Below, piece by piece: positions 1 through 62,941 of a DNA stretch of 62,941 nucleotides; position 1 is the first letter of the stretch, and each line of letters begins with the position of its first letter. The DNA lies in the IMG/VR virus record IMGVR_UViG_3300030098_002385, positions 1-62,941 of that record, one strand, 5' to 3'. The position numbers and the translations under genes were made by a program. Below the pieces are notes generated by a model. That model ran no database searches, was not told the origin of the DNA, and worked only from the letters and a program-made list of their open reading frames with translations. The DNA comes from a virus (lineage: Duplodnaviria; Caudoviricetes).

Positions 1-100
1 GTGTTTGAAGCCTTACATAAATGGACTATGTTTGTTGGTCTTGGTTTGAATTTTACTGCAGCAGTAGGTAATATTGCTATTGGTAAATACAATACCTTTA
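1..100. repeat. Terminal direct repeat (circular assembly overlap), left copy
   Basis: Identical to 62842-62941 except T99 vs C62940; lies inside one continuous reading frame. Confidence 0.95.
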
Positions 101-1098
101 GACAACAAGGGTTAAAGGATAAAAAGAACGGAGTTGGTTGGATTGTAGGTGAAAGAAGATATTTTGGTTTTGGGGTAAAAGGTTTTAATAAAACAAACGC
201 AGATAAAACGAGAGCTATTACAAAATACTTTGGATTAATCACTGATGCTCAAGCACAAGTTAGTGAGGATTTATTTGCTAGTGGTTTTGGTGAAATGGTA
301 TTTGCTTTTATGACTGGTTCTGAAAAGTATATACAAAGAACACAATTTGTTGGAATGATAAAAGAAAATCAATGGAATTCTTTTGAGGTAGTTGACGGTG
401 AGGTTAGGGTTATACCTGGCAAGGAAGCTGAGTTTAGAGCTTTAGAGAATCAAGCTGACGAAATGAAACAAAAAGTATATGAAGTTCAGGGTAAAGGTTA
501 TACAGCTTTAGACCAAAGGTTAATACAGCATTACAGTATACTTCATGGTATACTACAGTTTAAGAGATGGCTACCTACATTTGTTATGGATAGATTGGCT
601 TCAGAAAAAATAACAAGAAGTGGTAGGGGTTATATAGGTGCTTATAGAGCTTCATTTGATTTTTTCTTAGATGTTATGTATAATAAAAGAAAATTTGGAG
701 CAAGAGACTTTAAAGAAGAATACAGTAAACTGCCTAAACACAGACAAGAAGCTATATTAAGATTTGCTAGAGGTGCAGGTGGCTCTATGTTGGTTCTTTG
801 CATGATAGCCGCGTTAAAACCATTTGGAGAGGGTGATGATGAAACTGGAGTAGGTAAGTATTTAAATAAGTTATTTTGGGACATGAACTTATTGGTTAAT
901 GTAGATAAATGGAGGTACATGGCGTCTATGCCTGCTCTACAAACAGGAGAAAATATGGTATTTGGTATAAAAGAATTAGTATCAGGAGATGTTTATGAAA
1001 GAGATGCTAAATATGGAGAAGCAAGACAATCAAAAGCTAGGGGTAGATTAGCTAGGTTATTCCCTAGTGTTATAAGAGAGAGGTTTGCTAGAGACTAA
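1..1098 (+). CDS. C-terminal 365 aa of the giant virion RNA polymerase protein (continues from 51805 across the junction)
   Basis: Same frame and sequence as the window end (VFEALHKWTMF...); hydrophobic segment GGSMLVLCMIAAL; stop at 1096-1098. Confidence 0.9.
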   Translation: MFEALHKWTMFVGLGLNFTAAVGNIAIGKYNTFRQQGLKDKKNGVGWIVGERRYFGFGVKGFNKTNADKTRAITKYFGLITDAQAQVSEDLFASGFGEMVFAFMTGSEKYIQRTQFVGMIKENQWNSFEVVDGEVRVIPGKEAEFRALENQADEMKQKVYEVQGKGYTALDQRLIQHYSILHGILQFKRWLPTFVMDRLASEKITRSGRGYIGAYRASFDFFLDVMYNKRKFGARDFKEEYSKLPKHRQEAILRFARGAGGSMLVLCMIAALKPFGEGDDETGVGKYLNKLFWDMNLLVNVDKWRYMASMPALQTGENMVFGIKELVSGDVYERDAKYGEARQSKARGRLARLFPSVIRERFARD

Positions 1099-1120
1099 AA
1101 ACTCATATAATAAAATTTAG

Positions 1121-1128
1121 TATATTTG
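1121..1128 (+). promoter_or_regulatory. Bacteroidota primary-sigma -7 element TATATTTG
   Basis: Matches TAnnTTTG; intergenic, 23 nt before ATG 1152. Confidence 0.6.
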
Positions 1129-1151
1129 TATAATAATAAAATCAAAAGACA

Positions 1152-1628
1152 ATGGCGTATTCAACAACACCAAAAACAACAGCAACCATTACTTTAAATA
1201 GTACAGGGTTGACTTCAGATAATATTAATATCAGTCAAACATTCGAATTGACTGCTATTGATAATGTTACAGGATTAAAAAACACAACAGGGGTAAGAAG
1301 AATAGAGGCTGCAAATGGAGGTGTAGTAGTATTTGATGCTGATTTACACGGCGCTGCAGATGCAGCTGCTTGGATATGGATACATAATCCTAACACAACT
1401 ACAAATGGTAGTGTATACGTTACTATTACAGCAACTAATGCTTCTGCTCAAAATTGTGTTGTTGGAAAGCTTTGGGAGGGTAAAAGCTGTTTGATTCCTA
1501 TACAAGGACACACTGCAGCTTCAGATATAACGGTTACAACTGCAAACGCAGCTGATTTTGTTGAATATTGTATATTCGCAGAAACTGTAGATGCTGATTC
1601 AGCTTCAAACGAATTAGGTAAAGCTTAA
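1152..1628 (+). CDS. Putative virion structural protein, paralog family A
   Basis: Thr/Ala/Asn-rich beta-type sequence; visibly similar to 1642-2082. Confidence 0.55.
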   Translation: MAYSTTPKTTATITLNSTGLTSDNINISQTFELTAIDNVTGLKNTTGVRRIEAANGGVVVFDADLHGAADAAAWIWIHNPNTTTNGSVYVTITATNASAQNCVVGKLWEGKSCLIPIQGHTAASDITVTTANAADFVEYCIFAETVDADSASNELGKA

Positions 1629-1641
1629 AAAATAATATAAT

Positions 1642-2082
1642 ATGGCAACAAAATTAATATCACCAACAACAACAGTTAACTTATCAATTACATCTAATAA
1701 CTTAACTTCTAATCCACTTAGTTTAAACTGTAACTTTCAGTTAAAAAAAGCAGGAACTAGAACAGAAGGTTTAGATAACTTCTCAGGTGTATCAAGAAGA
1801 AGTCACGGTTCTACAACTGCTTTAAGAATTATAGACGAAGCAGACTTTGATGATGACAAGGCACACGTATTATATATAAAGAATTTATCAACAACATCTG
1901 GTGAATATTTAGAAATATTTGTAAAAGATGGAAACTCTCCTGATGATGCTAATAATTTATTAGGTAGAGTATATGAAGGAAATGCTTTTTTAATACCTTA
2001 TGCTGGGCATTTAGATGTGTTTGTTGGACAATCAAGTGGTAGCATGGAATATGAAGTGGCACTATTTAGTGAAGATAGTTAA
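1642..2082 (+). CDS. Putative virion structural protein, paralog family A
   Basis: Shares LTS.N/P, GV.R, YIKNL/WIHNP, G(K/R)..EG...LIP and EY..F.E with 1152-1628. Confidence 0.55.
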   Translation: MATKLISPTTTVNLSITSNNLTSNPLSLNCNFQLKKAGTRTEGLDNFSGVSRRSHGSTTALRIIDEADFDDDKAHVLYIKNLSTTSGEYLEIFVKDGNSPDDANNLLGRVYEGNAFLIPYAGHLDVFVGQSSGSMEYEVALFSEDS

Positions 2083-2106
2083 TATTAATAATTAAAATAA
2101 AATATA

Positions 2107-2307
2107 ATGGGTAGTTTATTAGACCAAATTAAAAGCGCAAAACCAACTAAAGCACATGCTAAAGCTGGAGGTTCAAGAAGTAAAAGTAAAAGAACTAGTT
2201 CTGTAGCAAAATTAAGTTATAGAGTGACTAAAGACCGCAGAAGAGAAGGTAAGCCTGGTGTTGCCAGGAGAGGTAAGGGTGCTAAAGCGGCTATAGGTAG
2301 AAGTTAA
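2107..2307 (+). CDS. Small K/R-rich basic protein
   Basis: 66 aa, strongly basic, A-rich leader. Confidence 0.6.
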   Translation: MGSLLDQIKSAKPTKAHAKAGGSRSKSKRTSSVAKLSYRVTKDRRREGKPGVARRGKGAKAAIGRS

Positions 2308-2317
2308 AAATTAAAAT

Positions 2318-2917
2318 ATGGCTAGCAATAAAACATCTATTTATGATGGCTCTATTTTTTTAAATAACACTGTAGACCATTTAGATTTGTCTGGCTGGAT
2401 AAATAGAAAGGTGGCTGTGGCAAGCGCTAACGCTGGTATAAAGTCTTTGAGATTAAATGCTGACGTTAGTAGTTTAGTGTCAGTTGGAGATAAGTTGATG
2501 AAAAGTTTAACTAATGAATTAATAGGCACTGTTGAGTCTATAGATTCAAATCGTGTTAATTTTGCTGGTGAAGGAACGAAAATTCATTTAGTTGAAAATG
2601 ATTATGTTCATGTTTATCCTAAGTTTGAAATAGTTAAAATTGATTTCATAGGTAATGAAACATATTTATTAAAATTAACACCATCAGATAGAAGGTTTGT
2701 GGGTCAAGACTTGCCAGATTTGGACACATGGGCATCAAATACAGTAAATGATTTTGGAACTGTTAGTGCAGATGGGGTTTCAATGTATGACGGCGCTATG
2801 GTGATAGGCACCTCAATAGAGGGTAGGTTTAAATATGTTATGATAGACTGCAGTGGTCTTGGTGTGGACACGGAGTCTGCTATTTGTTATTTAAGAGCAA
2901 CCCCAACAATAATGTAA
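2318..2917 (+). CDS. Putative structural protein, paralog family B
   Basis: MASNKTSIYDG, PKFEI, IEGRFK and SAIC.L shared with the next gene. Confidence 0.55.
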   Translation: MASNKTSIYDGSIFLNNTVDHLDLSGWINRKVAVASANAGIKSLRLNADVSSLVSVGDKLMKSLTNELIGTVESIDSNRVNFAGEGTKIHLVENDYVHVYPKFEIVKIDFIGNETYLLKLTPSDRRFVGQDLPDLDTWASNTVNDFGTVSADGVSMYDGAMVIGTSIEGRFKYVMIDCSGLGVDTESAICYLRATPTIM

Positions 2918-2932
2918 TAAAAAAATAAAATT

Positions 2933-3562
2933 ATGCCAAGTAATAAAACAAGTTTATATGATGGTCAAGTCCACATATTAAATAGTACGCTAGATTTAAC
3001 AGGAAAACAAGCGTTAGTAAATAACGGTAGTAATATTGCTATGGGAGATACAGTTATAGCCTATGACAATGGTGATGTTTCTTTGTCTGCTGGAGACGAG
3101 TTATATGGTAGTGAGCCAACAGGAAGCGGGAGGATAAAACATATAGGAACTATTGATTCTGTAACAGAAAGTGGAAGTGCTGGTTCTTTTGCTGGCAATA
3201 TAACTTTAACTTCTGGCTCAAAAATAGCTTTAGCAGATGATACTTTTTTAATGAAAGACTTACCTAAATTTGAAATAGCTGCTATACAGATTGTGATAGC
3301 TGGTACTTTAACTGACTTAATACCTGCAGAAAATAGATTTCCAAGAACAATACAGGCTGATGGTGTTACATCTTTTGATGATACTCACGAGGTTAATTAT
3401 TATGGAGCTACAGATGGAAGTGCTGGAGCAGCTGTATCGGGAGTTATAGATGCTGGTATAACTATAGAGGGTAGATTTAAAAAAGTTACCATATCAAGTG
3501 GTGACTCTGCTATATGTCACTTAAAAGCAGTTGCTTACAGAGGTTTAAAAGATATGCCATAA
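2933..3562 (+). CDS. Putative structural protein, paralog family B
   Basis: MPSNKTSLYDG, PKFEI, IEGRFK, SAICHL. Confidence 0.55.
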   Translation: MPSNKTSLYDGQVHILNSTLDLTGKQALVNNGSNIAMGDTVIAYDNGDVSLSAGDELYGSEPTGSGRIKHIGTIDSVTESGSAGSFAGNITLTSGSKIALADDTFLMKDLPKFEIAAIQIVIAGTLTDLIPAENRFPRTIQADGVTSFDDTHEVNYYGATDGSAGAAVSGVIDAGITIEGRFKKVTISSGDSAICHLKAVAYRGLKDMP

Positions 3563-4653
3563 TGAAAAAGACGTTTATACTAATAGTAGTTTTATTAATA
3601 TCTTGTGCTACTCCAAAAAAATGTTGCTCTCAAGAGATAAAAAACTTTTTTAAATACTCTACGTTCTATGTGTCAAGTTCTACAGGTTCTTCTACACTAG
3701 AAGATGGTATGTTTAAGATAGAAGACAAGGAGTTAATAGATATAACACAAGTTAATCCTTTTGATTACAACTACACTATAGGATTACGTAAGGTGGCTCG
3801 TTTTGATTACGAATACAAGGTTAAAACCTTTTATGATGGAACAGAGTCACAAATATCAAATAAAGCTCCTGTGGGTAACGCTAAAGGCTTTGAGTACCTT
3901 GCTAATATATCTTTAGTACGAGATAGAGGGAATGAGTTTATAAATCAAGATTATTTCCTACGTTATTTGAGTGATTCGTACCTTGTAAAAGCTCAATTTG
4001 TAGACAACCAGAAGTTTGATTTAAAGTATATGCTATCTGATATAAGATGGCGAAAAAGCTTGGGAAACTTTGATTTCTCAATGGGCGCTGCTTTTAGAAT
4101 GCACCCTACATATGGTTTTCTCCCAATATATGATTTTTGGGACCCAGCTGTAACGCCGTTCTCTGAGATTGCAGAGGACTTTGGGTATGTAAGTGAACAA
4201 TGGAGTCAAGCAGGATATGTAAACTATGATTGGTTTGATATATCTAGTGGAGATTCTGTACAGGTTGCTCATACTACGGGAGAATTTATGAAGCACTATT
4301 TTGGTAATGCTATAGATGAATTTAATGACAGAGAACTACGTAAGTTAGGCTTACAAAAAGAACTATCTGTTGTTGTAGGTGCAGCATACTATAAATGGTC
4401 TTCTAATTGGTGGTTACACGGCTGGATGAATGTTCTCCCTTACCACTTCGGTCTAGATGATTATAGCTTTGACTATAATGATGAAGATTGGGCTCAGGAG
4501 AGCATACCAGCCATAATAGAGTGGGATATGGGGCTAGTATTCGGTGTTAAGTTTTCTAAGAATCTAGGGTTCTTTATTGAAGGAACTCACCAAAGATTCT
4601 GGATGCGACCTGTTTACGAATTTAAGATTGGAATAAATTACTTATTTTTGTAG
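3562..4653 (+). CDS. Exported protein, possible outer-membrane beta-barrel or lipoprotein
   Basis: Likely start ATG 3562 (TAATG overlap); signal MKKTFILIVVLLISC; aromatic-rich alternating strands; ends EFKIGINYLFL. Confidence 0.5.
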   Translation: MKKTFILIVVLLISCATPKKCCSQEIKNFFKYSTFYVSSSTGSSTLEDGMFKIEDKELIDITQVNPFDYNYTIGLRKVARFDYEYKVKTFYDGTESQISNKAPVGNAKGFEYLANISLVRDRGNEFINQDYFLRYLSDSYLVKAQFVDNQKFDLKYMLSDIRWRKSLGNFDFSMGAAFRMHPTYGFLPIYDFWDPAVTPFSEIAEDFGYVSEQWSQAGYVNYDWFDISSGDSVQVAHTTGEFMKHYFGNAIDEFNDRELRKLGLQKELSVVVGAAYYKWSSNWWLHGWMNVLPYHFGLDDYSFDYNDEDWAQESIPAIIEWDMGLVFGVKFSKNLGFFIEGTHQRFWMRPVYEFKIGINYLFL

Positions 4654-4654
4654 T

Positions 4655-5392
4655 ATGAAGAAGTTATTAATATTATTATTATTTGTATTTGGTTATGGAT
4701 TTGCTCAAACAAATTGTGAAGATTGTGTGGAACAAGGTGGATTTTATTGTGGAGATGATACTTCTAATTGGACTCAGTATAGTCCTAATGGTTGCGTTCC
4801 TAATGGCCTTAATGGGCTTTACTATCTTAATGATGGGTGGGAAGATTGTGTGGACGCTTCAGATGAGCAAGACGCGGTACCTACAACGTTTGAGGAATGC
4901 GCTGAACCAGTTGAGGAATGTGACACGGTCTATGTAGATGTTCCTGTTTATATATATGAAACAATCTTCCAAACAGATACTATATATGATATAGAATATA
5001 TAACTCAAATTGTGATAGACACAGTAGAGGTAGAAACATTTGTTCCTGAATATATATACATAACAGACACACTAACTATATATGAAGATGTATTAGACAC
5101 TTTATTCATTGATGTTATAGAATATGTAGATGTGTTTGTTTTTGATACGATAGTACAAATAGAAACTGAATATGTAGAATTTTTTACTACAGACACTATA
5201 ATAGAGTATGTAGAAATTATAAACACAGAGTATTTAGATTGTGATACAGGCCTTCCTTGTACATCTAATCTACCTGATTTATTAAATCAATCAAAAGCAG
5301 ATAACAGAATTTATAACTTGTTGGGGCAAGCAATAAAAGAGCCAGAGGGACTTTATATCCAAGACGGTGTTGTTAAATATAAAATAGATTAA
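4655..5392 (+). CDS. Secreted acidic protein with LDLa-like motif, DT-repeat stalk and T9SS-like C-terminal signal
   Basis: Signal peptide ...GYGFA/Q; NDGWEDCVDASDE; repeated DT(V/I/L); C-terminal IYNLLGQAIKEPEGLYIQDGVVKY. Confidence 0.55.
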   Translation: MKKLLILLLFVFGYGFAQTNCEDCVEQGGFYCGDDTSNWTQYSPNGCVPNGLNGLYYLNDGWEDCVDASDEQDAVPTTFEECAEPVEECDTVYVDVPVYIYETIFQTDTIYDIEYITQIVIDTVEVETFVPEYIYITDTLTIYEDVLDTLFIDVIEYVDVFVFDTIVQIETEYVEFFTTDTIIEYVEIINTEYLDCDTGLPCTSNLPDLLNQSKADNRIYNLLGQAIKEPEGLYIQDGVVKYKID

Positions 5393-5394
5393 CT

Positions 5395-5820
5395 ATGTAT
5401 AAAAAAAGAAAAAAAACAAGACGTTATGATGATGGCGGTATGGTAGATGATTCTAATCAACCAGACTCTTTAACTAATTATATAAAAGGACATGATATGA
5501 AAAAAAATAAAAAATACAGAATGGGTGGAATGACTAATGATGATGATAACTTTTCTAAAAGTGATTCTATAGCCGCTTATAACTATACAAAAGCAATTGA
5601 CAGTTTGGGTTATGACCCAGTTGATGCACTGACGATGAACAATCCTTTTAACAAGGAAGTTCCTTCCAAATTAAAGTTTGATAAAGAAATGTATAGAAAA
5701 ATAGGACCCTTAAGAGATGCTGATTTACCTGAAGGTTTTTTTGACACCAAGAAACACGGCGGAATGGTAAAAAAATCTAAAGGTGGTCATAGAGACTCAT
5801 TTACTCAACAATACGACTAA
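5395..5820 (+). CDS. Hypothetical protein with repeated xxGG motifs and C-terminal QQYD
   Basis: YDDGGM, YRMGGM, KHGGM, KGGH...QQYD. Confidence 0.65.
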   Translation: MYKKRKKTRRYDDGGMVDDSNQPDSLTNYIKGHDMKKNKKYRMGGMTNDDDNFSKSDSIAAYNYTKAIDSLGYDPVDALTMNNPFNKEVPSKLKFDKEMYRKIGPLRDADLPEGFFDTKKHGGMVKKSKGGHRDSFTQQYD

Positions 5821-5830
5821 ATCTTAAAGT

Positions 5831-6067
5831 ATGAATATATTTAAAGACTCCAATGATTGGAACGAAAAGGCTGTAGTAGGTTTTATAGCTTTTCTAATTA
5901 TGGTTATTGTAATGATAATTGATTTAGTAACTGGTGCTGCTGGTTCTGATTTAGTTATTAATGAATTTGTGTACGACTCATTTGTATGGGTTGTTCTAGG
6001 CTGCTTTGGTATTAGTGGTGTAGAAAAATTTGCTGGAAACAATAAATGTAAAGAGTGTAAGAAATAA
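5831..6067 (+). CDS. Small two-TM membrane protein (holin-like)
   Basis: Two hydrophobic helices and a basic C-terminus. Confidence 0.55.
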   Translation: MNIFKDSNDWNEKAVVGFIAFLIMVIVMIIDLVTGAAGSDLVINEFVYDSFVWVVLGCFGISGVEKFAGNNKCKECKK

Positions 6068-6411
6068 TGGCTAAAGAGTTATCAGAAGACAGTAAATTTC
6101 AGGTTAGCGTAAAAACGTTAGTAGGTATTGCTGTAGGTATAGCCACTATTGTTTCTGCTTATTTTGGTTTAATGAGTAGTATAAACTCTAAGTTTGTAGA
6201 GTTAGAAGATAAAGTAGAAGAAGCTTTAGAAAAACCAAAACCAGGAACAGGTACTTACACAATAGATATGGGTGACCCTGCTGCTTCACAAACTTGGCCA
6301 CCAACTCGTATGGAGTTTAATATGAAAGATGAAATGGCTCGACAGAAAATTGATAATATAATAAAAGAGTTAGATGAACTTAAAGAAGATATAAAAGAGC
6401 TTAAAAAATGA
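6067..6411 (+). CDS. Single-TM protein with C-terminal coiled coil
   Basis: LVGIAVGIATIVSAYFGL; heptad-like tail. Confidence 0.6.
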   Translation: MAKELSEDSKFQVSVKTLVGIAVGIATIVSAYFGLMSSINSKFVELEDKVEEALEKPKPGTGTYTIDMGDPAASQTWPPTRMEFNMKDEMARQKIDNIIKELDELKEDIKELKK

Positions 6412-6809
6412 TTCATAGAATAGACATATCATCATACTTATACATCTTAATGATGGTGTTTATGTTTATTTGCGGAACTACATTTAGTCAAGACTTTATT
6501 ACTTCTAACAACTTTAATAAAAAAATAGCCAAAGACATAGTAGTGGTAGAATTTTGGGCAGGTTGGAACGCTAGTAATGAGTTTAAAGAACTTATAAAAT
6601 TAAAAGACTGTGTGGTATATAGAGTTGATATTTCTGCTCATATGGATGTTCAAATGGATTATGACATTTCTGCGATTCCGACCGTTATCATTTTTGATAA
6701 TGGCGAAGAGAAAGAAAGATTCAAACCAAATGTAATGTTTCAATTAGATGCAGATAAAAAAACAATACAGAATTCAGTGGACACATTGACGTTAAATAAA
6801 TTTCAGTAA
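6408..6809 (+). CDS. Thioredoxin-fold protein lacking CxxC, with N-terminal signal/anchor
   Basis: VVVEFWAGWN...ISAIPTVIIFDNGEEKERF resembles thioredoxin; WCxxC replaced by WNASN. Confidence 0.7.
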   Translation: MIHRIDISSYLYILMMVFMFICGTTFSQDFITSNNFNKKIAKDIVVVEFWAGWNASNEFKELIKLKDCVVYRVDISAHMDVQMDYDISAIPTVIIFDNGEEKERFKPNVMFQLDADKKTIQNSVDTLTLNKFQ

Positions 6810-7315
6810 TGGCAAATACAGTAGTTACACATCAGGCACAAAAACTTAGAATAAAGTCTATGAGAAATAGTCACTTTAAGCTAGTTGTAAATGTAAAAAA
6901 TGCTGGTGGTGGTGATTATGATTTTACTAGTGATACCACAAACCCTACATTGGGAGATGAAGCTTTTTTAAGAATATTCCAAAGCACTGGTTCACCTTTA
7001 AATCTTTCCCTATCTGTTACTGAAGTTACATCAGCCCCTTCTGCTTTAGCTGTTACTAGCTATATGAACCTTACAACTGAAGATGGTAAAATAACTATAG
7101 AGTGGGATAACGAAAGTGGATATCCTTACGCACCTTGGCCTGGAAAATATCAATATACTTTATATACAAAAGATGCTAATGATAGATATTATGTATGGCT
7201 ACATGGAGACTGGGTTGTAGAGGACCAAAATATTGCCCAAAGTGGTATTACTTACACTTTCGCTCAACCAGAACCAGAACCAGAGCCAGAGCCAGAGCCA
7301 GAAGAAACCCCTTAA
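6809..7315 (+). CDS. Putative structural protein with Pro-Glu tail
   Basis: DGKITI...PGKYQY.L pattern reminiscent of baseplate-upper/Ig-like domains; (PE)6 tail. Confidence 0.5.
   Translation: MANTVVTHQAQKLRIKSMRNSHFKLVVNVKNAGGGDYDFTSDTTNPTLGDEAFLRIFQSTGSPLNLSLSVTEVTSAPSALAVTSYMNLTTEDGKITIEWDNESGYPYAPWPGKYQYTLYTKDANDRYYVWLHGDWVVEDQNIAQSGITYTFAQPEPEPEPEPEPEETP
7268..7303 (+). repeat. Hexamer tandem repeat (CCAGAR)x6 encoding (PE)6
   Basis: ccagaa ccagaa ccagag ccagag ccagag ccagaa. Confidence 0.9.
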
Positions 7316-7317
7316 TT

Positions 7318-7581
7318 ATGTCTGTATATTATACTTCAAATATAGACCCAATACAAATAGAGGGGGTAAGTTTTGGAGAGGTTACTATAACACTATCTGT
7401 AACAAAGCCAAGTATAAATGTAAAAATTCCTTCGTATATTAGTAATACAAAAGTTACTAATAGAACTTGTATATATGTAGATAGTCAAAAGCCTGTTATA
7501 CTAGACAATATAAAATCTGTGTCTGCAACCAATAGCGCGGAGGTTACATTACAATTAAAAACTAAACTTTTAAACGCATGA
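7318..7581 (+). CDS. Hypothetical protein
   Basis: Likely start ATG 7318 just after the previous stop; ATGA overlap with the endolysin gene. Confidence 0.55.
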   Translation: MSVYYTSNIDPIQIEGVSFGEVTITLSVTKPSINVKIPSYISNTKVTNRTCIYVDSQKPVILDNIKSVSATNSAEVTLQLKTKLLNA

Positions 7582-8048
7582 GATTAAGTAGAAACTTTAT
7601 GTTAAGGGAGTTTGTAAACAGCGCAACTGCGGCTAGAAAAGGAATAAGCAATAAGCCTACAGAGGTGCATTTAGCTAATTTAAAGAAGCTTATAGATAAT
7701 GTTATACAGCCTGTTAGAGATAAGATAGGTCCTATAAGAATAACCTCAGGGTACAGAAGCCCAGCTCTGAATCGTGCTATAGGGGGAAGTTCTCGCTCAC
7801 AGCATTCAAAGGGAATGGCGGCGGACATACAGTTTGTAAGGGACAATGAAATGGACAATAAAGTTATCTTTGATACTATATTAGAAATGGGTTTAGATTT
7901 TGACCAAATGATTAATGAGTTTGATTACTCTTGGATTCATATATCTTACAACCCAAAAAAGAATAGAAAACAAGTATTAGAGGCTTATAAAGATGATAAT
8001 AACAAAACAAAGTATAGAGAAGTACAAACCAATTTTAAAGGATTATGA
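7578..8048 (+). CDS. Peptidase M15 family endolysin
   Basis: ITSGYRSPALN..IGGSSRSQHSKGMAADI...WIHISY. Confidence 0.9.
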   Translation: MRLSRNFMLREFVNSATAARKGISNKPTEVHLANLKKLIDNVIQPVRDKIGPIRITSGYRSPALNRAIGGSSRSQHSKGMAADIQFVRDNEMDNKVIFDTILEMGLDFDQMINEFDYSWIHISYNPKKNRKQVLEAYKDDNNKTKYREVQTNFKGL

Positions 8049-8431
8049 TAAAAGGAATTTTAAATAAACTTGTTGGTGATGCAGGGAACATCATAGACAA
8101 TGTGGTGACAACTAAAGAAGAAAAGATGCAATTAAAGAACGAGATGAAAAAAATGATTCTTGATTCTGAAAATGATTTACAAAAGAATGTAACAGAACGT
8201 TGGGTTGCAGATATGAAATCAGATAGCTGGTTGAGTAAGAATGTAAGACCTATGACACTTATATTTGTTCTTGTGTGTACTATGTTATTAATATTCATAG
8301 ATGCTGGAACTATAGAGTTTCATGTTGAAGAAAAATGGACAGATTTGTTACAACTTGTTTTGATAACAATCGTGGGGAGTTATTTCGGAGGAAGGTCCAT
8401 CGAAAAGCTTAAAAATGGTAAAAATAAATAG
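8045..8431 (+). CDS. Holin (3TM/GTA-type family)
   Basis: RW.ADM.SDSWLSKNVRP, TM helices, YFGGRSIEK; next to endolysin. Confidence 0.8.
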   Translation: MIKGILNKLVGDAGNIIDNVVTTKEEKMQLKNEMKKMILDSENDLQKNVTERWVADMKSDSWLSKNVRPMTLIFVLVCTMLLIFIDAGTIEFHVEEKWTDLLQLVLITIVGSYFGGRSIEKLKNGKNK

Positions 8432-8433
8432 TT

Positions 8434-8763
8434 ATGGCTAAATCACCTGCGTGGCAACGTAAAGAGGGTAAAAGTCCTAGTGGAGGTTTAAATAAAAAAG
8501 GGGTAGCTTCATATAGAAGAGCTAATCCAGGCTCTAAACTTAAAACCGCTGTTACCACAGACCCTAAGAAATTAAAAAAGGGTAGTAAAGCTGCTAAAAG
8601 AAGAAAGTCTTTTTGTGCTAGAATGAAGGGTATGAAAAAAAGAAGAACTAGTGCAAAGACAGCAAGAGACCCTAATTCAAGAATAAATAAATCATTAAGA
8701 AAATGGAATTGTGAATCTGGGTGTGTTACACCATCTGGAGGAATGTATTCGCAACACGATTAG
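8434..8763 (+). CDS. Basic phage protein ending GGMYSQHD
   Basis: GGLN.KG...PGSKL...RRKSFCARM pattern; K/R-rich. Confidence 0.7.
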   Translation: MAKSPAWQRKEGKSPSGGLNKKGVASYRRANPGSKLKTAVTTDPKKLKKGSKAAKRRKSFCARMKGMKKRRTSAKTARDPNSRINKSLRKWNCESGCVTPSGGMYSQHD

Positions 8764-8765
8764 TT

Positions 8766-8939
8766 ATGGCAAAAAAAACTGTAAAAGCTCCAGCTGGTTT
8801 TCACTGGATGAAAAAAGGAAACAATACTTTCAAATTAATGAAACACACAGGTAAGTTTAAACCACATCCTGGTGGAAGTTTAACTGCTAGTTTTGATGTG
8901 CAAAAAGTACACAGAACTACTACAAAAAAGAAAAAATAA
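8766..8939 (+). CDS. Small basic protein
   Basis: Likely start ATG 8766; KAPAGFHWMK motif; TAATG overlap with next gene. Confidence 0.65.
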   Translation: MAKKTVKAPAGFHWMKKGNNTFKLMKHTGKFKPHPGGSLTASFDVQKVHRTTTKKKK

Positions 8940-9130
8940 TGGCAAAAGATGCATGTTATCATAAGGTAGTAAGTAGGTATGGTCCTAAAACATCAGCATA
9001 TAGAAGTGGTGCTATGGCAAAGTGTAGAAAAGTTGGTGTATCTAATTGGGGTGAAGGTGGTAAAAAGAAGAAGAAAAAAATGAAACACGGTGGTATGATT
9101 GGTTGTTTATTTGAATATCAAAAAGACTGA
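8939..9130 (+). CDS. Small basic protein ending HGGM...YQKD
   Basis: KDACYHKV...SAY.SGA..KCRK.G..NWG. Confidence 0.7.
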   Translation: MAKDACYHKVVSRYGPKTSAYRSGAMAKCRKVGVSNWGEGGKKKKKKMKHGGMIGCLFEYQKD

Positions 9131-9399
9131 TGGCTGTACGTAAAACTAAAAAAGGATTAGCTCTTAAGCGTTGGTTTAAAGAGGATTGGAGAACTCCTAG
9201 GGGTAATAAAGATTACTCTAAAGGAGAAAATACATTTAGACCTACTAAAAGAGTATCAAAAAAAACACCAAGTACATGGAGTGAGTTAAGTGCTTCTGAA
9301 AAGGCTCGTGCTAAAAAAGAAAAAAATACAAAGGGTAGAGTTAGTAGATATAAAAGAAAAAAGAAAAAAGGTCTTGGTGGAATAATACAACACAATTAA
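9130..9399 (+). CDS. Small basic protein ending GGIIQHN
   Basis: LKRWFKEDW...RPTKRVSKKTP.T. Confidence 0.7.
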   Translation: MAVRKTKKGLALKRWFKEDWRTPRGNKDYSKGENTFRPTKRVSKKTPSTWSELSASEKARAKKEKNTKGRVSRYKRKKKKGLGGIIQHN

Positions 9400-9400
9400 A

Positions 9401-9679
9401 ATGGCAAGGAATACATTAGCAGGTAAAAGAAATGGTACTTCTAGAACAGCAAAGTTCTACGCAAAAAATAAAAAATCTAGAGATAAAAAGAAAGCATACG
9501 ATACCAAATATCATAGTTCTACAGAAAGAAGAAAATATAGAGCTTCTTTAAATAAAGCAAATAAAAAAAGTAAATTAAGTAGAAAAGGTGATAAAAAAGA
9601 CATGTCCCACACTCGTGGCGGAAGTCTTATATTAGAGGCTCAAAAAAGAAATAGGGCTAGAAATAGGGGTAAAAAGTAG
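9401..9679 (+). CDS. Small basic protein, possibly a degenerate HNH-like fold
   Basis: GDKKDMSH...NRARN pattern. Confidence 0.55.
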   Translation: MARNTLAGKRNGTSRTAKFYAKNKKSRDKKKAYDTKYHSSTERRKYRASLNKANKKSKLSRKGDKKDMSHTRGGSLILEAQKRNRARNRGKK

Positions 9680-9761
9680 TAATTAACACTATTTTGTTAA
9701 TAAAACCACTATAATTATACACTTTTTTAAAAAAAAATTAGGATATTGGGTACGTTTTGTT

Positions 9762-10199
9762 ATGAAACCAAAAACACATTTAATAATAGCTGCTGTATTT
9801 GTTACAGAAAATAAATCAGATTTAGACCCAAAACTTAAAAATCTACCAGGCAAGTGGGACTTAATCAATACAGACGGCTCCCTATCTACCATAAACAATC
9901 CATCAGAAAACAAAGACGACGATATTTTAAAACTTGCCTATATAAAACCATTGAAACAAAATAACTTAGATAATAGAACATTTAAACAAGTGGATTCTAT
10001 GGAAGCTTACATTAAATACCATATACTAAGACACCCATCTATATATATATGCGATGTAAGCCTATTTTATAATAATTTAAAAGTAGGATTTAAAATAAAA
10101 AACTTAGCAGATGAAATGGGTATAGATGAAAGAAGTATTATGTTATTTTGTGAAGAAGAAATAAAAATACCAGATTATGAAGAAATCAGAAGAAGTTAA
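9762..10199 (+). CDS. Hypothetical protein
   Basis: 145-aa ORF overlapping the start of the next gene. Confidence 0.6.
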   Translation: MKPKTHLIIAAVFVTENKSDLDPKLKNLPGKWDLINTDGSLSTINNPSENKDDDILKLAYIKPLKQNNLDNRTFKQVDSMEAYIKYHILRHPSIYICDVSLFYNNLKVGFKIKNLADEMGIDERSIMLFCEEEIKIPDYEEIRRS

Positions 10200-11463
10200 A
10201 AAGTATTTACTAGAAAACCCTGACAAACAAAATGGAGACTATGCTAATACTGCTGCAATGTTTGGCACTAACTATGAACAAGTAAGAAGTATTGCAAGAA
10301 CAATAAGGGGTTCACATTCTAATAATAGAACTAAAAAGAAAGAGAAGTTAAGCATGGAAGAGGGTCCAGAAGGTAGATTTATAATAGCAGAAGATACAAC
10401 AAGAGTAAAGTCATTAGATGATTTGCTGAAAGCCTTTGATGTCAATGATAGTGAATGGGAAGTTGACTGGTACGACATTGGTACATACGAACAAACAGGT
10501 TTTGATAATGAAAGAAAACCAGTAACCATTACAATGTACCGTTGTAAAGCAAAATTAAAAAGAGCCAACCCATTTAAAAATCTAGAACTTACAAGAAGAG
10601 AGTTGATGGAAGACTTGTCGCAACATGTTAAAAGAGTTCCTCGGCACAAAAAAATAATTAAAGGACAAGATGAATCACCACACTTGTTAGAGATTGGCGC
10701 GTATGATTTGCACTTAGGTAAGATTGGTATCATAGGTGATGAGTATAGTATGGATATTGCAGAAGAAAGGTTAATGAAAGCTATAGACCATTTATTAATG
10801 AGAGCATCGTCATTCACTATAGATAAGATATTGTTTGTAGTTGGAAATGACTTGTTAAATACAGATGGAGATAAACCAATACCGCGCACTACTAAGGGGA
10901 CTCCTCAGTTTAATAGTGACCACCATATTGAAATGTATAAAAGAGCTAGAAGGCTTATGATAATGGCTATAGATGAATTAGCTTCAATATGCCCTGTTCA
11001 TGTGGTTGTTATGCCAGGGAATCACGATGAAGAATGTATAATGTACTTAGGGGACGCATTAGAGCTGTTCTACGAGCAGAATGACAATGTTCTAGTAGAT
11101 AACACTAGACCGCTAATGAAAGGTCTTAAATACGGTAAAAACCTTATTGCGTTTGACCACGGACATAAGATGAAAGCTGAGAAAGCTGTTCAAATACTAC
11201 CTCAAAGGTTTAAAGAAATGTGGAGTGATGTAGATTATGTAGAGCTACATAGAGGTCATTTACACGGAGTTCATCACAATAAGATTGGTGCCACTAAAGA
11301 GTATAGTGGAATCACTGTAAGGAACTTAGGTAGTATGTGCGCAACCGACCAATGGCATGATGATAAAGGATATGTGGGTAATATAAAAAGGGCGCATGGT
11401 TTTATATGGAGTAAGAACAATGGATTACAAGCAGAATTCTTTTACAATGTGCCTATAAATTAG
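10177..11463 (+). CDS. Calcineurin-like metallophosphoesterase with N-terminal HTH-like region
   Basis: DLH, GND, GNHD, HGH and GHLH motifs in order. Confidence 0.85.
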   Translation: MKKSEEVKKYLLENPDKQNGDYANTAAMFGTNYEQVRSIARTIRGSHSNNRTKKKEKLSMEEGPEGRFIIAEDTTRVKSLDDLLKAFDVNDSEWEVDWYDIGTYEQTGFDNERKPVTITMYRCKAKLKRANPFKNLELTRRELMEDLSQHVKRVPRHKKIIKGQDESPHLLEIGAYDLHLGKIGIIGDEYSMDIAEERLMKAIDHLLMRASSFTIDKILFVVGNDLLNTDGDKPIPRTTKGTPQFNSDHHIEMYKRARRLMIMAIDELASICPVHVVVMPGNHDEECIMYLGDALELFYEQNDNVLVDNTRPLMKGLKYGKNLIAFDHGHKMKAEKAVQILPQRFKEMWSDVDYVELHRGHLHGVHHNKIGATKEYSGITVRNLGSMCATDQWHDDKGYVGNIKRAHGFIWSKNNGLQAEFFYNVPIN

Positions 11464-11530
11464 AAAAAAGGAACTTCGGTATTATGTTTTACGCAAAAAT
11501 CAATTTGCAACCTACGCATTCCTTTTTTTC
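11463..11530. terminator. Probable bidirectional terminator at the convergence of the two arms
   Basis: gaaaaaaggaa ... ttcctttttttc inverted repeat between converging genes. Confidence 0.5.
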
Positions 11531-11536
11531 TTGTTA

Positions 11537-11998
11537 TCACAAAGATAATAAACTTTTCTTAAATGATTCTACTAGCTTTAGTTCGTTTCTTAGTCTCTTG
11601 TTTTGACTACGCAAAGTAGATATTTCTATACGCAACTTATCTACTTCAGAATTCCTAACTACAGAAGAAGAGTCTACTTCATAACCCTCATCTCTTGCAA
11701 ACATTTTTAGTTCATTGTACATAGATGAATAGTATCTAAACTTAACTCTTGTAGAGTGTTCTTTTTCGTAGAAGTGTATAGTAGCATGGTCTCTGTTAAG
11801 TATTTCACCAACTTCTACTTGGGTTAAATCAAAGCATTCTCTTAATACTTTACCAACACAAACCCTAGCTTCTGCTACCTTAGCTGTTCTCGTAGAACCT
11901 AATAAATCGCTTACGCTAACTTTAGCAAGTCTACACGTTAATATTAACAGGTTGTCTATTGATTCATTACCTGTTGATTGTTCTTTAGTTAATTTCAT
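11537..11998 (-). CDS. DnaA C-terminal (domain IV)-like HTH protein with coiled coil
   Basis: DLLGSTRT..VAEAR...LTQVEVGEILNRDHATIH resembles the DnaA domain IV signature. Confidence 0.8.
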   Translation of the reverse strand: MKLTKEQSTGNESIDNLLILTCRLAKVSVSDLLGSTRTAKVAEARVCVGKVLRECFDLTQVEVGEILNRDHATIHFYEKEHSTRVKFRYYSSMYNELKMFARDEGYEVDSSSVVRNSEVDKLRIEISTLRSQNKRLRNELKLVESFKKSLLSL

Positions 11999-12243
11999 TA
12001 TAATAATTTTAGATGGCGTTTTTTTACCATTAAGTTGAACTCTTTATTTCTTTCAGCTTTATCATGACAATCCCTGCACAAGGCTGCAAGATTCTCTATG
12101 TAATCTCTGTTTTTTGACCCCCCAATCCCACGTCTTTCAATGTGATGGATGTCAACAGCTTGTCTATTACATACCGTGCATGGTATGATATCGTCTAAAG
12201 CATAGTTAAAATATTTTAAATATATCTTAGTGTGCTTTTTCAT
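11998..12243 (-). CDS. HNH endonuclease
   Basis: CTVC...DIHH...NL..LCRDCH. Confidence 0.85.
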   Translation of the reverse strand: MKKHTKIYLKYFNYALDDIIPCTVCNRQAVDIHHIERRGIGGSKNRDYIENLAALCRDCHDKAERNKEFNLMVKKRHLKLL

Positions 12244-12593
12244 TTATCTTCATAGTCTCCTGATTCTATTAGTACACCTGAATTATCATCATTAAAGTAT
12301 AGCCATGCGTGGTGTTTCTTTTTATTACCACGCACAGCTATCTTTTTTCTTGTGTACCAAGAAGGGTGACCTTCTAATAAATCTAACATTTCCAAAACAT
12401 GTCCAGATACTTGATATACTTCACCAAATATGTTAGACACCTTTTCATGTTCATTAACAAATGGTATACCAGTATGATACATAGCATACTTATCTTTTGT
12501 AAAACCATAGTCAATAAACTTTGAATCTTTTAAAAGCACATGATTACCGTGACCTTTTCGTAAGGTTCCGTATACAAATACTAACTCTGCCAT
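12240..12593 (-). CDS. Gamma-glutamylcyclotransferase (AIG2-like)
   Basis: VFVYGTLRKG..N...GEVY...LD.LEG.P..Y.R. Confidence 0.9.
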   Translation of the reverse strand: MAELVFVYGTLRKGHGNHVLLKDSKFIDYGFTKDKYAMYHTGIPFVNEHEKVSNIFGEVYQVSGHVLEMLDLLEGHPSWYTRKKIAVRGNKKKHHAWLYFNDDNSGVLIESGDYEDK

Positions 12594-12796
12594 TTTTCTT
12601 TTTCTTCTATTGCAGACATAATGATTTTATAGTATTTTTCATACATTTTATTGTAAGTATCCTTAACAACGTCATGCATTACTAAACCTCTAAACTCATC
12701 GTAGTTATTTCTGTACATAGCTTCTTCACCATATATATTTTTGGTTTCACTTAAAGCTAGTGCTTCTGAAAGTTTCTTTGGATTTATTTTTGTCAT
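12581..12796 (-). CDS. Hypothetical protein
   Basis: 71-aa ORF in operon context. Confidence 0.6.
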   Translation of the reverse strand: MTKINPKKLSEALALSETKNIYGEEAMYRNNYDEFRGLVMHDVVKDTYNKMYEKYYKIIMSAIEEKEKWQS

Positions 12797-12820
12797 AATA
12801 ATTTATTTAAGTTAATACAC

Positions 12821-13615
12821 CTACAAAGTATATATATCACCTCCATTATAATCAAGCATTTCTACTTCATTTGGACCAGCTAATATACTAGTGTAGTATT
12901 GCAACCCACTCATGTAAAGCTCTCTACCTTGTTTAATAATATTTTTACTAAGCTTGTAAGTACATATACAGTACGGTGCATCCTTCTCAATAGCGACAAT
13001 ATAATAATCGTCATACCCCAATGCATCAAGATAATACGCCGCCTGCATATGATACTTAGCATTCATAATTAATTCTGTAAAGTTTTCTGGAGAAGCATTT
13101 CTTGTAGTCTTTAAATCTACTATATACTTTTCCTTAGTGTTAACAGCATCAAACTTACCCTTACAAAGAATATCTATATCTTTATTCTCCCATAAATATA
13201 TCTTCTCTATTTCATTACAGTTTTCTATAAGGTGAAAGTTTTTATTCTCTGATAGCTCTGCATACATACCCATAGCTCTTAAGTTATCCTTCATAGAAAT
13301 AATTTGCCTACCGTTTAATGTTTTATTAAACTTTTCTAAGGTAACCTTACCTAATGTTGTTCTTTTGTCTACATCAGGTTCTTCAACATAATGTTCTTTG
13401 TATTTATCAACACCCTCTAAGGCAAGCATATGAAAAGCTGTTCCAAACTTCATAGCTGCCGAAGGGTTTAAAGGATTTTCTAGTCTATGAACATAATATC
13501 TAGGACATTTTTCCATAAACATTTTAAGCATAGAGTTAGACATATACATACAGTCTTCGTAGTAAGTTTTATCTGTAACTTCTGCGTCTTTTATTAATTT
13601 TATTTTTGGTCTCAT
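12821..13615 (-). CDS. PD-(D/E)XK exonuclease, RecE/exonuclease VIII-like
   Basis: SNSMLK, GTAFH, CKGKFD, VDLKTT, YHMQAAYY; likely start 13615. Confidence 0.85.
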   Translation of the reverse strand: MRPKIKLIKDAEVTDKTYYEDCMYMSNSMLKMFMEKCPRYYVHRLENPLNPSAAMKFGTAFHMLALEGVDKYKEHYVEEPDVDKRTTLGKVTLEKFNKTLNGRQIISMKDNLRAMGMYAELSENKNFHLIENCNEIEKIYLWENKDIDILCKGKFDAVNTKEKYIVDLKTTRNASPENFTELIMNAKYHMQAAYYLDALGYDDYYIVAIEKDAPYCICTYKLSKNIIKQGRELYMSGLQYYTSILAGPNEVEMLDYNGGDIYTL

Positions 13616-13836
13616 ACTAATGTGTATTTTGATACAGTGGTTGAACCACCCCATCTGTTGCTAACTTTAATATCTTCACTTTCTATATTATATCCATCAC
13701 TTCTTAGTGTGTATATAGTAGCTGATAATCTAGTGTTACCTAAATCTCTTATTGCATCTAGACTTGTTATGCTTTTAAATTGCTTTAAATAATCTAACAA
13801 TCTAGTATAGTGAGTATTACTTCTTCTCTTTGTCAT
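13612..13836 (-). CDS. Winged-helix DNA-binding protein
   Basis: ITSLDA...G.TRLSA.IY.LR..GYNI. Confidence 0.75.
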   Translation of the reverse strand: MTKRRSNTHYTRLLDYLKQFKSITSLDAIRDLGNTRLSATIYTLRSDGYNIESEDIKVSNRWGGSTTVSKYTLV

Positions 13837-14209
13837 TGTTATTCGGTTTTATGGTGATTAATACACCTGGTTTAACTTTATTATATTCATAGGGTTCAAA
13901 TACAGGTAATAAGAATGTTGCGTTGTCATCTTCTATCCAATGATACTTAACCATAAGGTCTTGCACTGTTTGTAAAGGGTTGACATAATCAAACTTTCTT
14001 TTACTGTTTCTTATAAACTTAAATGATATTATATAAGGGGGTTCATACTTTTTTAACTCAGTTGTAAATGCTTTTCTTAGTCTTAGGTAATCATCTTTGG
14101 TTTCTTTTATATATCTCATGGTAGTCTTACTGTGTATAAGATACTTTCCTGTCCACCTTTTTCCATTCTTACTTGATGGAACATTACCTAGTATAAAAAA
14201 ACTATTCAT
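13817..14209 (-). CDS. RusA-like Holliday junction resolvase
   Basis: GNVPSSKN, FDYVN...VQDLM...IEDDN. Confidence 0.7.
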   Translation of the reverse strand: MNSFFILGNVPSSKNGKRWTGKYLIHSKTTMRYIKETKDDYLRLRKAFTTELKKYEPPYIISFKFIRNSKRKFDYVNPLQTVQDLMVKYHWIEDDNATFLLPVFEPYEYNKVKPGVLITIKPNNNDKEKK

Positions 14210-14606
14210 AATCAACTTCGTTTGGGTCTGGTATATATAAACCTAATGTTGTAGACGCAAATCGTTTAACCTCTTCTATAAACTCATTCATTTCTTTGTG
14301 AGATAGCTTGGTTGTTGATTTAGTGCTGTCTACCCATACTCCCTTTATTTGATATCTTGTTCTAAGAAACATAGATTTTAACACCTCATGCATTTCATCT
14401 TTGTCGTATCCTGTTTCTTCAGATAAAAGCTTGACGACCACTGCCCAATAATACGAGTTGAGATTAAGACTACGTCTCTTTCTCTGCTCCCCCACTGTAA
14501 TAACTACAGTTCTGCCCTCGTAACTAAGCATGTGGTCATCAAACAATTCTTTGTTTTGATAAGTCACTTTACCATTTTTTATATATGCTAAGTGCTTACC
14601 ACCCAT
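14202..14606 (-). CDS. NinB/Orf-like recombination protein
   Basis: RSL..NSYYW...GY...EMHE...STTKL...EM..FIE.V...G..IPDP. Confidence 0.75.
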   Translation of the reverse strand: MGGKHLAYIKNGKVTYQNKELFDDHMLSYEGRTVVITVGEQRKRRSLNLNSYYWAVVVKLLSEETGYDKDEMHEVLKSMFLRTRYQIKGVWVDSTKSTTKLSHKEMNEFIEEVKRFASTTLGLYIPDPNEVDYE

Positions 14607-14777
14607 TTAACAAACACAATTTTTAGTTGCTATTCCTACATTTAATAGAACAAATTTGAAACACTTTCGTGATATATCAAACTTTAATTCTATAAAAGTA
14701 AATCCTAACATTCTAAATTCTAACTTGAACTTATCTAATTGTCTTGCATTTGAGGTAAAATAATTTACTAATTTCAT
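14607..14777 (-). CDS. Small hypothetical protein (56 aa, not in ORF track)
   Basis: MKLVNYFTSNARQLDKFKLEFRMLG...KNCVC; fills the gap between neighbours. Confidence 0.55.
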   Translation of the reverse strand: MKLVNYFTSNARQLDKFKLEFRMLGFTFIELKFDISRKCFKFVLLNVGIATKNCVC

Positions 14778-14787
14778 ATCTTAAATT

Positions 14788-15336
14788 TTAAAATGGTACT
14801 TCTACATCATCACCACCCCCTACACTTGAAAGACTTACAGCATCATCATATCTAGCTCTTTCTTCAGCTGACATAGGTTTGTTGTAACTATCCTTGAAAG
14901 TTATCTTTCTTCCGTGAGGACTGGCAAATTTGTATTCTACCCTTGATTTTATTTCTGGCTTATTGGTGTCTTTGTCTGTAGTCCAATACTCCCTTTTTGC
15001 TAAACACACTTCAACCTTATTGTTTAATATAGAATTACAAGCAATATGTGGGTCTGTGAAATTTATACAACCTGCTGCCGTTAGGAAAGACTTAAATATC
15101 TCTGTTCTAACTCTTGCAGCTGCCTCACTAGTATAGTTGTCTACACCTGTGAATTTTAGAAATGCAATACCAGAGTCATTACCTACCATAAATTCTGTAT
15201 ATGGTGTGCCTTGATGTCCTGGTACCTCATCACTAGTTTTAAACTTTCTAATTTCTACTGTGTGCGCTCCTGCACCTAAGTAATCTGACTTAGTATCAGG
15301 AGTCTTTAATTTGGTTTCATTCAATTTGGGAAACAT
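14788..15336 (-). CDS. Putative single-stranded DNA-binding protein
   Basis: Acidic C-terminus DDVEVPF; follows a Sak4-like ATPase. Confidence 0.65.
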   Translation of the reverse strand: MFPKLNETKLKTPDTKSDYLGAGAHTVEIRKFKTSDEVPGHQGTPYTEFMVGNDSGIAFLKFTGVDNYTSEAAARVRTEIFKSFLTAAGCINFTDPHIACNSILNNKVEVCLAKREYWTTDKDTNKPEIKSRVEYKFASPHGRKITFKDSYNKPMSAEERARYDDAVSLSSVGGGDDVEVPF

Positions 15337-15357
15337 TTTATTCGATTTTAGTTAAAC

Positions 15358-15993
15358 TTATTTATAATATTCTTCACACTTATCTATAACAGTTTTTAAA
15401 CAGTTATCTATGTGCAAACTATCAAACATACCCATAGGACTCTTTGCAGAATCTCTACCCGTAGTGTTTGTTCTAAATCTGTAGCTTACTTCATTATCTG
15501 TTTTTCTTGTATCAGTAAACAAGCACACTACAAACTCTTTCTCAACTCTTTTCTTCCATCTATTACCATCTACTGCAACATAACGCTCTTCAACACCATT
15601 ATCCCCATCATAAACGCTATCTATAGCAGTAAATACAACATACTTATTAGAGTTTTTAGACTTATCAAGTATCTTATCTATCTCTTTGTTGTAATAACTC
15701 CATACATCAAAGCCTTTGTATCTTACATCAGCTTCTCTAAATATGATTTCTATAAGAGAGGTAAAAGATTCTACGATTATAGTATCTACTTTATCACTTG
15801 ACATAGCTTTATCTAAAGCTGCGTGAAACTCTGCCACGCTTTTAATTGGAACGTTCATAAAGTCTTTTGCGTTCCTGAACGGTAACTGTTTTCTTTCAGT
15901 ATTAATAACAGCTGTTCTTTCTGGTTGTAAATTTCGTATTGAACTAGATTTACCTGAACCTGATGGTCCAACAATAATTATATTCGGTTTCAT
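15358..15993 (-). CDS. AAA P-loop ATPase, Sak4-like
   Basis: Walker A GPSGSGKS; Walker B IIVES; AKSPMGMF. Confidence 0.8.
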   Translation of the reverse strand: MKPNIIIVGPSGSGKSSSIRNLQPERTAVINTERKQLPFRNAKDFMNVPIKSVAEFHAALDKAMSSDKVDTIIVESFTSLIEIIFREADVRYKGFDVWSYYNKEIDKILDKSKNSNKYVVFTAIDSVYDGDNGVEERYVAVDGNRWKKRVEKEFVVCLFTDTRKTDNEVSYRFRTNTTGRDSAKSPMGMFDSLHIDNCLKTVIDKCEEYYK

Positions 15994-16214
15994 TTGTCTT
16001 TCGTTTTTAAATTAAATAATTCGTTTTTTGTAATCGGTTTTTTCTTTTGCTTAGACTTGACAAATTTAACATAGCCCTTAAACATAAAATTTTTATCACG
16101 CTTAAGATTGTTTTCTATTTCATCAAAAGTTTTGTTAAGAACTTTCTTTACAAGCTCCTTACTAATTTTCAACTTTTTAGATAGCCTTTTTGCTGTGTCG
16201 TCAAACCTAATCAT
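15990..16214 (-). CDS. HU/IHF-like DNA-binding protein
   Basis: SKELVKKVLN..FDEI...L......FKGYVKF. Confidence 0.6.
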   Translation of the reverse strand: MIRFDDTAKRLSKKLKISKELVKKVLNKTFDEIENNLKRDKNFMFKGYVKFVKSKQKKKPITKNELFNLKTKDK

Positions 16215-16221
16215 AGTTGTA

Positions 16222-16248
16222 CAAATCTACTAAATAAATACAAATATA
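16222..16248 (-). promoter_or_regulatory. Two TAnnTTTG -7 elements (TAGATTTG 16222-16229, TATATTTG 16241-16248)
   Basis: Intergenic, upstream of the HU/recombination operon. Confidence 0.55.
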
Positions 16249-16280
16249 CAAAAGAAAAAAACAAAATAATTTAGAAGTTA

Positions 16281-17582
16281 TTAAGTGTTGAATGTTGACA
16301 ACTCTTCAAACTTAGTTAGATAGTCTATGAATCTTAAGTACTTACTACCAATACCAATGTTTCTACCTTTAGCAAATATTATCTCAGCCATGCCTTCTAT
16401 ACTATTGCCATTGTCATCAGTCTTAAGTCCATAATATTCAGGTCTATAAACAAATGCTACAACATCTGCAGCTTGTTCTATTTCACCTGATTCTCTTAGG
16501 TCCGCTAGAGTTGGTCTACCTGTTTCTCTTTTACTAACATTTCTAGATAGTTGAGATAAGGCTACTACAGTTATATCTAATTCCTTGGCTATATTCTTTA
16601 ATGCCCTAGCAACTTGAGATACCTCCTGTTCTCTTGTCCTACCGCGCATACTATAAGATATTAATTGAAGATAGTCTACAACGACCATTTCAACTTTTTT
16701 TGCAACAACATATTGCCTTATTCTGTTTAGTAAATATTTTAATGATGTGTTTCTACATTCATCTATATACATATTAAGTTTTTCAAAACCACCTACACTT
16801 TGGTGTATTTTAACTAACTCATCTTCATATATAGTACCTTTAAGTAAATGTTTGTTATTAATATTAGTGTCACCACTTATCATACGCATAAGCATTTGAT
16901 TAACAGACATTTCATAAGAAAATATAACAACAGAATGCCCTATGTGGGCGGCATTAACAGCTACATTTAAAGCAAAACTGGTTTTACCCATAGATGAGGC
17001 ACCACCAATTATAACTAAATCTTGTTTTTGCCAACCACTTGTAAACTTATCAATAGATTCAAAGCCACTAGGTATACCAGTCATACCACTAGAATTCATG
17101 TTTTTTTCTAAATTCTTAAGCATACTGGGCATTTGCTCACCAATAGAAAATAATTCATTGTTATCAACACTACCTATTTTATGAACATTTTGTTCTATAT
17201 AGTCTACTGTATCAAATAAATCTTCATCATTATCTATCTTATCTATAGTTTGCATACAAATCATTTTAAGCTCTTTCTTTCTACTTAACTGATTGAGTAC
17301 CAATATGATAGACTGACAAGTAGAACCATCATAAGCCATTTCTGTGCATTTTTGTGCAACTTCAATGGCTATTGATGTATTTGAAAAGGACATATAAAAA
17401 TCTGTTAAATCTATTTTACCATTATCTTGGTATTGTTTGTCTAACAACTTAAATAATTTTATGTGGTCAGAGTTCTCAAATAGTGAGTGACTTAACAAAG
17501 AGTGATTATTATAATAATTTTCTGGATTGTTGATTAACTTACCAAGCAATATCCTTTCTAATTCTAATCTGTTAGAGTTCAT
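16281..17582 (-). CDS. dnaB: Replicative DNA helicase DnaB
   Basis: GASSMGKT, FSYEM, VVVDYLQL, ALSQLSR, DLRESGEIEQAAD. Confidence 0.95.
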   Translation of the reverse strand: MNSNRLELERILLGKLINNPENYYNNHSLLSHSLFENSDHIKLFKLLDKQYQDNGKIDLTDFYMSFSNTSIAIEVAQKCTEMAYDGSTCQSIILVLNQLSRKKELKMICMQTIDKIDNDEDLFDTVDYIEQNVHKIGSVDNNELFSIGEQMPSMLKNLEKNMNSSGMTGIPSGFESIDKFTSGWQKQDLVIIGGASSMGKTSFALNVAVNAAHIGHSVVIFSYEMSVNQMLMRMISGDTNINNKHLLKGTIYEDELVKIHQSVGGFEKLNMYIDECRNTSLKYLLNRIRQYVVAKKVEMVVVDYLQLISYSMRGRTREQEVSQVARALKNIAKELDITVVALSQLSRNVSKRETGRPTLADLRESGEIEQAADVVAFVYRPEYYGLKTDDNGNSIEGMAEIIFAKGRNIGIGSKYLRFIDYLTKFEELSTFNT

Positions 17583-17770
17583 AGTCCCAAAGCTTTATTT
17601 TTAATACTTATTTTGAACTCTAAATATTTTATGTATTTAATCATATGTTTTATATAAAACTGGTCATCTTGTTTTAACTCTTCCATTCTAAAGTTTTCAA
17701 AATATTCTATAGCATTAAAAGTTTCTATAGAATTTACTATTATTGCTTTATCTAATTTATCTTTCATCAT
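17579..17770 (-). CDS. Hypothetical protein
   Basis: Overlaps both neighbours; likely start MMKDK. Confidence 0.55.
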   Translation of the reverse strand: MMKDKLDKAIIVNSIETFNAIEYFENFRMEELKQDDQFYIKHMIKYIKYLEFKISIKNKALGL

Positions 17771-18062
17771 AATTTTTGTATTTAGGTTTAACATATACTG
17801 AATTGTTTAATGTTTCTTTTATATTTGGAACCTCATCTTCCCATCTTTCGTGTTTAAGCCACCTAATAGGGTGAGGAAATTCAGGACAAAAAACATTATT
17901 TGCATTACATATATCCTTATATTTCTTTTGCTTGTCTAAAGCAACCATCATAATAGTATATAATTCAGGAGAAGGTTTTAGTTTTTTCCAATACTCTTTG
18001 CATTGTTTTTTACCCACCTTCTTAGGGTATTTTTTCCAAAAATAATCAAATAACTTTTTCAT
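17757..18062 (-). CDS. Phage replication-initiator C-terminal-like domain (standalone)
   Basis: FDYFWKKYPKKVGK...W.KL...P..WL..ERWEDE; upstream of dnaB. Confidence 0.65.
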   Translation of the reverse strand: MKKLFDYFWKKYPKKVGKKQCKEYWKKLKPSPELYTIMMVALDKQKKYKDICNANNVFCPEFPHPIRWLKHERWEDEVPNIKETLNNSVYVKPKYKNYDER

Positions 18063-18229
18063 AATTTGTTATATATTTTATCTACTATTTTTCTCATGGT
18101 ATTATATCTTTTTTTATCACTATAATACATTGACATTTCATCAGCTGGTGTACTTATAGAGGTATCTATTAAAGTACTTAATTGTATAGCTTGATTACGA
18201 GTTAATTTAATTGTTATTGTTTTTTTCAT
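18059..18229 (-). CDS. Small hypothetical protein (56 aa, not in ORF track)
   Basis: MKKTITIKLTRNQAIQL...; ATGA overlap with 18062. Confidence 0.5.
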   Translation of the reverse strand: MKKTITIKLTRNQAIQLSTLIDTSISTPADEMSMYYSDKKRYNTMRKIVDKIYNKL

Positions 18230-18231
18230 AA

Positions 18232-18468
18232 TTAATCATATTTTAATTTCATTGAATCTAGTTGAGCGCCTAATTCCATAACTTCTAACTCAAGTTGTTG
18301 TGCATAGTTATATTCAATAGATTCATGTAAACGTTCTATAAATAATTTTTGATTGTTATTTTGTTCCTGTAATGATTCTACAAGAAGAGATTTTTGACCA
18401 AGTTTAGTCAAAGTTATTAATAGACACACGCCTACTAATACAATAGATACTAGTATAATATTTTTCAT
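18232..18468 (-). CDS. Membrane-anchored coiled-coil protein
   Basis: Likely start MKNIILVSIVLVGVCLL at 18468. Confidence 0.55.
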   Translation of the reverse strand: MKNIILVSIVLVGVCLLITLTKLGQKSLLVESLQEQNNNQKLFIERLHESIEYNYAQQLELEVMELGAQLDSMKLKYD

Positions 18469-18521
18469 GGTATGTAAATTTAAGTAAATAATTGTTAATA
18501 ATAAAATAAAGTTTTTAACAT

Positions 18522-18534
18522 ATGATAGTGAACA
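18522..18534 (-). promoter_or_regulatory. Repeated motif TGTTCACTATCAT (candidate phage promoter)
   Basis: Identical 13-mer at 23758-23770; related copies at 22290 and 23269. Confidence 0.5.
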
Positions 18535-18548
18535 ACAAAATAAAATAA

Positions 18549-18617
18549 AAAGGTGTGTGTTACCGAACACTATGAGTAACTAAGTTAACAGGACATTTAA
18601 CTTATACACACACCTTT
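18549..18617 (-). terminator. Branched stem-loop with U-rich tail downstream of the amidoligase gene
   Basis: 12-bp perfect stem aaaggtgtgtgt/acacacaccttt with inner taagttaa/ttaactta. Confidence 0.55.
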
Positions 18618-18632
18618 CTAATTGAGCAGCGA

Positions 18633-19991
18633 TTAATCCTGCTTAAGGAACTTGTCTTTCCTCTTATTTATATATTCTAATAAGAACATACCGTCCTTAC
18701 CAAGACCTTCTGAGACTATGTCACGCAGAGTTACTCCACCTGATACTTCGTGTGGACGATGTCCATTTATCCACGCATTGTAAGATTCTATAATTTGTCT
18801 TGAATTATTTTCTACATACCTTACAAAGCACATACATATTAAAACCCAATTATAGATTTTCTCAAAGTCTTTTGAGCCACTATGACATCTAAATTCTATA
18901 GTGTCAGGACCAGTCTTTTCATAACTACAGTTGTTAAGGTTTAACCATTTATATCTAGAGGAACAATACCTACCGTATGGATGGTGACCTTTCTTGTTGT
19001 TACGAGAATCGAAATTAGAATCTTCTGCGTATACATATTCAGATAGAAGTTTAAGCATTCTTTTGTAAGTCCTTGGATACAACCTTTTGTTAACAGTTCT
19101 TAACTGATAAAACTTGTTAGGTATCTTTAGACAATAACTACTTTTACTTCTTGACTTGGGTAGCATAGAGAATATTTCATTTTCAAGCATGCTACCAAGC
19201 ATAATAGATAGTATACTAAATCTTCTATTGAAGTTAGCGCCACCTATGTGAACATGTATACCACAAGTAGAGTCCACGGTACAACCTGAGTCAGATATAC
19301 TTTTACATATATCCTGAAGTTGATTAACACCACTGTTACCTTTTAGGCAACCTGTAACATACTCCTTACCATCAATACTACCATCATGCACAGCTTTAAG
19401 GTTCAAATCTTTATTAAAATCCATATAACCATCGCATGTTTCTATTTCCACGCCAAAGGTGTACGGCATACCAAAGGTTTTATGAAGCTTTTTTTCATTC
19501 GTACCATTCCAAGTGTTATCCCATTCTGCACCGCCATCTCCATCTTCATCCTCATCCCAATCATCTTCGTGTATCCAATCTTCTCTGGCGTCTGAATATA
19601 TATAACCCATACGTTCTGCAATATATTCGGTCATAAAATACACATCATTATTGCTAGAGTATGAATAGTCAGCTCTTTCAGAAAACCAACCTTCTGAGCC
19701 TCGTTCATAGTAACCCCAAAGCATATTGTCAGTGAATCTATACACCTCATCATAGTGGTCAAACTCAATCTCAAAATCAGAATATTCATCTTCAGGGTAA
19801 TATTCCCCATTACAATCACAATATATAACTTCATCCTCATGCATCCAAAGACTGTCACAGTCACTACTAAGCATTACATAATCATCTTTATCTTTGTGAA
19901 CAAATCCACCGTTGTATAATTCATAACACTCATCTGCTGGATACCAATCACCACATACACATTCTTGCAATTCTTCTTTAATAGTACTCAT
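18633..19991 (-). CDS. Amidoligase (COOH-NH2 ligase family) with acidic Cys-containing N-terminus
   Basis: FGVEIE, HDGSI, E.VT, CGIHVHIG, RY.WLN, TIEFR. Confidence 0.85.
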   Translation of the reverse strand: MSTIKEELQECVCGDWYPADECYELYNGGFVHKDKDDYVMLSSDCDSLWMHEDEVIYCDCNGEYYPEDEYSDFEIEFDHYDEVYRFTDNMLWGYYERGSEGWFSERADYSYSSNNDVYFMTEYIAERMGYIYSDAREDWIHEDDWDEDEDGDGGAEWDNTWNGTNEKKLHKTFGMPYTFGVEIETCDGYMDFNKDLNLKAVHDGSIDGKEYVTGCLKGNSGVNQLQDICKSISDSGCTVDSTCGIHVHIGGANFNRRFSILSIMLGSMLENEIFSMLPKSRSKSSYCLKIPNKFYQLRTVNKRLYPRTYKRMLKLLSEYVYAEDSNFDSRNNKKGHHPYGRYCSSRYKWLNLNNCSYEKTGPDTIEFRCHSGSKDFEKIYNWVLICMCFVRYVENNSRQIIESYNAWINGHRPHEVSGGVTLRDIVSEGLGKDGMFLLEYINKRKDKFLKQD

Positions 19992-20880
19992 AAGCCATAG
20001 TGTTTAAATAGTTATACAATTCCATTAATTTTGTAGATTCTTCATCACTAAATCTATCAGTGCAATACAAATCGTGAACAAAGCTTGCGTGTTCATTGAT
20101 TTCGTCAAAATGTTCTTTGTCTAAATCATCATCATCTTCAAAGTGATAGTTATCGTATCTAAGTGAGTTGTTGTAATAGTTATAACTCTTACTAGAACCA
20201 TAACTTCTCCAATCAGTATTTATAGAAACTTCAGATTCAATAGGCTTGTGTTTGATTTTTCTTGTGTTAACAATTTTACCATCCTCAAGCGTATATAACA
20301 CATTTTCAGTGACTTCCACTATTTTACAGCCTTTACCACCAATAGTTTTTAGACCTTCTTTCAAAGAGCTGATGTATATACCATCTTCTGTTTTTACATA
20401 ATACAATGGGTTGTCTCTACGATACATATACAATTTATTGTCACCTTTTGTAAACAATACATTCTTTGCACCACCAAATAATCCTAAGTTGTTATCATCT
20501 TTTGTCTGTGAAAGAACTTTGAATATCATTTGAGAGTCAACGGTAGTTTTCTTGATGTTAAACTTCTTACCCACTTCTTTATAGTTTGATAGAACACCAT
20601 TGTGAGCGCCTATAATATTACCATATTGATAAGGGTGAGCGTTCTCAACAGTGTGTTCACCGTGAGTTGCATACCTTGTATGTCCAATAAGAACACTACC
20701 TGTTGTACTTGTTTTAAGCATAGGTAATATATTCATAGACTCTTCAACAGTCTTGTATATTTTACCATTTGCAAGTAACCCTGTAGAGTGCCCACCTCTA
20801 CTATCGTTATCTGCTAATAAATGTAAAGCTTTGAACACACTAGTGTTAGCCTTACCATTAAATCCTACTAATCCACACAT
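19978..20880 (-). CDS. Class II (Ntn) glutamine amidotransferase
   Basis: MCGLVG start, RGGHSTG, GHTRYAT.G, NAHPY, HNG, VDS. Confidence 0.92.
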   Translation of the reverse strand: MCGLVGFNGKANTSVFKALHLLADNDSRGGHSTGLLANGKIYKTVEESMNILPMLKTSTTGSVLIGHTRYATHGEHTVENAHPYQYGNIIGAHNGVLSNYKEVGKKFNIKKTTVDSQMIFKVLSQTKDDNNLGLFGGAKNVLFTKGDNKLYMYRRDNPLYYVKTEDGIYISSLKEGLKTIGGKGCKIVEVTENVLYTLEDGKIVNTRKIKHKPIESEVSINTDWRSYGSSKSYNYYNNSLRYDNYHFEDDDDLDKEHFDEINEHASFVHDLYCTDRFSDEESTKLMELYNYLNTMAYEYY

Positions 20881-21062
20881 TTTTTATATAATTTTTTAGT
20901 TAATAATTTTTCATCAGCAAAAGACTCTCCTTTACTGGTAACTTGATATGACACATCATCAGAGCAATGAAAGTAAAACCACTCAGGCTCCTCTAATATA
21001 TCATAGTAATCTTCAATAGCTTCCCAAGGAATACCATTGCGCATTTCATCATTTATTTTCAT
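20868..21062 (-). CDS. Hypothetical protein
   Basis: Overlaps both neighbours. Confidence 0.6.
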   Translation of the reverse strand: MKINDEMRNGIPWEAIEDYYDILEEPEWFYFHCSDDVSYQVTSKGESFADEKLLTKKLYKKCVD

Positions 21063-21585
21063 CTATATTATCTTTTAATATTTTTTTTGTAGCTTTTTTC
21101 ACAGCTTCTTCTTCAGCTATACGCCTTGAAAGCTCTCCATTAACTTTTGTTTGTATAGTAGTTAAGAAGTTTCTATGTACATCAGTTATATAATATTCAA
21201 GCGTATCTATTAAATTAAGAACAACCTCTTCTATTCTTCTATTTCTATCCCAACTATTAAAGTTTTTTATTAAAAGAGAGGCATAAATAGGAGAATTAGA
21301 TGTACAGTCTTTTAGGTTGGCTTTTATTGGAGGTGTTTCAACACCTTCTACAAAAGTTTTAAACAATTTATATATTTCATAACATTCAACATGAGCAGTA
21401 CCTGTAATAGTTTTAGGTCTATAGTTTTTATCAATAACTACAGCTTTATTATTAGCTAAGTCTTCAATTTGATATATAGTTTCTTGTACATCTTTTTCTT
21501 GGTACATAGAGCTACTGTCTATAGTTTTTCTGTATTCTTTTAAAGCTTCTATAAGAGTAGCGTGTCGTAATTCTTCTTTTGACAT
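21049..21585 (-). CDS. Hypothetical protein
   Basis: 178-aa ORF with A/T-rich leader. Confidence 0.7.
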   Translation of the reverse strand: MSKEELRHATLIEALKEYRKTIDSSSMYQEKDVQETIYQIEDLANNKAVVIDKNYRPKTITGTAHVECYEIYKLFKTFVEGVETPPIKANLKDCTSNSPIYASLLIKNFNSWDRNRRIEEVVLNLIDTLEYYITDVHRNFLTTIQTKVNGELSRRIAEEEAVKKATKKILKDNIDENK

Positions 21586-21618
21586 AATTTTAAATTTTAA
21601 ATTTTAATAATAAGTTAA

Positions 21619-21696
21619 CTAACAACCTAAGAACATAAAGATTAATACAAGTAATCCAAATGCCACGAAGGAGGCTTCAATAATATTCATTTCCAT
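21619..21696 (-). CDS. Putative 25-aa single-TM peptide
   Basis: MEMNIIEASFVAFGLLVLIFMFLGC. Confidence 0.35.
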   Translation of the reverse strand: MEMNIIEASFVAFGLLVLIFMFLGC

Positions 21697-21713
21697 TCTA
21701 TAAAGTTTTAAGT

Positions 21714-21737
21714 AAAAAGGGGTAGATAAGTACCCCT
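21714..21737 (-). terminator. Intrinsic terminator-like hairpin
   Basis: aggggta-gataag-tacccct with T tract on the minus strand. Confidence 0.55.
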
Positions 21738-21811
21738 AATAATTATGTGTAAAAACTGACTGTTAAGTCACCATACTTACCTATGGCTCGCTATGAACGT
21801 TTAATAATAAA

Positions 21812-21890
21812 AGAGAGGCTCTCACGTGCTTAGCTGCAGCTTACACGTACGTCTGAGTGAATAACCGCTACTTACGACGAGCACCTCTCT
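21812..21890. ncRNA. Candidate structured RNA (branched), strand uncertain
   Basis: agagagg/cctctct closing stem with inner acgtg/cacgt and gtc/gac arms; GC-rich in AT-rich context. Confidence 0.35.
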
Positions 21891-21900
21891 AAAAAGTTTA

Positions 21901-21986
21901 ATAAGGAATTGGCTACAGGCTAGTATTATGAAATATTAACCTGACTAACAAAAAAAATGAACCAACCTGTAACCTAATATCCTTAT
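21901..21986 (-). other. Long RNA hairpin with G-U pairs on the minus strand
   Basis: gguuacagguuggu pairs fully with acuagccuguagcc only when read on the minus strand; outer auaagga/uccuuau. Confidence 0.5.
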
Positions 21987-21987
21987 C

Positions 21988-22209
21988 TTATACTAATTCG
22001 TATGACGCTACTGAGTACACGTGCATACCTTCTTCAATAAGACGTTCTTCGTCTATTGATAATCTGTCTAATATTGATTGTAACGCAAGAATAGCGTCAT
22101 GAGCGTTTAGATATAATTTATTGTCTAATATTTTATCGTCTTTCATATCATCATCTATACTTATTCTGTACAAATGATTAGTAAATTGTATAGCAAATAC
22201 TGTATTCAT
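21988..22209 (-). CDS. Hypothetical protein
   Basis: Likely start MNTVFAIQF at 22209. Confidence 0.55.
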   Translation of the reverse strand: MNTVFAIQFTNHLYRISIDDDMKDDKILDNKLYLNAHDAILALQSILDRLSIDEERLIEEGMHVYSVASYELV

Positions 22210-22289
22210 AATAATTATTTTTTTAGTTAAACAAAGGCAAAGCAGAACCAAAAAACAAAATAACAATAATTGGAAAATTACCGCGCATA

Positions 22290-22300
22290 ATGATAGTGAA
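22290..22300 (-). promoter_or_regulatory. Motif copy TTCACTATCAT
   Basis: Intergenic, ~80 nt upstream of 22209. Confidence 0.45.
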
Positions 22301-22383
22301 TTCTTTGGGACGGCAATAATTTAGCCGTAATGTAGTGAAGGATAAATACATAAATCGTTCCGTAAGGAACAACCTTGTTGAAA

Positions 22384-22405
22384 TAAAGGGAGACAAGTGT
22401 CCCCC
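22384..22405 (-). terminator. Intrinsic terminator-like hairpin after 22422-22991
   Basis: Minus strand ggggacacttgtctccc followed by tttattt. Confidence 0.5.
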
Positions 22406-22421
22406 AATATTCAATATGTAA

Positions 22422-22991
22422 TTACTCTGGCAAAGCGTCTGTGCTAGTAGTAGCTGTGACAATCTTTTCGTTGTAATACTTAGTATCTACGAAGTTGATT
22501 TGTCCATTGTTACGCTTGTATTGAGCAAATTGTATAGGCACGCCACTGGCAATAGATTCCCAGAAGTTACTAGGAGTATAGCCGTTGGTTTTGATAATGC
22601 TGTATAGAGCCTTTGATTTGTCAAGAGGACTACCATCTTTGTGAGCATTAATCATTTCTTTGACCAAGTCATCAGATGTAGTGTTACGGAATATCATAGT
22701 ATAATATACCATTCTGTTATCATCTTTTGTAGTTGATGCAAAGTTCATTGCAAAGCATGGTAGTTTAGTATCAGTCCATTCGTTGTTGATTAATTTTCTG
22801 TTGACCAGAATAATATTAGCAGCGTCAAAGGATTGAGCAGGTGAACCATCTTTCATATGAAACCTAAAAGTAGGCTTGACAGACACCAAAGAACCTTCTT
22901 TGATACCTGGCGTTCTGTCTAAGTAATTGATTTGTAAGTTGTCGCTTACACCTTTAGTTTTTTCAGTAAGCGAAGTTAATAGTGTTGACAT
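22422..22991 (-). CDS. Hypothetical early protein
   Basis: 189-aa ORF, no recognised motif. Confidence 0.7.
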   Translation of the reverse strand: MSTLLTSLTEKTKGVSDNLQINYLDRTPGIKEGSLVSVKPTFRFHMKDGSPAQSFDAANIILVNRKLINNEWTDTKLPCFAMNFASTTKDDNRMVYYTMIFRNTTSDDLVKEMINAHKDGSPLDKSKALYSIIKTNGYTPSNFWESIASGVPIQFAQYKRNNGQINFVDTKYYNEKIVTATTSTDALPE

Positions 22992-23036
22992 AATATTTAC
23001 ATTTAATAATAATACTCGTTACAGGTGAGTACAAAC

Positions 23037-23153
23037 CTATTTGTATAAACCATTTTTAGTTTTACCATTGCTACCCCAACAAGCGTTCATATTAGATGAA
23101 GCACAAGATGTGAGCAATAGAGCACATAGTAATAGTAGTAATAACTTTTTCAT
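23037..23153 (-). CDS. Small lipoprotein (38 aa, not in ORF track)
   Basis: MKKLLLLLLCALLLTSCASSNMNACWGSNGKTKNGLYK; lipobox LTSC. Confidence 0.65.
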   Translation of the reverse strand: MKKLLLLLLCALLLTSCASSNMNACWGSNGKTKNGLYK

Positions 23154-23239
23154 TTTTTTGTTTTTTTTACAGGATACTTGACATAACCATAGTCACGCAG
23201 TTGTTGTATTTCGTATTCTGTATACAGTGATTTGTCCAT
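23150..23239 (-). CDS. Putative 29-aa peptide
   Basis: MDKSLYTEYEIQQLRDYGYVKYPVKKTKK; ATGA overlap with the lipoprotein gene. Confidence 0.4.
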   Translation of the reverse strand: MDKSLYTEYEIQQLRDYGYVKYPVKKTKK

Positions 23240-23346
23240 AGTATAATAATTTGGCACTATACTTGAGGTGATAGTGATTAACCTTAGATTATAGTTTATC
23301 CACATCTCGGTGTCTTCAGTTGTTATTTAGGCTACTGACCAATCCT

Positions 23347-23487
23347 TTAGATAATATGTGTTACAGCATAACCAACACAACCAATGATGAATGTGAGGAA
23401 TAATACTGATAGCAATAATATTGTAACATATTTACTTGTGATGGCGTCAAGGAACTTACCTGACAACCTTTCTAGTTTTTGTAGCAT
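23347..23487 (-). CDS. Small membrane protein
   Basis: Likely start MLQKLERL; C-terminal TM helix. Confidence 0.5.
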   Translation of the reverse strand: MLQKLERLSGKFLDAITSKYVTILLLSVLFLTFIIGCVGYAVTHII

Positions 23488-23757
23488 AGCAAAAGATTTT
23501 AATAATACGATATAAAATAACAAAACATACATAACACCCAAATAGTATACGCATAGATATTACACACAAACGACACTTGACAATGTCAAAAATATTTCGT
23601 AACTTGGGCGGGAGTGGGACAACAAGTACATATAAACCACGCAAATCACCTAAACAATATACAATACAATATACACTACGAAACTACACTAGACACACAT
23701 TGTGAATATAGTGGAATAATGTGGTTCGTTAGAACGCAGATATACTTATCTACATAG

Positions 23758-23770
23758 ATGATAGTGAACA
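23758..23770 (-). promoter_or_regulatory. Motif copy TGTTCACTATCAT at the head of the leftward arm
   Basis: Identical to 18522-18534. Confidence 0.5.
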
Positions 23771-23948
23771 TCCTAGTTAGTTAATACAATATATAATAAC
23801 AATATTAACAATCCTTTTTACAGAGCTGTGAAGTATTTTGTTTTTAGTGTACGGTAGCTCGAAGAATGAGAGAGGGTGGGGCTATAACAGTATAAAGGTC
23901 CATACAACCGTTTGTATATTAAAAAAAAATATAAAAAAAATTTTTTCG

Positions 23949-23956
23949 TAGTTTTG
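23949..23956 (+). promoter_or_regulatory. -7 element TAGTTTTG
   Basis: TAnnTTTG 4 nt before ATG 23961. Confidence 0.6.
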
Positions 23957-23960
23957 TAGA

Positions 23961-24311
23961 ATGGAAAAATATGTATATTTCAGAACTGTATCTGACGTGG
24001 CTGATGATGATGACCAAACCTCTTCTTGTTTATTTCCTTTAAGTAGTTTTATGGGTGGTTATACTGTAACCGCAAATTTGGTAGTATTACATTTTAAATG
24101 TATGCACGACTTTAGAACAAATTCTGCTTCTAGTAGGGATAATGTGGTATTAACTACAACAAGTGGTTCAGCTGGCTCTGTGTTTGAATCTATTATGAAA
24201 GAGTTTTCTACAGGTGAAAATTATTTTATAGAGATAGCAGATGATGTAAGTGGTAAATATACTACATCAGGAATTAGTAATGTTTTATCAATAACTGTTC
24301 AAATAGTTTAA
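23961..24311 (+). CDS. Hypothetical protein, paralog family C
   Basis: MEKY..F...PLSSF.G...LHF...KEFSTGE. Confidence 0.65.
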   Translation: MEKYVYFRTVSDVADDDDQTSSCLFPLSSFMGGYTVTANLVVLHFKCMHDFRTNSASSRDNVVLTTTSGSAGSVFESIMKEFSTGENYFIEIADDVSGKYTTSGISNVLSITVQIV

Positions 24312-25051
24312 TGGAAAAATATATAAAATTAAATAAAAGCTCTACAGATTCTCAAACAGAAGGTTATTTAATATTACCATTAAATAATTTTACTGGTTCA
24401 AATCCCTCTGCTGATAATAAGTTATTGTTGTATTTTGTACCTATGGCAATAAATACAAGAAATTCTGGTGTAGACAATTTTGAGGTAGAGCTTACTATTA
24501 CCAACAACAAACACAAAGAAGTATTAGAAGATTTAACAAAAGAATTTGCTACAGGTGAGGAGATATATATAGATTTTGATAATGAAACATCTACATTTCC
24601 ATCGTCAGACATATCAGCTGTAGACTGGACTTTTAGTCTAAAATGTGTTTATGATAATGGTTGGCATGGTAGTATACAAAAAATAAAAATACTACCAAGA
24701 GATTTTATAGCAGATGATGTGGGTAGGCCTGTAATGATAGATGATACAGGTAGTGACAGGTGGGTGGAGTCTTTTTCAACCTCTCCACTATATGCCTCTG
24801 TACCTATACCATTTGGATTTAAAGCCACTGGTGTTACAATATATGGTAGCGCAACATCTGCTGTTACAGTATATGAGGCAGATATAGACAGTAAAACAGT
24901 TACAAGTAAAGGTACAGGAAATATAGGCACAACAATAAGTATTACAGAGGTCACTGCAGATATCACAAATTATTTATTAATAGAATTAGCACAGGCAAAT
25001 GGAGAGGAAGTATACGGAGGAGTTGTAACTATAGCCGCAGTATATGCTTAG
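24311..25051 (+). CDS. Family C domain plus C-terminal beta-rich domain
   Basis: MEKY...PLNNFTG...LYF...KEFATGE; second half YASVPIPFGFKATGV. Confidence 0.65.
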   Translation: MEKYIKLNKSSTDSQTEGYLILPLNNFTGSNPSADNKLLLYFVPMAINTRNSGVDNFEVELTITNNKHKEVLEDLTKEFATGEEIYIDFDNETSTFPSSDISAVDWTFSLKCVYDNGWHGSIQKIKILPRDFIADDVGRPVMIDDTGSDRWVESFSTSPLYASVPIPFGFKATGVTIYGSATSAVTVYEADIDSKTVTSKGTGNIGTTISITEVTADITNYLLIELAQANGEEVYGGVVTIAAVYA

Positions 25052-25135
25052 TGGGTGGTATAAAAAAATTTTAAAACGCTTGCGCGTTTGGATAAAGAAA
25101 CACATTATAGATGACGCGCCGACAAATTTAGATAT

Positions 25136-25495
25136 ATGAAACTAGATAAATACAATTATAACGTAGAAATAAGTCGTGTGGTAGATGGCGACACAGTAGA
25201 TGTAATGATAGACTTGGGCTTTGACACGCATATTAAAAGACGTGTTCGTATGCACGGAATTAATGCGCCAGAGTCTAGAACAAGAGATTTAGAAGAAAAA
25301 AAGAAAGGTTTGGCTACAAAAGAAAGATTAAAAGAAATACTTGCTAGCGATAAGATTATTATGAAGTCTCACGGAAAAGGTAAGTTTGGTAGAGTGTTAG
25401 GTGAGTTATTTGTAGAAAAAGACCAAGAAATAAGTGTAAATCAAATATTAGTTAGAGAGGGGCATGCGGTAGAATATTTTGGCGGAAAACGTTAA
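25136..25495 (+). CDS. Thermonuclease (SNase-like)
   Basis: RVVDGDTVD, RVRMHGINAPE, GKFGRVLG. Confidence 0.9.
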   Translation: MKLDKYNYNVEISRVVDGDTVDVMIDLGFDTHIKRRVRMHGINAPESRTRDLEEKKKGLATKERLKEILASDKIIMKSHGKGKFGRVLGELFVEKDQEISVNQILVREGHAVEYFGGKR

Positions 25496-25544
25496 AATTA
25501 TAATTCGTATATTTATAGTTCTTTTCTAATTCAGTTTTCATGGT

Positions 25545-25575
25545 TGGGAGGTCTATATGGCCTCCTATTTTTTTT
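25545..25575 (+). terminator. Intrinsic terminator
   Basis: tgggaggtc-tatat-ggcctccta followed by T8. Confidence 0.7.
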
Positions 25576-25577
25576 AT

Positions 25578-25585
25578 TATATTTG
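25578..25585 (+). promoter_or_regulatory. -7 element TATATTTG
   Basis: 4 nt before ATG 25590. Confidence 0.55.
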
Positions 25586-25589
25586 TAAA

Positions 25590-25892
25590 ATGGAAAGATA
25601 TGTCTTTTTTCAGAATTCCGCTTCAGATTATATGCTGTTACCAGTTAGTAGTTTTGTGGGAGGGAAGTATTCTTCAAGTACACTTATAAATTTGTATTTT
25701 GAGAAAGCTCCTTTTTCTTATAAAGTCCCCCTAACAGTTGGCACATATAAGGGAGATGAGGTATTAAAAACAATAGGAAAGTTATTTAGTAGCTCTGTAG
25801 ACCCTATTATTGTATTTTCTGACACAGAAGAAAGGTTTGATGTTAATAATGTAACAGCTGTAGGAACTTTTAGTAAAATTGTTGTTAAATGA
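25590..25892 (+). CDS. Hypothetical protein, paralog family C
   Basis: MERYVFF...LPVSSFVG...LYFE. Confidence 0.65.
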   Translation: MERYVFFQNSASDYMLLPVSSFVGGKYSSSTLINLYFEKAPFSYKVPLTVGTYKGDEVLKTIGKLFSSSVDPIIVFSDTEERFDVNNVTAVGTFSKIVVK

Positions 25893-26533
25893 AAAATTAT
25901 AATGCTATTTTTGTTTGTTACGAATCTATTAATATAGGTTTTATTAATCCATTTTCTACACCTAATACTCCAAATTTAGATAACACTAATTTCACTGAAA
26001 GGCCTTCTTATGTAGATTTTTCTACATTAAAATTAAAAAGAGGTGACCAAATATATTATAACAAAAAATTAAGAGATAGTGTAACTGGAGAAAAGCAAAA
26101 ACAAACTACACCAACTGTTATAGGTATTGTTAATGGAGAGCCAACAGCTTCTAGAATTGTTTTAGGCGCTAATGTCGGTCAAGATGTATATGATGATTTT
26201 TTAAATGGTGGAATAAAAGTTTACGCTGTAAGAAGAAAAAGTACAAGTGGCAGAAAAATATATTCTTATCCAATTAAAAATTATATAGGAGCTTGTGATT
26301 ACACAAGTTCTATAATATCTTTATTTTTTGAAAGAACAGCAGGTAAGATAGATGAGGTTAGATTAGATGTTCCTAAAGGAGGTGCTTATCAAGCTATTAT
26401 AGCTGTAAATAAAGCTTTTTATTCGGAAAGTAAGGGTGATATAATTTTTGATAATTCTGGTAGTACAACAGAAAGTAGTAAAATTGTATCAGTTAACAAA
26501 GTTATTTCAACTATAGCACAAAACAGAAATTAG
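25889..26533 (+). CDS. Hypothetical protein with a C-terminal family C-like domain
   Basis: YPIKNYIG...SLFFE...DEVRL. Confidence 0.6.
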   Translation: MKNYNAIFVCYESINIGFINPFSTPNTPNLDNTNFTERPSYVDFSTLKLKRGDQIYYNKKLRDSVTGEKQKQTTPTVIGIVNGEPTASRIVLGANVGQDVYDDFLNGGIKVYAVRRKSTSGRKIYSYPIKNYIGACDYTSSIISLFFERTAGKIDEVRLDVPKGGAYQAIIAVNKAFYSESKGDIIFDNSGSTTESSKIVSVNKVISTIAQNRN

Positions 26534-26551
26534 CATGTTATTAAAATTTCA

Positions 26552-26559
26552 TATCTTTG
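26552..26559 (+). promoter_or_regulatory. -7 element TATCTTTG
   Basis: 4 nt before ATG 26564. Confidence 0.55.
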
Positions 26560-26563
26560 AAGA

Positions 26564-26857
26564 ATGTTAGAGCAAAAAACCAAATACGGTCGTATAAACA
26601 AATCTTTTAAAGGTGATTTATACCACGAAACTTTTTTTAAAAACTTTGAATCTATTCCAAAAAAAGAGGAAAAGATAGTAATGAATTTAATAGATAAAGG
26701 TTATAAAATAGAAGATAAAAAAATATTTTATGTAGGTGGAGGGCAATATCAGGGAGTAGAAACATTTTTAAATTACGACACAGGTGATTATGTTTCAGAA
26801 AAATACACTTATATAGAGCATGGGGTTTGGAAATTAAAATTTAAAATAAAAAAATAA
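26564..26857 (+). CDS. Hypothetical protein
   Basis: 97 aa; TAATG overlap with next gene. Confidence 0.65.
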   Translation: MLEQKTKYGRINKSFKGDLYHETFFKNFESIPKKEEKIVMNLIDKGYKIEDKKIFYVGGGQYQGVETFLNYDTGDYVSEKYTYIEHGVWKLKFKIKK

Positions 26858-27342
26858 TGGCTACATTAAGAGTTACACACACAGAAGACATTGTCCTAGA
26901 GGGAAGACAACAAGGAACTACTAGAACAATGAGATACGATAATATTACAGATATTTTTTCTAGAGTTATATCATTTGCCCAAGGAAGCAATATGGTTCTT
27001 TATGCTACAGTATCAACTCACGCAGAAATGGTTGCTGGTTATGTTTTAGATGATGGTTCTGTTAAATATGTTCGAATAACAAGTTTAGGTAACGAACCTG
27101 TTGTTATACAAATTCTTGGAGAAGATGATGGGAGTGATGAAATGAATTTTGCTTATGAATTACAACCAGGTCAATCTTTTTATCTTTACAACCACCAGTT
27201 AGCTATGAGGGTAGATGACACTAATGATATTACAACGACAGAGTGTAGAACTAGCTTAGTTGATATAGACCAAGTAAAAGTGGTTTGCCCTAGAGGGACA
27301 GGTAAAGTAGAACTTTTTGCTGCAAGTACTGATTCTAAATAA
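26857..27342 (+). CDS. Putative structural protein (family A-like)
   Basis: MATL.V, V.YVRIT.L and KVELFAA shared with the next gene. Confidence 0.6.
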   Translation: MATLRVTHTEDIVLEGRQQGTTRTMRYDNITDIFSRVISFAQGSNMVLYATVSTHAEMVAGYVLDDGSVKYVRITSLGNEPVVIQILGEDDGSDEMNFAYELQPGQSFYLYNHQLAMRVDDTNDITTTECRTSLVDIDQVKVVCPRGTGKVELFAASTDSK

Positions 27343-27350
27343 TATAAACT

Positions 27351-27824
27351 ATGGCTACATTAACAGTTCAAATAAAGGAAACTTTAAATTTAAATGGTAA
27401 AGAACAGGGTTCTGTAAACACTAAAACAATATCCGATATTACACAGTGTTTAAAAACTATTGTAGAAGTTCCAACTTCTGAAATAAACTTATTAACATTT
27501 GCATCTGCTGCAGCTGGAATAACAACTTTAGACCAAGATGATGTAGAGTATATTAGAATAACAAATTTAGATACTACTAATTATATTACAATAGGTATAG
27601 AAAAAGAAAGTTCAACTGCTTCTGTTGCTGCTTTTAGATTAGATGCTGGTAGAAGCTTTATAGTTGCAACACCAAATACAACAACAGAACACCCTCAATT
27701 CTTTACAAGTGATTCTGCTCATGACTCAAGTGCTACACAAATAGACATAGAGACTATAACTGCGCTTGCTAATACAGATACTTGTAAATTAGAATTGTTT
27801 GTAGCGTTGAACACAACAACATAG
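27351..27824 (+). CDS. Putative structural protein (family A-like)
   Basis: MATLTV, VEYIRITNL, KLELFVA. Confidence 0.6.
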   Translation: MATLTVQIKETLNLNGKEQGSVNTKTISDITQCLKTIVEVPTSEINLLTFASAAAGITTLDQDDVEYIRITNLDTTNYITIGIEKESSTASVAAFRLDAGRSFIVATPNTTTEHPQFFTSDSAHDSSATQIDIETITALANTDTCKLELFVALNTTT

Positions 27825-27825
27825 T

Positions 27826-28353
27826 ATGTATTTACTAAACATTGACAAGCGGGGGGAAATTATAGAAACAGACGATGGTTTGTATGCTATTGAAGAGTTT
27901 AGAGAGGTGGTAGAAGAATTTGGGTTGAAAGGAATATTATGGGTGGCTTTAGTATGTGATTATGATTCACCATACAGACACTTTGTAGAAAGAGAACAAG
28001 TAAAGTCAGTTAGTAAAGCTGTGTTTAATACCTATAATTGGAAAGGAATTAGAAATGAAAAAATTGCTAATGCAATTAAAAGGTATAAGGAGTTGCAGTT
28101 TGACCCATTAGATGCGCAGTTAATAGCATTTAATGAAAAGATAGATGAATATACTCAGTTAATGAAAAATGTAAAAATTAACGAGGATAATGCGGAAAGT
28201 ATGCAGAAAATAATGATAGGTGTAGAGAAAGTATTAAACACTAGACAAAAATTATTAGATGCTATAGAAAGAAGAGGAGAGCGTAAAAAAATAAAAGGAG
28301 AAGCAAAAATGAGTTATTTAGAACAACAAATGAACATAAAATCTAAAATATAA
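27826..28353 (+). CDS. Possible terminase small subunit
   Basis: Helical protein with DYDSPY and coiled coil, two genes upstream of terL; positional inference. Confidence 0.4.
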   Translation: MYLLNIDKRGEIIETDDGLYAIEEFREVVEEFGLKGILWVALVCDYDSPYRHFVEREQVKSVSKAVFNTYNWKGIRNEKIANAIKRYKELQFDPLDAQLIAFNEKIDEYTQLMKNVKINEDNAESMQKIMIGVEKVLNTRQKLLDAIERRGERKKIKGEAKMSYLEQQMNIKSKI

Positions 28354-28357
28354 AGTT

Positions 28358-28711
28358 ATGGCAAAAGATGGCAAAAGGTCAACACCGCAATCAGTTGGAA
28401 CATTTAACGAAGCTTTTAAACAAGCAAGAGAATCAGGTGTTAAAACATTTATGTGGAAAGGTAAAAAATACAACACAAAAACATTAGATGAGGTAAAAAA
28501 TACATCAACTAAAAAAACAAAAACAGATACAGGCGCATCTGCTTATATGACACCTAAGTATAAAGCTGGTGGTAAATTAAAAGCAGTTCCTGCTGGAAAT
28601 AAAGGTCTTTCTAAGTTACCAACTAGCGTTAGAAACAAAATGGGTTACATGAAAAAAGGTGGTAAAATTGATATTAGGTATAAAGGGGGAGGAATTGTGC
28701 AGCATGATTAG
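28358..28711 (+). CDS. Basic protein with xxGG motifs ending GGGIVQHD
   Basis: FNEAFKQAR..G.KTF.WKGKKY; YKAGG, MKKGG, YKGGG. Confidence 0.7.
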   Translation: MAKDGKRSTPQSVGTFNEAFKQARESGVKTFMWKGKKYNTKTLDEVKNTSTKKTKTDTGASAYMTPKYKAGGKLKAVPAGNKGLSKLPTSVRNKMGYMKKGGKIDIRYKGGGIVQHD

Positions 28712-28723
28712 ATAAAGACATGA

Positions 28724-30544
28724 ATGTCAAAAAGTATAAAAAAATATGCTCCTATAGTATATGAAGGAATACCAGACTTAGACCCCGAGTCGGTATCTTT
28801 TCAGGAGTATTGGGAGGAACAGATTCATAGATGTAAGAATGGCTATAAGCCAAAGGGGATGGATAAAATAACAGGTAAGCATTATTATTATCTAAATTTT
28901 TATAAAATATTAGGTAATAGTGGTGCAGAATCTGGAAATAGAAAAACTTTAATTGCTCCTTGGTATAGAGACTTGGATAAAGTTTATTTTGACACATTTG
29001 AGCAATGTAAAGATGAGCAAAAAGGAATGATTGTAATTAAAGCCAGAGATAAAGGTTTTAGTTATATGAATTCAGCACTATGTGCGCATGAATATACATT
29101 CTATCCTTATAATGAGGTGGGAATTGCTGCAGGACTACAGGTTACTGCAGATTCGTTCTTTGACAAAGTAAAAAAAGGTTTAAATGCACAGCATAATAAC
29201 TTTAAACATTCAGTATTGAAAGATACTTCGGATGTAGTTAAAAGTGGATATAAACAAAAAACAAAAGACGGTAAATGGAATATAGGTGGATATCAATCTG
29301 CTATACATTGTAGAACAATGTCTAATCCAGAAGTCTTTAAAGGTGAACGTTTGAGTGTAATGATATTTGAAGAAGCTGGTGAGTTTAAAGAATTGTTAAA
29401 TGCATATATGTCATCTAAAGCTTGTTTTATGGATGGTAACATACAGTTTGGTGTTCCTGTTATTGGTGGAACAGGTGGTGATATAGAAGCGTCTTCTAAA
29501 GATTTTATGGAAATGTATTACAATGCAGATTCTTTTAACTTAATTCCACTGTTTATACCTGCTTCTGTATGTTATTATGGTTTTTTTGATGTAAATACAG
29601 GTATTAGTGACGAAAGAGGTGCAAGAAAAGAGTTGTTAAAAGAAAGAGAAAAGTTAGAAGGTAGAGATAATAGCAAGGCTTATAACTTGCATATACAAAA
29701 CTATCCTTTAACTGTGGAAGAGGCTTTCTTAAAAACTAAAGGAAGTAGATTTGATTTATCACTTATAAATGCACAAAGGGGTAGGATAATGAGTTTTAAA
29801 AAACTAGAGAATCAAATACAAAGAGGTAGAATAGAATGGGTGTTTGATGATGAAGATGGGTTTACTGATAGAGTAGAGTGGATAGCAGATAGAAATGGTC
29901 CATACCAAATATTAGACCACCCTAATGAAGATTATGAAGGTTTAGATATAGGTGGTATTGACTCGTATGACCAAGACACAGCAGAGTCTACAACATCAAT
30001 GGGTAGCGCTATTATATTCAGAAGGTTTGTTTCACCAGACCTACCTAGTGATTATGTTGTTGCTGAATATACAGAAAGACCTAAAACAGCAGAAGAATTT
30101 TGGGACGGATGTCTTAAATTAGCTGTATATTACAATGCTAAAATGCTCATTGAGTATACAAAAATTGGGATTATAGATTATTTTAAGAGAAAGAAAGCTC
30201 TTAAATATATGAAAGAAAAACCCAAAACTGCACACGCGCCTGGAACCTTAACTAGAAATAGATTTGGTTTACAAATGAATAAACAAACAAAGGCCGTTAT
30301 GGAGCAGTACATGGACGATTATATTAAAACTAATGTTGATGATATATGGTTCATAGATTTGTTGAATGAGCTTGCTGATTATGGAACAAGAAACACGGAT
30401 AGGGCTATAGCTTTTGGTTTGTGTTTAATTCATAATATTGATATATTCCAGACTCAAGCAAGACAAAAAGAATTAAAAGATAAAAAACTTGGATTTGTTT
30501 ACTACAAAAGAGATGGTGGTAGATTAGTTCCATTTAAAGATTAG
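28724..30544 (+). CDS. terL: Terminase large subunit
   Basis: Walker A KARDKGFS, Walker B IFEEAG, GGTGG, nuclease GGIDSYD and DRAIA. Confidence 0.92.
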   Translation: MSKSIKKYAPIVYEGIPDLDPESVSFQEYWEEQIHRCKNGYKPKGMDKITGKHYYYLNFYKILGNSGAESGNRKTLIAPWYRDLDKVYFDTFEQCKDEQKGMIVIKARDKGFSYMNSALCAHEYTFYPYNEVGIAAGLQVTADSFFDKVKKGLNAQHNNFKHSVLKDTSDVVKSGYKQKTKDGKWNIGGYQSAIHCRTMSNPEVFKGERLSVMIFEEAGEFKELLNAYMSSKACFMDGNIQFGVPVIGGTGGDIEASSKDFMEMYYNADSFNLIPLFIPASVCYYGFFDVNTGISDERGARKELLKEREKLEGRDNSKAYNLHIQNYPLTVEEAFLKTKGSRFDLSLINAQRGRIMSFKKLENQIQRGRIEWVFDDEDGFTDRVEWIADRNGPYQILDHPNEDYEGLDIGGIDSYDQDTAESTTSMGSAIIFRRFVSPDLPSDYVVAEYTERPKTAEEFWDGCLKLAVYYNAKMLIEYTKIGIIDYFKRKKALKYMKEKPKTAHAPGTLTRNRFGLQMNKQTKAVMEQYMDDYIKTNVDDIWFIDLLNELADYGTRNTDRAIAFGLCLIHNIDIFQTQARQKELKDKKLGFVYYKRDGGRLVPFKD

Positions 30545-30547
30545 AAT

Positions 30548-32839
30548 ATGCCGTACACTAATTTTCCTAGGCAACTGCTTAGCGACGAAGAAAAAACAAA
30601 AGAATGGTGTGAGCAAAACTTAGATGCTATGGCACCTTATATTGCTCAATACAATAACAATCTATATATAAACGATAGATTTAAAGATATTAGAAATTAT
30701 CAAGCTTATCACGGTCACTTTGACCCAAAAGACTATGAGCATATTACTGACCAGTATGGAACACCTTTCCCTGCTAGAATGACCAACTATAATATTATAG
30801 CTCCTAAGATTGATTTATTAACAAGTGAAGAATTGCGTAGACCTTTAGAAACTAAAGTAAGTTCTATAAACAAATCTGCTGTTAATAGAAAAAAAGACGC
30901 TAAGGTTTCTATGGTTATGGAACAAATGTTAGGTGATATAAAAAAGGAAATAAACGAAACTATGGGAATGGATATCACGCAAGATAATGTTGATTTTGAT
31001 ATTCCAGACGACATAGAAACTTACATGAGATATACTTACAAAGAGGCAATAGAAGTTGTTGCTGAAAGTGGTATAGAGTATTTGAAAGAAAAATACAGAT
31101 GGAAAGATTTATTTAAAAATGGATTTAGAGACTTTCTTGTATTAGGTAAAGTTTTTTATAAAATAGATGTTAAGAATGGAGACCCTCATGTAAGGCGTGT
31201 TGACCCAAGAAACATAGCTTTTGATTCTTCTATAGAGAGTGATTATATTGATGAATCACAATGGGTGGTAGAACAAAGATGGTTAAGTGTTAATGAAATA
31301 CTAGACGAGTTTGGAGATGAGTTAACAAAAGAAGATGTTATGGAACTTGAGAATATGAGACAAATATCTTCAGGTAGTGAATTAGCTCATTATAACACAA
31401 GTATAGAATGGTTAAACTATGACGCTTCTACTGGCGTAAGAATAAGGCTTATACAAGGAGAATGGAAATCTATAAGAGCTATAAGGTTTAAAGTTTCTGA
31501 AAATAAATATGACCCAGATAATCCTTTTAGAAAAGTTGTTAATGATTCTTATAGACCAAGAAAAGGAGAAACTATAGAAACTAAATATGTAGATGATATT
31601 TGGGAAGGAACTAAAATAGGTGGTAGAATTACAACTAGATGTAGACGAAGACCAAACCAAGTAAGGTCTGTAGATGATGCAGGCTCTACTCCACTTTCTT
31701 ATGTTGGTTGTACTCACAATATGTCTGCAGGTAGAATTACAAGTTTAGTAGATGTTCTTAAACACATACAAACATTATACAATGTTGTAATGTATCATAT
31801 AGAACTTACGCTATCAAGAGCTGGTGGTAAAGCTGTGGTATATGATGTTTCTCAAATGCCTTCTAATATAGGTATGGATATGCAGACAGTATTATATCAC
31901 ATAAAAAATGATGGTATTATACCTATAAACTCTAGAGATGAAGGTCAAGACACAGCAAGGTTTAATCAATTCCAGCAAGTAGACTTTACTTTATCAAACT
32001 CAGTTCAACAATTAGTTAATTTAAAATTAATGTTAGAACAAACAGCTGGTCAGGTATGTGGTATATCACCACAAAGAGAAGGTGCTGTTGCTCAATACGA
32101 AGCTGTGGGTAATGTACAAAGAACTGTTATGCAGTCTAACTTAGTTACAGAAAATTGGTTCTTTCAACACTCTGAAGTTAAAAAGAGAGTTATCGAAAGA
32201 GTGTGTGGTTTAATGAAAATATGTTGGGCTCAAGGCAAAAGACTTGGATATGTATTAGGAGATGGCGCTTTTAAATTATTAGATATATTACCAGATATAG
32301 CTTTAAATGACTATGGTGTGTATATTAATCAAGGCGCTAAAGACGACGCTATTAAACAAGCTGTTACACAATTATCTCAAGCTGCACTACAAAGTGGTAG
32401 TATTACCTTATTAGATGTTATTAAAGTTTTAAAAGCTGATAGTCTTTCTGAAGCTGAACATGTTCTTGAGAATGGTATTAAAGAAATGCAGTCACAAGCA
32501 AAAGCTGCACAAGAACAACAACAATCTATATTACAAGCTCAAGCAGAACAAGAGCAAACTAAGATGCAACACGAAACTCAATTAAAACAAATGGATTCAG
32601 AAGCAAGGCTAAAAGTTGCTAAAGAAAACACAAGAGCTAAAATTGAGGTAGCTAATATACAAGCTGATTTAGAAGCTAATATGGTTAGTGATAGACTAAA
32701 AGGCGCTATACAAAGAGATGCTGCAAAATCTGAATATGATAAAACTGTTCGGGCAGATAAAATGAAAATGGAAGAAAAGAAAATGAAAGAAGATAGAGAT
32801 GAGAAAAGAAAAGATAGATTGGCAAAAACAAAAAAATAA
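30548..32839 (+). CDS. Portal protein
   Basis: Follows terL; YNIIAPKIDLL, GISPQREG; long C-terminal coiled coil. Confidence 0.85.
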   Translation: MPYTNFPRQLLSDEEKTKEWCEQNLDAMAPYIAQYNNNLYINDRFKDIRNYQAYHGHFDPKDYEHITDQYGTPFPARMTNYNIIAPKIDLLTSEELRRPLETKVSSINKSAVNRKKDAKVSMVMEQMLGDIKKEINETMGMDITQDNVDFDIPDDIETYMRYTYKEAIEVVAESGIEYLKEKYRWKDLFKNGFRDFLVLGKVFYKIDVKNGDPHVRRVDPRNIAFDSSIESDYIDESQWVVEQRWLSVNEILDEFGDELTKEDVMELENMRQISSGSELAHYNTSIEWLNYDASTGVRIRLIQGEWKSIRAIRFKVSENKYDPDNPFRKVVNDSYRPRKGETIETKYVDDIWEGTKIGGRITTRCRRRPNQVRSVDDAGSTPLSYVGCTHNMSAGRITSLVDVLKHIQTLYNVVMYHIELTLSRAGGKAVVYDVSQMPSNIGMDMQTVLYHIKNDGIIPINSRDEGQDTARFNQFQQVDFTLSNSVQQLVNLKLMLEQTAGQVCGISPQREGAVAQYEAVGNVQRTVMQSNLVTENWFFQHSEVKKRVIERVCGLMKICWAQGKRLGYVLGDGAFKLLDILPDIALNDYGVYINQGAKDDAIKQAVTQLSQAALQSGSITLLDVIKVLKADSLSEAEHVLENGIKEMQSQAKAAQEQQQSILQAQAEQEQTKMQHETQLKQMDSEARLKVAKENTRAKIEVANIQADLEANMVSDRLKGAIQRDAAKSEYDKTVRADKMKMEEKKMKEDRDEKRKDRLAKTKK

Positions 32840-32845
32840 ATTAAC

Positions 32846-32853
32846 TATCTTTG
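32846..32853 (+). promoter_or_regulatory. -7 element TATCTTTG for the capsid module
   Basis: Intergenic, 27 nt before ATG 32881. Confidence 0.6.
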
Positions 32854-32880
32854 TACAAAGCAAAGAGCAAAAATAAAATT

Positions 32881-33894
32881 ATGAGTGAAAAAGAAAAATC
32901 AGGTGAAGACCTAATTGAACAAGCACAAGATACTGCTGTTCAAGAAGAACAAAAAAATAAGGAAGAGATTCCTGCATTTGACCCAAAAGCGTTTACAAAC
33001 GATGAAGAGGTTAAAACAGAAGAAACTGAAGAGGTAACTGAAGAAACCGAAGCCTCTGAAGAAACAACAGAAGAGGGTGAAGAGGTTGACGAAGATGGTT
33101 TTGAGTGGGGTAGTGTAGAAAATGAACAAAAAGAAGCAAAGCCAGAGGAGGAAGATTGGGACCCAGCTCCAAAGCAAGAGGAGAAAAAAGAGTCTATTGA
33201 AGAGGCTGTTTATGATTGGGAGGCATTAGGAAAAGAGTTTGGTGTACAGGCTAAAAATGAACAAGAGTTTAAACAAGCTATAAATAAAGCTATTAAAACT
33301 CCTGCTCCAGTTAATGACACTATACAAAACTTACAAGATTATCTTAAGCTAGATGATAATTCACTAGTTAAAAGTGATTTAGAAGCTTCTGGTTTAGAAA
33401 AAGAAGAAGTTCAAGATACTCTTGATAGATTAAGTGACTCTGGGTTGTTAAAGAGAGAGGCTATAATGATTAGAAAAAATTTACAAAATTATATTGTAAA
33501 TGAAAGAGATAAACTAAGACATAAGCAAGCTCAACAAAGACAACAAGAAGAACAAGCAAACTTAAACACAAGAAGGTCTTTGCAAACATATATTAAAGGT
33601 AAAGAAGACTTTTTTGGAGGAAAAGTGAAAACAAAGGATAAGAAAGAATTATATAACTACATAACTTCTGGAGATTTTGCCGAAGAGGTGTATAGCGATG
33701 TGGCCAATGTTGCCGACGCTGCCTTCTTGTGGAAATACAAGGACAAAATTTTTAAGATGTTACGTGGTCAAGGAATGGAAAAAGGCAAAGCCTCAGTACT
33801 TAATAAGATTACTAATCCCGACCTTGGTAGAAGAAGTCAACATGTTGATGTCAAGAAAAAATCTGGCTTTGACCCTGTTGAGTTCATGAAGTGA
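32881..33894 (+). CDS. Putative scaffolding protein
   Basis: Very acidic N-terminus and helical C-terminus; between portal and capsid genes. Confidence 0.65.
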   Translation: MSEKEKSGEDLIEQAQDTAVQEEQKNKEEIPAFDPKAFTNDEEVKTEETEEVTEETEASEETTEEGEEVDEDGFEWGSVENEQKEAKPEEEDWDPAPKQEEKKESIEEAVYDWEALGKEFGVQAKNEQEFKQAINKAIKTPAPVNDTIQNLQDYLKLDDNSLVKSDLEASGLEKEEVQDTLDRLSDSGLLKREAIMIRKNLQNYIVNERDKLRHKQAQQRQQEEQANLNTRRSLQTYIKGKEDFFGGKVKTKDKKELYNYITSGDFAEEVYSDVANVADAAFLWKYKDKIFKMLRGQGMEKGKASVLNKITNPDLGRRSQHVDVKKKSGFDPVEFMK

Positions 33895-33970
33895 TAAATA
33901 AAAATGCGATGCTATTTTATTTGTTACAATAAATTAAATTATTGTAAAACAAATTAAAAACATTTAAAAA

Positions 33971-35380
33971 ATGGCAAAAATATATACGGGTACGTATGGA
34001 AAAGACACTACTGATGAAACGGCGTTAGTGACCAACCTACTAAAATACCCAGAAATAGGCAAGAAGCTTATTCAACAATATCCACGTTTCTCTTTAACAT
34101 ATTTATTAGAAGCTGCAGGTAGAAATGCTGCAGAAAAAATCATTGGCGATTACGCTTTTGAATGGAAAATGATGGGAAGATACAGAAAGCCAGCTATAGT
34201 TGAAACTGGTGAAACTTTATCTGCTGCTGCTGGTGCTACAGAAACATTTGTTGTTGACCACGACCCAACTAATGGTATTCATGGTGATAACTTAAATGTT
34301 AATGACGTAGTTCGTTTTTCTGATGGAACTACTGCGCTTGTAACTAATGTTCCTTCTATTACATCTTCTGATACTACTAACACTATTACAGTAAGAGCTA
34401 TTGACGCTTTATCTGTTACTTTAGTTGCTGGTGATGTAGTTGGTACTATTGGTAGTGCTTTTAATCAAGGTTCATTAGCTTCTGAGGTTGGACAAAACTA
34501 TGCTTACCCAGATACATACAAGAACTGGTTAACTCTATCTCGTAAGAAAACAAAAATTATGGGTTCTGATTTAACTGATGTTACTTGGATTGAGTCTAAT
34601 GGTCACAGATTATGGTACTTTACTAAGGAACAACAAATGACTGACCAATTTATGTATGAGCTTGAAGCTCAAAGATGGTATGGAAAGAAAAGTATGTCTA
34701 ACGCTTCTGATTACCCTGGTGATACTGGAGCTGCTACTGCTGGACTTCCAATCATGGGTGATGGTATACTAGCACAAATTGATTCTTCTAACCAAGCTAC
34801 TTATACAGCTGGTGCATTAACAGAAGAAGATATCGTTAACTTTATAGGAACACTTTCTAAAAATGCTTTATCTGCTGAAGGTAATGTATTTACAGTATTT
34901 ACAGGAACACAAGGAAGAATAGATTTCCACAGAGCTATGAAAGATTTATTAGCTACTGTAGGTTCTGGAGCTCCTATGTTTGCTGGTAAAGGTGGTGGTT
35001 CTGTAGAATTAGGCGCTAACTTTACTGAGTACAATATTTTAGGAAACAAAATGATTCTATCTTACTGTCCAGTATTTGACGACCCTAACTTACATAATTC
35101 TATTTCTTCTACATTTGATTCTTCAAATGAGTCAGGAAAAATGGTATTTTTAGATATGGGAATGCAAAATGGCGTTGCTAATGTTGAGTTAATCGCTAAA
35201 GGCGCAGAAGGTTTTAACAGAAGTTTTGTTAAAAAATATGTACCTGGTATGGTAAATCCTTACGATTATAATTCAATGATGGCTGCTAATGGTGATGATT
35301 TCTTTGAGTGTCAAATTCTTTCAGAATCTGGTATTATCTTAAGAAACCCATTATCTTGTGGTATTCTTTCGAATGCGTAA
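33971..35380 (+). CDS. Major capsid protein
   Basis: 469 aa, position after scaffold; GDGILAQI, VFTGTQG, GIILRNP as in crAss-like capsids. Confidence 0.85.
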   Translation: MAKIYTGTYGKDTTDETALVTNLLKYPEIGKKLIQQYPRFSLTYLLEAAGRNAAEKIIGDYAFEWKMMGRYRKPAIVETGETLSAAAGATETFVVDHDPTNGIHGDNLNVNDVVRFSDGTTALVTNVPSITSSDTTNTITVRAIDALSVTLVAGDVVGTIGSAFNQGSLASEVGQNYAYPDTYKNWLTLSRKKTKIMGSDLTDVTWIESNGHRLWYFTKEQQMTDQFMYELEAQRWYGKKSMSNASDYPGDTGAATAGLPIMGDGILAQIDSSNQATYTAGALTEEDIVNFIGTLSKNALSAEGNVFTVFTGTQGRIDFHRAMKDLLATVGSGAPMFAGKGGGSVELGANFTEYNILGNKMILSYCPVFDDPNLHNSISSTFDSSNESGKMVFLDMGMQNGVANVELIAKGAEGFNRSFVKKYVPGMVNPYDYNSMMAANGDDFFECQILSESGIILRNPLSCGILSNA

Positions 35381-35391
35381 ATTAATTTATA

Positions 35392-35422
35392 ATGGGGTGG
35401 GTAACTGCCCCATTTAACCTTT
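35392..35422 (+). terminator. Hairpin after the capsid gene
   Basis: atggggtgg-gtaa-ctgccccat then ttaaccttt. Confidence 0.55.
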
Positions 35423-35435
35423 AAAATATAAAAAA

Positions 35436-35741
35436 ATGAATGCAAGATTTATATATGCACGAACAGCAGCTAATGACGCAGCTTGTGTAAACATAGCTAA
35501 TATAAAGACAGTCGAAATTGATTCCGACAATTCTTTACATATTACGTTTACAAAATCAGATGGCGGAGCTGGAGAAATCCAATTTGCGTTAGGAACTGTT
35601 GACGATGCAACTGAAAAAAGCGTTGTGTTAGATGTTACTAGAGCTATAGCTGGACAAAACTCAGCAGTAATCGTATTGAAAGATGATGTTACTGGAGATG
35701 GTATGTCTGTATTAAGCTCAGTTGATACTATAACAACGTAA
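35436..35741 (+). CDS. Putative capsid-associated protein (distant family C member)
   Basis: Immediately after the capsid gene; RFIY.R...LHITF...V...VIVL.DDV.G resembles 23961. Confidence 0.55.
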   Translation: MNARFIYARTAANDAACVNIANIKTVEIDSDNSLHITFTKSDGGAGEIQFALGTVDDATEKSVVLDVTRAIAGQNSAVIVLKDDVTGDGMSVLSSVDTITT

Positions 35742-35753
35742 TAAATGATTAAT

Positions 35754-35789
35754 GAAGGGAGAGTGTAACACTTAACTCTCCTTTTATTT
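35754..35789 (+). terminator. Intrinsic terminator-like hairpin
   Basis: aagggagagt...actctcctt then ttattt. Confidence 0.5.
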
Positions 35790-35830
35790 AAAAAATAATT
35801 AAGTGTTTAACTTTTTAAAATAAATAACAA

Positions 35831-36340
35831 ATGAATGAAATGTTTAACGTAAGACGTTCTCAAGATGGAGACCAAGTCTTAAAATCCTTAAACGGACAAT
35901 TTCAATCAGTAATACCAGTTACAACAGCAACTTATAATGTAGAAGACCACCAGTCTGGTACTATTTTTACATTAGATAGAGCTGCAGGAATTGCTGTTAC
36001 TTTACCAGCTGCAGAGGTAGGTTTAGTATATGAATTTTATATTACTTCTACTTTTACAGGTACGTGTACAATTACTGCTGATTCAAGCGCTGATACTTAC
36101 ACAGGTATGATAACTAAGATTGATAAAGATGAAAAAGGTTCTGTAGTAGCATTAAATGAAGACATAGATACAACTTGTTTTGATATACCAGCTGCTGCGG
36201 ATTATATATTAACATTAGACGCAGATACAGATGGTAGATTCCTAGGGGGACATCTAAAATTTGTATGTGTTTCTGATTCTAAGTGGAGTATTTCTGGAAA
36301 TCTTTTTGGAGACGGTACAGGTTCTCACATGTTTAGTTAA
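35831..36340 (+). CDS. Putative head fibre/decoration protein
   Basis: SGTIFTL...VTLPAA..GL.Y.F pattern seen in fibre modules. Confidence 0.55.
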   Translation: MNEMFNVRRSQDGDQVLKSLNGQFQSVIPVTTATYNVEDHQSGTIFTLDRAAGIAVTLPAAEVGLVYEFYITSTFTGTCTITADSSADTYTGMITKIDKDEKGSVVALNEDIDTTCFDIPAAADYILTLDADTDGRFLGGHLKFVCVSDSKWSISGNLFGDGTGSHMFS

Positions 36341-36353
36341 TAACTAATTTATA

Positions 36354-36384
36354 TACTTATCCCCTCTTCGGAGGGGGTGGGTAT
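36354..36384 (+). other. Stable hairpin with UUCG tetraloop
   Basis: acttatcccctc-ttcg-gagggggtgggt. Confidence 0.6.
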
Positions 36385-36390
36385 TAAGCT

Positions 36391-36540
36391 ATGGGAAAAA
36401 TAATATTAAAATATAACCCTAAGACAGGGAAAGTAGAGGAACACTCCGAGTCTACACCAAAAGGTGGGAGTAATATATTGATAAAAAAAAGCGGGCCAGG
36501 TTTGAAATGGACTCACAAACACGGACAAAAATTAAAATAA
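36391..36540 (+). CDS. Small basic protein (49 aa, not in ORF track)
   Basis: MGKIILKYNPKTGKVEE...WTHKHGQKLK; fills the intergenic gap. Confidence 0.55.
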   Translation: MGKIILKYNPKTGKVEEHSESTPKGGSNILIKKSGPGLKWTHKHGQKLK

Positions 36541-36546
36541 TAAATT

Positions 36547-37260
36547 ATGAGCAAAAATGAACATTTGGTATTTTACAGAAGTAAAAACCCTACAAAAATG
36601 AGTTATGTTTTCTTTGGAAACTATAAAGATAAAACTGGTAGAATGCATACATACACTGATGTAAATGGTGTAGCACACAGAGGATTTCCAAACACTCAGC
36701 CTGTAATAAGGTTAAATATTAATTTAGAACACCATAAACTAGTTGATGAGTTCTTAATGGACCACCCATTAGTTTTAAATGGTTCTTGGTTGAGAGATGA
36801 TGCTATTATAAGACAAGAGCAAGAAGCTAATGCAATTATGACTTCTGCTAATGCTGTAATGGAAGCTGCTAAATTAAACATGAAAGAAGTAAGAGACTTA
36901 TCTAGACTACTTGGATTAAACCTAGACTCTAGAGATGATATCTTAAAAGCACATGTTTTAAAAATAGCTGCTGAGCAACCAGAAAACTTTATGGCACTAT
37001 GGTTTGATGATGATAGACATTATAGACTGTTTGTTATGGAGGCACAAGAAAATGGTGTTATTAAGTGGGAAAAAGATACATTTAAGTATGGCTCACAAGT
37101 TGTAGGTATTTCTGAAGACCAAGTAATAAAATGGTTAAAAGACAATAAGGATATATATGCTTTATTAAAGTCACAAATGAGTGGTAATGGTAAAGTAGAG
37201 ATGGACTTAGTTGAGCAAAAGGAGGAAGCTACAACAAAAAAAACAAGTAAAAAAAAGTAG
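36547..37260 (+). CDS. Conserved morphogenesis-region protein
   Basis: 237 aa between capsid and tail genes. Confidence 0.65.
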   Translation: MSKNEHLVFYRSKNPTKMSYVFFGNYKDKTGRMHTYTDVNGVAHRGFPNTQPVIRLNINLEHHKLVDEFLMDHPLVLNGSWLRDDAIIRQEQEANAIMTSANAVMEAAKLNMKEVRDLSRLLGLNLDSRDDILKAHVLKIAAEQPENFMALWFDDDRHYRLFVMEAQENGVIKWEKDTFKYGSQVVGISEDQVIKWLKDNKDIYALLKSQMSGNGKVEMDLVEQKEEATTKKTSKKK

Positions 37261-37266
37261 TAATAC

Positions 37267-38211
37267 ATGGCAATAATTGAAAGTGTAAACGATTTATATA
37301 ATAGAGTTAGAACTATTTTAGATAAAGGGGATACTCCTTGGATGTCTAATGAAGAAATAGATGACTTTATTTCCATGGCTGGAAGTGAGTTTACACAGGA
37401 GAGAGTTGATAAGTTTGGAGCTACACAGAGATTAAGAGATGATTTAGGTGCATTTGTTAGAACTTTAACTTATTTTGATGCTTACAATTCAAGTCTTTTT
37501 CAAGAAGCGTTTCTGTTACAAAACGCAGCAATGGACGGGGGTCAAATGGACTGGGGTCCTATAAATTGGTTAGGTGGCCTTTTTAATCCATCTCCAACAG
37601 GTTTTGGCTCTGAAGTTTGGTCTATAACATATAACGCGCATCCAATGAGCAAACTATCTTGTGACATGAGGTTCACTGGTCCTTATTTTGCATTAGGGGC
37701 AGATAGTTCTGTTGAATGGAATAATTTTATTGATGAAGGAGATAGGCCAGACGTAAATACTGTAATATCAATTGATATACATTATTTTAATGTTCAAAAT
37801 GTAAATACTCCAACTATTTCAACTAATGGCCCTGGTTTTATTAAAAAGGTTAAAACAGAGCCTGTTAAGATTATTAGCATTGATGATTATCAGGGCTCTA
37901 TAAATGACCCTTTTAACGCTCCTAACTCAGGTAATCGTGTTGCTATAAGAACAGGTGATTATTACAACTTTCTTCCAGATTTAGATTTATCTCCATTTGG
38001 ACTTAATTTAGCTGCTGGAGGAGAAAGTAATTTTGGTATGATTGTTTTTAATTATGTTTCGGGAAAATGTACATCTGAAAATATTGTTACACATATGCCA
38101 AAAAGTAGTGTAGAAGAAATTTGCCAAATTGCTGCTAGAAAAATACTTGGAACAACAGCTGATGAAAGATATACCGTTGGTAACAACGAGATAAATCAGC
38201 TTAATATATAA
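37267..38211 (+). CDS. Putative tail/neck ring protein
   Basis: LDK......EEIDDF...A, DPFNAP, EEICQIA patterns. Confidence 0.55.
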   Translation: MAIIESVNDLYNRVRTILDKGDTPWMSNEEIDDFISMAGSEFTQERVDKFGATQRLRDDLGAFVRTLTYFDAYNSSLFQEAFLLQNAAMDGGQMDWGPINWLGGLFNPSPTGFGSEVWSITYNAHPMSKLSCDMRFTGPYFALGADSSVEWNNFIDEGDRPDVNTVISIDIHYFNVQNVNTPTISTNGPGFIKKVKTEPVKIISIDDYQGSINDPFNAPNSGNRVAIRTGDYYNFLPDLDLSPFGLNLAAGGESNFGMIVFNYVSGKCTSENIVTHMPKSSVEEICQIAARKILGTTADERYTVGNNEINQLNI

Positions 38212-38224
38212 AAAATTTGCTCCC

Positions 38225-38272
38225 TGCTTTGTGATGAGAGGTTAGTGTTCGCCCTGCCTCTTGTCTAAAGCA
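38225..38272 (+). promoter_or_regulatory. Intergenic RNA hairpin upstream of ATG 38288
   Basis: tgcttt-g-tgatgagagg pairs with cctcttgtc-t-aaagca. Confidence 0.5.
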
Positions 38273-38287
38273 AAAAAAATAAAAAAT

Positions 38288-38998
38288 ATGACACTAAACG
38301 AAATAGCATATAACATTAAAAACATACTAGAAGGGGGTGCTGCTACATTAGATTCTAACATATCTATTAGACAAATACAAGCTATGATACATTATCATAG
38401 AGCGCAATTACTTTTAAAGTATACAGATGGTGGTAGGTATATATCAAGCGCTATAACTTCAAAAATAAATGAAGCTATAGACGAGAATGGATTTGGTTTT
38501 ATTAATATTCCTCCATTATTAGGATTCTCAAACAATAGAGCAATAGTTTCTATTGAAGTAGAAATACAAGGAGAAAAACAATCTGTTCCACTATGTTATG
38601 GTCCAGATAAAGAATTTTTCTTTGAATCTAGATTTGGGCCCTCTACAGAAAGAATTATAGCTGTTATAGAAGATGATGTAGATGAGTCTGAAGACAGACG
38701 TATATATTTTTATTCGGGACAAAATGAAACCTTAACCGATGGGGTTGTAAGGGTAAGGGCAGTTTTATCACAACCACAAGACGGTCCTAATGGCTATCCT
38801 ATACCAGATGAGTTAATACCTACTTTAACGCAAACTGTTTTAGCAAAAGAGTTTAACATGATGTTAACTGTAGGTAAAGATTATACAAACAACACTGTAG
38901 ATGATAATATACCAGGCATAGCAGCTGCAAATATAAAGCGTGGAATGCAGGCCGCACCTTCAGCTAAAGCTAGGTCAACAAGGGCAAAAACAAGATAG
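38288..38998 (+). CDS. Putative tail ring protein
   Basis: MTLNEIAYNI, ISIRQI...I.Y.RA.L, YPIP. Confidence 0.55.
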   Translation: MTLNEIAYNIKNILEGGAATLDSNISIRQIQAMIHYHRAQLLLKYTDGGRYISSAITSKINEAIDENGFGFINIPPLLGFSNNRAIVSIEVEIQGEKQSVPLCYGPDKEFFFESRFGPSTERIIAVIEDDVDESEDRRIYFYSGQNETLTDGVVRVRAVLSQPQDGPNGYPIPDELIPTLTQTVLAKEFNMMLTVGKDYTNNTVDDNIPGIAAANIKRGMQAAPSAKARSTRAKTR

Positions 38999-38999
38999 T

Positions 39000-39425
39000 A
39001 TGGAGCTAAGGAAATATAAAGATAAATACGTTCTATTAAGGGATGTATTTAACAATATAAAAAAAGACATAAAAGTAAAGGGAACAAAAAGAGATAGACA
39101 ACTTTCTTATACTGAATATAGAGGTATAGTAAGTGAGTTTTTTAATTTATTGATAGAGGATGTTGCCGTAAACAGAGATAAAGTTAGGCTTCCTAATCGT
39201 TTTGGAACTGTTTATATGAAAAAGTGTAAAAACAAAAGAGCTTTTCATATTAGACTTGATATAGCAGAAAGTGAAAGAACAGGAGAAATAGTTAAATATA
39301 AAGTTCCTATATTAAATGATTACTACAACAAATTAGTGTGGTTAAGACCAGGTAAGTTTAAAAAATGTAAGGTTCTTCCTTTGTCTAGATTTAAAAATGT
39401 TATTAAAGAAATAAGAGAATACTAA
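39000..39425 (+). CDS. IHF/HU-like protein of the tail gene block
   Basis: YRGIVSEFF...VRLPNRFGTVY; same position as in crAss-like phages. Confidence 0.55.
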   Translation: MELRKYKDKYVLLRDVFNNIKKDIKVKGTKRDRQLSYTEYRGIVSEFFNLLIEDVAVNRDKVRLPNRFGTVYMKKCKNKRAFHIRLDIAESERTGEIVKYKVPILNDYYNKLVWLRPGKFKKCKVLPLSRFKNVIKEIREY

Positions 39426-39426
39426 T

Positions 39427-40083
39427 ATGAACGGACAAGCTGGAAAACGTGTAAGTGTAAAACGAGTAGTTGCTAATGTTATTAGGAACATGGACATACC
39501 TGATGCTTCTAGAAACTTTAATGCCTTTGCGGAATGGGCCTTTGAAGCAGAAAGAAAAATAGGAAGTTATAAAACTTTTGTTAAAAAAACAGAAACATTA
39601 ACTATAACAAATAAACAAGCAGCTTTACCTGATGATTTTTTAAGTATAATAGATGTTAAAAAAGGTGGTAGTAATAATAATGATTATTTAGAACAAAGCT
39701 CTGCTACTTTTCCTTCTGATGTAGATAAACAAAATATGTTTTATTTTACAGAGGATACTTTAAATGTTTCTACAAATGACATTGGTTCTGTAACTATAGT
39801 TTATTACGCCGTAGATACAGATGACGAAGGATACCCTACGATTGCAGCAAACCATGAAGATGCTGTATCTGCATATTTAATGTACAAGTATAAGGCGAGA
39901 GATTATTGGAACGGTAAGTTACAAAGATATATTTATGTTGATTTAGAAAGAAATTGGTCTAGGTTGTGCGCCCAAGCAAGAGGAAATGACAATATGCCTA
40001 GTCCATCAGAAATGAAAAAAGCAGCTCAAATATGGAACACTTTGATTCCTATCAAGTCTAACAATGGATTACTTAATGTATAA
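39427..40083 (+). CDS. Putative tail tubular protein
   Basis: EWAFEA..KIG, LPDDF, D.EGYP.I; precedes the stabilisation protein. Confidence 0.6.
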   Translation: MNGQAGKRVSVKRVVANVIRNMDIPDASRNFNAFAEWAFEAERKIGSYKTFVKKTETLTITNKQAALPDDFLSIIDVKKGGSNNNDYLEQSSATFPSDVDKQNMFYFTEDTLNVSTNDIGSVTIVYYAVDTDDEGYPTIAANHEDAVSAYLMYKYKARDYWNGKLQRYIYVDLERNWSRLCAQARGNDNMPSPSEMKKAAQIWNTLIPIKSNNGLLNV

Positions 40084-43000
40084 TGCCAACAAAAGGAAAA
40101 CCAAATACGTTTTTTAAAGGAATGAAGTCTGACTTAGAGAAATCTATGCAGTCAAAAGATTCTTATAGATATGCAAAAAATGCAAGGGTTACTAGTTTAG
40201 ATGGTGACAATGTAAGTGTACAACCCTATCCTAGTGATAGATTAGCTTTAACATTTAGAGGTGAATCTAGTTTTGTAAATGGAGTTCAAACTCTTTCTTA
40301 TACACAGGCTTGGACACAAGGTGAGACTGTAATAAATACTATAGGTGATGTTTTAAATGAAATGAATTATCAGTGGCCACCACAATATTCAAGTTTAGAA
40401 GATTTATGGGGGCCTATTGAAATACCAGGTGAGTTTACACAATTTATAGCTGGTAATGACAATCCAGTTAGTGTTACAATAGAGTTAGTAACAGTAGATG
40501 GTAATACTATAGAAATTACAGAAGACATTACTACTGCTTATCTTTTAACAAACCAAATGAATGTTCCTTTTGATGTAGATAATTTGGTTGCTGGTATTAT
40601 AAATGAATCTCAAAATGGTATTTTAGCAACAGCTACAGTAAATGGAAATATAGGAAATTCTCAAACAACAACAAATTGGGTGTTTATAAACACAGAAGAT
40701 TCTTCAGATTATGTATCTTCCTTTTCTGTTACCGTGACTGGAACGGGTAGTTACTCTATAGCTAATCAAGATTTAATGCAACAAGGTTTAATAGCCTCTT
40801 TACCTCCAGTGCCAGTTCCTACAGGTAATGGCATTGAAGAAATTATTGCTTATAACTTAGCTTTAGCGTTTCAACAAGCATTAGTAACATCAATAGTGAA
40901 TGCTTTAACAGATTATTATAACACTTTAGCGCAAACACCAATTAATTCAACTGTAATTAATGGCGCAGAATTATCACCAACTGGATTAAGTGTTTTTGAA
41001 CAAGTTGCAGAAAGTATTGGTTTTTCACCAAGTCAACCAGGAATACAAGTGTTGGGAACATATAGTTTTTCTGACCAATTAATTATATTAGCTAAATGGC
41101 CTTTAATGGGAGCTCTACAAGCTGAGGCTGGAAGTCCAATAGCATGTGATATGGTTATAAAAGTAAGACAGGCAGCAGATGGAACTTTAAATGGAAATGG
41201 ACTAGATGGTTTTGGGGACTTTATACCCTTTGATGAACTAGGTACTTTGTATACTATTTATTTTACGGGTAACTTAGAGTTTACATTAGGAAAAAAAATA
41301 AAAATAACAGGTTCTGAAGAATCTGGAAAAACAAGGAGAATATATTTTACAGATGGATTGTTTCCCTTAAAAACTATGAATGTTGGACTAGACCCAATAC
41401 TATACACACCTTATTTTAATACACCTGAGTATTTTAATATTTTTGCACCAGCTGTGTTTGCGCCTACAAAAGTAACTGGATTTTTAGAAGGCGGTAATTT
41501 AAGCTCAAAGGCTTATTCTTATGGTTTTAAATATAAGACTGTAGATGGAAGAACTAGTAAGCTGTCGCCACTAAGTAATCCAGCAAGTTTACCTAAAACA
41601 TCCTCTTCTACTGAAGGGCCTTTTATAAAAGGAGCCAAGTCAGAAGAATCTACAGGAAAAACTATGACAGGTGAAATAAGAAACTTAGACACAAGGTATG
41701 CTAAAATACAATTAATATTTGTTCCTTATGAAAACAATGCTCCAGCTGGTCCTGGAATAATTTTTAATGAATACCCCGTACCTTCTGTAAATGATAATGA
41801 TGACGAGAATGTTGTATTTTGGAGTCACACAGGAACTGAAGAGCCAATAGGTGAGGTTCCATTGGCAGAGTTAAATGACAACCAAGTTAGTTGGGACACT
41901 TGTCAAGCTTTAGAAACTAAAGATAATAGATTATTTGTAGGTAATTTAAGTAACAGTATAGAAAGTATAGATACTGATTTTAGAGTTGTATCGTATAATA
42001 AAGAAAATCAACCCCATAATGTTGATACTGGAAACCCACATTTGTATAACGACTTATTATACTCTACAGCTGGAGTTATAGTTAATCCCGAAAACCAACA
42101 GGCCCTTCCTGTGGAGCAAATAACTGAGGCTTACCTAGGAGCATACGTTGATGAATATATTGTTGAAGGCACCAATTTTGTTCCTATGTTTAGATATATA
42201 AAGGGTCCTACAAATAATTCAGCTTTATACAATGGAGAGCTTTTAGGTGTTCAACAACAAAGAGGAATATTTGGGGCTCAAAGTAAAGGTTTTGACGAAC
42301 CTAATGATGATGGTGAGCTTGAGGGAATAAGAGTTACTTTTAGAATATTAAGTGAAGAATCTTCTGATGGCACATTTCCTATTGATTTAGATAGAGATTC
42401 TAGGTTAATTCAATCTAGTGGAATAAAAGCTTTACCTCCATACTATAATTTACCTGCAGGTCAAAATAATTATTATAATAACTATTCTAATCCTTTATAC
42501 AACTCAAACTATGTAGGGTATAGAAGAGGCGAGATATATAGATTTGGATTACTTTTTTATGATAAACTAGGCGCACCTATGTTTATAAAGCCTATAGGTG
42601 ACATTAGAATGCCAGAACACAGTGCAGAATATGTAACACCTATATATAACCCAACAAGTGAAAATGGGGAAATAACTGGATTTAAACATGAATGGCCGTA
42701 TTATTATCAAACAGCTAGAAGTGCTAAAGACCGTGGATTTCAAAATATTGGAGATTATATAAATAAAGAAGGTGTAAAAGGATGTGTTTTATATCCTTAT
42801 TTTGAGGTTAAACTATCTTCAGCAACAACTAGTAAAATAGGTGGATACTCTGTAGTTAGAGTTCCTAGAGATTCTATCAATAGAAGTATAGTTACTTCTG
42901 GTATATTTTCAAGAGCAATAGCTTATAAAAATGACAGCTTTGGTAATTCAGAGTTAGACGGTAAGTTGGGTAATAGCACATTTCCTTTGTGGACAGAGTT

Positions 43001-46000
43001 AAGACAAAAACAAGACTACAGAAGATTTAATGGGGAAGGTGATAACGCATCAAGGGTGTACACACTAGATTCTCCAGATGTGTGTAGTGATGGAGATTTT
43101 GTTTATAATTTCTCATCTTCTGATAGAATAAAACTTACAGAGTCAGGATTTTGTTTGAAACAAAATGTTCGTTTAATAGATGCAAATGGAGAAACTGATA
43201 CAGAAGGTATACAAAAGTTTTTATCTATAGATTTAGCTGACCATTTATACAACCCTTCAGATATAAATCAAAATTTACCAGCGTATACATTACAACCTAA
43301 ATCATTAAATTTGTTTTCATGTGTTGTAAGTAAAGACAAACTAAATAACAGCCCTGTTCAATTTAATGAACAAGAATACGAAACAGGAACTTGGAATTAT
43401 AAATTTAGTGATGACGCTCAAAACTATTATGACTTTGAAGATGATGGTATATTTCAGAATATTATTGGTAATGATTATAATAATTATGGATTTAGTTCTC
43501 AGTACGACCTTGTTAGTAATGATGATAATGTAGAAAAACATGTAGGGTATTTTACTAAATACTATTCTAAAAGAATATCTTGTTACCCCCAATATGTTAT
43601 GAGAGATACAACAGTTGGAACAGGCGGAGAATTCAATGACTCTGTGGGAACTGGCGTTGGATTTAATATAGCAAGCCAACAACAGGCTTTACGATTACCT
43701 TATGTGAACCTATCTAATCCAGACGCACCTAATAGTTTTAATATAAACAACCCAAATATATCAGAGTTTTTTGCTTTTAATAATTCAGAGGGTTTACAGC
43801 CAGGTCAATTTTTTGAAACTAAAATACATTATGCTCAAATATTAAATCCAGAACAAGAAATAAATTCAGGTAATATACCAGGAAATTCTCCTAGTTTTAG
43901 AAATGCTCATCACTTTCATGAGTTGTACCCACCAACACAAACAAACTTTGATAAAAGACAAGCTAATGACCAAGAGAGTCAAAACGATTATTTTCAAAAA
44001 GCCAATAGAGCATATGCTCACAATTCTAAAACTATTGGTATTGTATTAGAAAAACCAGGAGGAATGCCTGTGGTTAGACAGAACTTAGCAGCAAATAATT
44101 ATTCAGAAGGAATTACAAGAAGAATAGGTGTATCAAAAGCTGGTGGTGAAGGTAATCCAGGCGGTAATTTTTCACCAGAGGTTACTATCGCGTCAATAGT
44201 AAGGGCTCAAAGTAAAGAAACTATGTATGGCGGATTTACAGAAGGGGATTTCTCTAGAAATATATTTCAATCAACAGGACAATTTAGACCTGTAGTATTT
44301 AATTTTCAAAACCCTGGTGATGCAGTTGGACAAAACAATGTTGGTGAAAATGGTAATGCTGTATTTGGTGGAGATACTTACATTGGTTATCACAAATTAA
44401 AGAAAACATTTAAACCTAGTTCAGGCACAAACGGAGAAGATGAGTCTTGTGTGTTATTTGCCTCTATGGTTCCTTTGGAAACTAATTTTAATTTAGAACT
44501 TAGACATGGTTGGAATTACTCTAATAATAGTGATTCTATACCAAGGTTTATAGAAGATGAATATTTGTATAATGAATCTTTTGATTCTGAAAACAATGGA
44601 TTGGCTTATAAAACAAAACCTATAGATTTTGAAGAAGTTAATCACTGGCCATCAATGATAGCTTTTTCTGAACAAAAAATACCAGGTGAGGTTGATGATA
44701 ATTATTCAATTTTTCCTGTAAACCAAATAAAAGATTTAGATTACGAGAAAGGTCCTATTACGCAAATGTTTATGTTATCTAATGAAATGTACGCTTTGCA
44801 GTATTATGGAACTAGTAGGTTAAGTATTAACCCTAGAGTGTTAATTCAAGCAGAAGATGGTAATGCTATACAAGCGCAAACTGGAACTGATAATATATTA
44901 GAAAGATATGACTATATAAGTGAAGTGTATGGTTCGCAACATTTTCATGGATTAGCTGTTTCTGATAAAGCAGCGTATTTTTACGATGATGATAATTGTA
45001 AGTTTTTAAGACTAGGTAGAGGCGAAAAGGGTAAGTTTGGCGTAATGTCTTTAGGTGAAAATTCTTTTATGCAAAATTATTTTAATCAAAATAAAAATAG
45101 AACTTTAAATGATAACCCTTTGACCATTAGAACTTATACAAATGAAGCGCTACCTCCTTCTCCAACTTATGATATAAATAAACTACTTATATATCAAGGT
45201 ATTCAAGAAGAAGATTTAGGTGGCGTATCTATAGGATTTGACCCTGAACATTCAGAGGTTTTATTAACAACTATGTTTAGTGATAAAGGAGTGTACTTAC
45301 CGCCAGAAACTATTGTGTTTAATGAAAACTTAGGCGCTTTTACTAGTTTTATTTCTAAAGCAGCAGGACATTATTTTAATCATCATGGTAGACTTTACAA
45401 TGTGTATAATAAATACTCAACTAATGTTGATGACGCAAGCTCTTTGAATAATGGATTAGATGAAATATACATGTCAAATGGATATGAAGAATTTCCTAAC
45501 TCTGAATTAGACTCTTTTCCTGCAAAGTTTTTAAACTTTGGAGATGTAGATTATTATATATGGGAACAAGATACTGAACAACAAGGTGTTCTTCCTGTAT
45601 ATAAAGAGCCCTTTGAGATTGAAATGGTTATAAATGATGCCCCAACTGAAAGTAAAATATTTGACAAAATACAGTTATCAATGAACTCTGAAACACTTGA
45701 AGGAACGAGATATATTTATTTTCGTAAATTTGCATTTGAGGGTTCTGCAAATACAGCACCAATCATTCAAAATGATACAAACATATTGGGAGAAAATTAT
45801 TCTAGTATAGATAATTTAGAACCAGGTGGAAATAGAAATTGGTACACTGTAAGGGATAATTTACATTTTGCACCAATGAGAAGTTTGAATGGCTTAGAAG
45901 TTAATCAAGGGGGTAAAACAAGGGGTACGTACGCTACTGTAAGAATGACAATGGGGTGGGCAATAGATAATGAACATCCAAGTGGGTACGATAGAATTAA

Positions 46001-46058
46001 AAATGAAAAGTTTAATATATTCTCCGCAGTTCCTTTCTTTAGGGCTTCAAGAATTTAA
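40083..46058 (+). CDS. Tail stabilisation protein (large, beta-rich)
   Basis: NTFFKGMKSD, Y.YA.NAR, RRIYFTDG, KDNRLF.GN, GYRRGEIYRFG, GGDTYI, F.E..GAFTSF. Confidence 0.7.
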   Translation: MPTKGKPNTFFKGMKSDLEKSMQSKDSYRYAKNARVTSLDGDNVSVQPYPSDRLALTFRGESSFVNGVQTLSYTQAWTQGETVINTIGDVLNEMNYQWPPQYSSLEDLWGPIEIPGEFTQFIAGNDNPVSVTIELVTVDGNTIEITEDITTAYLLTNQMNVPFDVDNLVAGIINESQNGILATATVNGNIGNSQTTTNWVFINTEDSSDYVSSFSVTVTGTGSYSIANQDLMQQGLIASLPPVPVPTGNGIEEIIAYNLALAFQQALVTSIVNALTDYYNTLAQTPINSTVINGAELSPTGLSVFEQVAESIGFSPSQPGIQVLGTYSFSDQLIILAKWPLMGALQAEAGSPIACDMVIKVRQAADGTLNGNGLDGFGDFIPFDELGTLYTIYFTGNLEFTLGKKIKITGSEESGKTRRIYFTDGLFPLKTMNVGLDPILYTPYFNTPEYFNIFAPAVFAPTKVTGFLEGGNLSSKAYSYGFKYKTVDGRTSKLSPLSNPASLPKTSSSTEGPFIKGAKSEESTGKTMTGEIRNLDTRYAKIQLIFVPYENNAPAGPGIIFNEYPVPSVNDNDDENVVFWSHTGTEEPIGEVPLAELNDNQVSWDTCQALETKDNRLFVGNLSNSIESIDTDFRVVSYNKENQPHNVDTGNPHLYNDLLYSTAGVIVNPENQQALPVEQITEAYLGAYVDEYIVEGTNFVPMFRYIKGPTNNSALYNGELLGVQQQRGIFGAQSKGFDEPNDDGELEGIRVTFRILSEESSDGTFPIDLDRDSRLIQSSGIKALPPYYNLPAGQNNYYNNYSNPLYNSNYVGYRRGEIYRFGLLFYDKLGAPMFIKPIGDIRMPEHSAEYVTPIYNPTSENGEITGFKHEWPYYYQTARSAKDRGFQNIGDYINKEGVKGCVLYPYFEVKLSSATTSKIGGYSVVRVPRDSINRSIVTSGIFSRAIAYKNDSFGNSELDGKLGNSTFPLWTELRQKQDYRRFNGEGDNASRVYTLDSPDVCSDGDFVYNFSSSDRIKLTESGFCLKQNVRLIDANGETDTEGIQKFLSIDLADHLYNPSDINQNLPAYTLQPKSLNLFSCVVSKDKLNNSPVQFNEQEYETGTWNYKFSDDAQNYYDFEDDGIFQNIIGNDYNNYGFSSQYDLVSNDDNVEKHVGYFTKYYSKRISCYPQYVMRDTTVGTGGEFNDSVGTGVGFNIASQQQALRLPYVNLSNPDAPNSFNINNPNISEFFAFNNSEGLQPGQFFETKIHYAQILNPEQEINSGNIPGNSPSFRNAHHFHELYPPTQTNFDKRQANDQESQNDYFQKANRAYAHNSKTIGIVLEKPGGMPVVRQNLAANNYSEGITRRIGVSKAGGEGNPGGNFSPEVTIASIVRAQSKETMYGGFTEGDFSRNIFQSTGQFRPVVFNFQNPGDAVGQNNVGENGNAVFGGDTYIGYHKLKKTFKPSSGTNGEDESCVLFASMVPLETNFNLELRHGWNYSNNSDSIPRFIEDEYLYNESFDSENNGLAYKTKPIDFEEVNHWPSMIAFSEQKIPGEVDDNYSIFPVNQIKDLDYEKGPITQMFMLSNEMYALQYYGTSRLSINPRVLIQAEDGNAIQAQTGTDNILERYDYISEVYGSQHFHGLAVSDKAAYFYDDDNCKFLRLGRGEKGKFGVMSLGENSFMQNYFNQNKNRTLNDNPLTIRTYTNEALPPSPTYDINKLLIYQGIQEEDLGGVSIGFDPEHSEVLLTTMFSDKGVYLPPETIVFNENLGAFTSFISKAAGHYFNHHGRLYNVYNKYSTNVDDASSLNNGLDEIYMSNGYEEFPNSELDSFPAKFLNFGDVDYYIWEQDTEQQGVLPVYKEPFEIEMVINDAPTESKIFDKIQLSMNSETLEGTRYIYFRKFAFEGSANTAPIIQNDTNILGENYSSIDNLEPGGNRNWYTVRDNLHFAPMRSLNGLEVNQGGKTRGTYATVRMTMGWAIDNEHPSGYDRIKNEKFNIFSAVPFFRASRI
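45725..45732 (+). promoter_or_regulatory. Possible internal -7 element TAAATTTG
   Basis: ttcgTAAATTTGca, ~340 nt upstream of ATG 46070; inside a CDS. Confidence 0.35.
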
Positions 46059-46069
46059 AAAAAATAAAA

Positions 46070-47653
46070 ATGGCAAACGGTAACGACAAAGATAAAAAAT
46101 CAAAAAAGTATAAAGTAAAAAAAGGTGACACTTTATCACAGTTAGCAGAAGAATACGGCATGACTGTTGAGGATATTTTAAAACTAAATCCACAGTATGA
46201 AAATAATCCAGATTTAATAATACCTGGTGAAGAAATACAATTAAATATGGGTAATTTAGATTCTGCTAAAGAAGCCCTTAATACATTTATTGATAGCGCA
46301 AAAGATATTTTAAAGGGTGATAAAAAATTAGAAGATACTAAGTTAGGTCAATTTTTTGGAAAAGGAAAAGAATTTAAAGACACTAAGCTAGGAACTGCAC
46401 TAGGAGGTGGAAAGTCATTTGAAGAAACTGGTGTAGGTCAGTTATTAGGTGGTGGTAAACCATTTAAGGACACTAAGGTTGGAGATTTTATTACATCAAA
46501 AACACCTCTTATTGGAGAGACCCCATTAATCTTTGGACCTAACAGTAAATCTAAAATAAAAAAATTTGCAAAGAATTTGGCTGGAAAAGATTTTTACACT
46601 ATGAACTCTTCCGAGTTTGGGCCAGATACAGAATTTACTGTAAGTAATAAAAGAACTAAACTTAAGGGTCCAGAAGGCTCTAGAGTTGTTACGGGTTCTG
46701 AAAAAGAAGAAATAGATAATCTTCTTAAAACTGCTTTTCCTACACAAAAAAGGGGAGGGGGTTTATTAAAGAAATATGATGATGGTGGTATATTTGGAGA
46801 TGTTGCTAGTTTTTTCTCAGACTTTAAAGAAACAGGTGTTGGTGAATATTTAACTAGTGATGAGGGAAAAGAAGATATTGCTGGTTTGCAAAGTTTTGCA
46901 GGAGATATGCAAAATATGGGACAAGCTAAAAAGGGAGAAACTGAAAAAGAAAGATTAGAGAGGTTAGCAGAAAAGTCTGATGCTGGAGATGTATTTAATT
47001 ATGCTGTTGATATGGGTGATGCTGGTGTTGATTTAATATCTGGCGATATTCCAGGAGCTGTTCTTAAATTTGGAAAAACTTTATTTGAAGGGTTTAAAAA
47101 GAAAAAAATGAGAAAAGACGCTAGAAAAGAATTAAAAGAAATTGGAAAACAAGAAGACATAATGGTAGACAACCCTATGGGTTCTGATTTTTCAACAGAA
47201 GTTTTAGCTCAAGAGCAACCAGTAGATGTTCCAGAAGAAGGCCTTATGTACTCTATGGCTAGAGGGGGAATGATAAGCCCAGATGTTATGCCATTCTTAT
47301 CAGACTCTTATAAGAGATATTTATCTCAACAATATGGCGCAGGAGGAAATGTAAGAACAAGGGTTCCTTCTAAAAACAAAAGAAGACCAGAGTATTTAAA
47401 ATACGCACTAAAAGGTGGAGGTATGGTTAAAGGACCAAGCCACGAAAAAGGAGGTGTTAAGTTTAATGTTGGTGGAGAGGTAGTTGAGTTAGAAGGGGGT
47501 GAAGCTGTTATAAACAAAAAGTCTACAGAAATGTTTAGACCTATTTTGTCTAAAATGAATCAAGCAGGAGGTGGTGTTAGCTTTGCTAGAGGTGGTATAG
47601 TAAACCCAAATGTTCAGAAAATGGTAAACAGATTAATGCGTAAAAGTAGATAA
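46070..47653 (+). CDS. LysM-domain virion protein with Gly-rich repeats and xxGG motifs
   Basis: YKVKKGDTLSQLA..YG.TV..I..LNP...LIIPGE; GPSHEKGGV..ELEGGE. Confidence 0.8.
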   Translation: MANGNDKDKKSKKYKVKKGDTLSQLAEEYGMTVEDILKLNPQYENNPDLIIPGEEIQLNMGNLDSAKEALNTFIDSAKDILKGDKKLEDTKLGQFFGKGKEFKDTKLGTALGGGKSFEETGVGQLLGGGKPFKDTKVGDFITSKTPLIGETPLIFGPNSKSKIKKFAKNLAGKDFYTMNSSEFGPDTEFTVSNKRTKLKGPEGSRVVTGSEKEEIDNLLKTAFPTQKRGGGLLKKYDDGGIFGDVASFFSDFKETGVGEYLTSDEGKEDIAGLQSFAGDMQNMGQAKKGETEKERLERLAEKSDAGDVFNYAVDMGDAGVDLISGDIPGAVLKFGKTLFEGFKKKKMRKDARKELKEIGKQEDIMVDNPMGSDFSTEVLAQEQPVDVPEEGLMYSMARGGMISPDVMPFLSDSYKRYLSQQYGAGGNVRTRVPSKNKRRPEYLKYALKGGGMVKGPSHEKGGVKFNVGGEVVELEGGEAVINKKSTEMFRPILSKMNQAGGGVSFARGGIVNPNVQKMVNRLMRKSR

Positions 47654-47654
47654 T

Positions 47655-49958
47655 ATGCCTGAAGATAAAAATAAAATAGATTATAATAATCGTTTAATAA
47701 ATAAAAAAATAGATGATTTTTTCTCTCTTTCTGGAGGAAGAGAATATCAAAAATCTGTACTGAGCAAAGAAGAAAAAGCTGAATTAAAAGAAGAAATAAA
47801 TATTGCTACTACTGCTATTTTAGAAGAAATATATGACGCCCCTTATCCAGATAAAGATGACCCAAATAGAGAAGAAAAATTAAAAAAATACGAATACTTA
47901 ACTTCTGATAATTCTCCTAGGAAAAATACAGAAGAATTTAATAAATATTTTTACCAACAACTAAAAGAAAAATTAGAATTAGATAAATATGATGTAACTA
48001 ATGTAGAACAATCTCAAAAGTTAAATGCAATAGCATTACATGTTTCTAGAGTTCTTGACGACTATGACGCTAGAGTTAACACCACAAATGAATGGGTTTT
48101 AGATTCTAGAGGTGATATTCAAGGAAATTTTAAAAATCCTAAAACAGGTCTCTATCAGGCAACGAATACAAAAACTCTTGATGGTAAGACAGGAGTAACG
48201 AACGCATACCGTAATGTAGACAACGGACCAGCAGCTATTGCAATTCGTTTAGGAGCAAGTCCTACAGGTAATTTTAGCCAAGAGCAATTAAAGGCTTTTA
48301 AGGATGACCCTGATATTGGTAAACATATTTATTCAGAGTTTATAGCGTCTACTGGTGAGACTTATTATTGGTTTGGAGAGCATGAAGGTGACCAAGAGTT
48401 TGAAGGTGTAAAATATATTTTTTCAGGGTCTAAATTTGTGCCAAGTTTAATTATTGATAATGAAAATTATACACTCCCTACAGGAGGCTCAAACATAAAA
48501 GAGATGACAGAAGATGGACATCCATCAAAACCCACAGGTAGTCCACAATCTGGTAGAAAACCAAAATTACTTACACACCAGCTTGTTATATCAAATCTAT
48601 ATGATGACATGAAAGTTGAGGAACCTAAACCTCAAGTGGGTGACTACTTTAAAGCTTTAGGTCCAAATAGAGATGATACAGGAAAAAACGCTACTGTTTA
48701 TTACTATGGTAAAGATGGGGTTGAGGCCTTTAGTAATATAGCTGAATTACAAATTCACATGAAACAAAATCATCCAGAGTTACTTAAGGATGTAAATTTA
48801 ATAAAAGAAGGTGAGCCCGCATCAACATATTCGGAGGTAATGGATGCTAACAAAACTTTTCTAGCAGATAATTTTGTTGATTTAGCTATTAAAGACTTTG
48901 ATTTAGAAAATTTTGAACAAGAAGAGAAAGATGTTTTAAATACTGTATATGAATCTAAAGTAAATCCTGAAACAGAAACAGGGGTCTCATCTATAACTGG
49001 AGGCTATCTAGACCAAGGTGAATATGTAAGTGAAGATTATGACCCTAAAGGAGATGAGTCTGGTTATACAGGTAAGGCTAAAAAAGTTAAAAAACCTGGA
49101 GTTTATTTTGACGCTAAGGACCCTAAAACATTTTCATGGCAGTATGAAAAAGTAAACGAAGATGGAACAACATATTATGAAACTGCACCTATAGGAGATT
49201 TTGAAGTAGATGAAAATGCTTATAAAAAATTTGAAGAAACCCTAACTACCCCTCCTCCTCCTGATGGTAATAAAAAACCAGCAAATTCAGATGCTAATAA
49301 AGATAAAAGGATGGGTGAAGAGTTAGGAAGTGTAGTTACAGCATTAAAAGCTGGAGCTGGGATAATTGGCTTAGGTAAGGCTATGAAAGATATACCTATA
49401 GGGGAAAACCAAGAACTGTCTGATTCTTTTAAAGCTTATATGCAAAAGTCTAAAGAGTTGTCAGAAAGTGGTTTGACTGCTGCAGAAAAAGCTTCTATAA
49501 GAACTGATTTATCTAATGCATATACCTTAGGTGCTAAAAATGTTTTAAGAGCTTCTGGTGGAAACAGGGGAACTTTTTTATCTAATATGGGTATGTTAAA
49601 TACAAATAGAGTTAATGCATTAATAAAGATGGGAGAAATAGATGCAAAAATGCAGAGACAAAATATGGAAGCTTACGGAAAAATGCTTACCTTTCAAGAA
49701 AAGTTTAAAGCAGAACAAGGCGCTATAGGGAGAGAAATGGCATACAAAGAATCTTTAAGGAAATCAAATTTATATGGTGGCTTAGGCTCGTCATTAATAG
49801 GTAGTGCTATTAGTGATTTAACATACGCCCAACAAATGAAACAAATGGAACCATATATGAATGAGTGGGCAAGAAACATGGGACTTACAACAACAGCAAC
49901 AAATACAGGTAGTGACGCTGACGATGATGCGGCATTATTTGTAAATACAGAAAGTTAA
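47655..49958 (+). CDS. Putative internal virion (cargo/ejection) protein
   Basis: Helical C-terminus with Gly-rich hydrophobic segments; upstream of the RNAP gene. Confidence 0.5.
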   Translation: MPEDKNKIDYNNRLINKKIDDFFSLSGGREYQKSVLSKEEKAELKEEINIATTAILEEIYDAPYPDKDDPNREEKLKKYEYLTSDNSPRKNTEEFNKYFYQQLKEKLELDKYDVTNVEQSQKLNAIALHVSRVLDDYDARVNTTNEWVLDSRGDIQGNFKNPKTGLYQATNTKTLDGKTGVTNAYRNVDNGPAAIAIRLGASPTGNFSQEQLKAFKDDPDIGKHIYSEFIASTGETYYWFGEHEGDQEFEGVKYIFSGSKFVPSLIIDNENYTLPTGGSNIKEMTEDGHPSKPTGSPQSGRKPKLLTHQLVISNLYDDMKVEEPKPQVGDYFKALGPNRDDTGKNATVYYYGKDGVEAFSNIAELQIHMKQNHPELLKDVNLIKEGEPASTYSEVMDANKTFLADNFVDLAIKDFDLENFEQEEKDVLNTVYESKVNPETETGVSSITGGYLDQGEYVSEDYDPKGDESGYTGKAKKVKKPGVYFDAKDPKTFSWQYEKVNEDGTTYYETAPIGDFEVDENAYKKFEETLTTPPPPDGNKKPANSDANKDKRMGEELGSVVTALKAGAGIIGLGKAMKDIPIGENQELSDSFKAYMQKSKELSESGLTAAEKASIRTDLSNAYTLGAKNVLRASGGNRGTFLSNMGMLNTNRVNALIKMGEIDAKMQRQNMEAYGKMLTFQEKFKAEQGAIGREMAYKESLRKSNLYGGLGSSLIGSAISDLTYAQQMKQMEPYMNEWARNMGLTTTATNTGSDADDDAALFVNTES

Positions 49959-49959
49959 T

Positions 49960-51798
49960 ATGGCACAAGATTATTTAAATATTATAGGTAATTGGAACTC
50001 AATGGCTCAACAAGGGAGAGAGAGAGCTAATGCCGCGATGGAAACTAAGTTAAAAACATTTGAGCTACAAGCTAAGAATCAAATGTTACAAAAACAAAAT
50101 GAAGAAGCTGCTGAAGCTAGGATAGCTAATATAACACAGCAAGCAGAATATTTATCTAAGTTTTATAGACCAGGTGATTTGGAAAAAATGCAAACTATAG
50201 AACAAGATGCTAAAGCAAAGTTAAAGGAGCAACTTAATATGTACAATGATGATATAGTTGCTTTTATGAGGGGAGGTGGAAGACAGTACATAAATGAATA
50301 TAGAGACTCTATTTTAAATAGTGAAGAAGCTCAAATAATAAGAAACAATCACAGTTCTCTTGTTAAGTATTTAGACCAGTCTGATGAAGATGCAACTTTA
50401 ATATCTAATAGAGATAGAGAAAATTACCTTAAATGGAAAGTTGGTGACATAGATTCTTTTACTTGGAGTGGTTCATACATGAAGTTACTTACTCCCACTG
50501 AAGAAGAATTTCAAAATGCTAACAGTCCAGCAGAAGCTTATTTAAACAAAGCCAATCCAAATGGTGAAGATAATTACAGTAGAGTTTTGCATAACTATTT
50601 AATAGACACAGGGATACAGTTTGGTGCAGATGGTAGGGGTCCTGAAGAATATTATCAAGAGTTATTAATTTATCAAAACAGCCAACTTAGACCAGACCAA
50701 ATAAGTACAGCTAAGAAAAGCTTATCAGAGTCACAAGCTTCTAAGAAAAGTTATAGTAGTAATATACAATCTATATTTAATTCTATAAATGGTGGTTATC
50801 AAGGTAACTTTGATGGATTCTGGTCAGACCCAGCTAATAATTCGGCTTTAATTAATTTAGAAAACTTAACTTGGATTCAACCTTACAATGTTGAAAGTGG
50901 AAGAAACAAAAGATTATATGGTCAACAAATATTAGGAGGAGAAGAAATGGCTATAGCAAAAGAGTTTTTCCCTAATATGGAAAATGGTAAAGTAGACTTT
51001 GATGATTTAACAGCTATGCAATCAAACCTTGGTGCTGGTGGTGTATATGATGAAGATGGATATCTTATACCTCCTGGCGTAGAAGATGATAATGATGCCT
51101 GGTTTAATCCTAATGACAATTGGAGTGTTAACGCTCTTGAATTAATGTTTGAGGTTAAATTAGATGACGGTAAAACAAAATTAATGTCAATAGAAGATTT
51201 AGATGAAAATGAAAATCTTAGAGATAGAAACAAAACTGCTGTTATGGTTATGTCTTTTAGTGAGAATGATGGCTATCAACTAGGTCTTAATCCAGATGAC
51301 TTTAGATACATGAAGTTAAATCTTGAGTCTCCTAGGGTGGCGCAAAAAATAGATAAGGTTTTAGGAAAGGTTGAATACACTGCTAAACAAAATGTAGCTA
51401 ATGCTCCTAAGACTTATAGATATGTTCCAGGTGAAAGATTTGATTATCTACCAGAAAATGTAAATGCTTTAGTTCCATCTTTAGACCCATATGTAGGTCA
51501 AATTTTAGGAACTGAAAACATGTCAGAAGATGATTTAAATGCCAGCTCTTTATTAATGGCTACAGCTATGTTAAACCATGAGCAACAAAACCCTTACCAA
51601 GTCCTTAAAGACTTTATGGGTACAACAGACCCTGATGAAAAGTCTTTAATTGATGCTCTAAAAAACTATGACTATGATGCTTATTACAATATATTAAGCC
51701 AACAAGGAGCCACTGAAAGAGATTTAAGAGAGTTAGCTGTTAATACAGAAAGAATTAGAATGGGATATTTATTATATGGAGAAAGAAAAGAGAATTAA
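49960..51798 (+). CDS. Putative internal virion (cargo/ejection) protein
   Basis: N-terminal coiled coil; directly upstream of the RNAP gene. Confidence 0.5.
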   Translation: MAQDYLNIIGNWNSMAQQGRERANAAMETKLKTFELQAKNQMLQKQNEEAAEARIANITQQAEYLSKFYRPGDLEKMQTIEQDAKAKLKEQLNMYNDDIVAFMRGGGRQYINEYRDSILNSEEAQIIRNNHSSLVKYLDQSDEDATLISNRDRENYLKWKVGDIDSFTWSGSYMKLLTPTEEEFQNANSPAEAYLNKANPNGEDNYSRVLHNYLIDTGIQFGADGRGPEEYYQELLIYQNSQLRPDQISTAKKSLSESQASKKSYSSNIQSIFNSINGGYQGNFDGFWSDPANNSALINLENLTWIQPYNVESGRNKRLYGQQILGGEEMAIAKEFFPNMENGKVDFDDLTAMQSNLGAGGVYDEDGYLIPPGVEDDNDAWFNPNDNWSVNALELMFEVKLDDGKTKLMSIEDLDENENLRDRNKTAVMVMSFSENDGYQLGLNPDDFRYMKLNLESPRVAQKIDKVLGKVEYTAKQNVANAPKTYRYVPGERFDYLPENVNALVPSLDPYVGQILGTENMSEDDLNASSLLMATAMLNHEQQNPYQVLKDFMGTTDPDEKSLIDALKNYDYDAYYNILSQQGATERDLRELAVNTERIRMGYLLYGERKEN

Positions 51799-51804
51799 TA
51801 ACTT

Positions 51805-54800
51805 ATGTCTATATTTAAAAAAATACTAAGAGAGTCAAAATCTATAGGCGTTGATACACCAAGCGAGGGGGTGGAATTATACGACAAGGGATTGCAAACA
51901 GAAACATCATCGCCTGATGTAAATGTTTCTAATGTGCCTACACAAAACTTTGCTGCACCAAGAGAACAACAGACATATGGTTTTGTTGATAAATCTGCTT
52001 TTGGTGCACCCCCACAAGAACCTCAGCCTTATATGGGATACACAGAAGGTCAAGCTTTTATGAAAGAATATGAGCAAAGAACTAATGTGTTAGACTTTAT
52101 GGAGCTTCCTCAAGAAGCTGGAGAGATAGCTAAAACTGCAGCTTATAATTCTAGCATATCTGTTAGAGATTACTCTGTAGCTGGAGAATTCTTAAGAAGT
52201 TTTGCTGCTGGTACTGGACAAGTTTTAATTGGGTTTGCTGATACTATAGATTGGCTTAATTCAACATCAACAAACTTAACAAGTTATGCTTATAAAAAGG
52301 GTCTTGAGTCTGCTGGATATGAAGGGGATGTAGCAGATTATGCATCAAAACAACTTGGAGATGTTGCTCCCACTCCTCTTGGTGCAGCCTCTTTAGATTT
52401 TGGCCCACTACTTGGGGTAGATATGGACCTTTCTTTTACTGGGGCCTTAAGAAGCTTAGGTGAAGAAATGGAAAGCTGGGACGATAAAATAGATATGTCT
52501 GGATTAGAAGAAGGTTCTTATAAACAATTACTTAATCCTAAGTTTTACTATACTAAGTTAGTTAAACAAATTCCTAACTTATTAACCTTTTTAATACCAG
52601 CTTCAGGTGGAGCTAAGGTGGCTAGAGGATTGGCGAACTCTACTAAATTTGGTAAAGCCACTGTATTTAGTTCAGACAAATTAACAAAAAATATTAAATA
52701 TTTTGGTAATAAAGGTGGGGGTAATGCTTCTAGATTAGTTATTAAAGGAGAAGATGTTGCTCAGTTTTTTGGAGGAGCAATAGGAGGTAACTTTGCTGAA
52801 GGAGCCATGCTTGCTGGTCAAAGTTATAGAGACGCATTAAAAGGTGGAGCAACAAAAGACCAAGCAGCAATGGCTGGATGGAATGTAATGAAAGACAATG
52901 CTAAATGGATAATTGTAGATGGTCTTCAATATAGTATATTAACAAAAGGTGTTGGCGCAATAGGTAGTAAATTAAAACTTAAATCAGGTGTTAACTTTAA
53001 AAATGCAGCTTCAGACCTTTTAATAGGCTCTGGTGTTGTTGTCAGTGATGGTAAACTTGAAGAGTTACAAGAGGTTTATCAAGACTGGAGAGTTAATAAA
53101 AGAGTGGCTGAGGCAACAGGAGAAGATTATGATGTTGGTTATTGGGAGTATTATAATAGTCCAGAAGTTGCAGACACAAGGGTTATATCTTTTGCTATGG
53201 GAAGTATTGGTGGTGGTGCTGGTGTTGTTTATAATGCATTTAAAGATGGTATTAATATTGCTGCAGAAAGAAACTTTGCTTTAGATGAAAAGATAGAAAG
53301 CACCCTTTTAACTGATGATACTGGCTCTTCAATGGTATTTGCTAAAGCCGCTGAAATAGTAAGACAAAAAGGTTTTCAAAGCGGTATAGATAGCAAAGCA
53401 GAATCAGAAATACATAAACACGAACAATACAAACAAGACCTTATTGCTAATATAATAGGTAATGGAGAGAAAGACCTTGGTAAAGCTAACATAGAAAAAG
53501 AAGTTGCAGCAGGTAGAATAACTGAAAAAGAAGGAAAACATTTAATTGAGACAATGGACTCTATGGCAGATTCTTTTTCTCAAATGGGTTTTGCTCCAAA
53601 ATCTTTATCACCACTAAGCCCTAGGGGTAGACAACAATTAGTTAAGTTATCCCATGTAATGAGACACTCTAGAGAAGAGCTAGCTGATAGTAATGATTTT
53701 TATGAATCACAAATACAAGGATGGGAAAGTAAAAGAGAACAGCCTGAGTATAAAAACAGAAAAGATTTTATTGACGCTCAAATAGAATCTATAAAACAAG
53801 AACAACTTCAAACCAATCAGGCTTACCAACAAGACATTGAAGGTATTACAGGCGCTATGCAAGAGGTGTTTACTTTAGAGCAGCAAAATGTAATAAACCA
53901 AAAAGAAGCTTTAAGTGCTAAGCAGGCTGGAATGAGAGAAACTATGGCTAGAGAAAAAGAGGTCACTACACCAACTGCTGTTGAACAAGCTCCTGCTACT
54001 GAGACTAAAGCAAAGGGGACTAGAGAAAGTTTTACAAAAGCATCAGAAGTTTTTATGAAAGAGACTAATGATAAAAAAACATTAGACTCTGTAAAAAGAA
54101 TTAATAAAAAAGAATCTGCCCCTTTAACTAATAAAAAAAGTAGATTAAATAACAAGCAGTTAAAAGACGCTCTTAAGTTTTGGACAAACACGGGTAATGC
54201 TATTGCTCCTTTATTAAGACACGTAGCTAGTAAACAAATAGCTGGAGAAACTCTTACAAATCAAGAAATAGCTGTTTTATCAGAAAACACTAAAACCATT
54301 GAGCCTTTACTTCAAGAGCATAAGAAAAGAGAAGGTGCTAAAAAAAGAATAACAGAGATAGACCAAGAGATAAAAAAAATTAAAGAAGGTAAGCAACCAT
54401 TAGGTAAGATAGTTCCTACTAAAGCTCCTTTAAAAATGGAAGGGCGTATTAATAAGAGAGAAATATATAAGGGCAAACAAAAGGGTGATGATGTTACAGT
54501 TATGATTAGCTATGATGAAAAGGGTAATGTAATTGATAGTCAAGTAATTGAAAGAAATGGTAAAGATGATAGACTTCTTATAGAAGTAAATAAAGGAAAA
54601 AATGAAAGCATGTCAGATGCTTTAAACAGGTCTCTTGACTCTGCATCTAATTTAAAAGAAAACTTTACTTTATCTGAATCAATAACAGATGTTAATAGAC
54701 TATATTCTAAAAGGGCAATAGAAAAATATGGTTTTGTTAGGGAGGGAGATACTGGAACTGATACAATTAAAACTCTTGAAAAAGAAAAAGCAGAATTACA

Positions 54801-57800
54801 AAACACATCATTAAAACTAGGTTCTGTAGGTAAAGTAGAAAAAGCTATGTCTGGTAAGCCAGCAGAAAGAAATATAGCACAGGAAAAGGTTATCATAAAA
54901 ATGCTCAGGAAAAAAGGTATTAATCCTGTTGTGGCTGACTATATGTTTAGAACAGACGATTCTAAAAAATATTATGGTATGGCTCAAGGTTTAAGTATTT
55001 ATTTAAACAGCAATACTGCTACACAAGAAACTATATTCCATGAGCTTAATCACATCTATGTAAATGAAATGTGGTATGAAACAAATAAAGATGGTACATA
55101 TAAAGTAGATAGCAAAGGAAATAGGGTAGTTAATCCTATAATAAAAGAAGCTATTGAGTTAGTTGTTAACCAACCTTTGTTTAAAAAGAAGATGTCTAAC
55201 CCTAGTTACACTAATCAATTATTGTTACAAGACTCTAATGGTGTAGTAAAAACTCTTAATGACTTAATAAAGTTTGACGGCATCCTAAGTTTTACTGCTT
55301 GGGCAAAACAAACAGATAGTGCAGATAAATCAATAAATGGTTATTTAGAATACTTAAAACCAGAAGCAAAGAAGTTAGGCTTTACTTTATTGCCAGATGT
55401 AGAACAAAGAATTATTCTTGAAGAGGTAATAGTAGACCTTATGTCTAAAACAGAAGCTCAAGAAACTAATGGGGATATATTAAAAAAAGATGATAAGAAA
55501 AGAGATAATATAGCTAAAAGGTTTTATTCTAAGATAAAAAGTAGGTTTACTAAAAAAGAATCTAAGACTATACTAGAGAACACTGGTAATGCAGAGCTTA
55601 CTAAACTAGACAATGTTATTGACACCCTCATAAAAGACTCTAGAAAAGAAAGACCTGCTTATAATATAAGAAGAGATAGACTGGGTAGTGATAAAATGTT
55701 TCACGTAGAAGACTTAAACTCTACTATGTTAACTAATCAAATATCCTCAGACATATTAGGTTATTTAGAAACCTTAAAACAAGAGTCTAAATTAGATAAT
55801 AAACTACAAGGTCCTTTATATAGAACTAAAGATGGAATGTTAACTGTAGCTGGTAAAAAATCTGTGTCTACTTTTATATCTGAAAACAGACAAGAAGTAA
55901 ACTCTTTTATAAAAGAATTATACCCAGAAGGTAGCAATGAATTAAATCACTACAACAACAATAGAAATGATATTTTAAATACAGCCTTTAAAGTACTTGC
56001 TTTTAGTAATGCTCAAAAAAGTATTGGTTCAACAGAACAAGAATTAGAAGAAGATGAGTACAATTTATTTGACTTTGACAACAGAAATGGGGTAAACGAA
56101 AAGATAGGTAAAGATATATCTTCTTATATTAAGTTAGGAGAAAGTGTACAGGGTATACCTGTAACACACGGACAGATAAAGTCATCCTTGTACAACAAAA
56201 TTTTTAAATATAGAAACAACCCTAAAAGTTTTGAGCAAGAAATTAATGATAACATAAGAGCGTTAACTTTGTCTCCTAAGCTTTTAAGTAGAGAAGAAGA
56301 GTTGTTAGCTAGATACTTTGTTTATATGAATGAGGTGTATGCATCAGAAGGTATGAGTTTAGCTAGTCCAATCTTAGATTACCACCATGAGTTTTCTTCT
56401 TATAAACAAATAAACTTTCATAATATAAATGTATTTAAAAATAAGAAAGGAGAAGTTATAACAAACATTAAACAAACATTTGGTGTAGATGCTAGCACTA
56501 TAAAAACAGATATAGAAAAAAGATTTAGACAGTCTATAACTGTTGATAAACCTAAAGATAGTAAAACATTAAGCTCACAAGAAATCAGTAAAATAAAATT
56601 TTTATCTTCTATTATTACTTTGAGTGATTCGTTAAAGGAAGCAAAGAATCCTAGTGAATCTAAGAAAGCTGTTATTAAGTTTTTAACAGATAATTATTTA
56701 AGTGAATATAAGGACGATATAAATGTAGACTTAATAAGTAAAGACTTTGTTGATAAGTTTGTAACTAAAGATAAGGAAACAAACAAAACCTTGGTTGACC
56801 AATTAATAGAAGACCATGGTATGATTGAAACTTATAAATTAAATGGCAAAAAAGCTGGTTGGCAAGCTGGTTTTAGCGCTGAAAGATTTAACAAAGAAAG
56901 TGTTAAAGCTTGGAGAGCTTGGGAATCAAGTGAAAAAACACAACAAGCTTTACAAGATGAGCTTATATCCAAAGAAGATATCATTAGTATAGGTAAGTTG
57001 ATTAGAAGGTCTGGGGTTATTAAAGAGGGTAATATCAATACTCAAGCTAGAGTTTTCTTAAATGCAGATGGCACTATACAGCTTCATCAGGGTGGTGGTC
57101 TAAAATTCTCTAATAGATACAAGGCTCAAAATATTATTACACAATACTTATCATCAGAGATAGCTCTTGGTGATTTTTCTTCTCAAATACTTACACCTGA
57201 AGGTAATAAGAAAAACTTTATATCTAAAAGACATCAAGCAGATGTTTTGGTAGAAGAACAACTACCATCTATGAGTGACGAAGAAATAAAAGATATGTTT
57301 GGTGACAATGTGTACACTAATAACTATATACTTAATAGAGAAGAAAAGATTAATGTAGCTCAAATAAATGGTTCGGTTGTGCTTGGTAAGGGTATAGACT
57401 CAGGTAATGAAACTGCTAATGAAAAAACAATACTAGAGGTTAGCTTAATAGCTCAAGCTATAGTTAATGGTAATGAAACATATAGTCAGTCAGTATCTAT
57501 TGTGGCTGATAAAGACATAAACCTTCATGTTACTAACACTAAATTGTTAACACTAGAAGAGGCTAGGGCTATTAAAGATAAGCTTAATCAAGATGGCGTT
57601 AAGTTTACAAATGGAGACGCATATTTTAATTTTACAGACGCTGATATACAAAGAGATGTAAAAGGTTTACAAAGAATAATTAAAGGTTCGAAAGACACTT
57701 CTTTGAAGTCTTTAGCTAAAAACACTAAAGCTTTAGAACAAATAGTCCTAAACAATGCTATAAACAAATATTATGCCAAAGACCTTTTAATTGGTAAGGC

Positions 57801-60800
57801 AGAATATTTTAAAAATAATGACGACTATATAAAAAGAGCAGCGGGTTCTGTTGCTATGAATGTAAATCACGGAAGAAGATTTGAACCCTTGATGTTAAAA
57901 GATGAAACATTAACCATAAAAGATAAAGATGGTAAGTCAAGAAAGATTAACAGAACAGATGCTCCGTCGTTTATTTTACCAGAGGACTCTCAAATAGTTG
58001 GTGCTAGTTATGGGGGTAGAAGAAATGTAGGTAATCACCATAAGTTTGTTTACTATGGACAAAACGTAGATAACAAAACATTTGAGGGTGTGGTGGGCAA
58101 GCGATACCCTTTTTATTTAAAGACTAATACATTTGTGTTATCTAATTCATTTTTAGAATTAAACCCTAATTTAAAACCTATTGCTGAAGCATTAAAATTA
58201 AGAAAAAAAGAAGGAGTGATTCCTATGGCCGCTTTTAGCTCTGCAATGAAAGTTCAATCTAATAAGTTTAAAAATCAATTAATTGACATGAACAAATTAG
58301 TTGAGTTAAATAAAGATGGTGGCTTTGCTTTAAATGAACATCAAGATAGGTTATTTAAATACAAGGACCTTAATGGTTTAGATGGAAAATATTTAGGCGT
58401 TCAAACAGAATTAGATAGAAAGCACACTACATCAATAGTAAGTAAACAACTTATTTTAAATTTACTATCTAATCCAGAAACACAATCTGAAGGTTTAGCT
58501 GTGTTAGAGAGCTTAGAGATATTTTCTAAAAAAGAGTTAAGTAAATTTTCTAAGTTCATGTCTGGGAATGGTGAGGTTAGTGTAGAGGCTGTTAATGAAT
58601 TAAGAGAGGAGTTAATAAAAGAAACAGATGTAGATATATACGGAGAATCTGCAATGGCTTTATTAAAAGATGGTAGTTACGACAGTGGTTCTGTAGAGAT
58701 ATTAAGAAGTAAAATAATATCTATTGTTAAGAAAAGGTTATTAAGAATTAGAACTCCACAGGGTTCTGGTACTGTTGGTTACCAAACAACAGACTTTGGT
58801 TATGGAACAGAGATAGAAACAGGAGATATATCTGAATCTGCTGGACTACAAAGTTATTTTGATAAAGAAGGTAAACCAAGGTTAGATGAAAATGGAAACC
58901 TTGAGCCTGCAGAAGTTGCTTTAGATGCAAGTTTAGGTTTTAAAGAGGGAGATAAGATTATATTAACTAGAATACCTAACTCTAAAATGGGAGATAACAT
59001 ACCAGCTGTTGTTACATCTGTATTTAGAGGAACTGGTAGTGTTGTACAAATACCTTCAGACCTATCTGATATTATAGGTTCTGATATGGACGGAGACTCT
59101 TTACATATAATGGGTAGGTCTAAACAGGCTAAACAATACAATGATTCGTTTGATAAGATGTTTAACTTCCTTACCCTTTCTGCTAATATCGAACACATGC
59201 AAGAAGCTGTTGACTTTGAATCATTTGCAGATGGCGCAGAAAGAGCTCTTGTAAAAGCTGGATTAAAACCTATAGAGGCAACCATAAATGATTTAAGCTT
59301 TTTAGGTGACAACCTTAAGTATCGTTCTAACATAATGGGTAGAGGTAATATAGGTACATCAGCTTCTATTAATACTTTCCATAAGATATTAAGCACGCAT
59401 AATGTTCAGGTTCCTGATTTAAAAGTTAATGTAGGTAAGAATGCTTTACAAAGTAGTTACAAAGATAATAACAATGCGTGGATTTCTTTAGCTCGTATAT
59501 TAAACATATTCTTAGATGAAGCAAATAAAGGTAGGGGAGCTAGATTAAACATGAATTCTGTAACAGTAGGTCCACTAACAGAGCTTGTTATGAGAGGTAT
59601 TTCTTTTAATGATGCTGTAGTATTAATTAACTCTCCATTTATGAAAAGAGCAGTGTCTGCTTTTCAAAACAATGGAACCACCTTAAATGAGTTTATAAAA
59701 AATGAAGTAAATGGAGAAGTAAAAGAGCTTAGTGAGGTTTCTGATATAGATATTAGTAAAGTTGCAGATGGTAGTCAAGATGTTGCAATTAGAAATCTTT
59801 TTTACAACTTCAATAAATACAACTCACCTTCTTGGACTTTAAGAAAACTAATTAACTTAGAGAGCTTTATACCTGAAACACACACAGAACAGAAACAACT
59901 ATTGAAAGATATTGTTTCTTTAATGAAGAATAGAAACATAAATGTTGCAGGCTTAGTTACCTCTATTAAGACCCCTAAAGAACTAAATGAACTTATAGAC
60001 AAAGGTCAATACACAACCTTTGTTAACTCTTTAAATATTAAAAACCCTATCTTAAGAAGAAATGTAAATGCTCTTGCTGCAAGTTCTAAAATGCTTGAGG
60101 TAATGGACCCAGCAAACTCTCAGGGTTATAATAACATTGTAGAGAAATACAAAAAAGAAAACATTAAACAAGTAGAAAGCTTAGTTCGTTCTTGGAGATT
60201 AGCTCAAGACGGTTCGTATCAAATTAATTTAGACGCTATGCCTAGGGTACTTCAAGACTCTCAAGACTTTATAGACTCTTATGGTTCTATGTCTTCTATT
60301 AAGACAATACTTAAGCAAGACTTAGAACAAATAGAGGTAGCTAAACACCCATTTATAAACAAGTATTTTAAAATACAAGAGACTAAAGAAAGTAACTTTA
60401 TAACAAGAAAAGATAAAAAAGGTTCTTCTACTCCTGTTGAGGTCTCTAAACAAGATGGTGAGTATGTGTTTACACCAACTAACTTAGTAAAGAAAAAGTC
60501 TACTAGTAAAAATCTAGTTCCTACTAGCGCTTTAAGAAATGCAAACGCAAAACAAGTTGCCAAAGACTTTGATGCTTTACCAAGATATGTACAAGACTAT
60601 TTATTATTATGGGATTTAGTAATGAATAATCATAGTGGTCCTAATGCTATACTACCATACTTAGGTAGTCGTACAAATAAGATATCTAAAAAAAGCCAGT
60701 CTCACGTTAAAAAACAAAGACCTAAATTTCTTTCAGAAGCTTATAGAAAACAAGTAGAAGATTATGTAAACTTTAACATAAGACAAGAAGCTGAACCATT

Positions 60801-62941
60801 AAGTGTAGAAAACAATGGAACAGTAACATCTGAAAATGGTGTATTGACTGTGCAAAAAGGTCTTAGTAACATACCAAGTGGTTCTGTTAAATCTATAGAA
60901 CTGTCTAATGGCGTAACAGCTATATATAAAGTTAGTCAAATAGAAGGGGGTTCTACAGTTTTATATCCTATTGAAGCTAGCTTTACACACGATTCGTTAC
61001 TACCAAGTGAGTCTAGCTTACTTGAACATAATACAGATATAGAGTATATAAACTCTGCAGAGGAGGTTCAAGTAGAAGATGATGTTAATGTTGAAGGTCT
61101 TAAAGAAGAAGGTTACGAATACTCTCATGTTGATTTAGATACAGGTAATAAAATATATGTAAAGAAAGAGGGTGATATATACAAAGCAAAAGAAGTTATA
61201 AATGGAGATAAGATAGTAGACTATAACGGTAAGTTTGCGTCTAAATATATGTACATGTCTAAGGATATGTCAGATTATTTAGACTTCCAAAGAGAAATGA
61301 CTTTCCAACAATATGTTAACAAGGGTAAAACAAAACTAGTAGACGCATCTCTTTTAGGTGAAAAAGAACGAAAATTTCTTTTAGAACAACATGAAAAATA
61401 TAAACAAGATTTACGTACAGCTAACGAACTTTCTGCTAAATACTTATCACCTAATGAATTTGGTGTATTAGAAATAGAGTCAGATAAATACACTGCCTTA
61501 CAGTTAGAGCAAATAATAAAAAATGAACTTAGACCTTTAGACACTGAGGCTAGAGCTAAGGTTTATCAAGCCTTCCTTAAAGTGCTTGGGGCTAAAATTG
61601 GTTTAGAGGCTGTTAATGATAACTTAAGTAAGGCAAAGAAAAATAGATTAGGAGAAAAATTGATATCTGAATTAGAGGCAGCTAAAGCAAAATACAGAAA
61701 CCCTGATTCTTTAAGAGAAGATGTTGGTAGGGGTGATATGTATTTAAATCCAGATATAACTAGCCCTGAAAGAGCTGAGGTTGGCGCTGTTCTTAATAGA
61801 CTTAGTGAATCTGAAATATCTTATCAACAAGATATGGCTAAGTTAAATAAGAAAATGGACACAGCTTTTCAAGCTTTATTAAAAAAGAAACTTAGTAAAG
61901 TACAGCGTTTATTATATAGATTTGGACCAGCTGTTATTAAATACTACTATAACAGAAAGTTATTTGAAAACATAACTTTTGTACAAGAAGAATTAACTCC
62001 AGATAATGAATATGTAAAAAGACATTTAAGATTAAAGAATGATAAAGAAATAGCTGCTATAAAAGATAAACTTACACAAGAAGAGTTAGCTTATAGAGAG
62101 ATGTTTATGGAGATGACTGGAATGGTTAAGAATCATTTAAATCAAAAGATAGGTGAAGATGGTAATATTGTTTTACCAAAAGAACAGGATAAAGGAAAGA
62201 CTTATGTTCCCCATTTAACTGCTTCTATAACAGAAATGGCTCTTGCTAGAAACCTTGTGGCCTCTTATATAATGCACAATTACTCTCATAAACTAAAAGA
62301 TGTTTATGTGCTAGAAGAAGGTAAAACAGAAGCAAGACCTTTGGGTGAGATTATCAATGAATATATGGCAAGACAAGCTAATAAAAGAACAAGTAAATCA
62401 GATATTGCCGTAAGAAGAGAGTTAAGGAAACTAATTAAACAAGCAAATCAATATGTAGAAAAAGGTACAGATGCTATAGGTAACCCTATTGTTACAGCAG
62501 ATGACACTTCAAACATAACTCAACCAGAGGTTATAGATAGATATTTAAGTCAGCGTTCTTTTAATTCTGGCTTTGGTGCAACCATTGATTTACACAGGTC
62601 GTTAACTACATATGTAAATAAAATGGTATTTAACTATGGGTTAGATAGTCAAGAGGGCTTTAAACACCAAGGTATTATAGAACAAATACCTGCTATTGAT
62701 GCTGCCATATCTTATGCTTCTTTTAAGAACAACCCGAATGCTCAAAAATGGATTAAAGAATTACTACTAGAAAAGTATGCTAGAAAAACTGGTAGAAAGT
62801 CTTTATTTGGAAAAGACGGAAAAAGACATTGGTCAGATGATGTGTTTGAAGCCTTACATAAATGGACTATGTTTGTTGGTCTTGGTTTGAATTTTACTGC
62901 AGCAGTAGGTAATATTGCTATTGGTAAATACAATACCTTCA
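51805..62941 (+). CDS. Giant virion protein with two-barrel RNA polymerase and zincin domains (~4,044 aa with 1-1098; not in ORF track)
   Basis: ATG 51805; frame spot-checked and runs off the end; HELNH 55039-55053; RIP 58969-58977; GSDMDGD 59077-59097. Confidence 0.88.
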   Translation, partial: MSIFKKILRESKSIGVDTPSEGVELYDKGLQTETSSPDVNVSNVPTQNFAAPREQQTYGFVDKSAFGAPPQEPQPYMGYTEGQAFMKEYEQRTNVLDFMELPQEAGEIAKTAAYNSSISVRDYSVAGEFLRSFAAGTGQVLIGFADTIDWLNSTSTNLTSYAYKKGLESAGYEGDVADYASKQLGDVAPTPLGAASLDFGPLLGVDMDLSFTGALRSLGEEMESWDDKIDMSGLEEGSYKQLLNPKFYYTKLVKQIPNLLTFLIPASGGAKVARGLANSTKFGKATVFSSDKLTKNIKYFGNKGGGNASRLVIKGEDVAQFFGGAIGGNFAEGAMLAGQSYRDALKGGATKDQAAMAGWNVMKDNAKWIIVDGLQYSILTKGVGAIGSKLKLKSGVNFKNAASDLLIGSGVVVSDGKLEELQEVYQDWRVNKRVAEATGEDYDVGYWEYYNSPEVADTRVISFAMGSIGGGAGVVYNAFKDGINIAAERNFALDEKIESTLLTDDTGSSMVFAKAAEIVRQKGFQSGIDSKAESEIHKHEQYKQDLIANIIGNGEKDLGKANIEKEVAAGRITEKEGKHLIETMDSMADSFSQMGFAPKSLSPLSPRGRQQLVKLSHVMRHSREELADSNDFYESQIQGWESKREQPEYKNRKDFIDAQIESIKQEQLQTNQAYQQDIEGITGAMQEVFTLEQQNVINQKEALSAKQAGMRETMAREKEVTTPTAVEQAPATETKAKGTRESFTKASEVFMKETNDKKTLDSVKRINKKESAPLTNKKSRLNNKQLKDALKFWTNTGNAIAPLLRHVASKQIAGETLTNQEIAVLSENTKTIEPLLQEHKKREGAKKRITEIDQEIKKIKEGKQPLGKIVPTKAPLKMEGRINKREIYKGKQKGDDVTVMISYDEKGNVIDSQVIERNGKDDRLLIEVNKGKNESMSDALNRSLDSASNLKENFTLSESITDVNRLYSKRAIEKYGFVREGDTGTDTIKTLEKEKAELQNTSLKLGSVGKVEKAMSGKPAERNIAQEKVIIKMLRKKGINPVVADYMFRTDDSKKYYGMAQGLSIYLNSNTATQETIFHELNHIYVNEMWYETNKDGTYKVDSKGNRVVNPIIKEAIELVVNQPLFKKKMSNPSYTNQLLLQDSNGVVKTLNDLIKFDGILSFTAWAKQTDSADKSINGYLEYLKPEAKKLGFTLLPDVEQRIILEEVIVDLMSKTEAQETNGDILKKDDKKRDNIAKRFYSKIKSRFTKKESKTILENTGNAELTKLDNVIDTLIKDSRKERPAYNIRRDRLGSDKMFHVEDLNSTMLTNQISSDILGYLETLKQESKLDNKLQGPLYRTKDGMLTVAGKKSVSTFISENRQEVNSFIKELYPEGSNELNHYNNNRNDILNTAFKVLAFSNAQKSIGSTEQELEEDEYNLFDFDNRNGVNEKIGKDISSYIKLGESVQGIPVTHGQIKSSLYNKIFKYRNNPKSFEQEINDNIRALTLSPKLLSREEELLARYFVYMNEVYASEGMSLASPILDYHHEFSSYKQINFHNINVFKNKKGEVITNIKQTFGVDASTIKTDIEKRFRQSITVDKPKDSKTLSSQEISKIKFLSSIITLSDSLKEAKNPSESKKAVIKFLTDNYLSEYKDDINVDLISKDFVDKFVTKDKETNKTLVDQLIEDHGMIETYKLNGKKAGWQAGFSAERFNKESVKAWRAWESSEKTQQALQDELISKEDIISIGKLIRRSGVIKEGNINTQARVFLNADGTIQLHQGGGLKFSNRYKAQNIITQYLSSEIALGDFSSQILTPEGNKKNFISKRHQADVLVEEQLPSMSDEEIKDMFGDNVYTNNYILNREEKINVAQINGSVVLGKGIDSGNETANEKTILEVSLIAQAIVNGNETYSQSVSIVADKDINLHVTNTKLLTLEEARAIKDKLNQDGVKFTNGDAYFNFTDADIQRDVKGLQRIIKGSKDTSLKSLAKNTKALEQIVLNNAINKYYAKDLLIGKAEYFKNNDDYIKRAAGSVAMNVNHGRRFEPLMLKDETLTIKDKDGKSRKINRTDAPSFILPEDSQIVGASYGGRRNVGNHHKFVYYGQNVDNKTFEGVVGKRYPFYLKTNTFVLSNSFLELNPNLKPIAEALKLRKKEGVIPMAAFSSAMKVQSNKFKNQLIDMNKLVELNKDGGFALNEHQDRLFKYKDLNGLDGKYLGVQTELDRKHTTSIVSKQLILNLLSNPETQSEGLAVLESLEIFSKKELSKFSKFMSGNGEVSVEAVNELREELIKETDVDIYGESAMALLKDGSYDSGSVEILRSKIISIVKKRLLRIRTPQGSGTVGYQTTDFGYGTEIETGDISESAGLQSYFDKEGKPRLDENGNLEPAEVALDASLGFKEGDKIILTRIPNSKMGDNIPAVVTSVFRGTGSVVQIPSDLSDIIGSDMDGDSLHIMGRSKQAKQYNDSFDKMFNFLTLSANIEHMQEAVDFESFADGAERALVKAGLKPIEATINDLSFLGDNLKYRSNIMGRGNIGTSASINTFHKILSTHNVQVPDLKVNVGKNALQSSYKDNNNAWISLARILNIFLDEANKGRGARLNMNSVTVGPLTELVMRGISFNDAVVLINSPFMKRAVSAFQNNGTTLNEFIKNEVNGEVKELSEVSDIDISKVADGSQDVAIRNLFYNFNKYNSPSWTLRKLINLESFIPETHTEQKQLLKDIVSLMKNRNINVAGLVTSIKTPKELNELIDKGQYTTFVNSLNIKNPILRRNVNALAASSKMLEVMDPANSQGYNNIVEKYKKENIKQVESLVRSWRLAQDGSYQINLDAMPRVLQDSQDFIDSYGSMSSIKTILKQDLEQIEVAKHPFINKYFKIQETKESNFITRKDKKGSSTPVEVSKQDGEYVFTPTNLVKKKSTSKNLVPTSALRNANAKQVAKDFDALPRYVQDYLLLWDLVMNNHSGPNAILPYLGSRTNKISKKSQSHVKKQRPKFLSEAYRKQVEDYVNFNIRQEAEPLSVENNGTVTSENGVLTVQKGLSNIPSGSVKSIELSNGVTAIYKVSQIEGGSTVLYPIEASFTHDSLLPSESSLLEHNTDIEYINSAEEVQVEDDVNVEGLKEEGYEYSHVDLDTGNKIYVKKEGDIYKAKEVINGDKIVDYNGKFASKYMYMSKDMSDYLDFQREMTFQQYVNKGKTKLVDASLLGEKERKFLLEQHEKYKQDLRTANELSAKYLSPNEFGVLEIESDKYTALQLEQIIKNELRPLDTEARAKVYQAFLKVLGAKIGLEAVNDNLSKAKKNRLGEKLISELEAAKAKYRNPDSLREDVGRGDMYLNPDITSPERAEVGAVLNRLSESEISYQQDMAKLNKKMDTAFQALLKKKLSKVQRLLYRFGPAVIKYYYNRKLFENITFVQEELTPDNEYVKRHLRLKNDKEIAAIKDKLTQEELAYREMFMEMTGMVKNHLNQKIGEDGNIVLPKEQDKGKTYVPHLTASITEMALARNLVASYIMHNYSHKLKDVYVLEEGKTEARPLGEIINEYMARQANKRTSKSDIAVRRELRKLIKQANQYVEKGTDAIGNPIVTADDTSNITQPEVIDRYLSQRSFNSGFGATIDLHRSLTTYVNKMVFNYGLDSQEGFKHQGIIEQIPAIDAAISYASFKNNPNAQKWIKELLLEKYARKTGRKSLFGKDGKRHWSDDVFEALHKWTMFVGLGLNFTAAVGNIAIGKYNTF
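62842..62941. repeat. Terminal direct repeat, right copy
   Basis: Matches 1-100 at 99 of 100 positions. Confidence 0.95.

Follow-up and report, generated by a model that had tools for sequence, protein, structure and literature searches.

The Q-x-D tail described here is a real peptide tag: it is selected at the protein level, obligatorily terminal, portable, restricted to one clade and carried by polycations encoded on the late strand. It was noticed in a 62,941-nucleotide phage contig (hereafter the window, meaning the whole stretch of DNA analysed; Table 1), where a sequence-only reading had seen a common ending on five small proteins and had proposed a portable addressing signal, for instance one for capsid loading. 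The portable, selected peptide has stood up, since neither chance nor shared descent accounts for a tail that is spread over about 48 families, always terminal, free at synonymous sites and confined to one clade; capsid loading rests on context and analogy. A literature search by motif and by DUF names found no description of the Q-x-D tail, in agreement with that reading. The source phage is a crassvirus, as crassvirus capsid, ring and muzzle families are all matched, and the owners of the tag are one clade of uncultured marine crAss-like phages. The best GenBank phage matches to the window TerL and portal stay below 30% identity; a cultured relative is thus absent.

All ORF counts given here refer to ORFs called mechanically (longest ORF, greedy), without a gene finder. 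In the window, the five quoted endings translate exactly as had been given and the genes occupy three loci, as claimed. The supposed dissimilarity of the bodies is borne out, the five proteins forming five separate BLASTP clusters (E<1e-5, last 12 residues removed first). They had also been called mostly K/R-rich: from the counts of K+R versus D+E, four are strongly basic (31/5 for 8434-8763, 16/4 for 8939-9130, 30/7 for 9130-9399 and 27/8 for 28358-28711) and 5395-5820 is only mildly so (28/22). This last protein matched no Pfam or PHROG family and has three GGM units within its body; its tail (..GG[KR]xR[DN]xF[TSK][EQ]QYD) recurs on unrelated ORFs of relatives. Neither the 8939-9130 nor the 28358-28711 protein gave a Pfam match. 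The former contains a Cys-containing module common to phrog_727, its homologues in relatives ending in ..EYQKD, ..FSKQYD, ..MRFQHD or ..GGTIRQHD, and the latter has KAGGK and KKGGK units within its body and, among the matches listed, homologues with a Q-x-[DN] end in 19 of 120 clusters. The ending of 9130-9399 is a rare Asn variant, orthologues in relatives ending in ..GGIIQHD or ..GGIIQYD. Five of the 75 ORFs called before base 51800 end in Q-x-[DN], versus 0.35 expected from composition (binomial p ~3e-5, post hoc); a search for a sixth tagged ORF in the window found none.

Table 1. Features of the window that bear on the Q-x-D tail.
Feature	Position	Strand	Evidence or remark
Tagged protein, 141 aa	5395-5820	+	Translation; variant tail ..KGGHRDSFTQQYD (codons 5779-5817)
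M15 endolysin	7578-8048	+	phrog_894, PF08291; with the holin, immediately precedes the 8434-9399 tag cluster
Holin	8045-8431	+	phrog_3427
DUF6321 protein, 109 aa	8434-8763	+	PF19846, E 1e-18, residues 12-91; added tail ..ESGCVTPSGGMYSQHD (codons about 8716-8760), last residues SGGMYSQHD
Tagged protein, 63 aa	8939-9130	+	Translation; tail ..HGGMIGCLFEYQKD (codons 9086-9127)
DUF5872 protein, 89 aa	9130-9399	+	PF19197, E 5e-13; tail ..GLGGIIQHN (codons 9370-9396)
GGACT / AIG2-like gamma-glutamyl cyclotransferase, third of the amidoligase gene set	12240-12593	-	PF06094, E 5e-24
Amidoligase_2	18633-19991	-	PF12224, E 3.5e-19
Class-II GATase-like protein	19978-20880	-	PF13522, E 1e-12
Conserved 175-aa gene, immediately 5' of the tag hot spot	27826-28353	+	In all relatives, 50-85% identity
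Tagged protein, 117 aa	28358-28711	+	Translation; flanked by the 175-aa gene and TerL; tail ..YKGGGIVQHD (codons 28679-28708)
Large terminase subunit (TerL)	28724-30544	+	phrog_6681, E 1.5e-87
Portal protein	30548-32839	+	phrog_6547, E 2.7e-119; ~28% identity to crAss-like phage portals
Scaffold-like protein, very acidic N-terminal half	32881-33894	+	Position (between portal and capsid genes) and composition only
Crassvirus major capsid protein	33971-35380	+	PF23898 Crass_capsid, E 6.4e-36; phrog_11589
Tail-barrel ring 2 protein	38261-38998	+	Ring 2/ring 1 matches: PF25702, E 6e-13, and PF24228, E 1e-33
161-aa ORF between ring 2 and ring 1	within 38261-40083	+	ORF call
Tail-barrel ring 1 protein	39427-40083	+	Ring 2/ring 1 matches as for ring 2
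Crassvirus muzzle protein, 1991 aa, untagged	40083-46058	+	PF25731, E 6e-116

No C-terminal pattern is commoner than Q-x-D among the 1264 unique ORFs of the window and 80 related loci: 63 ORFs end in it, versus 3.1 expected (p ~1e-58; about 20-fold). A scan of relatives' C-termini against shuffled controls had been suggested by the sequence-only reading and supports it, 300 shuffles giving such ends 2.3 times on average and 7 times at most. The control endings DxQ, QxE, ExD and NxD occur 0, 1, 2 and 2 times in the same ORF set. The consensus is [YF]-x-x-G-G-hydrophobic-[IV]-Q-[HY]-D-COOH, and all 47 occurrences of GG-x-hydrophobic-Q-[HY]-D are C-terminal, none being internal. Across 47 body-cluster representatives, Gln occupies position -3 in all 47, Asp position -1 in 45, Gly position -7 in 34 and Tyr or Phe position -10 in 30; variant tails also occur (..FTQQYD, ..GQKD, ..RQLD), and Q-x-D-COOH is all that the tails have in common. 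Over 73 distinct nucleotide contexts the tail uses all four Gly codons, both TAA and TAG stops, and CAA/CAG 54/19, CAC/CAT 42/24 and GAC/GAT 36/36 times, and the spacing and sequence 3' of it vary. Since synonymous codons are free, selection acts on the peptide.

Clustered as above, the 134 unique tagged ORFs form 50 clusters, two of them spurious, and their bodies represent about 48 unrelated families (40-194 aa, pI 9.2-11.3). Carriers form a class of their own, rich in Lys (20.3% vs 8.2%) and positively charged (net charge per residue +0.17 vs -0.02, exceeding 0.1 in 81% vs 6%), and each tag-bearing genome encodes 1 to 9 tagged ORFs. In the best 120 clusters tallied for each of two domain families, 92 DUF6321 clusters are tailless, their last residue being the final Cys of the domain, and 11 have a Q-x-D/N tail, the homologue of the tagless relatives stopping at ..RRRWKC; 24 DUF5872 clusters have a Q-x-[DN] end, and DUF5872 relatives elsewhere carry other recurrent, lineage-specific tails. 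As read from these homologues, the tail is appended past the natural end of domains that elsewhere mostly go without it.

In IMG/VR, this phage's relatives account for 44 of 55 pattern matches, the remaining 11 having the look of chance, and none of the 51 matches in 596 Gb of prokaryote genomes resembles the tag. All 42 tagged basic ORFs of 13 genomes lie on the TerL (late/structural) strand; they cluster either next to the lysis genes or upstream of TerL, at 0-3 kb from it, and the carrier genes constitute a fast-turnover accessory set in hypervariable hot spots. Relatives differ in the small ORFs that they carry between the 175-aa gene and TerL, and most of these ORFs end in Q-x-D. The position of the 175-aa gene, whose product matched no family and no Pfam entry, suggests a candidate small terminase subunit. 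The scaffold-like product (no Pfam, PHROG or PDB sequence match) is kept in 10 of 10 compared genomes. Two complete or near-complete relatives, G001 and G002, carry no tags, yet share the capsid, portal and scaffold genes (31-53% identity), so the structural module does not require tagged proteins. As for the receptor, the only clusters shared by most tag-bearing genomes and missing from both tagless ones are those of three head-region proteins (314 aa; 169 aa; a 161/157-aa pair), a pattern that may be simply sequence divergence. The large cargo-type proteins whose genes follow that of the muzzle protein (527, 767 and 612 aa) are untagged, so that the tag serves a subclass of cargo at best; an ORF of at least 3712 aa, also after the muzzle gene, runs past the contig end.

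By analogy with known loading signals, we tentatively favour the possibility that the tail is a virion-loading or docking peptide on small lysine-rich proteins. The tail would be read by another protein, and we infer that this protein is part of the virion and that the carriers are packed into it. The context is consistent with loading: small polycations, hypervariable late-strand hot spots by terminase and lysis genes, and a crassvirus, protein cargo being known from this group. The lineage-specific tails of DUF5872 proteins are easier to reconcile with a phage receptor that co-evolves with them than with a host factor of universal occurrence. AlphaFold2 models the 8434-8763 protein with a helical body and predicts an exposed tail (residues 95-109, pLDDT <50). 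The late-strand position of the tagged genes equally suits lysis-stage or other late functions.

The portable, selected and terminal nature of the peptide would apply equally to a short linear motif docking onto a non-virion hub (a host replication, transcription, translation or defence protein, or a phage enzyme), the carriers then being an unpackaged cytoplasmic takeover or anti-defence arsenal. Hypervariable accessory genes in hot spots and a tail predicted to be unstructured suit this reading, and the two tagless relatives with the same virion genes are easily explained if the target is in a host that they do not infect. We nevertheless consider it rather unlikely: (i), the exact motif is absent from the prokaryote genomes, which argues against mimicry of a host protein's own tail of such form, (ii), related K-rich modules of other phage lineages bear different lineage-specific tails, which misfits a conserved host hub and, (iii), an exclusively late-strand location is odd for takeover genes unless they are packaged.

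A self-contained element with no reader, perhaps a small hairpin or cap tuning the nucleic-acid binding, self-association or solubility of disordered polycations, is in our view quite improbable. The carriers are basic, the GG-hydrophobic unit recurs within bodies (at least two GG in 28 of 47 representatives) and other marine phages have KKGG-type units too, in K-rich proteins without a Q-x-D end. However, a role at the level of composition would not demand an invariant Gln at -3, a 63 to 1 preference of QxD over QxE or a motif that is never internal, and variant tails sharing only Q-x-D-COOH resemble recognition of a free C-terminus. It is also very unlikely that the tail governs stability or turnover, with host proteases reading it as a C-terminal degron or as a protection signal so that the carriers are timed or limited: the strictly C-terminal position with its free carboxylate and the disordered-looking, possibly toxic or unstable polycations would suit it, but known bacterial C-terminal degrons are non-polar, Asp-Asp in place of the last residues of the ssrA tag blocks ClpXP recognition, and both the clade restriction and the lineage-specific alternative tails misfit conserved host proteases.

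The window also encodes Amidoligase_2, GATase-like and GGACT enzymes, the types for which Iyer and co-workers reportedly predicted gene neighbourhoods in 2009, and the tail might be their substrate or handle in a Pup-like scheme in which the amidase acts on Gln, the ligase joins the carboxylate to an amine and the cyclotransferase reverses the bond. The chemistry is coherent with an invariant Gln, a terminal acid and a GG linker; Pup, which is joined by a glutamine-synthetase-like ligase, is likewise a small disordered protein with Gly-Gly before a Gln or acid C-terminus (GGQ or GGE), and ligase and GATase are found in seven tag-bearing genomes and in neither of the two tagless ones. Yet Pup is one modifier, whereas here there are many carriers with Gln at -3 and an Asp end. 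Unlike in the amidoligase neighbourhoods, the genes are non-adjacent, tagged genes adjoining the ligase in no genome examined (4-9 kb off, other strand). Six tag-bearing relatives (G009 and G016-G020, four of them ≥97% complete) gave no match to PF12224 and, in tblastn, none to ligase, GATase or GGACT, and each keeps 1-4 small basic ORFs ending in Q-x-D/N, so that this link is nearly refuted. G009, which also has no COOH-NH2_lig and ATP-grasp_3 matches, groups with the tagless pair on the TerL+portal+capsid tree, and the correlation of enzymes and tag thus amounts to roughly one evolutionary event. Finally, that there is no tag, the endings being chance, the ancestral C-terminus of diverged paralogues or conservation at the DNA level (e.g. 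the next gene's ribosome-binding region), is suggested by carriers that are small, low-complexity, mechanically called ORFs, some clearly paralogous (cluster C0 has 21 members), but is refuted by the enrichment, the free synonymous sites and variable downstream sequence, the unrelated established Pfam families that are mostly tailless elsewhere, and the database counts (51 chance matches in the 596 Gb of prokaryote DNA against 44 true ones in one phage clade).

The loading peptide that we favour invites comparison with the capsid-targeting sequence (CTS) of the T-even internal proteins (IPI, IPII, IPIII and Alt), which in T4 suffices to load foreign proteins into the head (PMC3012670). The T4 signal is N-terminal, guides proteins to the scaffolding core and is cut off by the prohead protease. 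In both cases a short conserved peptide is the sole common feature of hypervariable, small, lysine-rich accessory proteins at a polymorphic locus. However, the Q-x-D tail sits at the extreme C-terminus, needs a free end and has no visible cleavage site, and packaging is here only proposed; a search for prohead protease families S77 and S78 found none, which removes the cleavage half of the analogy. For crAss001, of the same virus order and with matching capsid, ring and muzzle families, protein cargo amounting to about 5.5 MDa is reported for capsid and tail (PMC10172136). The cargo proteins there (gp45, gp46, RNA-polymerase proteins) are large and held via folded domains or helices bound to portal and ring proteins, and the cited passages describe no shared terminal tag. 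Cargo genes there follow the muzzle gene, whereas the large proteins at that place in the window carry no tag. Encapsulin cargo-loading peptides are short, C-terminal, portable and Gly/Ser/Leu-rich, and the HK97 maturation protease has a C-terminal capsid-targeting tail. The Q-x-D tail would similarly be a short C-terminal cargo peptide docking inside an HK97-fold shell, but its sequence is distinct and its carriers are polycations, where encapsulin cargo consists of enzymes. It also resembles free-C-terminus motifs such as PTS1 -SKL read by Pex5, EEVD read by TPR clamps and PDZ ligands, in being a code of few residues at the chain end only, with the last residue and -3 dominant; these belong, however, to eukaryotic or other systems and differ in sequence, and no TPR or PDZ-type reader was found among the proteins scanned.

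On the loading model, the tail would be a C-terminal docking (address) peptide that is portable and lineage-specific, its core being the invariant Gln at -3 and the Asp with a free carboxylate at -1, usually led into by Gly-Gly and two hydrophobic residues, with an aromatic residue at -10. This unstructured tail may plug, as the head assembles, into a single conserved receptor encoded by the phage, and docking would co-assemble the polycations into the protein-cargo space of the virion. Once packaged, the polycations would lie against the DNA and reach the host together with it, where they may act as charge neutralisers and/or early effectors.

We consider it nearly certain that the Q-x-D tail (rarely Q-x-N) is a genuine tag that is under selection, portable, confined strictly to the terminus and specific to one clade. 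The sequence-only reading had proposed scanning the C-termini of related phages against shuffled controls, and the scan bears it out: across the window and 80 related loci, whose 1397 greedy ORFs reduce to 1264 unique sequences, Q-x-D ends 63 ORFs where 3.1 are expected, and 300 shuffles averaged 2.3 and peaked at 7. It is the commonest C-terminal pattern in this lysine-rich proteome (K-x-K, 50), and mirror or near-miss endings are rare (DxQ 0, QxE 1, ExD 2, NxD 2), the single QxE indicating that Asp is not interchangeable with Glu. An artefact is scarcely credible beside these counts. One representative was taken per body cluster (50 BLASTP clusters built without the last 12 residues, minus two hydrophobic junk ORFs and L080:5477-5821, a genuine low-charge tagged protein of a related locus removed by the composition filter). 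All 47 representatives carry Gln at -3, followed by His (31/47) or Tyr (12/47) at -2 and Asp (45/47) or Asn (2/47) at -1, with Gly at -7 in 34/47 and at -6 in 28/47, and Tyr or Phe at -10 in 30/47. The string GG-x-hydrophobic-Q-[HY]-D was found 47 times at the terminus and never internally.

Selection acts on the tail peptide. Among 73 distinct nucleotide contexts collected for tails of the main type, synonymous codons are all used freely at every position (Gln CAA 54, CAG 19; His CAC 42, CAT 24; Asp GAC 36, GAT 36; Gly GGT, GGC, GGA and GGG), the stop codon is TAA 52 times, TAG 20 times and TGA once, and the sequence and spacing downstream of it vary. Together, the free codons and the varying downstream sequence and spacing exclude a DNA or RNA signal as well as recent cassette copying. 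A DNA-level explanation of the tail, by a Shine-Dalgarno-like GGAGG and the start of the next gene lying within it, was excluded by the free codons and the varying spacing.

In the window itself, 5/75 mechanically called ORFs end in Q-x-[DN] (0.35 expected), and a search for a sixth tagged ORF there found none. The five translations agree exactly with those first quoted, and the bodies, described as dissimilar, do fall into five separate BLASTP clusters once the last 12 residues are removed. The description of most carriers as K/R-rich holds: four are strongly basic, the 5395-5820 product being only mildly so. A Pfam search placed three of the five in no family, and phrog_727 is matched by 8939-9130 and 8434-8763, in different parts. 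Several tails contain Cys (..CESGC.., ..IGCLFEYQKD, ..ICCLLEYQKD and ..ACCCNMDRFSKQYD; window 8716-8760 and 9086-9127, and homologues in the related genomes G007, G009 and G005), and some DUF5872 homologues have ..NMCCCGARMSRLNEQH.. in a tail that is not of the Q-x-D type.

Features of the window discussed in the text
Coordinates	Strand	Feature	Remarks
5395-5820		Tagged protein	
8434-8763		Tagged protein, DUF6321 (PF19846)	68.1 bits; Pfam gathering cut-off 28.5
8939-9130		Tagged protein	
9130-9399		Tagged protein, DUF5872 (PF19197)	50 bits; Pfam gathering cut-off 27.5
12240-12593	-	GGACT/AIG2 cyclotransferase	
18633-20880	-	Amidoligase_2 and class-II GATase-like pair	
26857-27342, 27351-27824	+	161/157-aa pair	Tandem paralogues, upstream of the 175-aa gene
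27826-28353		175-aa gene	
28358-28711		Tagged protein	
28724-30544		TerL	crAss type
32881-33894		Scaffold-like protein	
40083-46058	+	Muzzle protein, 1991 aa	PF25731, E 6e-116
46070-47653	+	527-aa protein, directly after the muzzle gene	N-terminal LysM domain, E 1e-10
51805-62940	+	ORF of >3712 aa	Runs off the contig end; no Pfam match

The tag is carried by very diverse bodies. Clustering of the 134 unique tagged ORFs from the fetched loci gave 50 clusters; two are spurious, which leaves about 48 body families, and all genuine clusters are small (40-194 aa) and basic (pI 9.2-11.3). Relative to the untagged ORFs around them in these loci, tagged proteins are richer in lysine (20.3% vs 8.2%) and positively charged (mean net charge per residue +0.17 vs -0.02); a net charge above 0.1 per residue is found in 81% of them against 6% of small untagged ORFs. 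The same bodies also occur without the tail. Among the best 120 of 7995 DUF6321 homologue clusters (those of 8000 scored that passed E 1e-5), 92 end at the last Cys of the domain and 11 have a Q-x-D/N tail; a Q-x-[DN] end is found in 24 of the best 120 of 1248 DUF5872 clusters and in 19 of 120 listed relatives of the 28358-28711 protein. The DUF6321 homologue ends ..RRRWKC in the tagless genome G002, and likewise in G007 for the DUF6321 gene alone. A Met-Pro start, a second feature that they share, is common in tagged proteins (17/48 cluster representatives vs 36/819 untagged ORFs, odds ratio ~12; examples given are L051:4517-5217 and L030:2447-3527, in two related loci). In an unrelated marine virus obtained by single-cell amplification (L001, MH319741.1 33114-45428), K-rich multi-domain proteins of 416-632 aa string together the DUF6321 module and the Cys-containing module of 8939-9130, and one of them has a nucleotidyltransferase-like HxGH motif.

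The window phage is a crassvirus: its capsid protein matches Crass_capsid (PF23898, E 6e-36), tail ring proteins 1 and 2 are present (PF24228, E 1e-33; PF25702, E 6e-13), a muzzle protein is encoded, and the portal, like TerL, is of crAss type. TerL and portal are less than 30% identical to their best GenBank phage matches, so the phage has no cultured relative; the hosts named among these matches are all Bacteroidota, and the window phage probably infects a member of that phylum too. Relatives are numerous in IMG/VR, some with terminal repeats and 61-71 kb; the window (62,941 bp) is estimated to be 95% complete and its final ORF continues past the record end. That ORF, which has a 3668-aa counterpart in G009, and the muzzle gene between them fill more than a quarter of a genome of 61-71 kb. 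The LysM protein lies at the genome position of crAss001 cargo protein 1.

A back-translated GG-x-I-Q-H-D-TAA scanned against all IMG/VR gave 55 stretches, 44 of which end real-looking K-rich ORFs in relatives of the window phage; the other 11 lack a window homologue and all but one lie in open frames of less than 45 residues. In 596 Gb of prokaryote genomes the scan returned 51 stretches, one per unrelated taxon, and 0/51 had a window homologue or a K-G-G context. Tagged ORFs occur in 13/15 fetched complete or near-complete genomes (1-9 each), G001 and G002, whose TerL is ~66% identical to that of the window, having none. In the 13 genomes, all 42 tagged basic ORFs are on the TerL strand, a count from which a charge filter removed a few mildly basic ones, window 5395-5820 included, and they form two hot spots, 0-3 kb upstream of TerL and beside the lysis genes. 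Among relatives, the slot between the 175-aa gene and TerL holds different small ORFs, the majority of them ending in ..GGxIQHD, ..GGxxRxxFT[EQ]QYD or ..GGxL(12-16 residues)[GEQ]Q[KR]D; other relatives have arrays of two to five tagged ORFs slightly farther upstream.

By analogy with known systems, we tentatively read the tail as a virion-loading or docking peptide, which is possible rather than probable. Among known systems, the T-even internal proteins come closest: there, as here, a short constant peptide is found on unrelated small basic proteins of a polymorphic locus; the late-strand position of the tagged genes, adjoining packaging genes, is a further parallel. The T4 signal differs in being N-terminal and removed by the prohead protease, whereas the Q-x-D tag is C-terminal and requires a free end; Peptidase_S78/S77 had no match in the window, the S77 negative being weak as its control matched nowhere. 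Like the encapsulin cargo-loading peptides, which dock in a pocket at the inner face of an HK97-fold shell protein, the tail is C-terminal and portable. In a studied crassvirus, the protein cargo of capsid and tail is put at ~5.5 MDa (PMC10172136). Should the window phage share the T=9 capsid of crAss001 (103 kb), a good deal of inner volume would be free for protein. Against virion loading stand (i), the large proteins encoded after the muzzle gene, which have no tag, and (ii), G001 and G002, which build the same kind of virion without tags. A co-fold of three chains, each entered as an alignment (the capsid protein, the scaffold-like protein from its middle to its C-terminus, and the final 48 residues of the 28358-28711 protein), returned no answer (score 0.00, mark 0.32) and counts neither for nor against binding. 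PDB sequence searches with the scaffold-like and capsid proteins gave no hit. Phyletic profiling found only three clusters of the head region (314 aa; 169 aa; the 161/157-aa pair) in 9-12/13 tag-bearing genomes and 0/2 tagless ones; these are leads to a putative reader of the tail, not evidence, the fit being loose and inseparable from plain divergence.

Two mimicry candidates were rejected. The scaffold-like protein has ..SQHVD.. close to its end, but this string is not conserved across the 10 genomes compared. The window TerL ends ..YYKRDGGRLVPFKD / ..GFVYYKRDGGRLVPFKD, with a conserved hairpin-like ..YYK-x-x-x-G-x-L-[IV]-P-[YF]-K-x loosely like the Y-K-x-G-G-hydrophobic layout of the tag; the last TerL residue varies in relatives, which show no Q-x-D, and the likeness is a loose one.

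Docking of the tail to a hub outside the virion is an unlikely but serious alternative, to which the tagless virions of G001 and G002 lend some room. Other recurrent tails on the same K-rich modules were seen in other marine phage lineages (..GGGFILPGPAxI, ..PYGMQMGPNNVL, ..RGMGAAKRGGSFKGTF, ..GIAVRGKTKGKIC, and ..GARMSRLNEQH followed by any residue), among P0242-P0361 (listed relatives of 9130-9399) and P0022-P0120 (listed relatives of 28358-28711). They speak for a reader that the phage encodes and that co-evolves with the tail, rather than for a universal host factor, and marine phages may have a wider repertoire of C-terminal tails, each specific to a lineage. The AlphaFold2 model of the window DUF6321 protein (mean pLDDT 63.5) is helical in the body, where block means are 58-77, and falls below 50 at tail residues 95-109, which, at this moderate model quality, fits an exposed linear motif. 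That the tail is instead a self-contained element is improbable, and a stability signal distinctly more so.

It is more improbable still that the tail is a substrate of the Amidoligase_2 system encoded in the window. The Amidoligase_2/GATase/GGACT set is widespread in phages and has no known substrate; a 2009 study reportedly predicted that it makes or removes gamma-glutamyl-type amide links, and such chemistry would fit the invariant Gln, the terminal acid and the Gly-Gly linker. The set is present in seven compared genomes and absent from eight. G009 (terminal repeats, 100% complete) and its relatives G016-G020 (four at least 97% complete) show no PF12224 match, and tblastn with the ligase, the GATase and the GGACT protein finds nothing in them, COOH-NH2_lig and ATP-grasp_3 being also unmatched in G009, and yet each keeps 1-4 small basic ORFs ending in Q-x-D/N (e.g. 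..GGGRIQHD, ..CRYTQHD, ..FRQLD, ..YKQHD). In a TerL, portal and capsid tree G009 groups with the tagless G001/G002 (support 1.0), so the correlation of enzymes and tag amounts to about one event; tags were carried without the enzymes along a long branch whichever rooting is taken. Six tag-bearing, enzyme-free genomes thus come close to refuting a dependence of the tag on the amidoligase. The end is also not of the Pup type: Pup terminates in GGQ or GGE, its final residue being the one that is ligated, whereas the tail has its Gln at -3 and ends in Asp in 45/47 representatives. What probability remains after the six readings weighed here goes to something else.

A literature search for the motif strings found no description of the tag and one irrelevant match, and a search on DUF6321 and DUF5872 found no functional paper. 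Terminal address peptides on interchangeable cargo are a kind already known, the Q-x-D tail being the part for which no description was found. It is a doubtful proposition, taken as a whole, that the tail is the first virion-loading "zip code" to lie at the C-terminus in a tailed phage, filling the crassvirus cargo space with interchangeable, fast-evolving small polycations co-injected with the DNA, and one dialect of a wider marine-phage tail code.

One short peptide ties some 48 orphan protein families to one putative partner in abundant, uncultured ocean crassviruses, so identifying this partner would give them all a role in one step. With a virion component as partner, the tail would match the T4 capsid-targeting sequence at the opposite end of the chain and would help explain how the crassvirus protein-cargo space is filled; it would also point to hypervariable co-injected proteins as candidate anti-defence factors and offer a simple handle with which such particles could be loaded with foreign proteins. 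With a host hub as partner, the tag would mark a new takeover interface. Whichever the partner, the motif is practically absent from the 596 Gb of prokaryote genomes and can thus serve as a sharp sequence marker of this phage clade and its accessory genes.

Follow-up and report, generated by a model that had tools for sequence, protein, structure and literature searches.

A kept match between the two flanks of a crAss-like phage head operon points to a possible RNA-level control of capsid gene expression

The head genes of a crAss-like phage are bracketed by two short intergenic segments that are complementary to each other. In related phages, paired changes at the two segments keep this match, suggesting that capsid gene expression may be controlled at the RNA level. 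The segments, here called site A and site B, lie 5.4 kb apart in the window, meaning the whole stretch of 62,941 nucleotides that was analyzed (IMG/VR record IMGVR_UViG_3300030098_002385). We consider it moderately probable that they form an antisense pairing of the icaR type, in which the 3' UTR of the operon, or a fragment of it, would reach across the 5.4-kb unit and mask the leader on which ribosomes load for the first gene.

The coordinates of the features are collected in Table 1. As originally described, both sites are intergenic: the portal ORF ends at 32839 and is followed by the ATG at 32881, and the 314-aa ORF ends at 38211 and is followed by the ATG at 38288. The bracketed block holds 6-7 genes. 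The product of the first has no PHROG or Pfam match, so that a scaffold role is assigned to it by position only. The major head protein shares 27-30% identity with those of crAss-like phages (tblastn). The 314-aa gene at the other end is highly variable, with 26-90% identity among close relatives where its neighbors have 80-100%. Two other strong hairpins are found between the sites in the window (around 35391-35414 and 36361-36376), and transcripts could end or be processed there before reaching site B.

Table 1. Features at and between the two complementary sites, in window coordinates.
Feature	Position	Strand	Remarks
Bacteroidota sigma-A type -7 promoter box	32846..32853	+	TATCTTTG (TAnnTTTG); directly 3' of the portal stop codon
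Site A	32855..32871	+	predicted RNA part complementary to the box, 32858-32871
Predicted head-operon 5' UTR	32858..32880	+	23 nt; start placed by the -12 to -5 rule
First gene of the block	32881..33894	+	337 aa, acidic; scaffold position, between portal and capsid genes
Major head protein gene	33971..35380	+	PHROG 11589, E 5e-31
Last gene before the box	37267..38211	+	ORF, 314 aa, no family
Site B, pyrimidine box in 3' UTR	38216..38232	+	core TTTGCTCCCTGCTT, 38216-38229; 5 nt past the stop codon
Conserved hairpin core	38233..38265	+	terminator-type in relatives; 38233-38242 pairs with 38256-38265
Hairpin 3' extension, lineage-specific	38266..38272	+	taaagca; pairs with 38225-38231; within the tail ring gene leader
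Tail ring protein 2 gene	38288..38998	+	first tail gene; Pfam PF25702 CrAss_Ring_2, E 5.5e-13
CrAss_Ring_1 gene	39427-40083		second gene after 38288..38998; E 1e-33

Site A begins 2 nt past a perfect TAnnTTTG box, and in 103/103 related loci the scaffold-position gene has such a box no more than 50 nt from its ATG. The leader that follows is short and A-rich, and has no Shine-Dalgarno sequence. In the Bacteroidota host group, Shine-Dalgarno pairing is not the rule. In close relatives the segment 32858-32871 is kept and 32872-32880 is variable. In the window the pairing occupies positions -23 to -10, counted from the ATG, and it extends to the ATG in loci of the L036 and L050 type. The -7 consensus of Bacteroidota is reported as TAnnTTTG at positions -12 to -5 (PMC9723704, PMC7366714). 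By this rule transcription is predicted to start at 32858, 5 nt after the G of the box, which is consistent with the TAnnTTTG-N4-ATG arrangement at three window genes (4655, 23961, and 26564). The predicted start thus falls inside the paired segment and not downstream of it, and 14 of the 17 bases of site A are predicted to form the 5' end of the head-gene mRNA. The predicted leader has the commonest 5' UTR length reported for Bacteroides, 23 nt (PMC9723704, PMC7366714). A TTTG near -33 was also sought by eye, and ttgg alone is present, at 32819-32822, 23 nt upstream of the box; the motif is reported to be missing in Flavobacterium (PMC7366714).

At the other end of the block, the core of the pyrimidine box is invariant across 22 unique sequences. 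The box pattern occurs in all 75 loci holding the junction, in a single copy at each, and is unpaired in most single-sequence folds. The adjoining hairpin folds in 22/22 unique sequences (-19.4 to -28.5 kcal/mol) and is kept as a structure: 4 of 16 pairs are double-changed in a set of 7 sequences and 4 of 13 in a set of 11, with no pair broken in either. It is G+C-rich, includes strand-specific G.U pairs, and is followed by a T run in most relatives, as an intrinsic terminator would be. In the window the hairpin has lost this T run, unlike Bacteroidota intrinsic terminators; gtctaaagcaaaa follows, and a terminator scan makes no call. Given the order of -7 box, pyrimidine box, hairpin, T run (most relatives), and new -7 box (50-55% and 66% clades), the pyrimidine box would be the final single-stranded segment of the predicted head transcription unit. 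The Rfam 15 covariance models give no match at the gathering score over the whole window, and only chance-level matches far below the cut-offs over 38100-38350.

Sites A and B are complementary at 15 of 17 positions, exactly at the coordinates first proposed, and the two mismatches are adjacent A.C oppositions. By itself this base count is not unusual: the same level is shared by 33 17-mer pairs (about 14 distinct places) in the 5,262 nt of intergenic DNA in the window. A search of the window with the 17-mer, allowing up to 3 mismatches, finds no match besides site B. The pair does stand out by energy, since the duplex between the two intergenic regions has -29.5 kcal/mol versus -11.2 +/- 2.6 in shuffles, and none of 1000 shuffles reaches it. 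Site B ranks best by duplex energy among 1,563 tiles tested against the site A region, and site A ranks best among 45 ORF-upstream regions tested against the box. Counted from the predicted start at 32858, the duplex consists of 5 + 7 pairs flanking the two A.C oppositions (-14.3 kcal/mol, shuffle z -3.8). Its long version, which accounts for the -29.5 kcal/mol, is an imperfect duplex of 27 pairs between 32840-32872 and 38215-38247. When all 20,911 window tiles are ranked by their pairing with the box, site A comes second (-19.6), slightly behind a coding site at 7348 (-20.4), which is a counterpoint to the pairing.

The relatives were collected via the capsid protein. This yielded 142 loci, 62 of which have both junctions, and together with the window and locus L142 these give 37 unique leader/box pairs. 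Close relatives simply conserve both sites and are thus uninformative, so that the distant clades are decisive. Complementarity is kept there in clade-specific forms. The duplex energy is below that of the pair's own shuffles in 37/37 unique pairs (z -0.9 to -5.0), with a shuffle p below 0.05 in 26 and of 0.05 or more in 11. The reversed-box and reversed-leader controls are both beaten in all 37 (mean -11.9 vs -4.8 kcal/mol), as well as in 16/16 leader types. The leader is the best ORF-upstream region of its locus in 16 of the 37 pairs, and ranks no lower than second in 24. Cognate pairs average -11.24, compared with -10.04 +/- 0.35 when leaders and boxes are permuted, a value reached by a fraction of 0.0006 of 20,000 permutations. 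Individual changes follow the same pattern. L286 has an altered box, and its leader matches that box at 12 of 13 positions; in L255/L264 and L291 a T to A change in the box flank faces an A to T change at the opposite leader base; in clades whose T run is preceded by GC, the leader ends in AAAAAGC. At least two Watson-Crick pair types occur in 14 of 25 box columns, in an alignment that was itself fitted to complementarity. The compensatory changes that the original prediction called for are present in distant clades (L286, L255, L291) and absent from the 27-pair duplex in 11 unique close relatives, where 0/27 pairs are double-changed and L012 has an uncompensated G to A. In the window's clade, as in those with GGGAG-type leaders, complementarity sets in at positions +1 to +3 of the RNA as predicted, and several 53-58% clades are left with just 7-9 A/U-rich pairs. 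As the sequences are related, none of these counts represents independent events.

Leader and box could instead be constrained separately and be complementary by coincidence, the leader as a purine-rich, Shine-Dalgarno-like or start-proximal motif acting in promoter escape or translation, and the box as a pyrimidine element for termination or protein binding. Both motif classes are common, the box is invariant regardless of the leader, pairing is weak in 11 of the 37 pairs, and 15/17 matches abound in this A+T-rich DNA. Coincidence is nonetheless unlikely in view of the flanks that co-vary beyond the purine/pyrimidine core (L255, L291, L286, and the GC-flank clades), the advantage of cognate over swapped pairs, and the uniform defeat of the reversed sequences. 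The near-invariance of the box, set against a drifting leader, is more than its pairing with that one leader can account for. In the 50-52% clades the leader motif occurs a second time in the sense orientation, 27-28 nt upstream of the p237 homologue's ATG, and in the window's lineage the leader of the ring gene pairs with the box. Thus the box repeatedly faces leaders.

On the first reading, the long-range pairing and the local hairpin exclude each other at the box, giving an RNA switch or a processing stem that couples head and tail genes. In such a model the stem would be a substrate of RNase III, and the hairpin that precedes the tail ring gene would be either opened or cut. The predicted window hairpin (-21.2 kcal/mol) does overlap site B, by its outer extension only (38225-38231), and in the window this segment can pair with either 38266-38272 or 32856-32862; the hexamer AAAGCA is present at both 32857 and 38267. 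The 27-pair duplex extends into the 5' arm of the hairpin. Furthermore, the window's clade has no -7 box between the hairpin and the ring gene, so that its tail genes depend on read-through. Mutual exclusion is, however, specific to the window's lineage and not a conserved feature: the 7 outer hairpin pairs form only in the window, L003, and L018, with partial versions in L004 and L008, and the conserved hairpin core is outside the box. The extension that invades the arm uses 32840-32857, upstream of the predicted start, and it is missing from the distant clades (whole-region z +0.4 to -2.8), the 27-pair duplex being limited to the window's clade. Co-folding leaves the local hairpin intact and adds just 7 intermolecular pairs. 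Nor is the coupling of head and tail general, given that the 50-55% and 66% clades have a separate -7 box after the hairpin, before the ring gene. Such competition is very unlikely. An rRNA-type RNase III processing stem is not supported, as a long, near-continuous duplex is present in the window's clade only and has no double changes.

A last alternative acts on the DNA: sites A and B and the copy before the p237 homologue would be sites, in either orientation, for one DNA-binding regulator of the phage, and would change together as its specificity changes. A shared protein would equally produce co-variation that is blind to G.U versus A.C, and the two oppositions are about equally frequent in the pair table, with 30 G.U oppositions, and A.C making up 27 of the 33 mismatches (the table, too, being fitted to complementarity). 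A.C oppositions recur, which counts against the pairing, as the two central ones of the window's clade and with GGGAAC leaders elsewhere. Operators are often located at transcription start points, and site A overlaps the predicted one. Against a DNA-binding regulator, site B belongs to a 3' UTR and comes within a few bases of an RNA hairpin with strand-specific G.U pairs; the p237-homologue copy has no promoter box nearby; and all copies are in leader or trailer RNA predicted to be single-stranded, at fixed distances from start codons. A DNA-level explanation is thus very unlikely.

For the antisense pairing, a model can be proposed. The host-type promoter right after the portal gene would produce the head mRNA, starting at about 32858. 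One half of the pairing would be the 5' leader of this operon. The other would be the pyrimidine box that trails the last head gene in its 3' UTR, a built-in antisense element immediately 5' of the terminal hairpin. Its action may be in cis, within the complete 5.4-kb mRNA, or in trans, through a stable 3' fragment made up of box and hairpin. The box would cover the first 10-20 nt of the leader, and with them both the site of ribosome loading and the first gene's 5' end would be masked. The presumed effect is tuned translation of the scaffold-position gene, decay of the mRNA, or both, comparable to that of the icaR 3' UTR. As a counterpoint, 5.4 kb of ribosome-carrying mRNA separates the sites. 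Pairing in cis may also loop the head mRNA, its 5' end and its first site of ribosome loading being clamped only once the transcript reaches the box beside the terminal hairpin, so that completion would feed back on the translation and decay of the scaffold-position gene, and in some clades also on the p237 homologue. In the window's lineage the tail ring gene's leader also pairs with this box, and such sharing would link head and tail expression. This looped form is possible, if rather doubtful.

To our knowledge, there are very few cases of pairing between the 5' and 3' untranslated regions of a bacterial mRNA, all in short transcripts. In the published account of icaR in Staphylococcus aureus, the 3' UTR motif UCCCCUG pairs with the mRNA's own 5' UTR, blocking initiation and creating an RNase III substrate (PMC3868564). 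The phage operon resembles this system in the complementarity of its untranslated ends, here evolutionarily kept (37/37, 0.0006, both-sided changes). Unlike this single-gene mRNA as described, the phage sites bracket a multi-gene block, the box abuts a terminal hairpin, and the pairing is predicted from sequence. The target differs as well: it is the Shine-Dalgarno sequence in icaR, and in the phage it is the leader's 5'-terminal portion, which lies 10-27 nt upstream of the ATG.

In small RNAs derived from 3' UTRs, which are released from the mRNA end, an intrinsic terminator is immediately preceded by a conserved seed. The phage element has the same layout, with a stop codon, a short invariant single strand, a co-varying hairpin, and a T run, and its box is seed-like in being invariant and complementary to several leaders. 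Unlike the targets of these small RNAs, its partners are leaders of the same operon and not distant genes. Both 5'- and 3'-UTR-derived small RNAs are described in Bacteroides (PMC7366714). The leader-trailer helices of 16S and 23S rRNA, which are cut by RNase III (PMC10250234), also join segments kilobases apart that bracket a functional unit in one transcript, a predicted one in the phage. As described, those helices are long, continuous, and used in processing, whereas the conserved phage part comprises 7-20 interrupted pairs. Finally, the flanks of the phage block differ from ordinary Bacteroidota promoters and terminators in being mutually complementary and co-varying.

A literature search of limited scope found no element of this kind described for tailed phages, crAss-like ones included. 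If the pairing is real, the two ends of a multi-gene capsid transcript could themselves govern structural-gene dosage at the RNA level, in an uncultured marine crAss-like phage family whose hosts initiate translation without Shine-Dalgarno pairing. The 14-nt box and its matching leader would then be a compact module connecting leader accessibility to translation in Bacteroidota, and may provide a sequence signature for locating head-operon boundaries in metagenomic phage contigs.

Site A (32855-32871), in the leader before the first head-block gene, and site B (38216-38232), a pyrimidine box in the 3' UTR of the last head gene, show complementarity at 15 of 17 positions; the two exceptions are A.C oppositions side by side at the centre. 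Both 17-mers are intergenic, as the original prediction had it: site A lies between the portal stop codon (32839) and the ATG (32881) of a 337-aa gene assigned to the scaffold position by place only, and site B between the stop codon of the 314-aa gene (38211) and the gene start at 38288. The base count alone is not beyond chance in the window, where 15/17 matches occur in 33 17-mer pairs (about 14 distinct places) among 5,262 nt of intergenic DNA, and where the G+C content is 32.6%. The A/B pair is exceptional by energy: a duplex of the two intergenic regions has -29.5 kcal/mol versus -11.2 +/- 2.6 for shuffles, none of 1000 reaching this value (shuffle minimum -22.0). Of 1,563 tiles scored against the A region, site B comes first, and the A leader is the best partner of the box among 45 ORF-upstream regions of the window. 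Against all 20,911 window tiles, A ranks second for the box (-19.6), after a coding site at 7348 (-20.4). Since the energy is exceptional but the base count ordinary, and A only second genome-wide, a single genome could not decide whether the match is due to chance.

The viral contig, 62,941 bases long with an estimated completeness of 95%, probably belongs to a distant marine crAss-like phage. Its capsid protein is 25-30% identical to those of crAss-like and Flavobacterium phages, its portal and capsid genes have PHROG matches, and site B is followed by the gene for crAss tail ring protein 2, two genes before that for ring protein 1. These matches indicate that A and B bracket the head-gene block, with B at the head/tail gene boundary. 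crAss-like phages typically have giant virion proteins, and the window holds a 1,991-aa gene (40083-46058) and an ORF of at least 3,712 codons (51805-62940) running off the contig end. Inside the head block, many relatives share 80-100% identity in the capsid and 237-aa genes but only 26-60% in the 314-aa, 101-aa and 169-aa genes (37267-38211, 35436-36340), which points to mosaic exchange bounded by conserved intergenic sites. Contigs of several public marine DNA runs start or stop at 32842-32860 and at about 38154-38317, a pattern that co-occurring strains with short identical islands amid variable genes would produce. None of the 40 best-supported differences from four DNA runs (988 more lie beyond these) falls at site A or B, from which nothing follows. 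Right after the capsid gene stands a strong hairpin (35391-35414). Close relatives have it too, with other stem sequences, and the clades with 53-58% capsid protein identity to the window lack it; it is probably an attenuator or stabiliser within the head operon. A 6-bp G+C hairpin with a ttcg loop (36361-36376) directly follows the 169-aa gene, and a 49-aa ORF (36391-36540) separates it from the 237-aa gene.

Upstream of site A, TATCTTTG (32846-32853) is a perfect match to TAnnTTTG, the Bacteroidota sigma-A -7 box, and the site starts 2 nt later. TAnnTTTG lies at most 50 nt from the ATG of the scaffold-position gene in all 103 related loci. This motif is reported to occupy -12 to -5 in Flavobacterium psychrophilum (PMC9723704; also PMC7366714), a rule that places the predicted transcript start at 32858. 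If so, 14 of the 17 site A bases (32858-32871) would form the extreme 5' end of the RNA, and the predicted 5' UTR of the head operon would measure 23 nt, the commonest 5' UTR length reported for Bacteroides (PMC7366714). Three window genes (4655, 23961 and 26564) are preceded by TAnnTTTG-N4-ATG, which fits a start 5 nt downstream of the final G of the box. With boxes exactly 4 nt from the ATG (4643-4657, 23949-23963, 26552-26566), their mRNAs are predicted to be leaderless by the same rule.

At site B, the box core TTTGCTCCCTGCTT is invariant in 22 unique sequences, including relatives whose capsid proteins are only 53-58% identical to the window's; some clades have one additional T within the core or a single altered flank base. 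The box is found in 75 of 75 loci holding the junction, in one copy per locus; it begins 5 nt past the stop codon and is single-stranded in most predicted folds. The region 38213-38290 folds at a predicted -21.2 kcal/mol. Site B had been proposed to overlap the 5' arm of this hairpin, which is true of the seven outer pairs and not of the core. All 22 unique sequences have a strong hairpin 3' of the box (-19.4 to -28.5 kcal/mol), whose stem sequences differ entirely between clades. Counted on subgroup alignments, 4 of 16 pairs (7 sequences) and 4 of 13 pairs (11 sequences) are changed on both sides, none is broken, and the G.U pairs are compatible with + strand RNA only. RNAalifold found no structure when the 22 box regions were all aligned together by MAFFT, because the hairpins are misaligned there. 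The T run that follows the hairpin in most relatives identifies it as an intrinsic terminator. It is lost in the window and two related loci (L003, L018), where taaagca in its place lengthens the stem into the box. In this extended hairpin of the window's lineage, the box is paired with a hexamer of the ring-gene leader, AAAGCA (38267), which recurs at 32857, at the opening of site A. The 50-55% and 66% clades have a new TAnnTTTG between hairpin and ring gene, so that the head transcription unit truly ends with box and hairpin there; the window's clade has none at this place. Among the loci with TAnnTTTG before the ring-gene ATG (L255, L275, L278, L291, L295, L245, L286), it is only 4 nt away in L255 and L286.

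Rfam holds no match to the box or the hairpin. The 19-base box, sought in one genome each of 185,579 species, gave 23 chance hits, none with the hairpin or neighbouring genes, and a 14-base scan of viral contigs gave mostly chance hits, with the hairpin, among the matches listed, only in family members. No TAnnTTTG was seen by eye upstream of the reverse complement of the box, and an antisense promoter at B is rejected for this reason; a small coding frame across the box is rejected since a 1-nt indel within it shifts the frame between clades. Within 7 kb, no other perfect box partner recurs except one in conserved coding sequence before the portal gene. This stretch, gaagaagcaggNgag, would form a duplex of -20 to -24 kcal/mol with the box, and with wobble positions that vary freely it is read as chance.

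Features and leader/box pairs in the window and related loci (L-numbers). Sequences are in DNA letters, the box being given as its reverse complement (rc).
Feature or locus	Position or leader	Partner or box rc	Strand	Pairing or remark
Hairpin core	38233-38242	38256-38265	+	predicted fold
Outer hairpin pairs (7)	38225-38231	38266-38272	+	predicted fold
gaagaagcaggNgag stretch	L024:2116, L028:2496, L036:2501, L032:1			third-codon positions free to vary
(A/C)AGGGAGTA copies	L278:9832, L282:9703, L284:9749, L287:10471, L291:9761, L275:9790, L293:10128, L295:7429
L255 / L264	GGGAGTAATA	GGGAGCAATA		9 Watson-Crick + 1 G.U
L275	TAGGGAACAAAAA	CAGGGAGCAAAAA		11 + 1 G.U, 1 mismatch
L291	ATAGGGAATAAATA	ACAGGGAGCAAATA		11 + 2 G.U, 1 mismatch
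L245	GGAGCAAAAAA	AGAGCAAAAAA		10 + 1 G.U
L238	leader, whole box length	box, whole length		18 Watson-Crick + 2 G.U, 2 mismatches, 2 gaps
L286	AAGGAGTAACAAA	AAGGAGAAACAAA		12/13

Two independent elements, complementary by coincidence, are the alternative that survives best. In the 11 unique close relatives (capsid identity at least 82%) both sites show plain conservation: of the 27 pairs in the long duplex, none is changed on both sides, one C to T retains a G.U pair, and one G to A (L012) is uncompensated. In the 53-58% clades the box is unchanged, and the leader retains no more than 7-9 pairs, in AAAGCA-type stretches (z -1.3 to -2.9). From these relatives alone, coincidence looked more likely. 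This leaning was dropped with the clades gained, at 79%, 66% and 50-55% identity, from a metagenome scan by capsid-protein alignment. In their leaders, a complement to the box core lies no more than a few bases from the predicted start (see table). L286 is the sole lineage in which the box itself differs, and its leader follows the box; in L255 and L291 one box flank base is changed, and so is the opposite leader base.

For a family-wide test, 142 loci were fetched by capsid protein and boxes were located by the box pattern; the 62 loci holding both junctions, with the window and L142, give 37 unique leader/box pairs. The energy is below that of their own shuffles in all 37 (z -0.9 to -5.0), with p < 0.05 in 26 and not in 11. 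All 37 also beat the reversed box and the reversed leader (mean -11.9 vs -4.8 kcal/mol), as do 16 of 16 leader types; together with the double changes in L286, L255 and L291, this means that the complementarity is kept in relatives. In 18 representatives the cognate mean is -11.24 versus -10.04 +/- 0.35 for permuted pairs, a fraction of 0.0006 of 20,000 permutations reaching the cognate value, which argues against independent elements and leaves coincidence unlikely, though still to be reckoned with. The leader is the best ORF-upstream region of its own locus in 16 of the 37 pairs, and in 24 no more than one region surpasses it. A pair table, fitted to complementarity, has at least two Watson-Crick pair types in 14 of 25 box columns, with 403 Watson-Crick pairs, 30 G.U pairs and 33 mismatches (27 A.C) in total. 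Family-wide counts are inflated by relatedness, and that of the pair table also by fitting; the reversed-sequence and permutation controls are independent of the fitting.

The leader is sometimes beaten, in the 50-52% clades, by that of the homologue of the 237-aa gene. There the sense motif (ACAGGGAGTA...) recurs 27-28 nt upstream of the ATG, and a promoter box is absent. This second copy of the leader motif, (A/C)AGGGAGTA, stands directly after the upstream stop codon. Since this leader and that of the ring gene both match it, the box repeatedly faces gene leaders, which may be why the constraint on it exceeds that on any single partner.

We lean, with moderate confidence, towards a functional 5'UTR-3'UTR RNA pairing of the icaR kind. 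In that system, the closest precedent, a UCCCCUG in the 3' UTR is described as pairing with the 5' UTR, blocking initiation and creating an RNase III site (PMC3868564). The A/B pairing differs from known cases in spanning a multi-gene phage operon, and within the literature library searched, no comparable element is listed for crAss-like or other tailed phages. The box in the transcript's own 3' UTR would pair with the first 10-20 nt of the short A-rich leader, in cis, or in trans via a 3' fragment made of box and hairpin. Predicted co-folding gives 5 + 7 A/B pairs beside an intact hairpin core (-27.5 kcal/mol vs -16.1 for the separate RNAs), and 7 A/B pairs still form with the extended hairpin present. 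Where hosts load ribosomes on unstructured leaders and use no Shine-Dalgarno pairing, less initiation would be expected on the first gene; the mRNA 5' end would also be buried, whatever the net effect on expression. Several points weigh against RNA pairing: the transcript ends are predicted only, two other hairpins stand inside the block in the window (near 35391-35414 and 36361-36376), no T run follows the window's hairpin, several clades pair weakly, A.C oppositions are recurrent, the box does not vary, and the sites are 5.4 kb apart. A switch in which the hairpin competes with the A/B pairing, as originally proposed, is improbable. That A and B are DNA sites shared by one regulator is held to be just as doubtful.

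A cultured distant relative, the Flavobacterium phage Fpv2, suggests how far RNA pairing between leader and box would extend. Its gene order is that of the window, with a -7 box 7 nt before the scaffold-position gene and a plain terminator after the head genes; the gene after this terminator has no BLASTP similarity to the ring gene. Fpv2 has no box and almost no leader, and the pairing would therefore be a feature of the window's own uncultured marine family.
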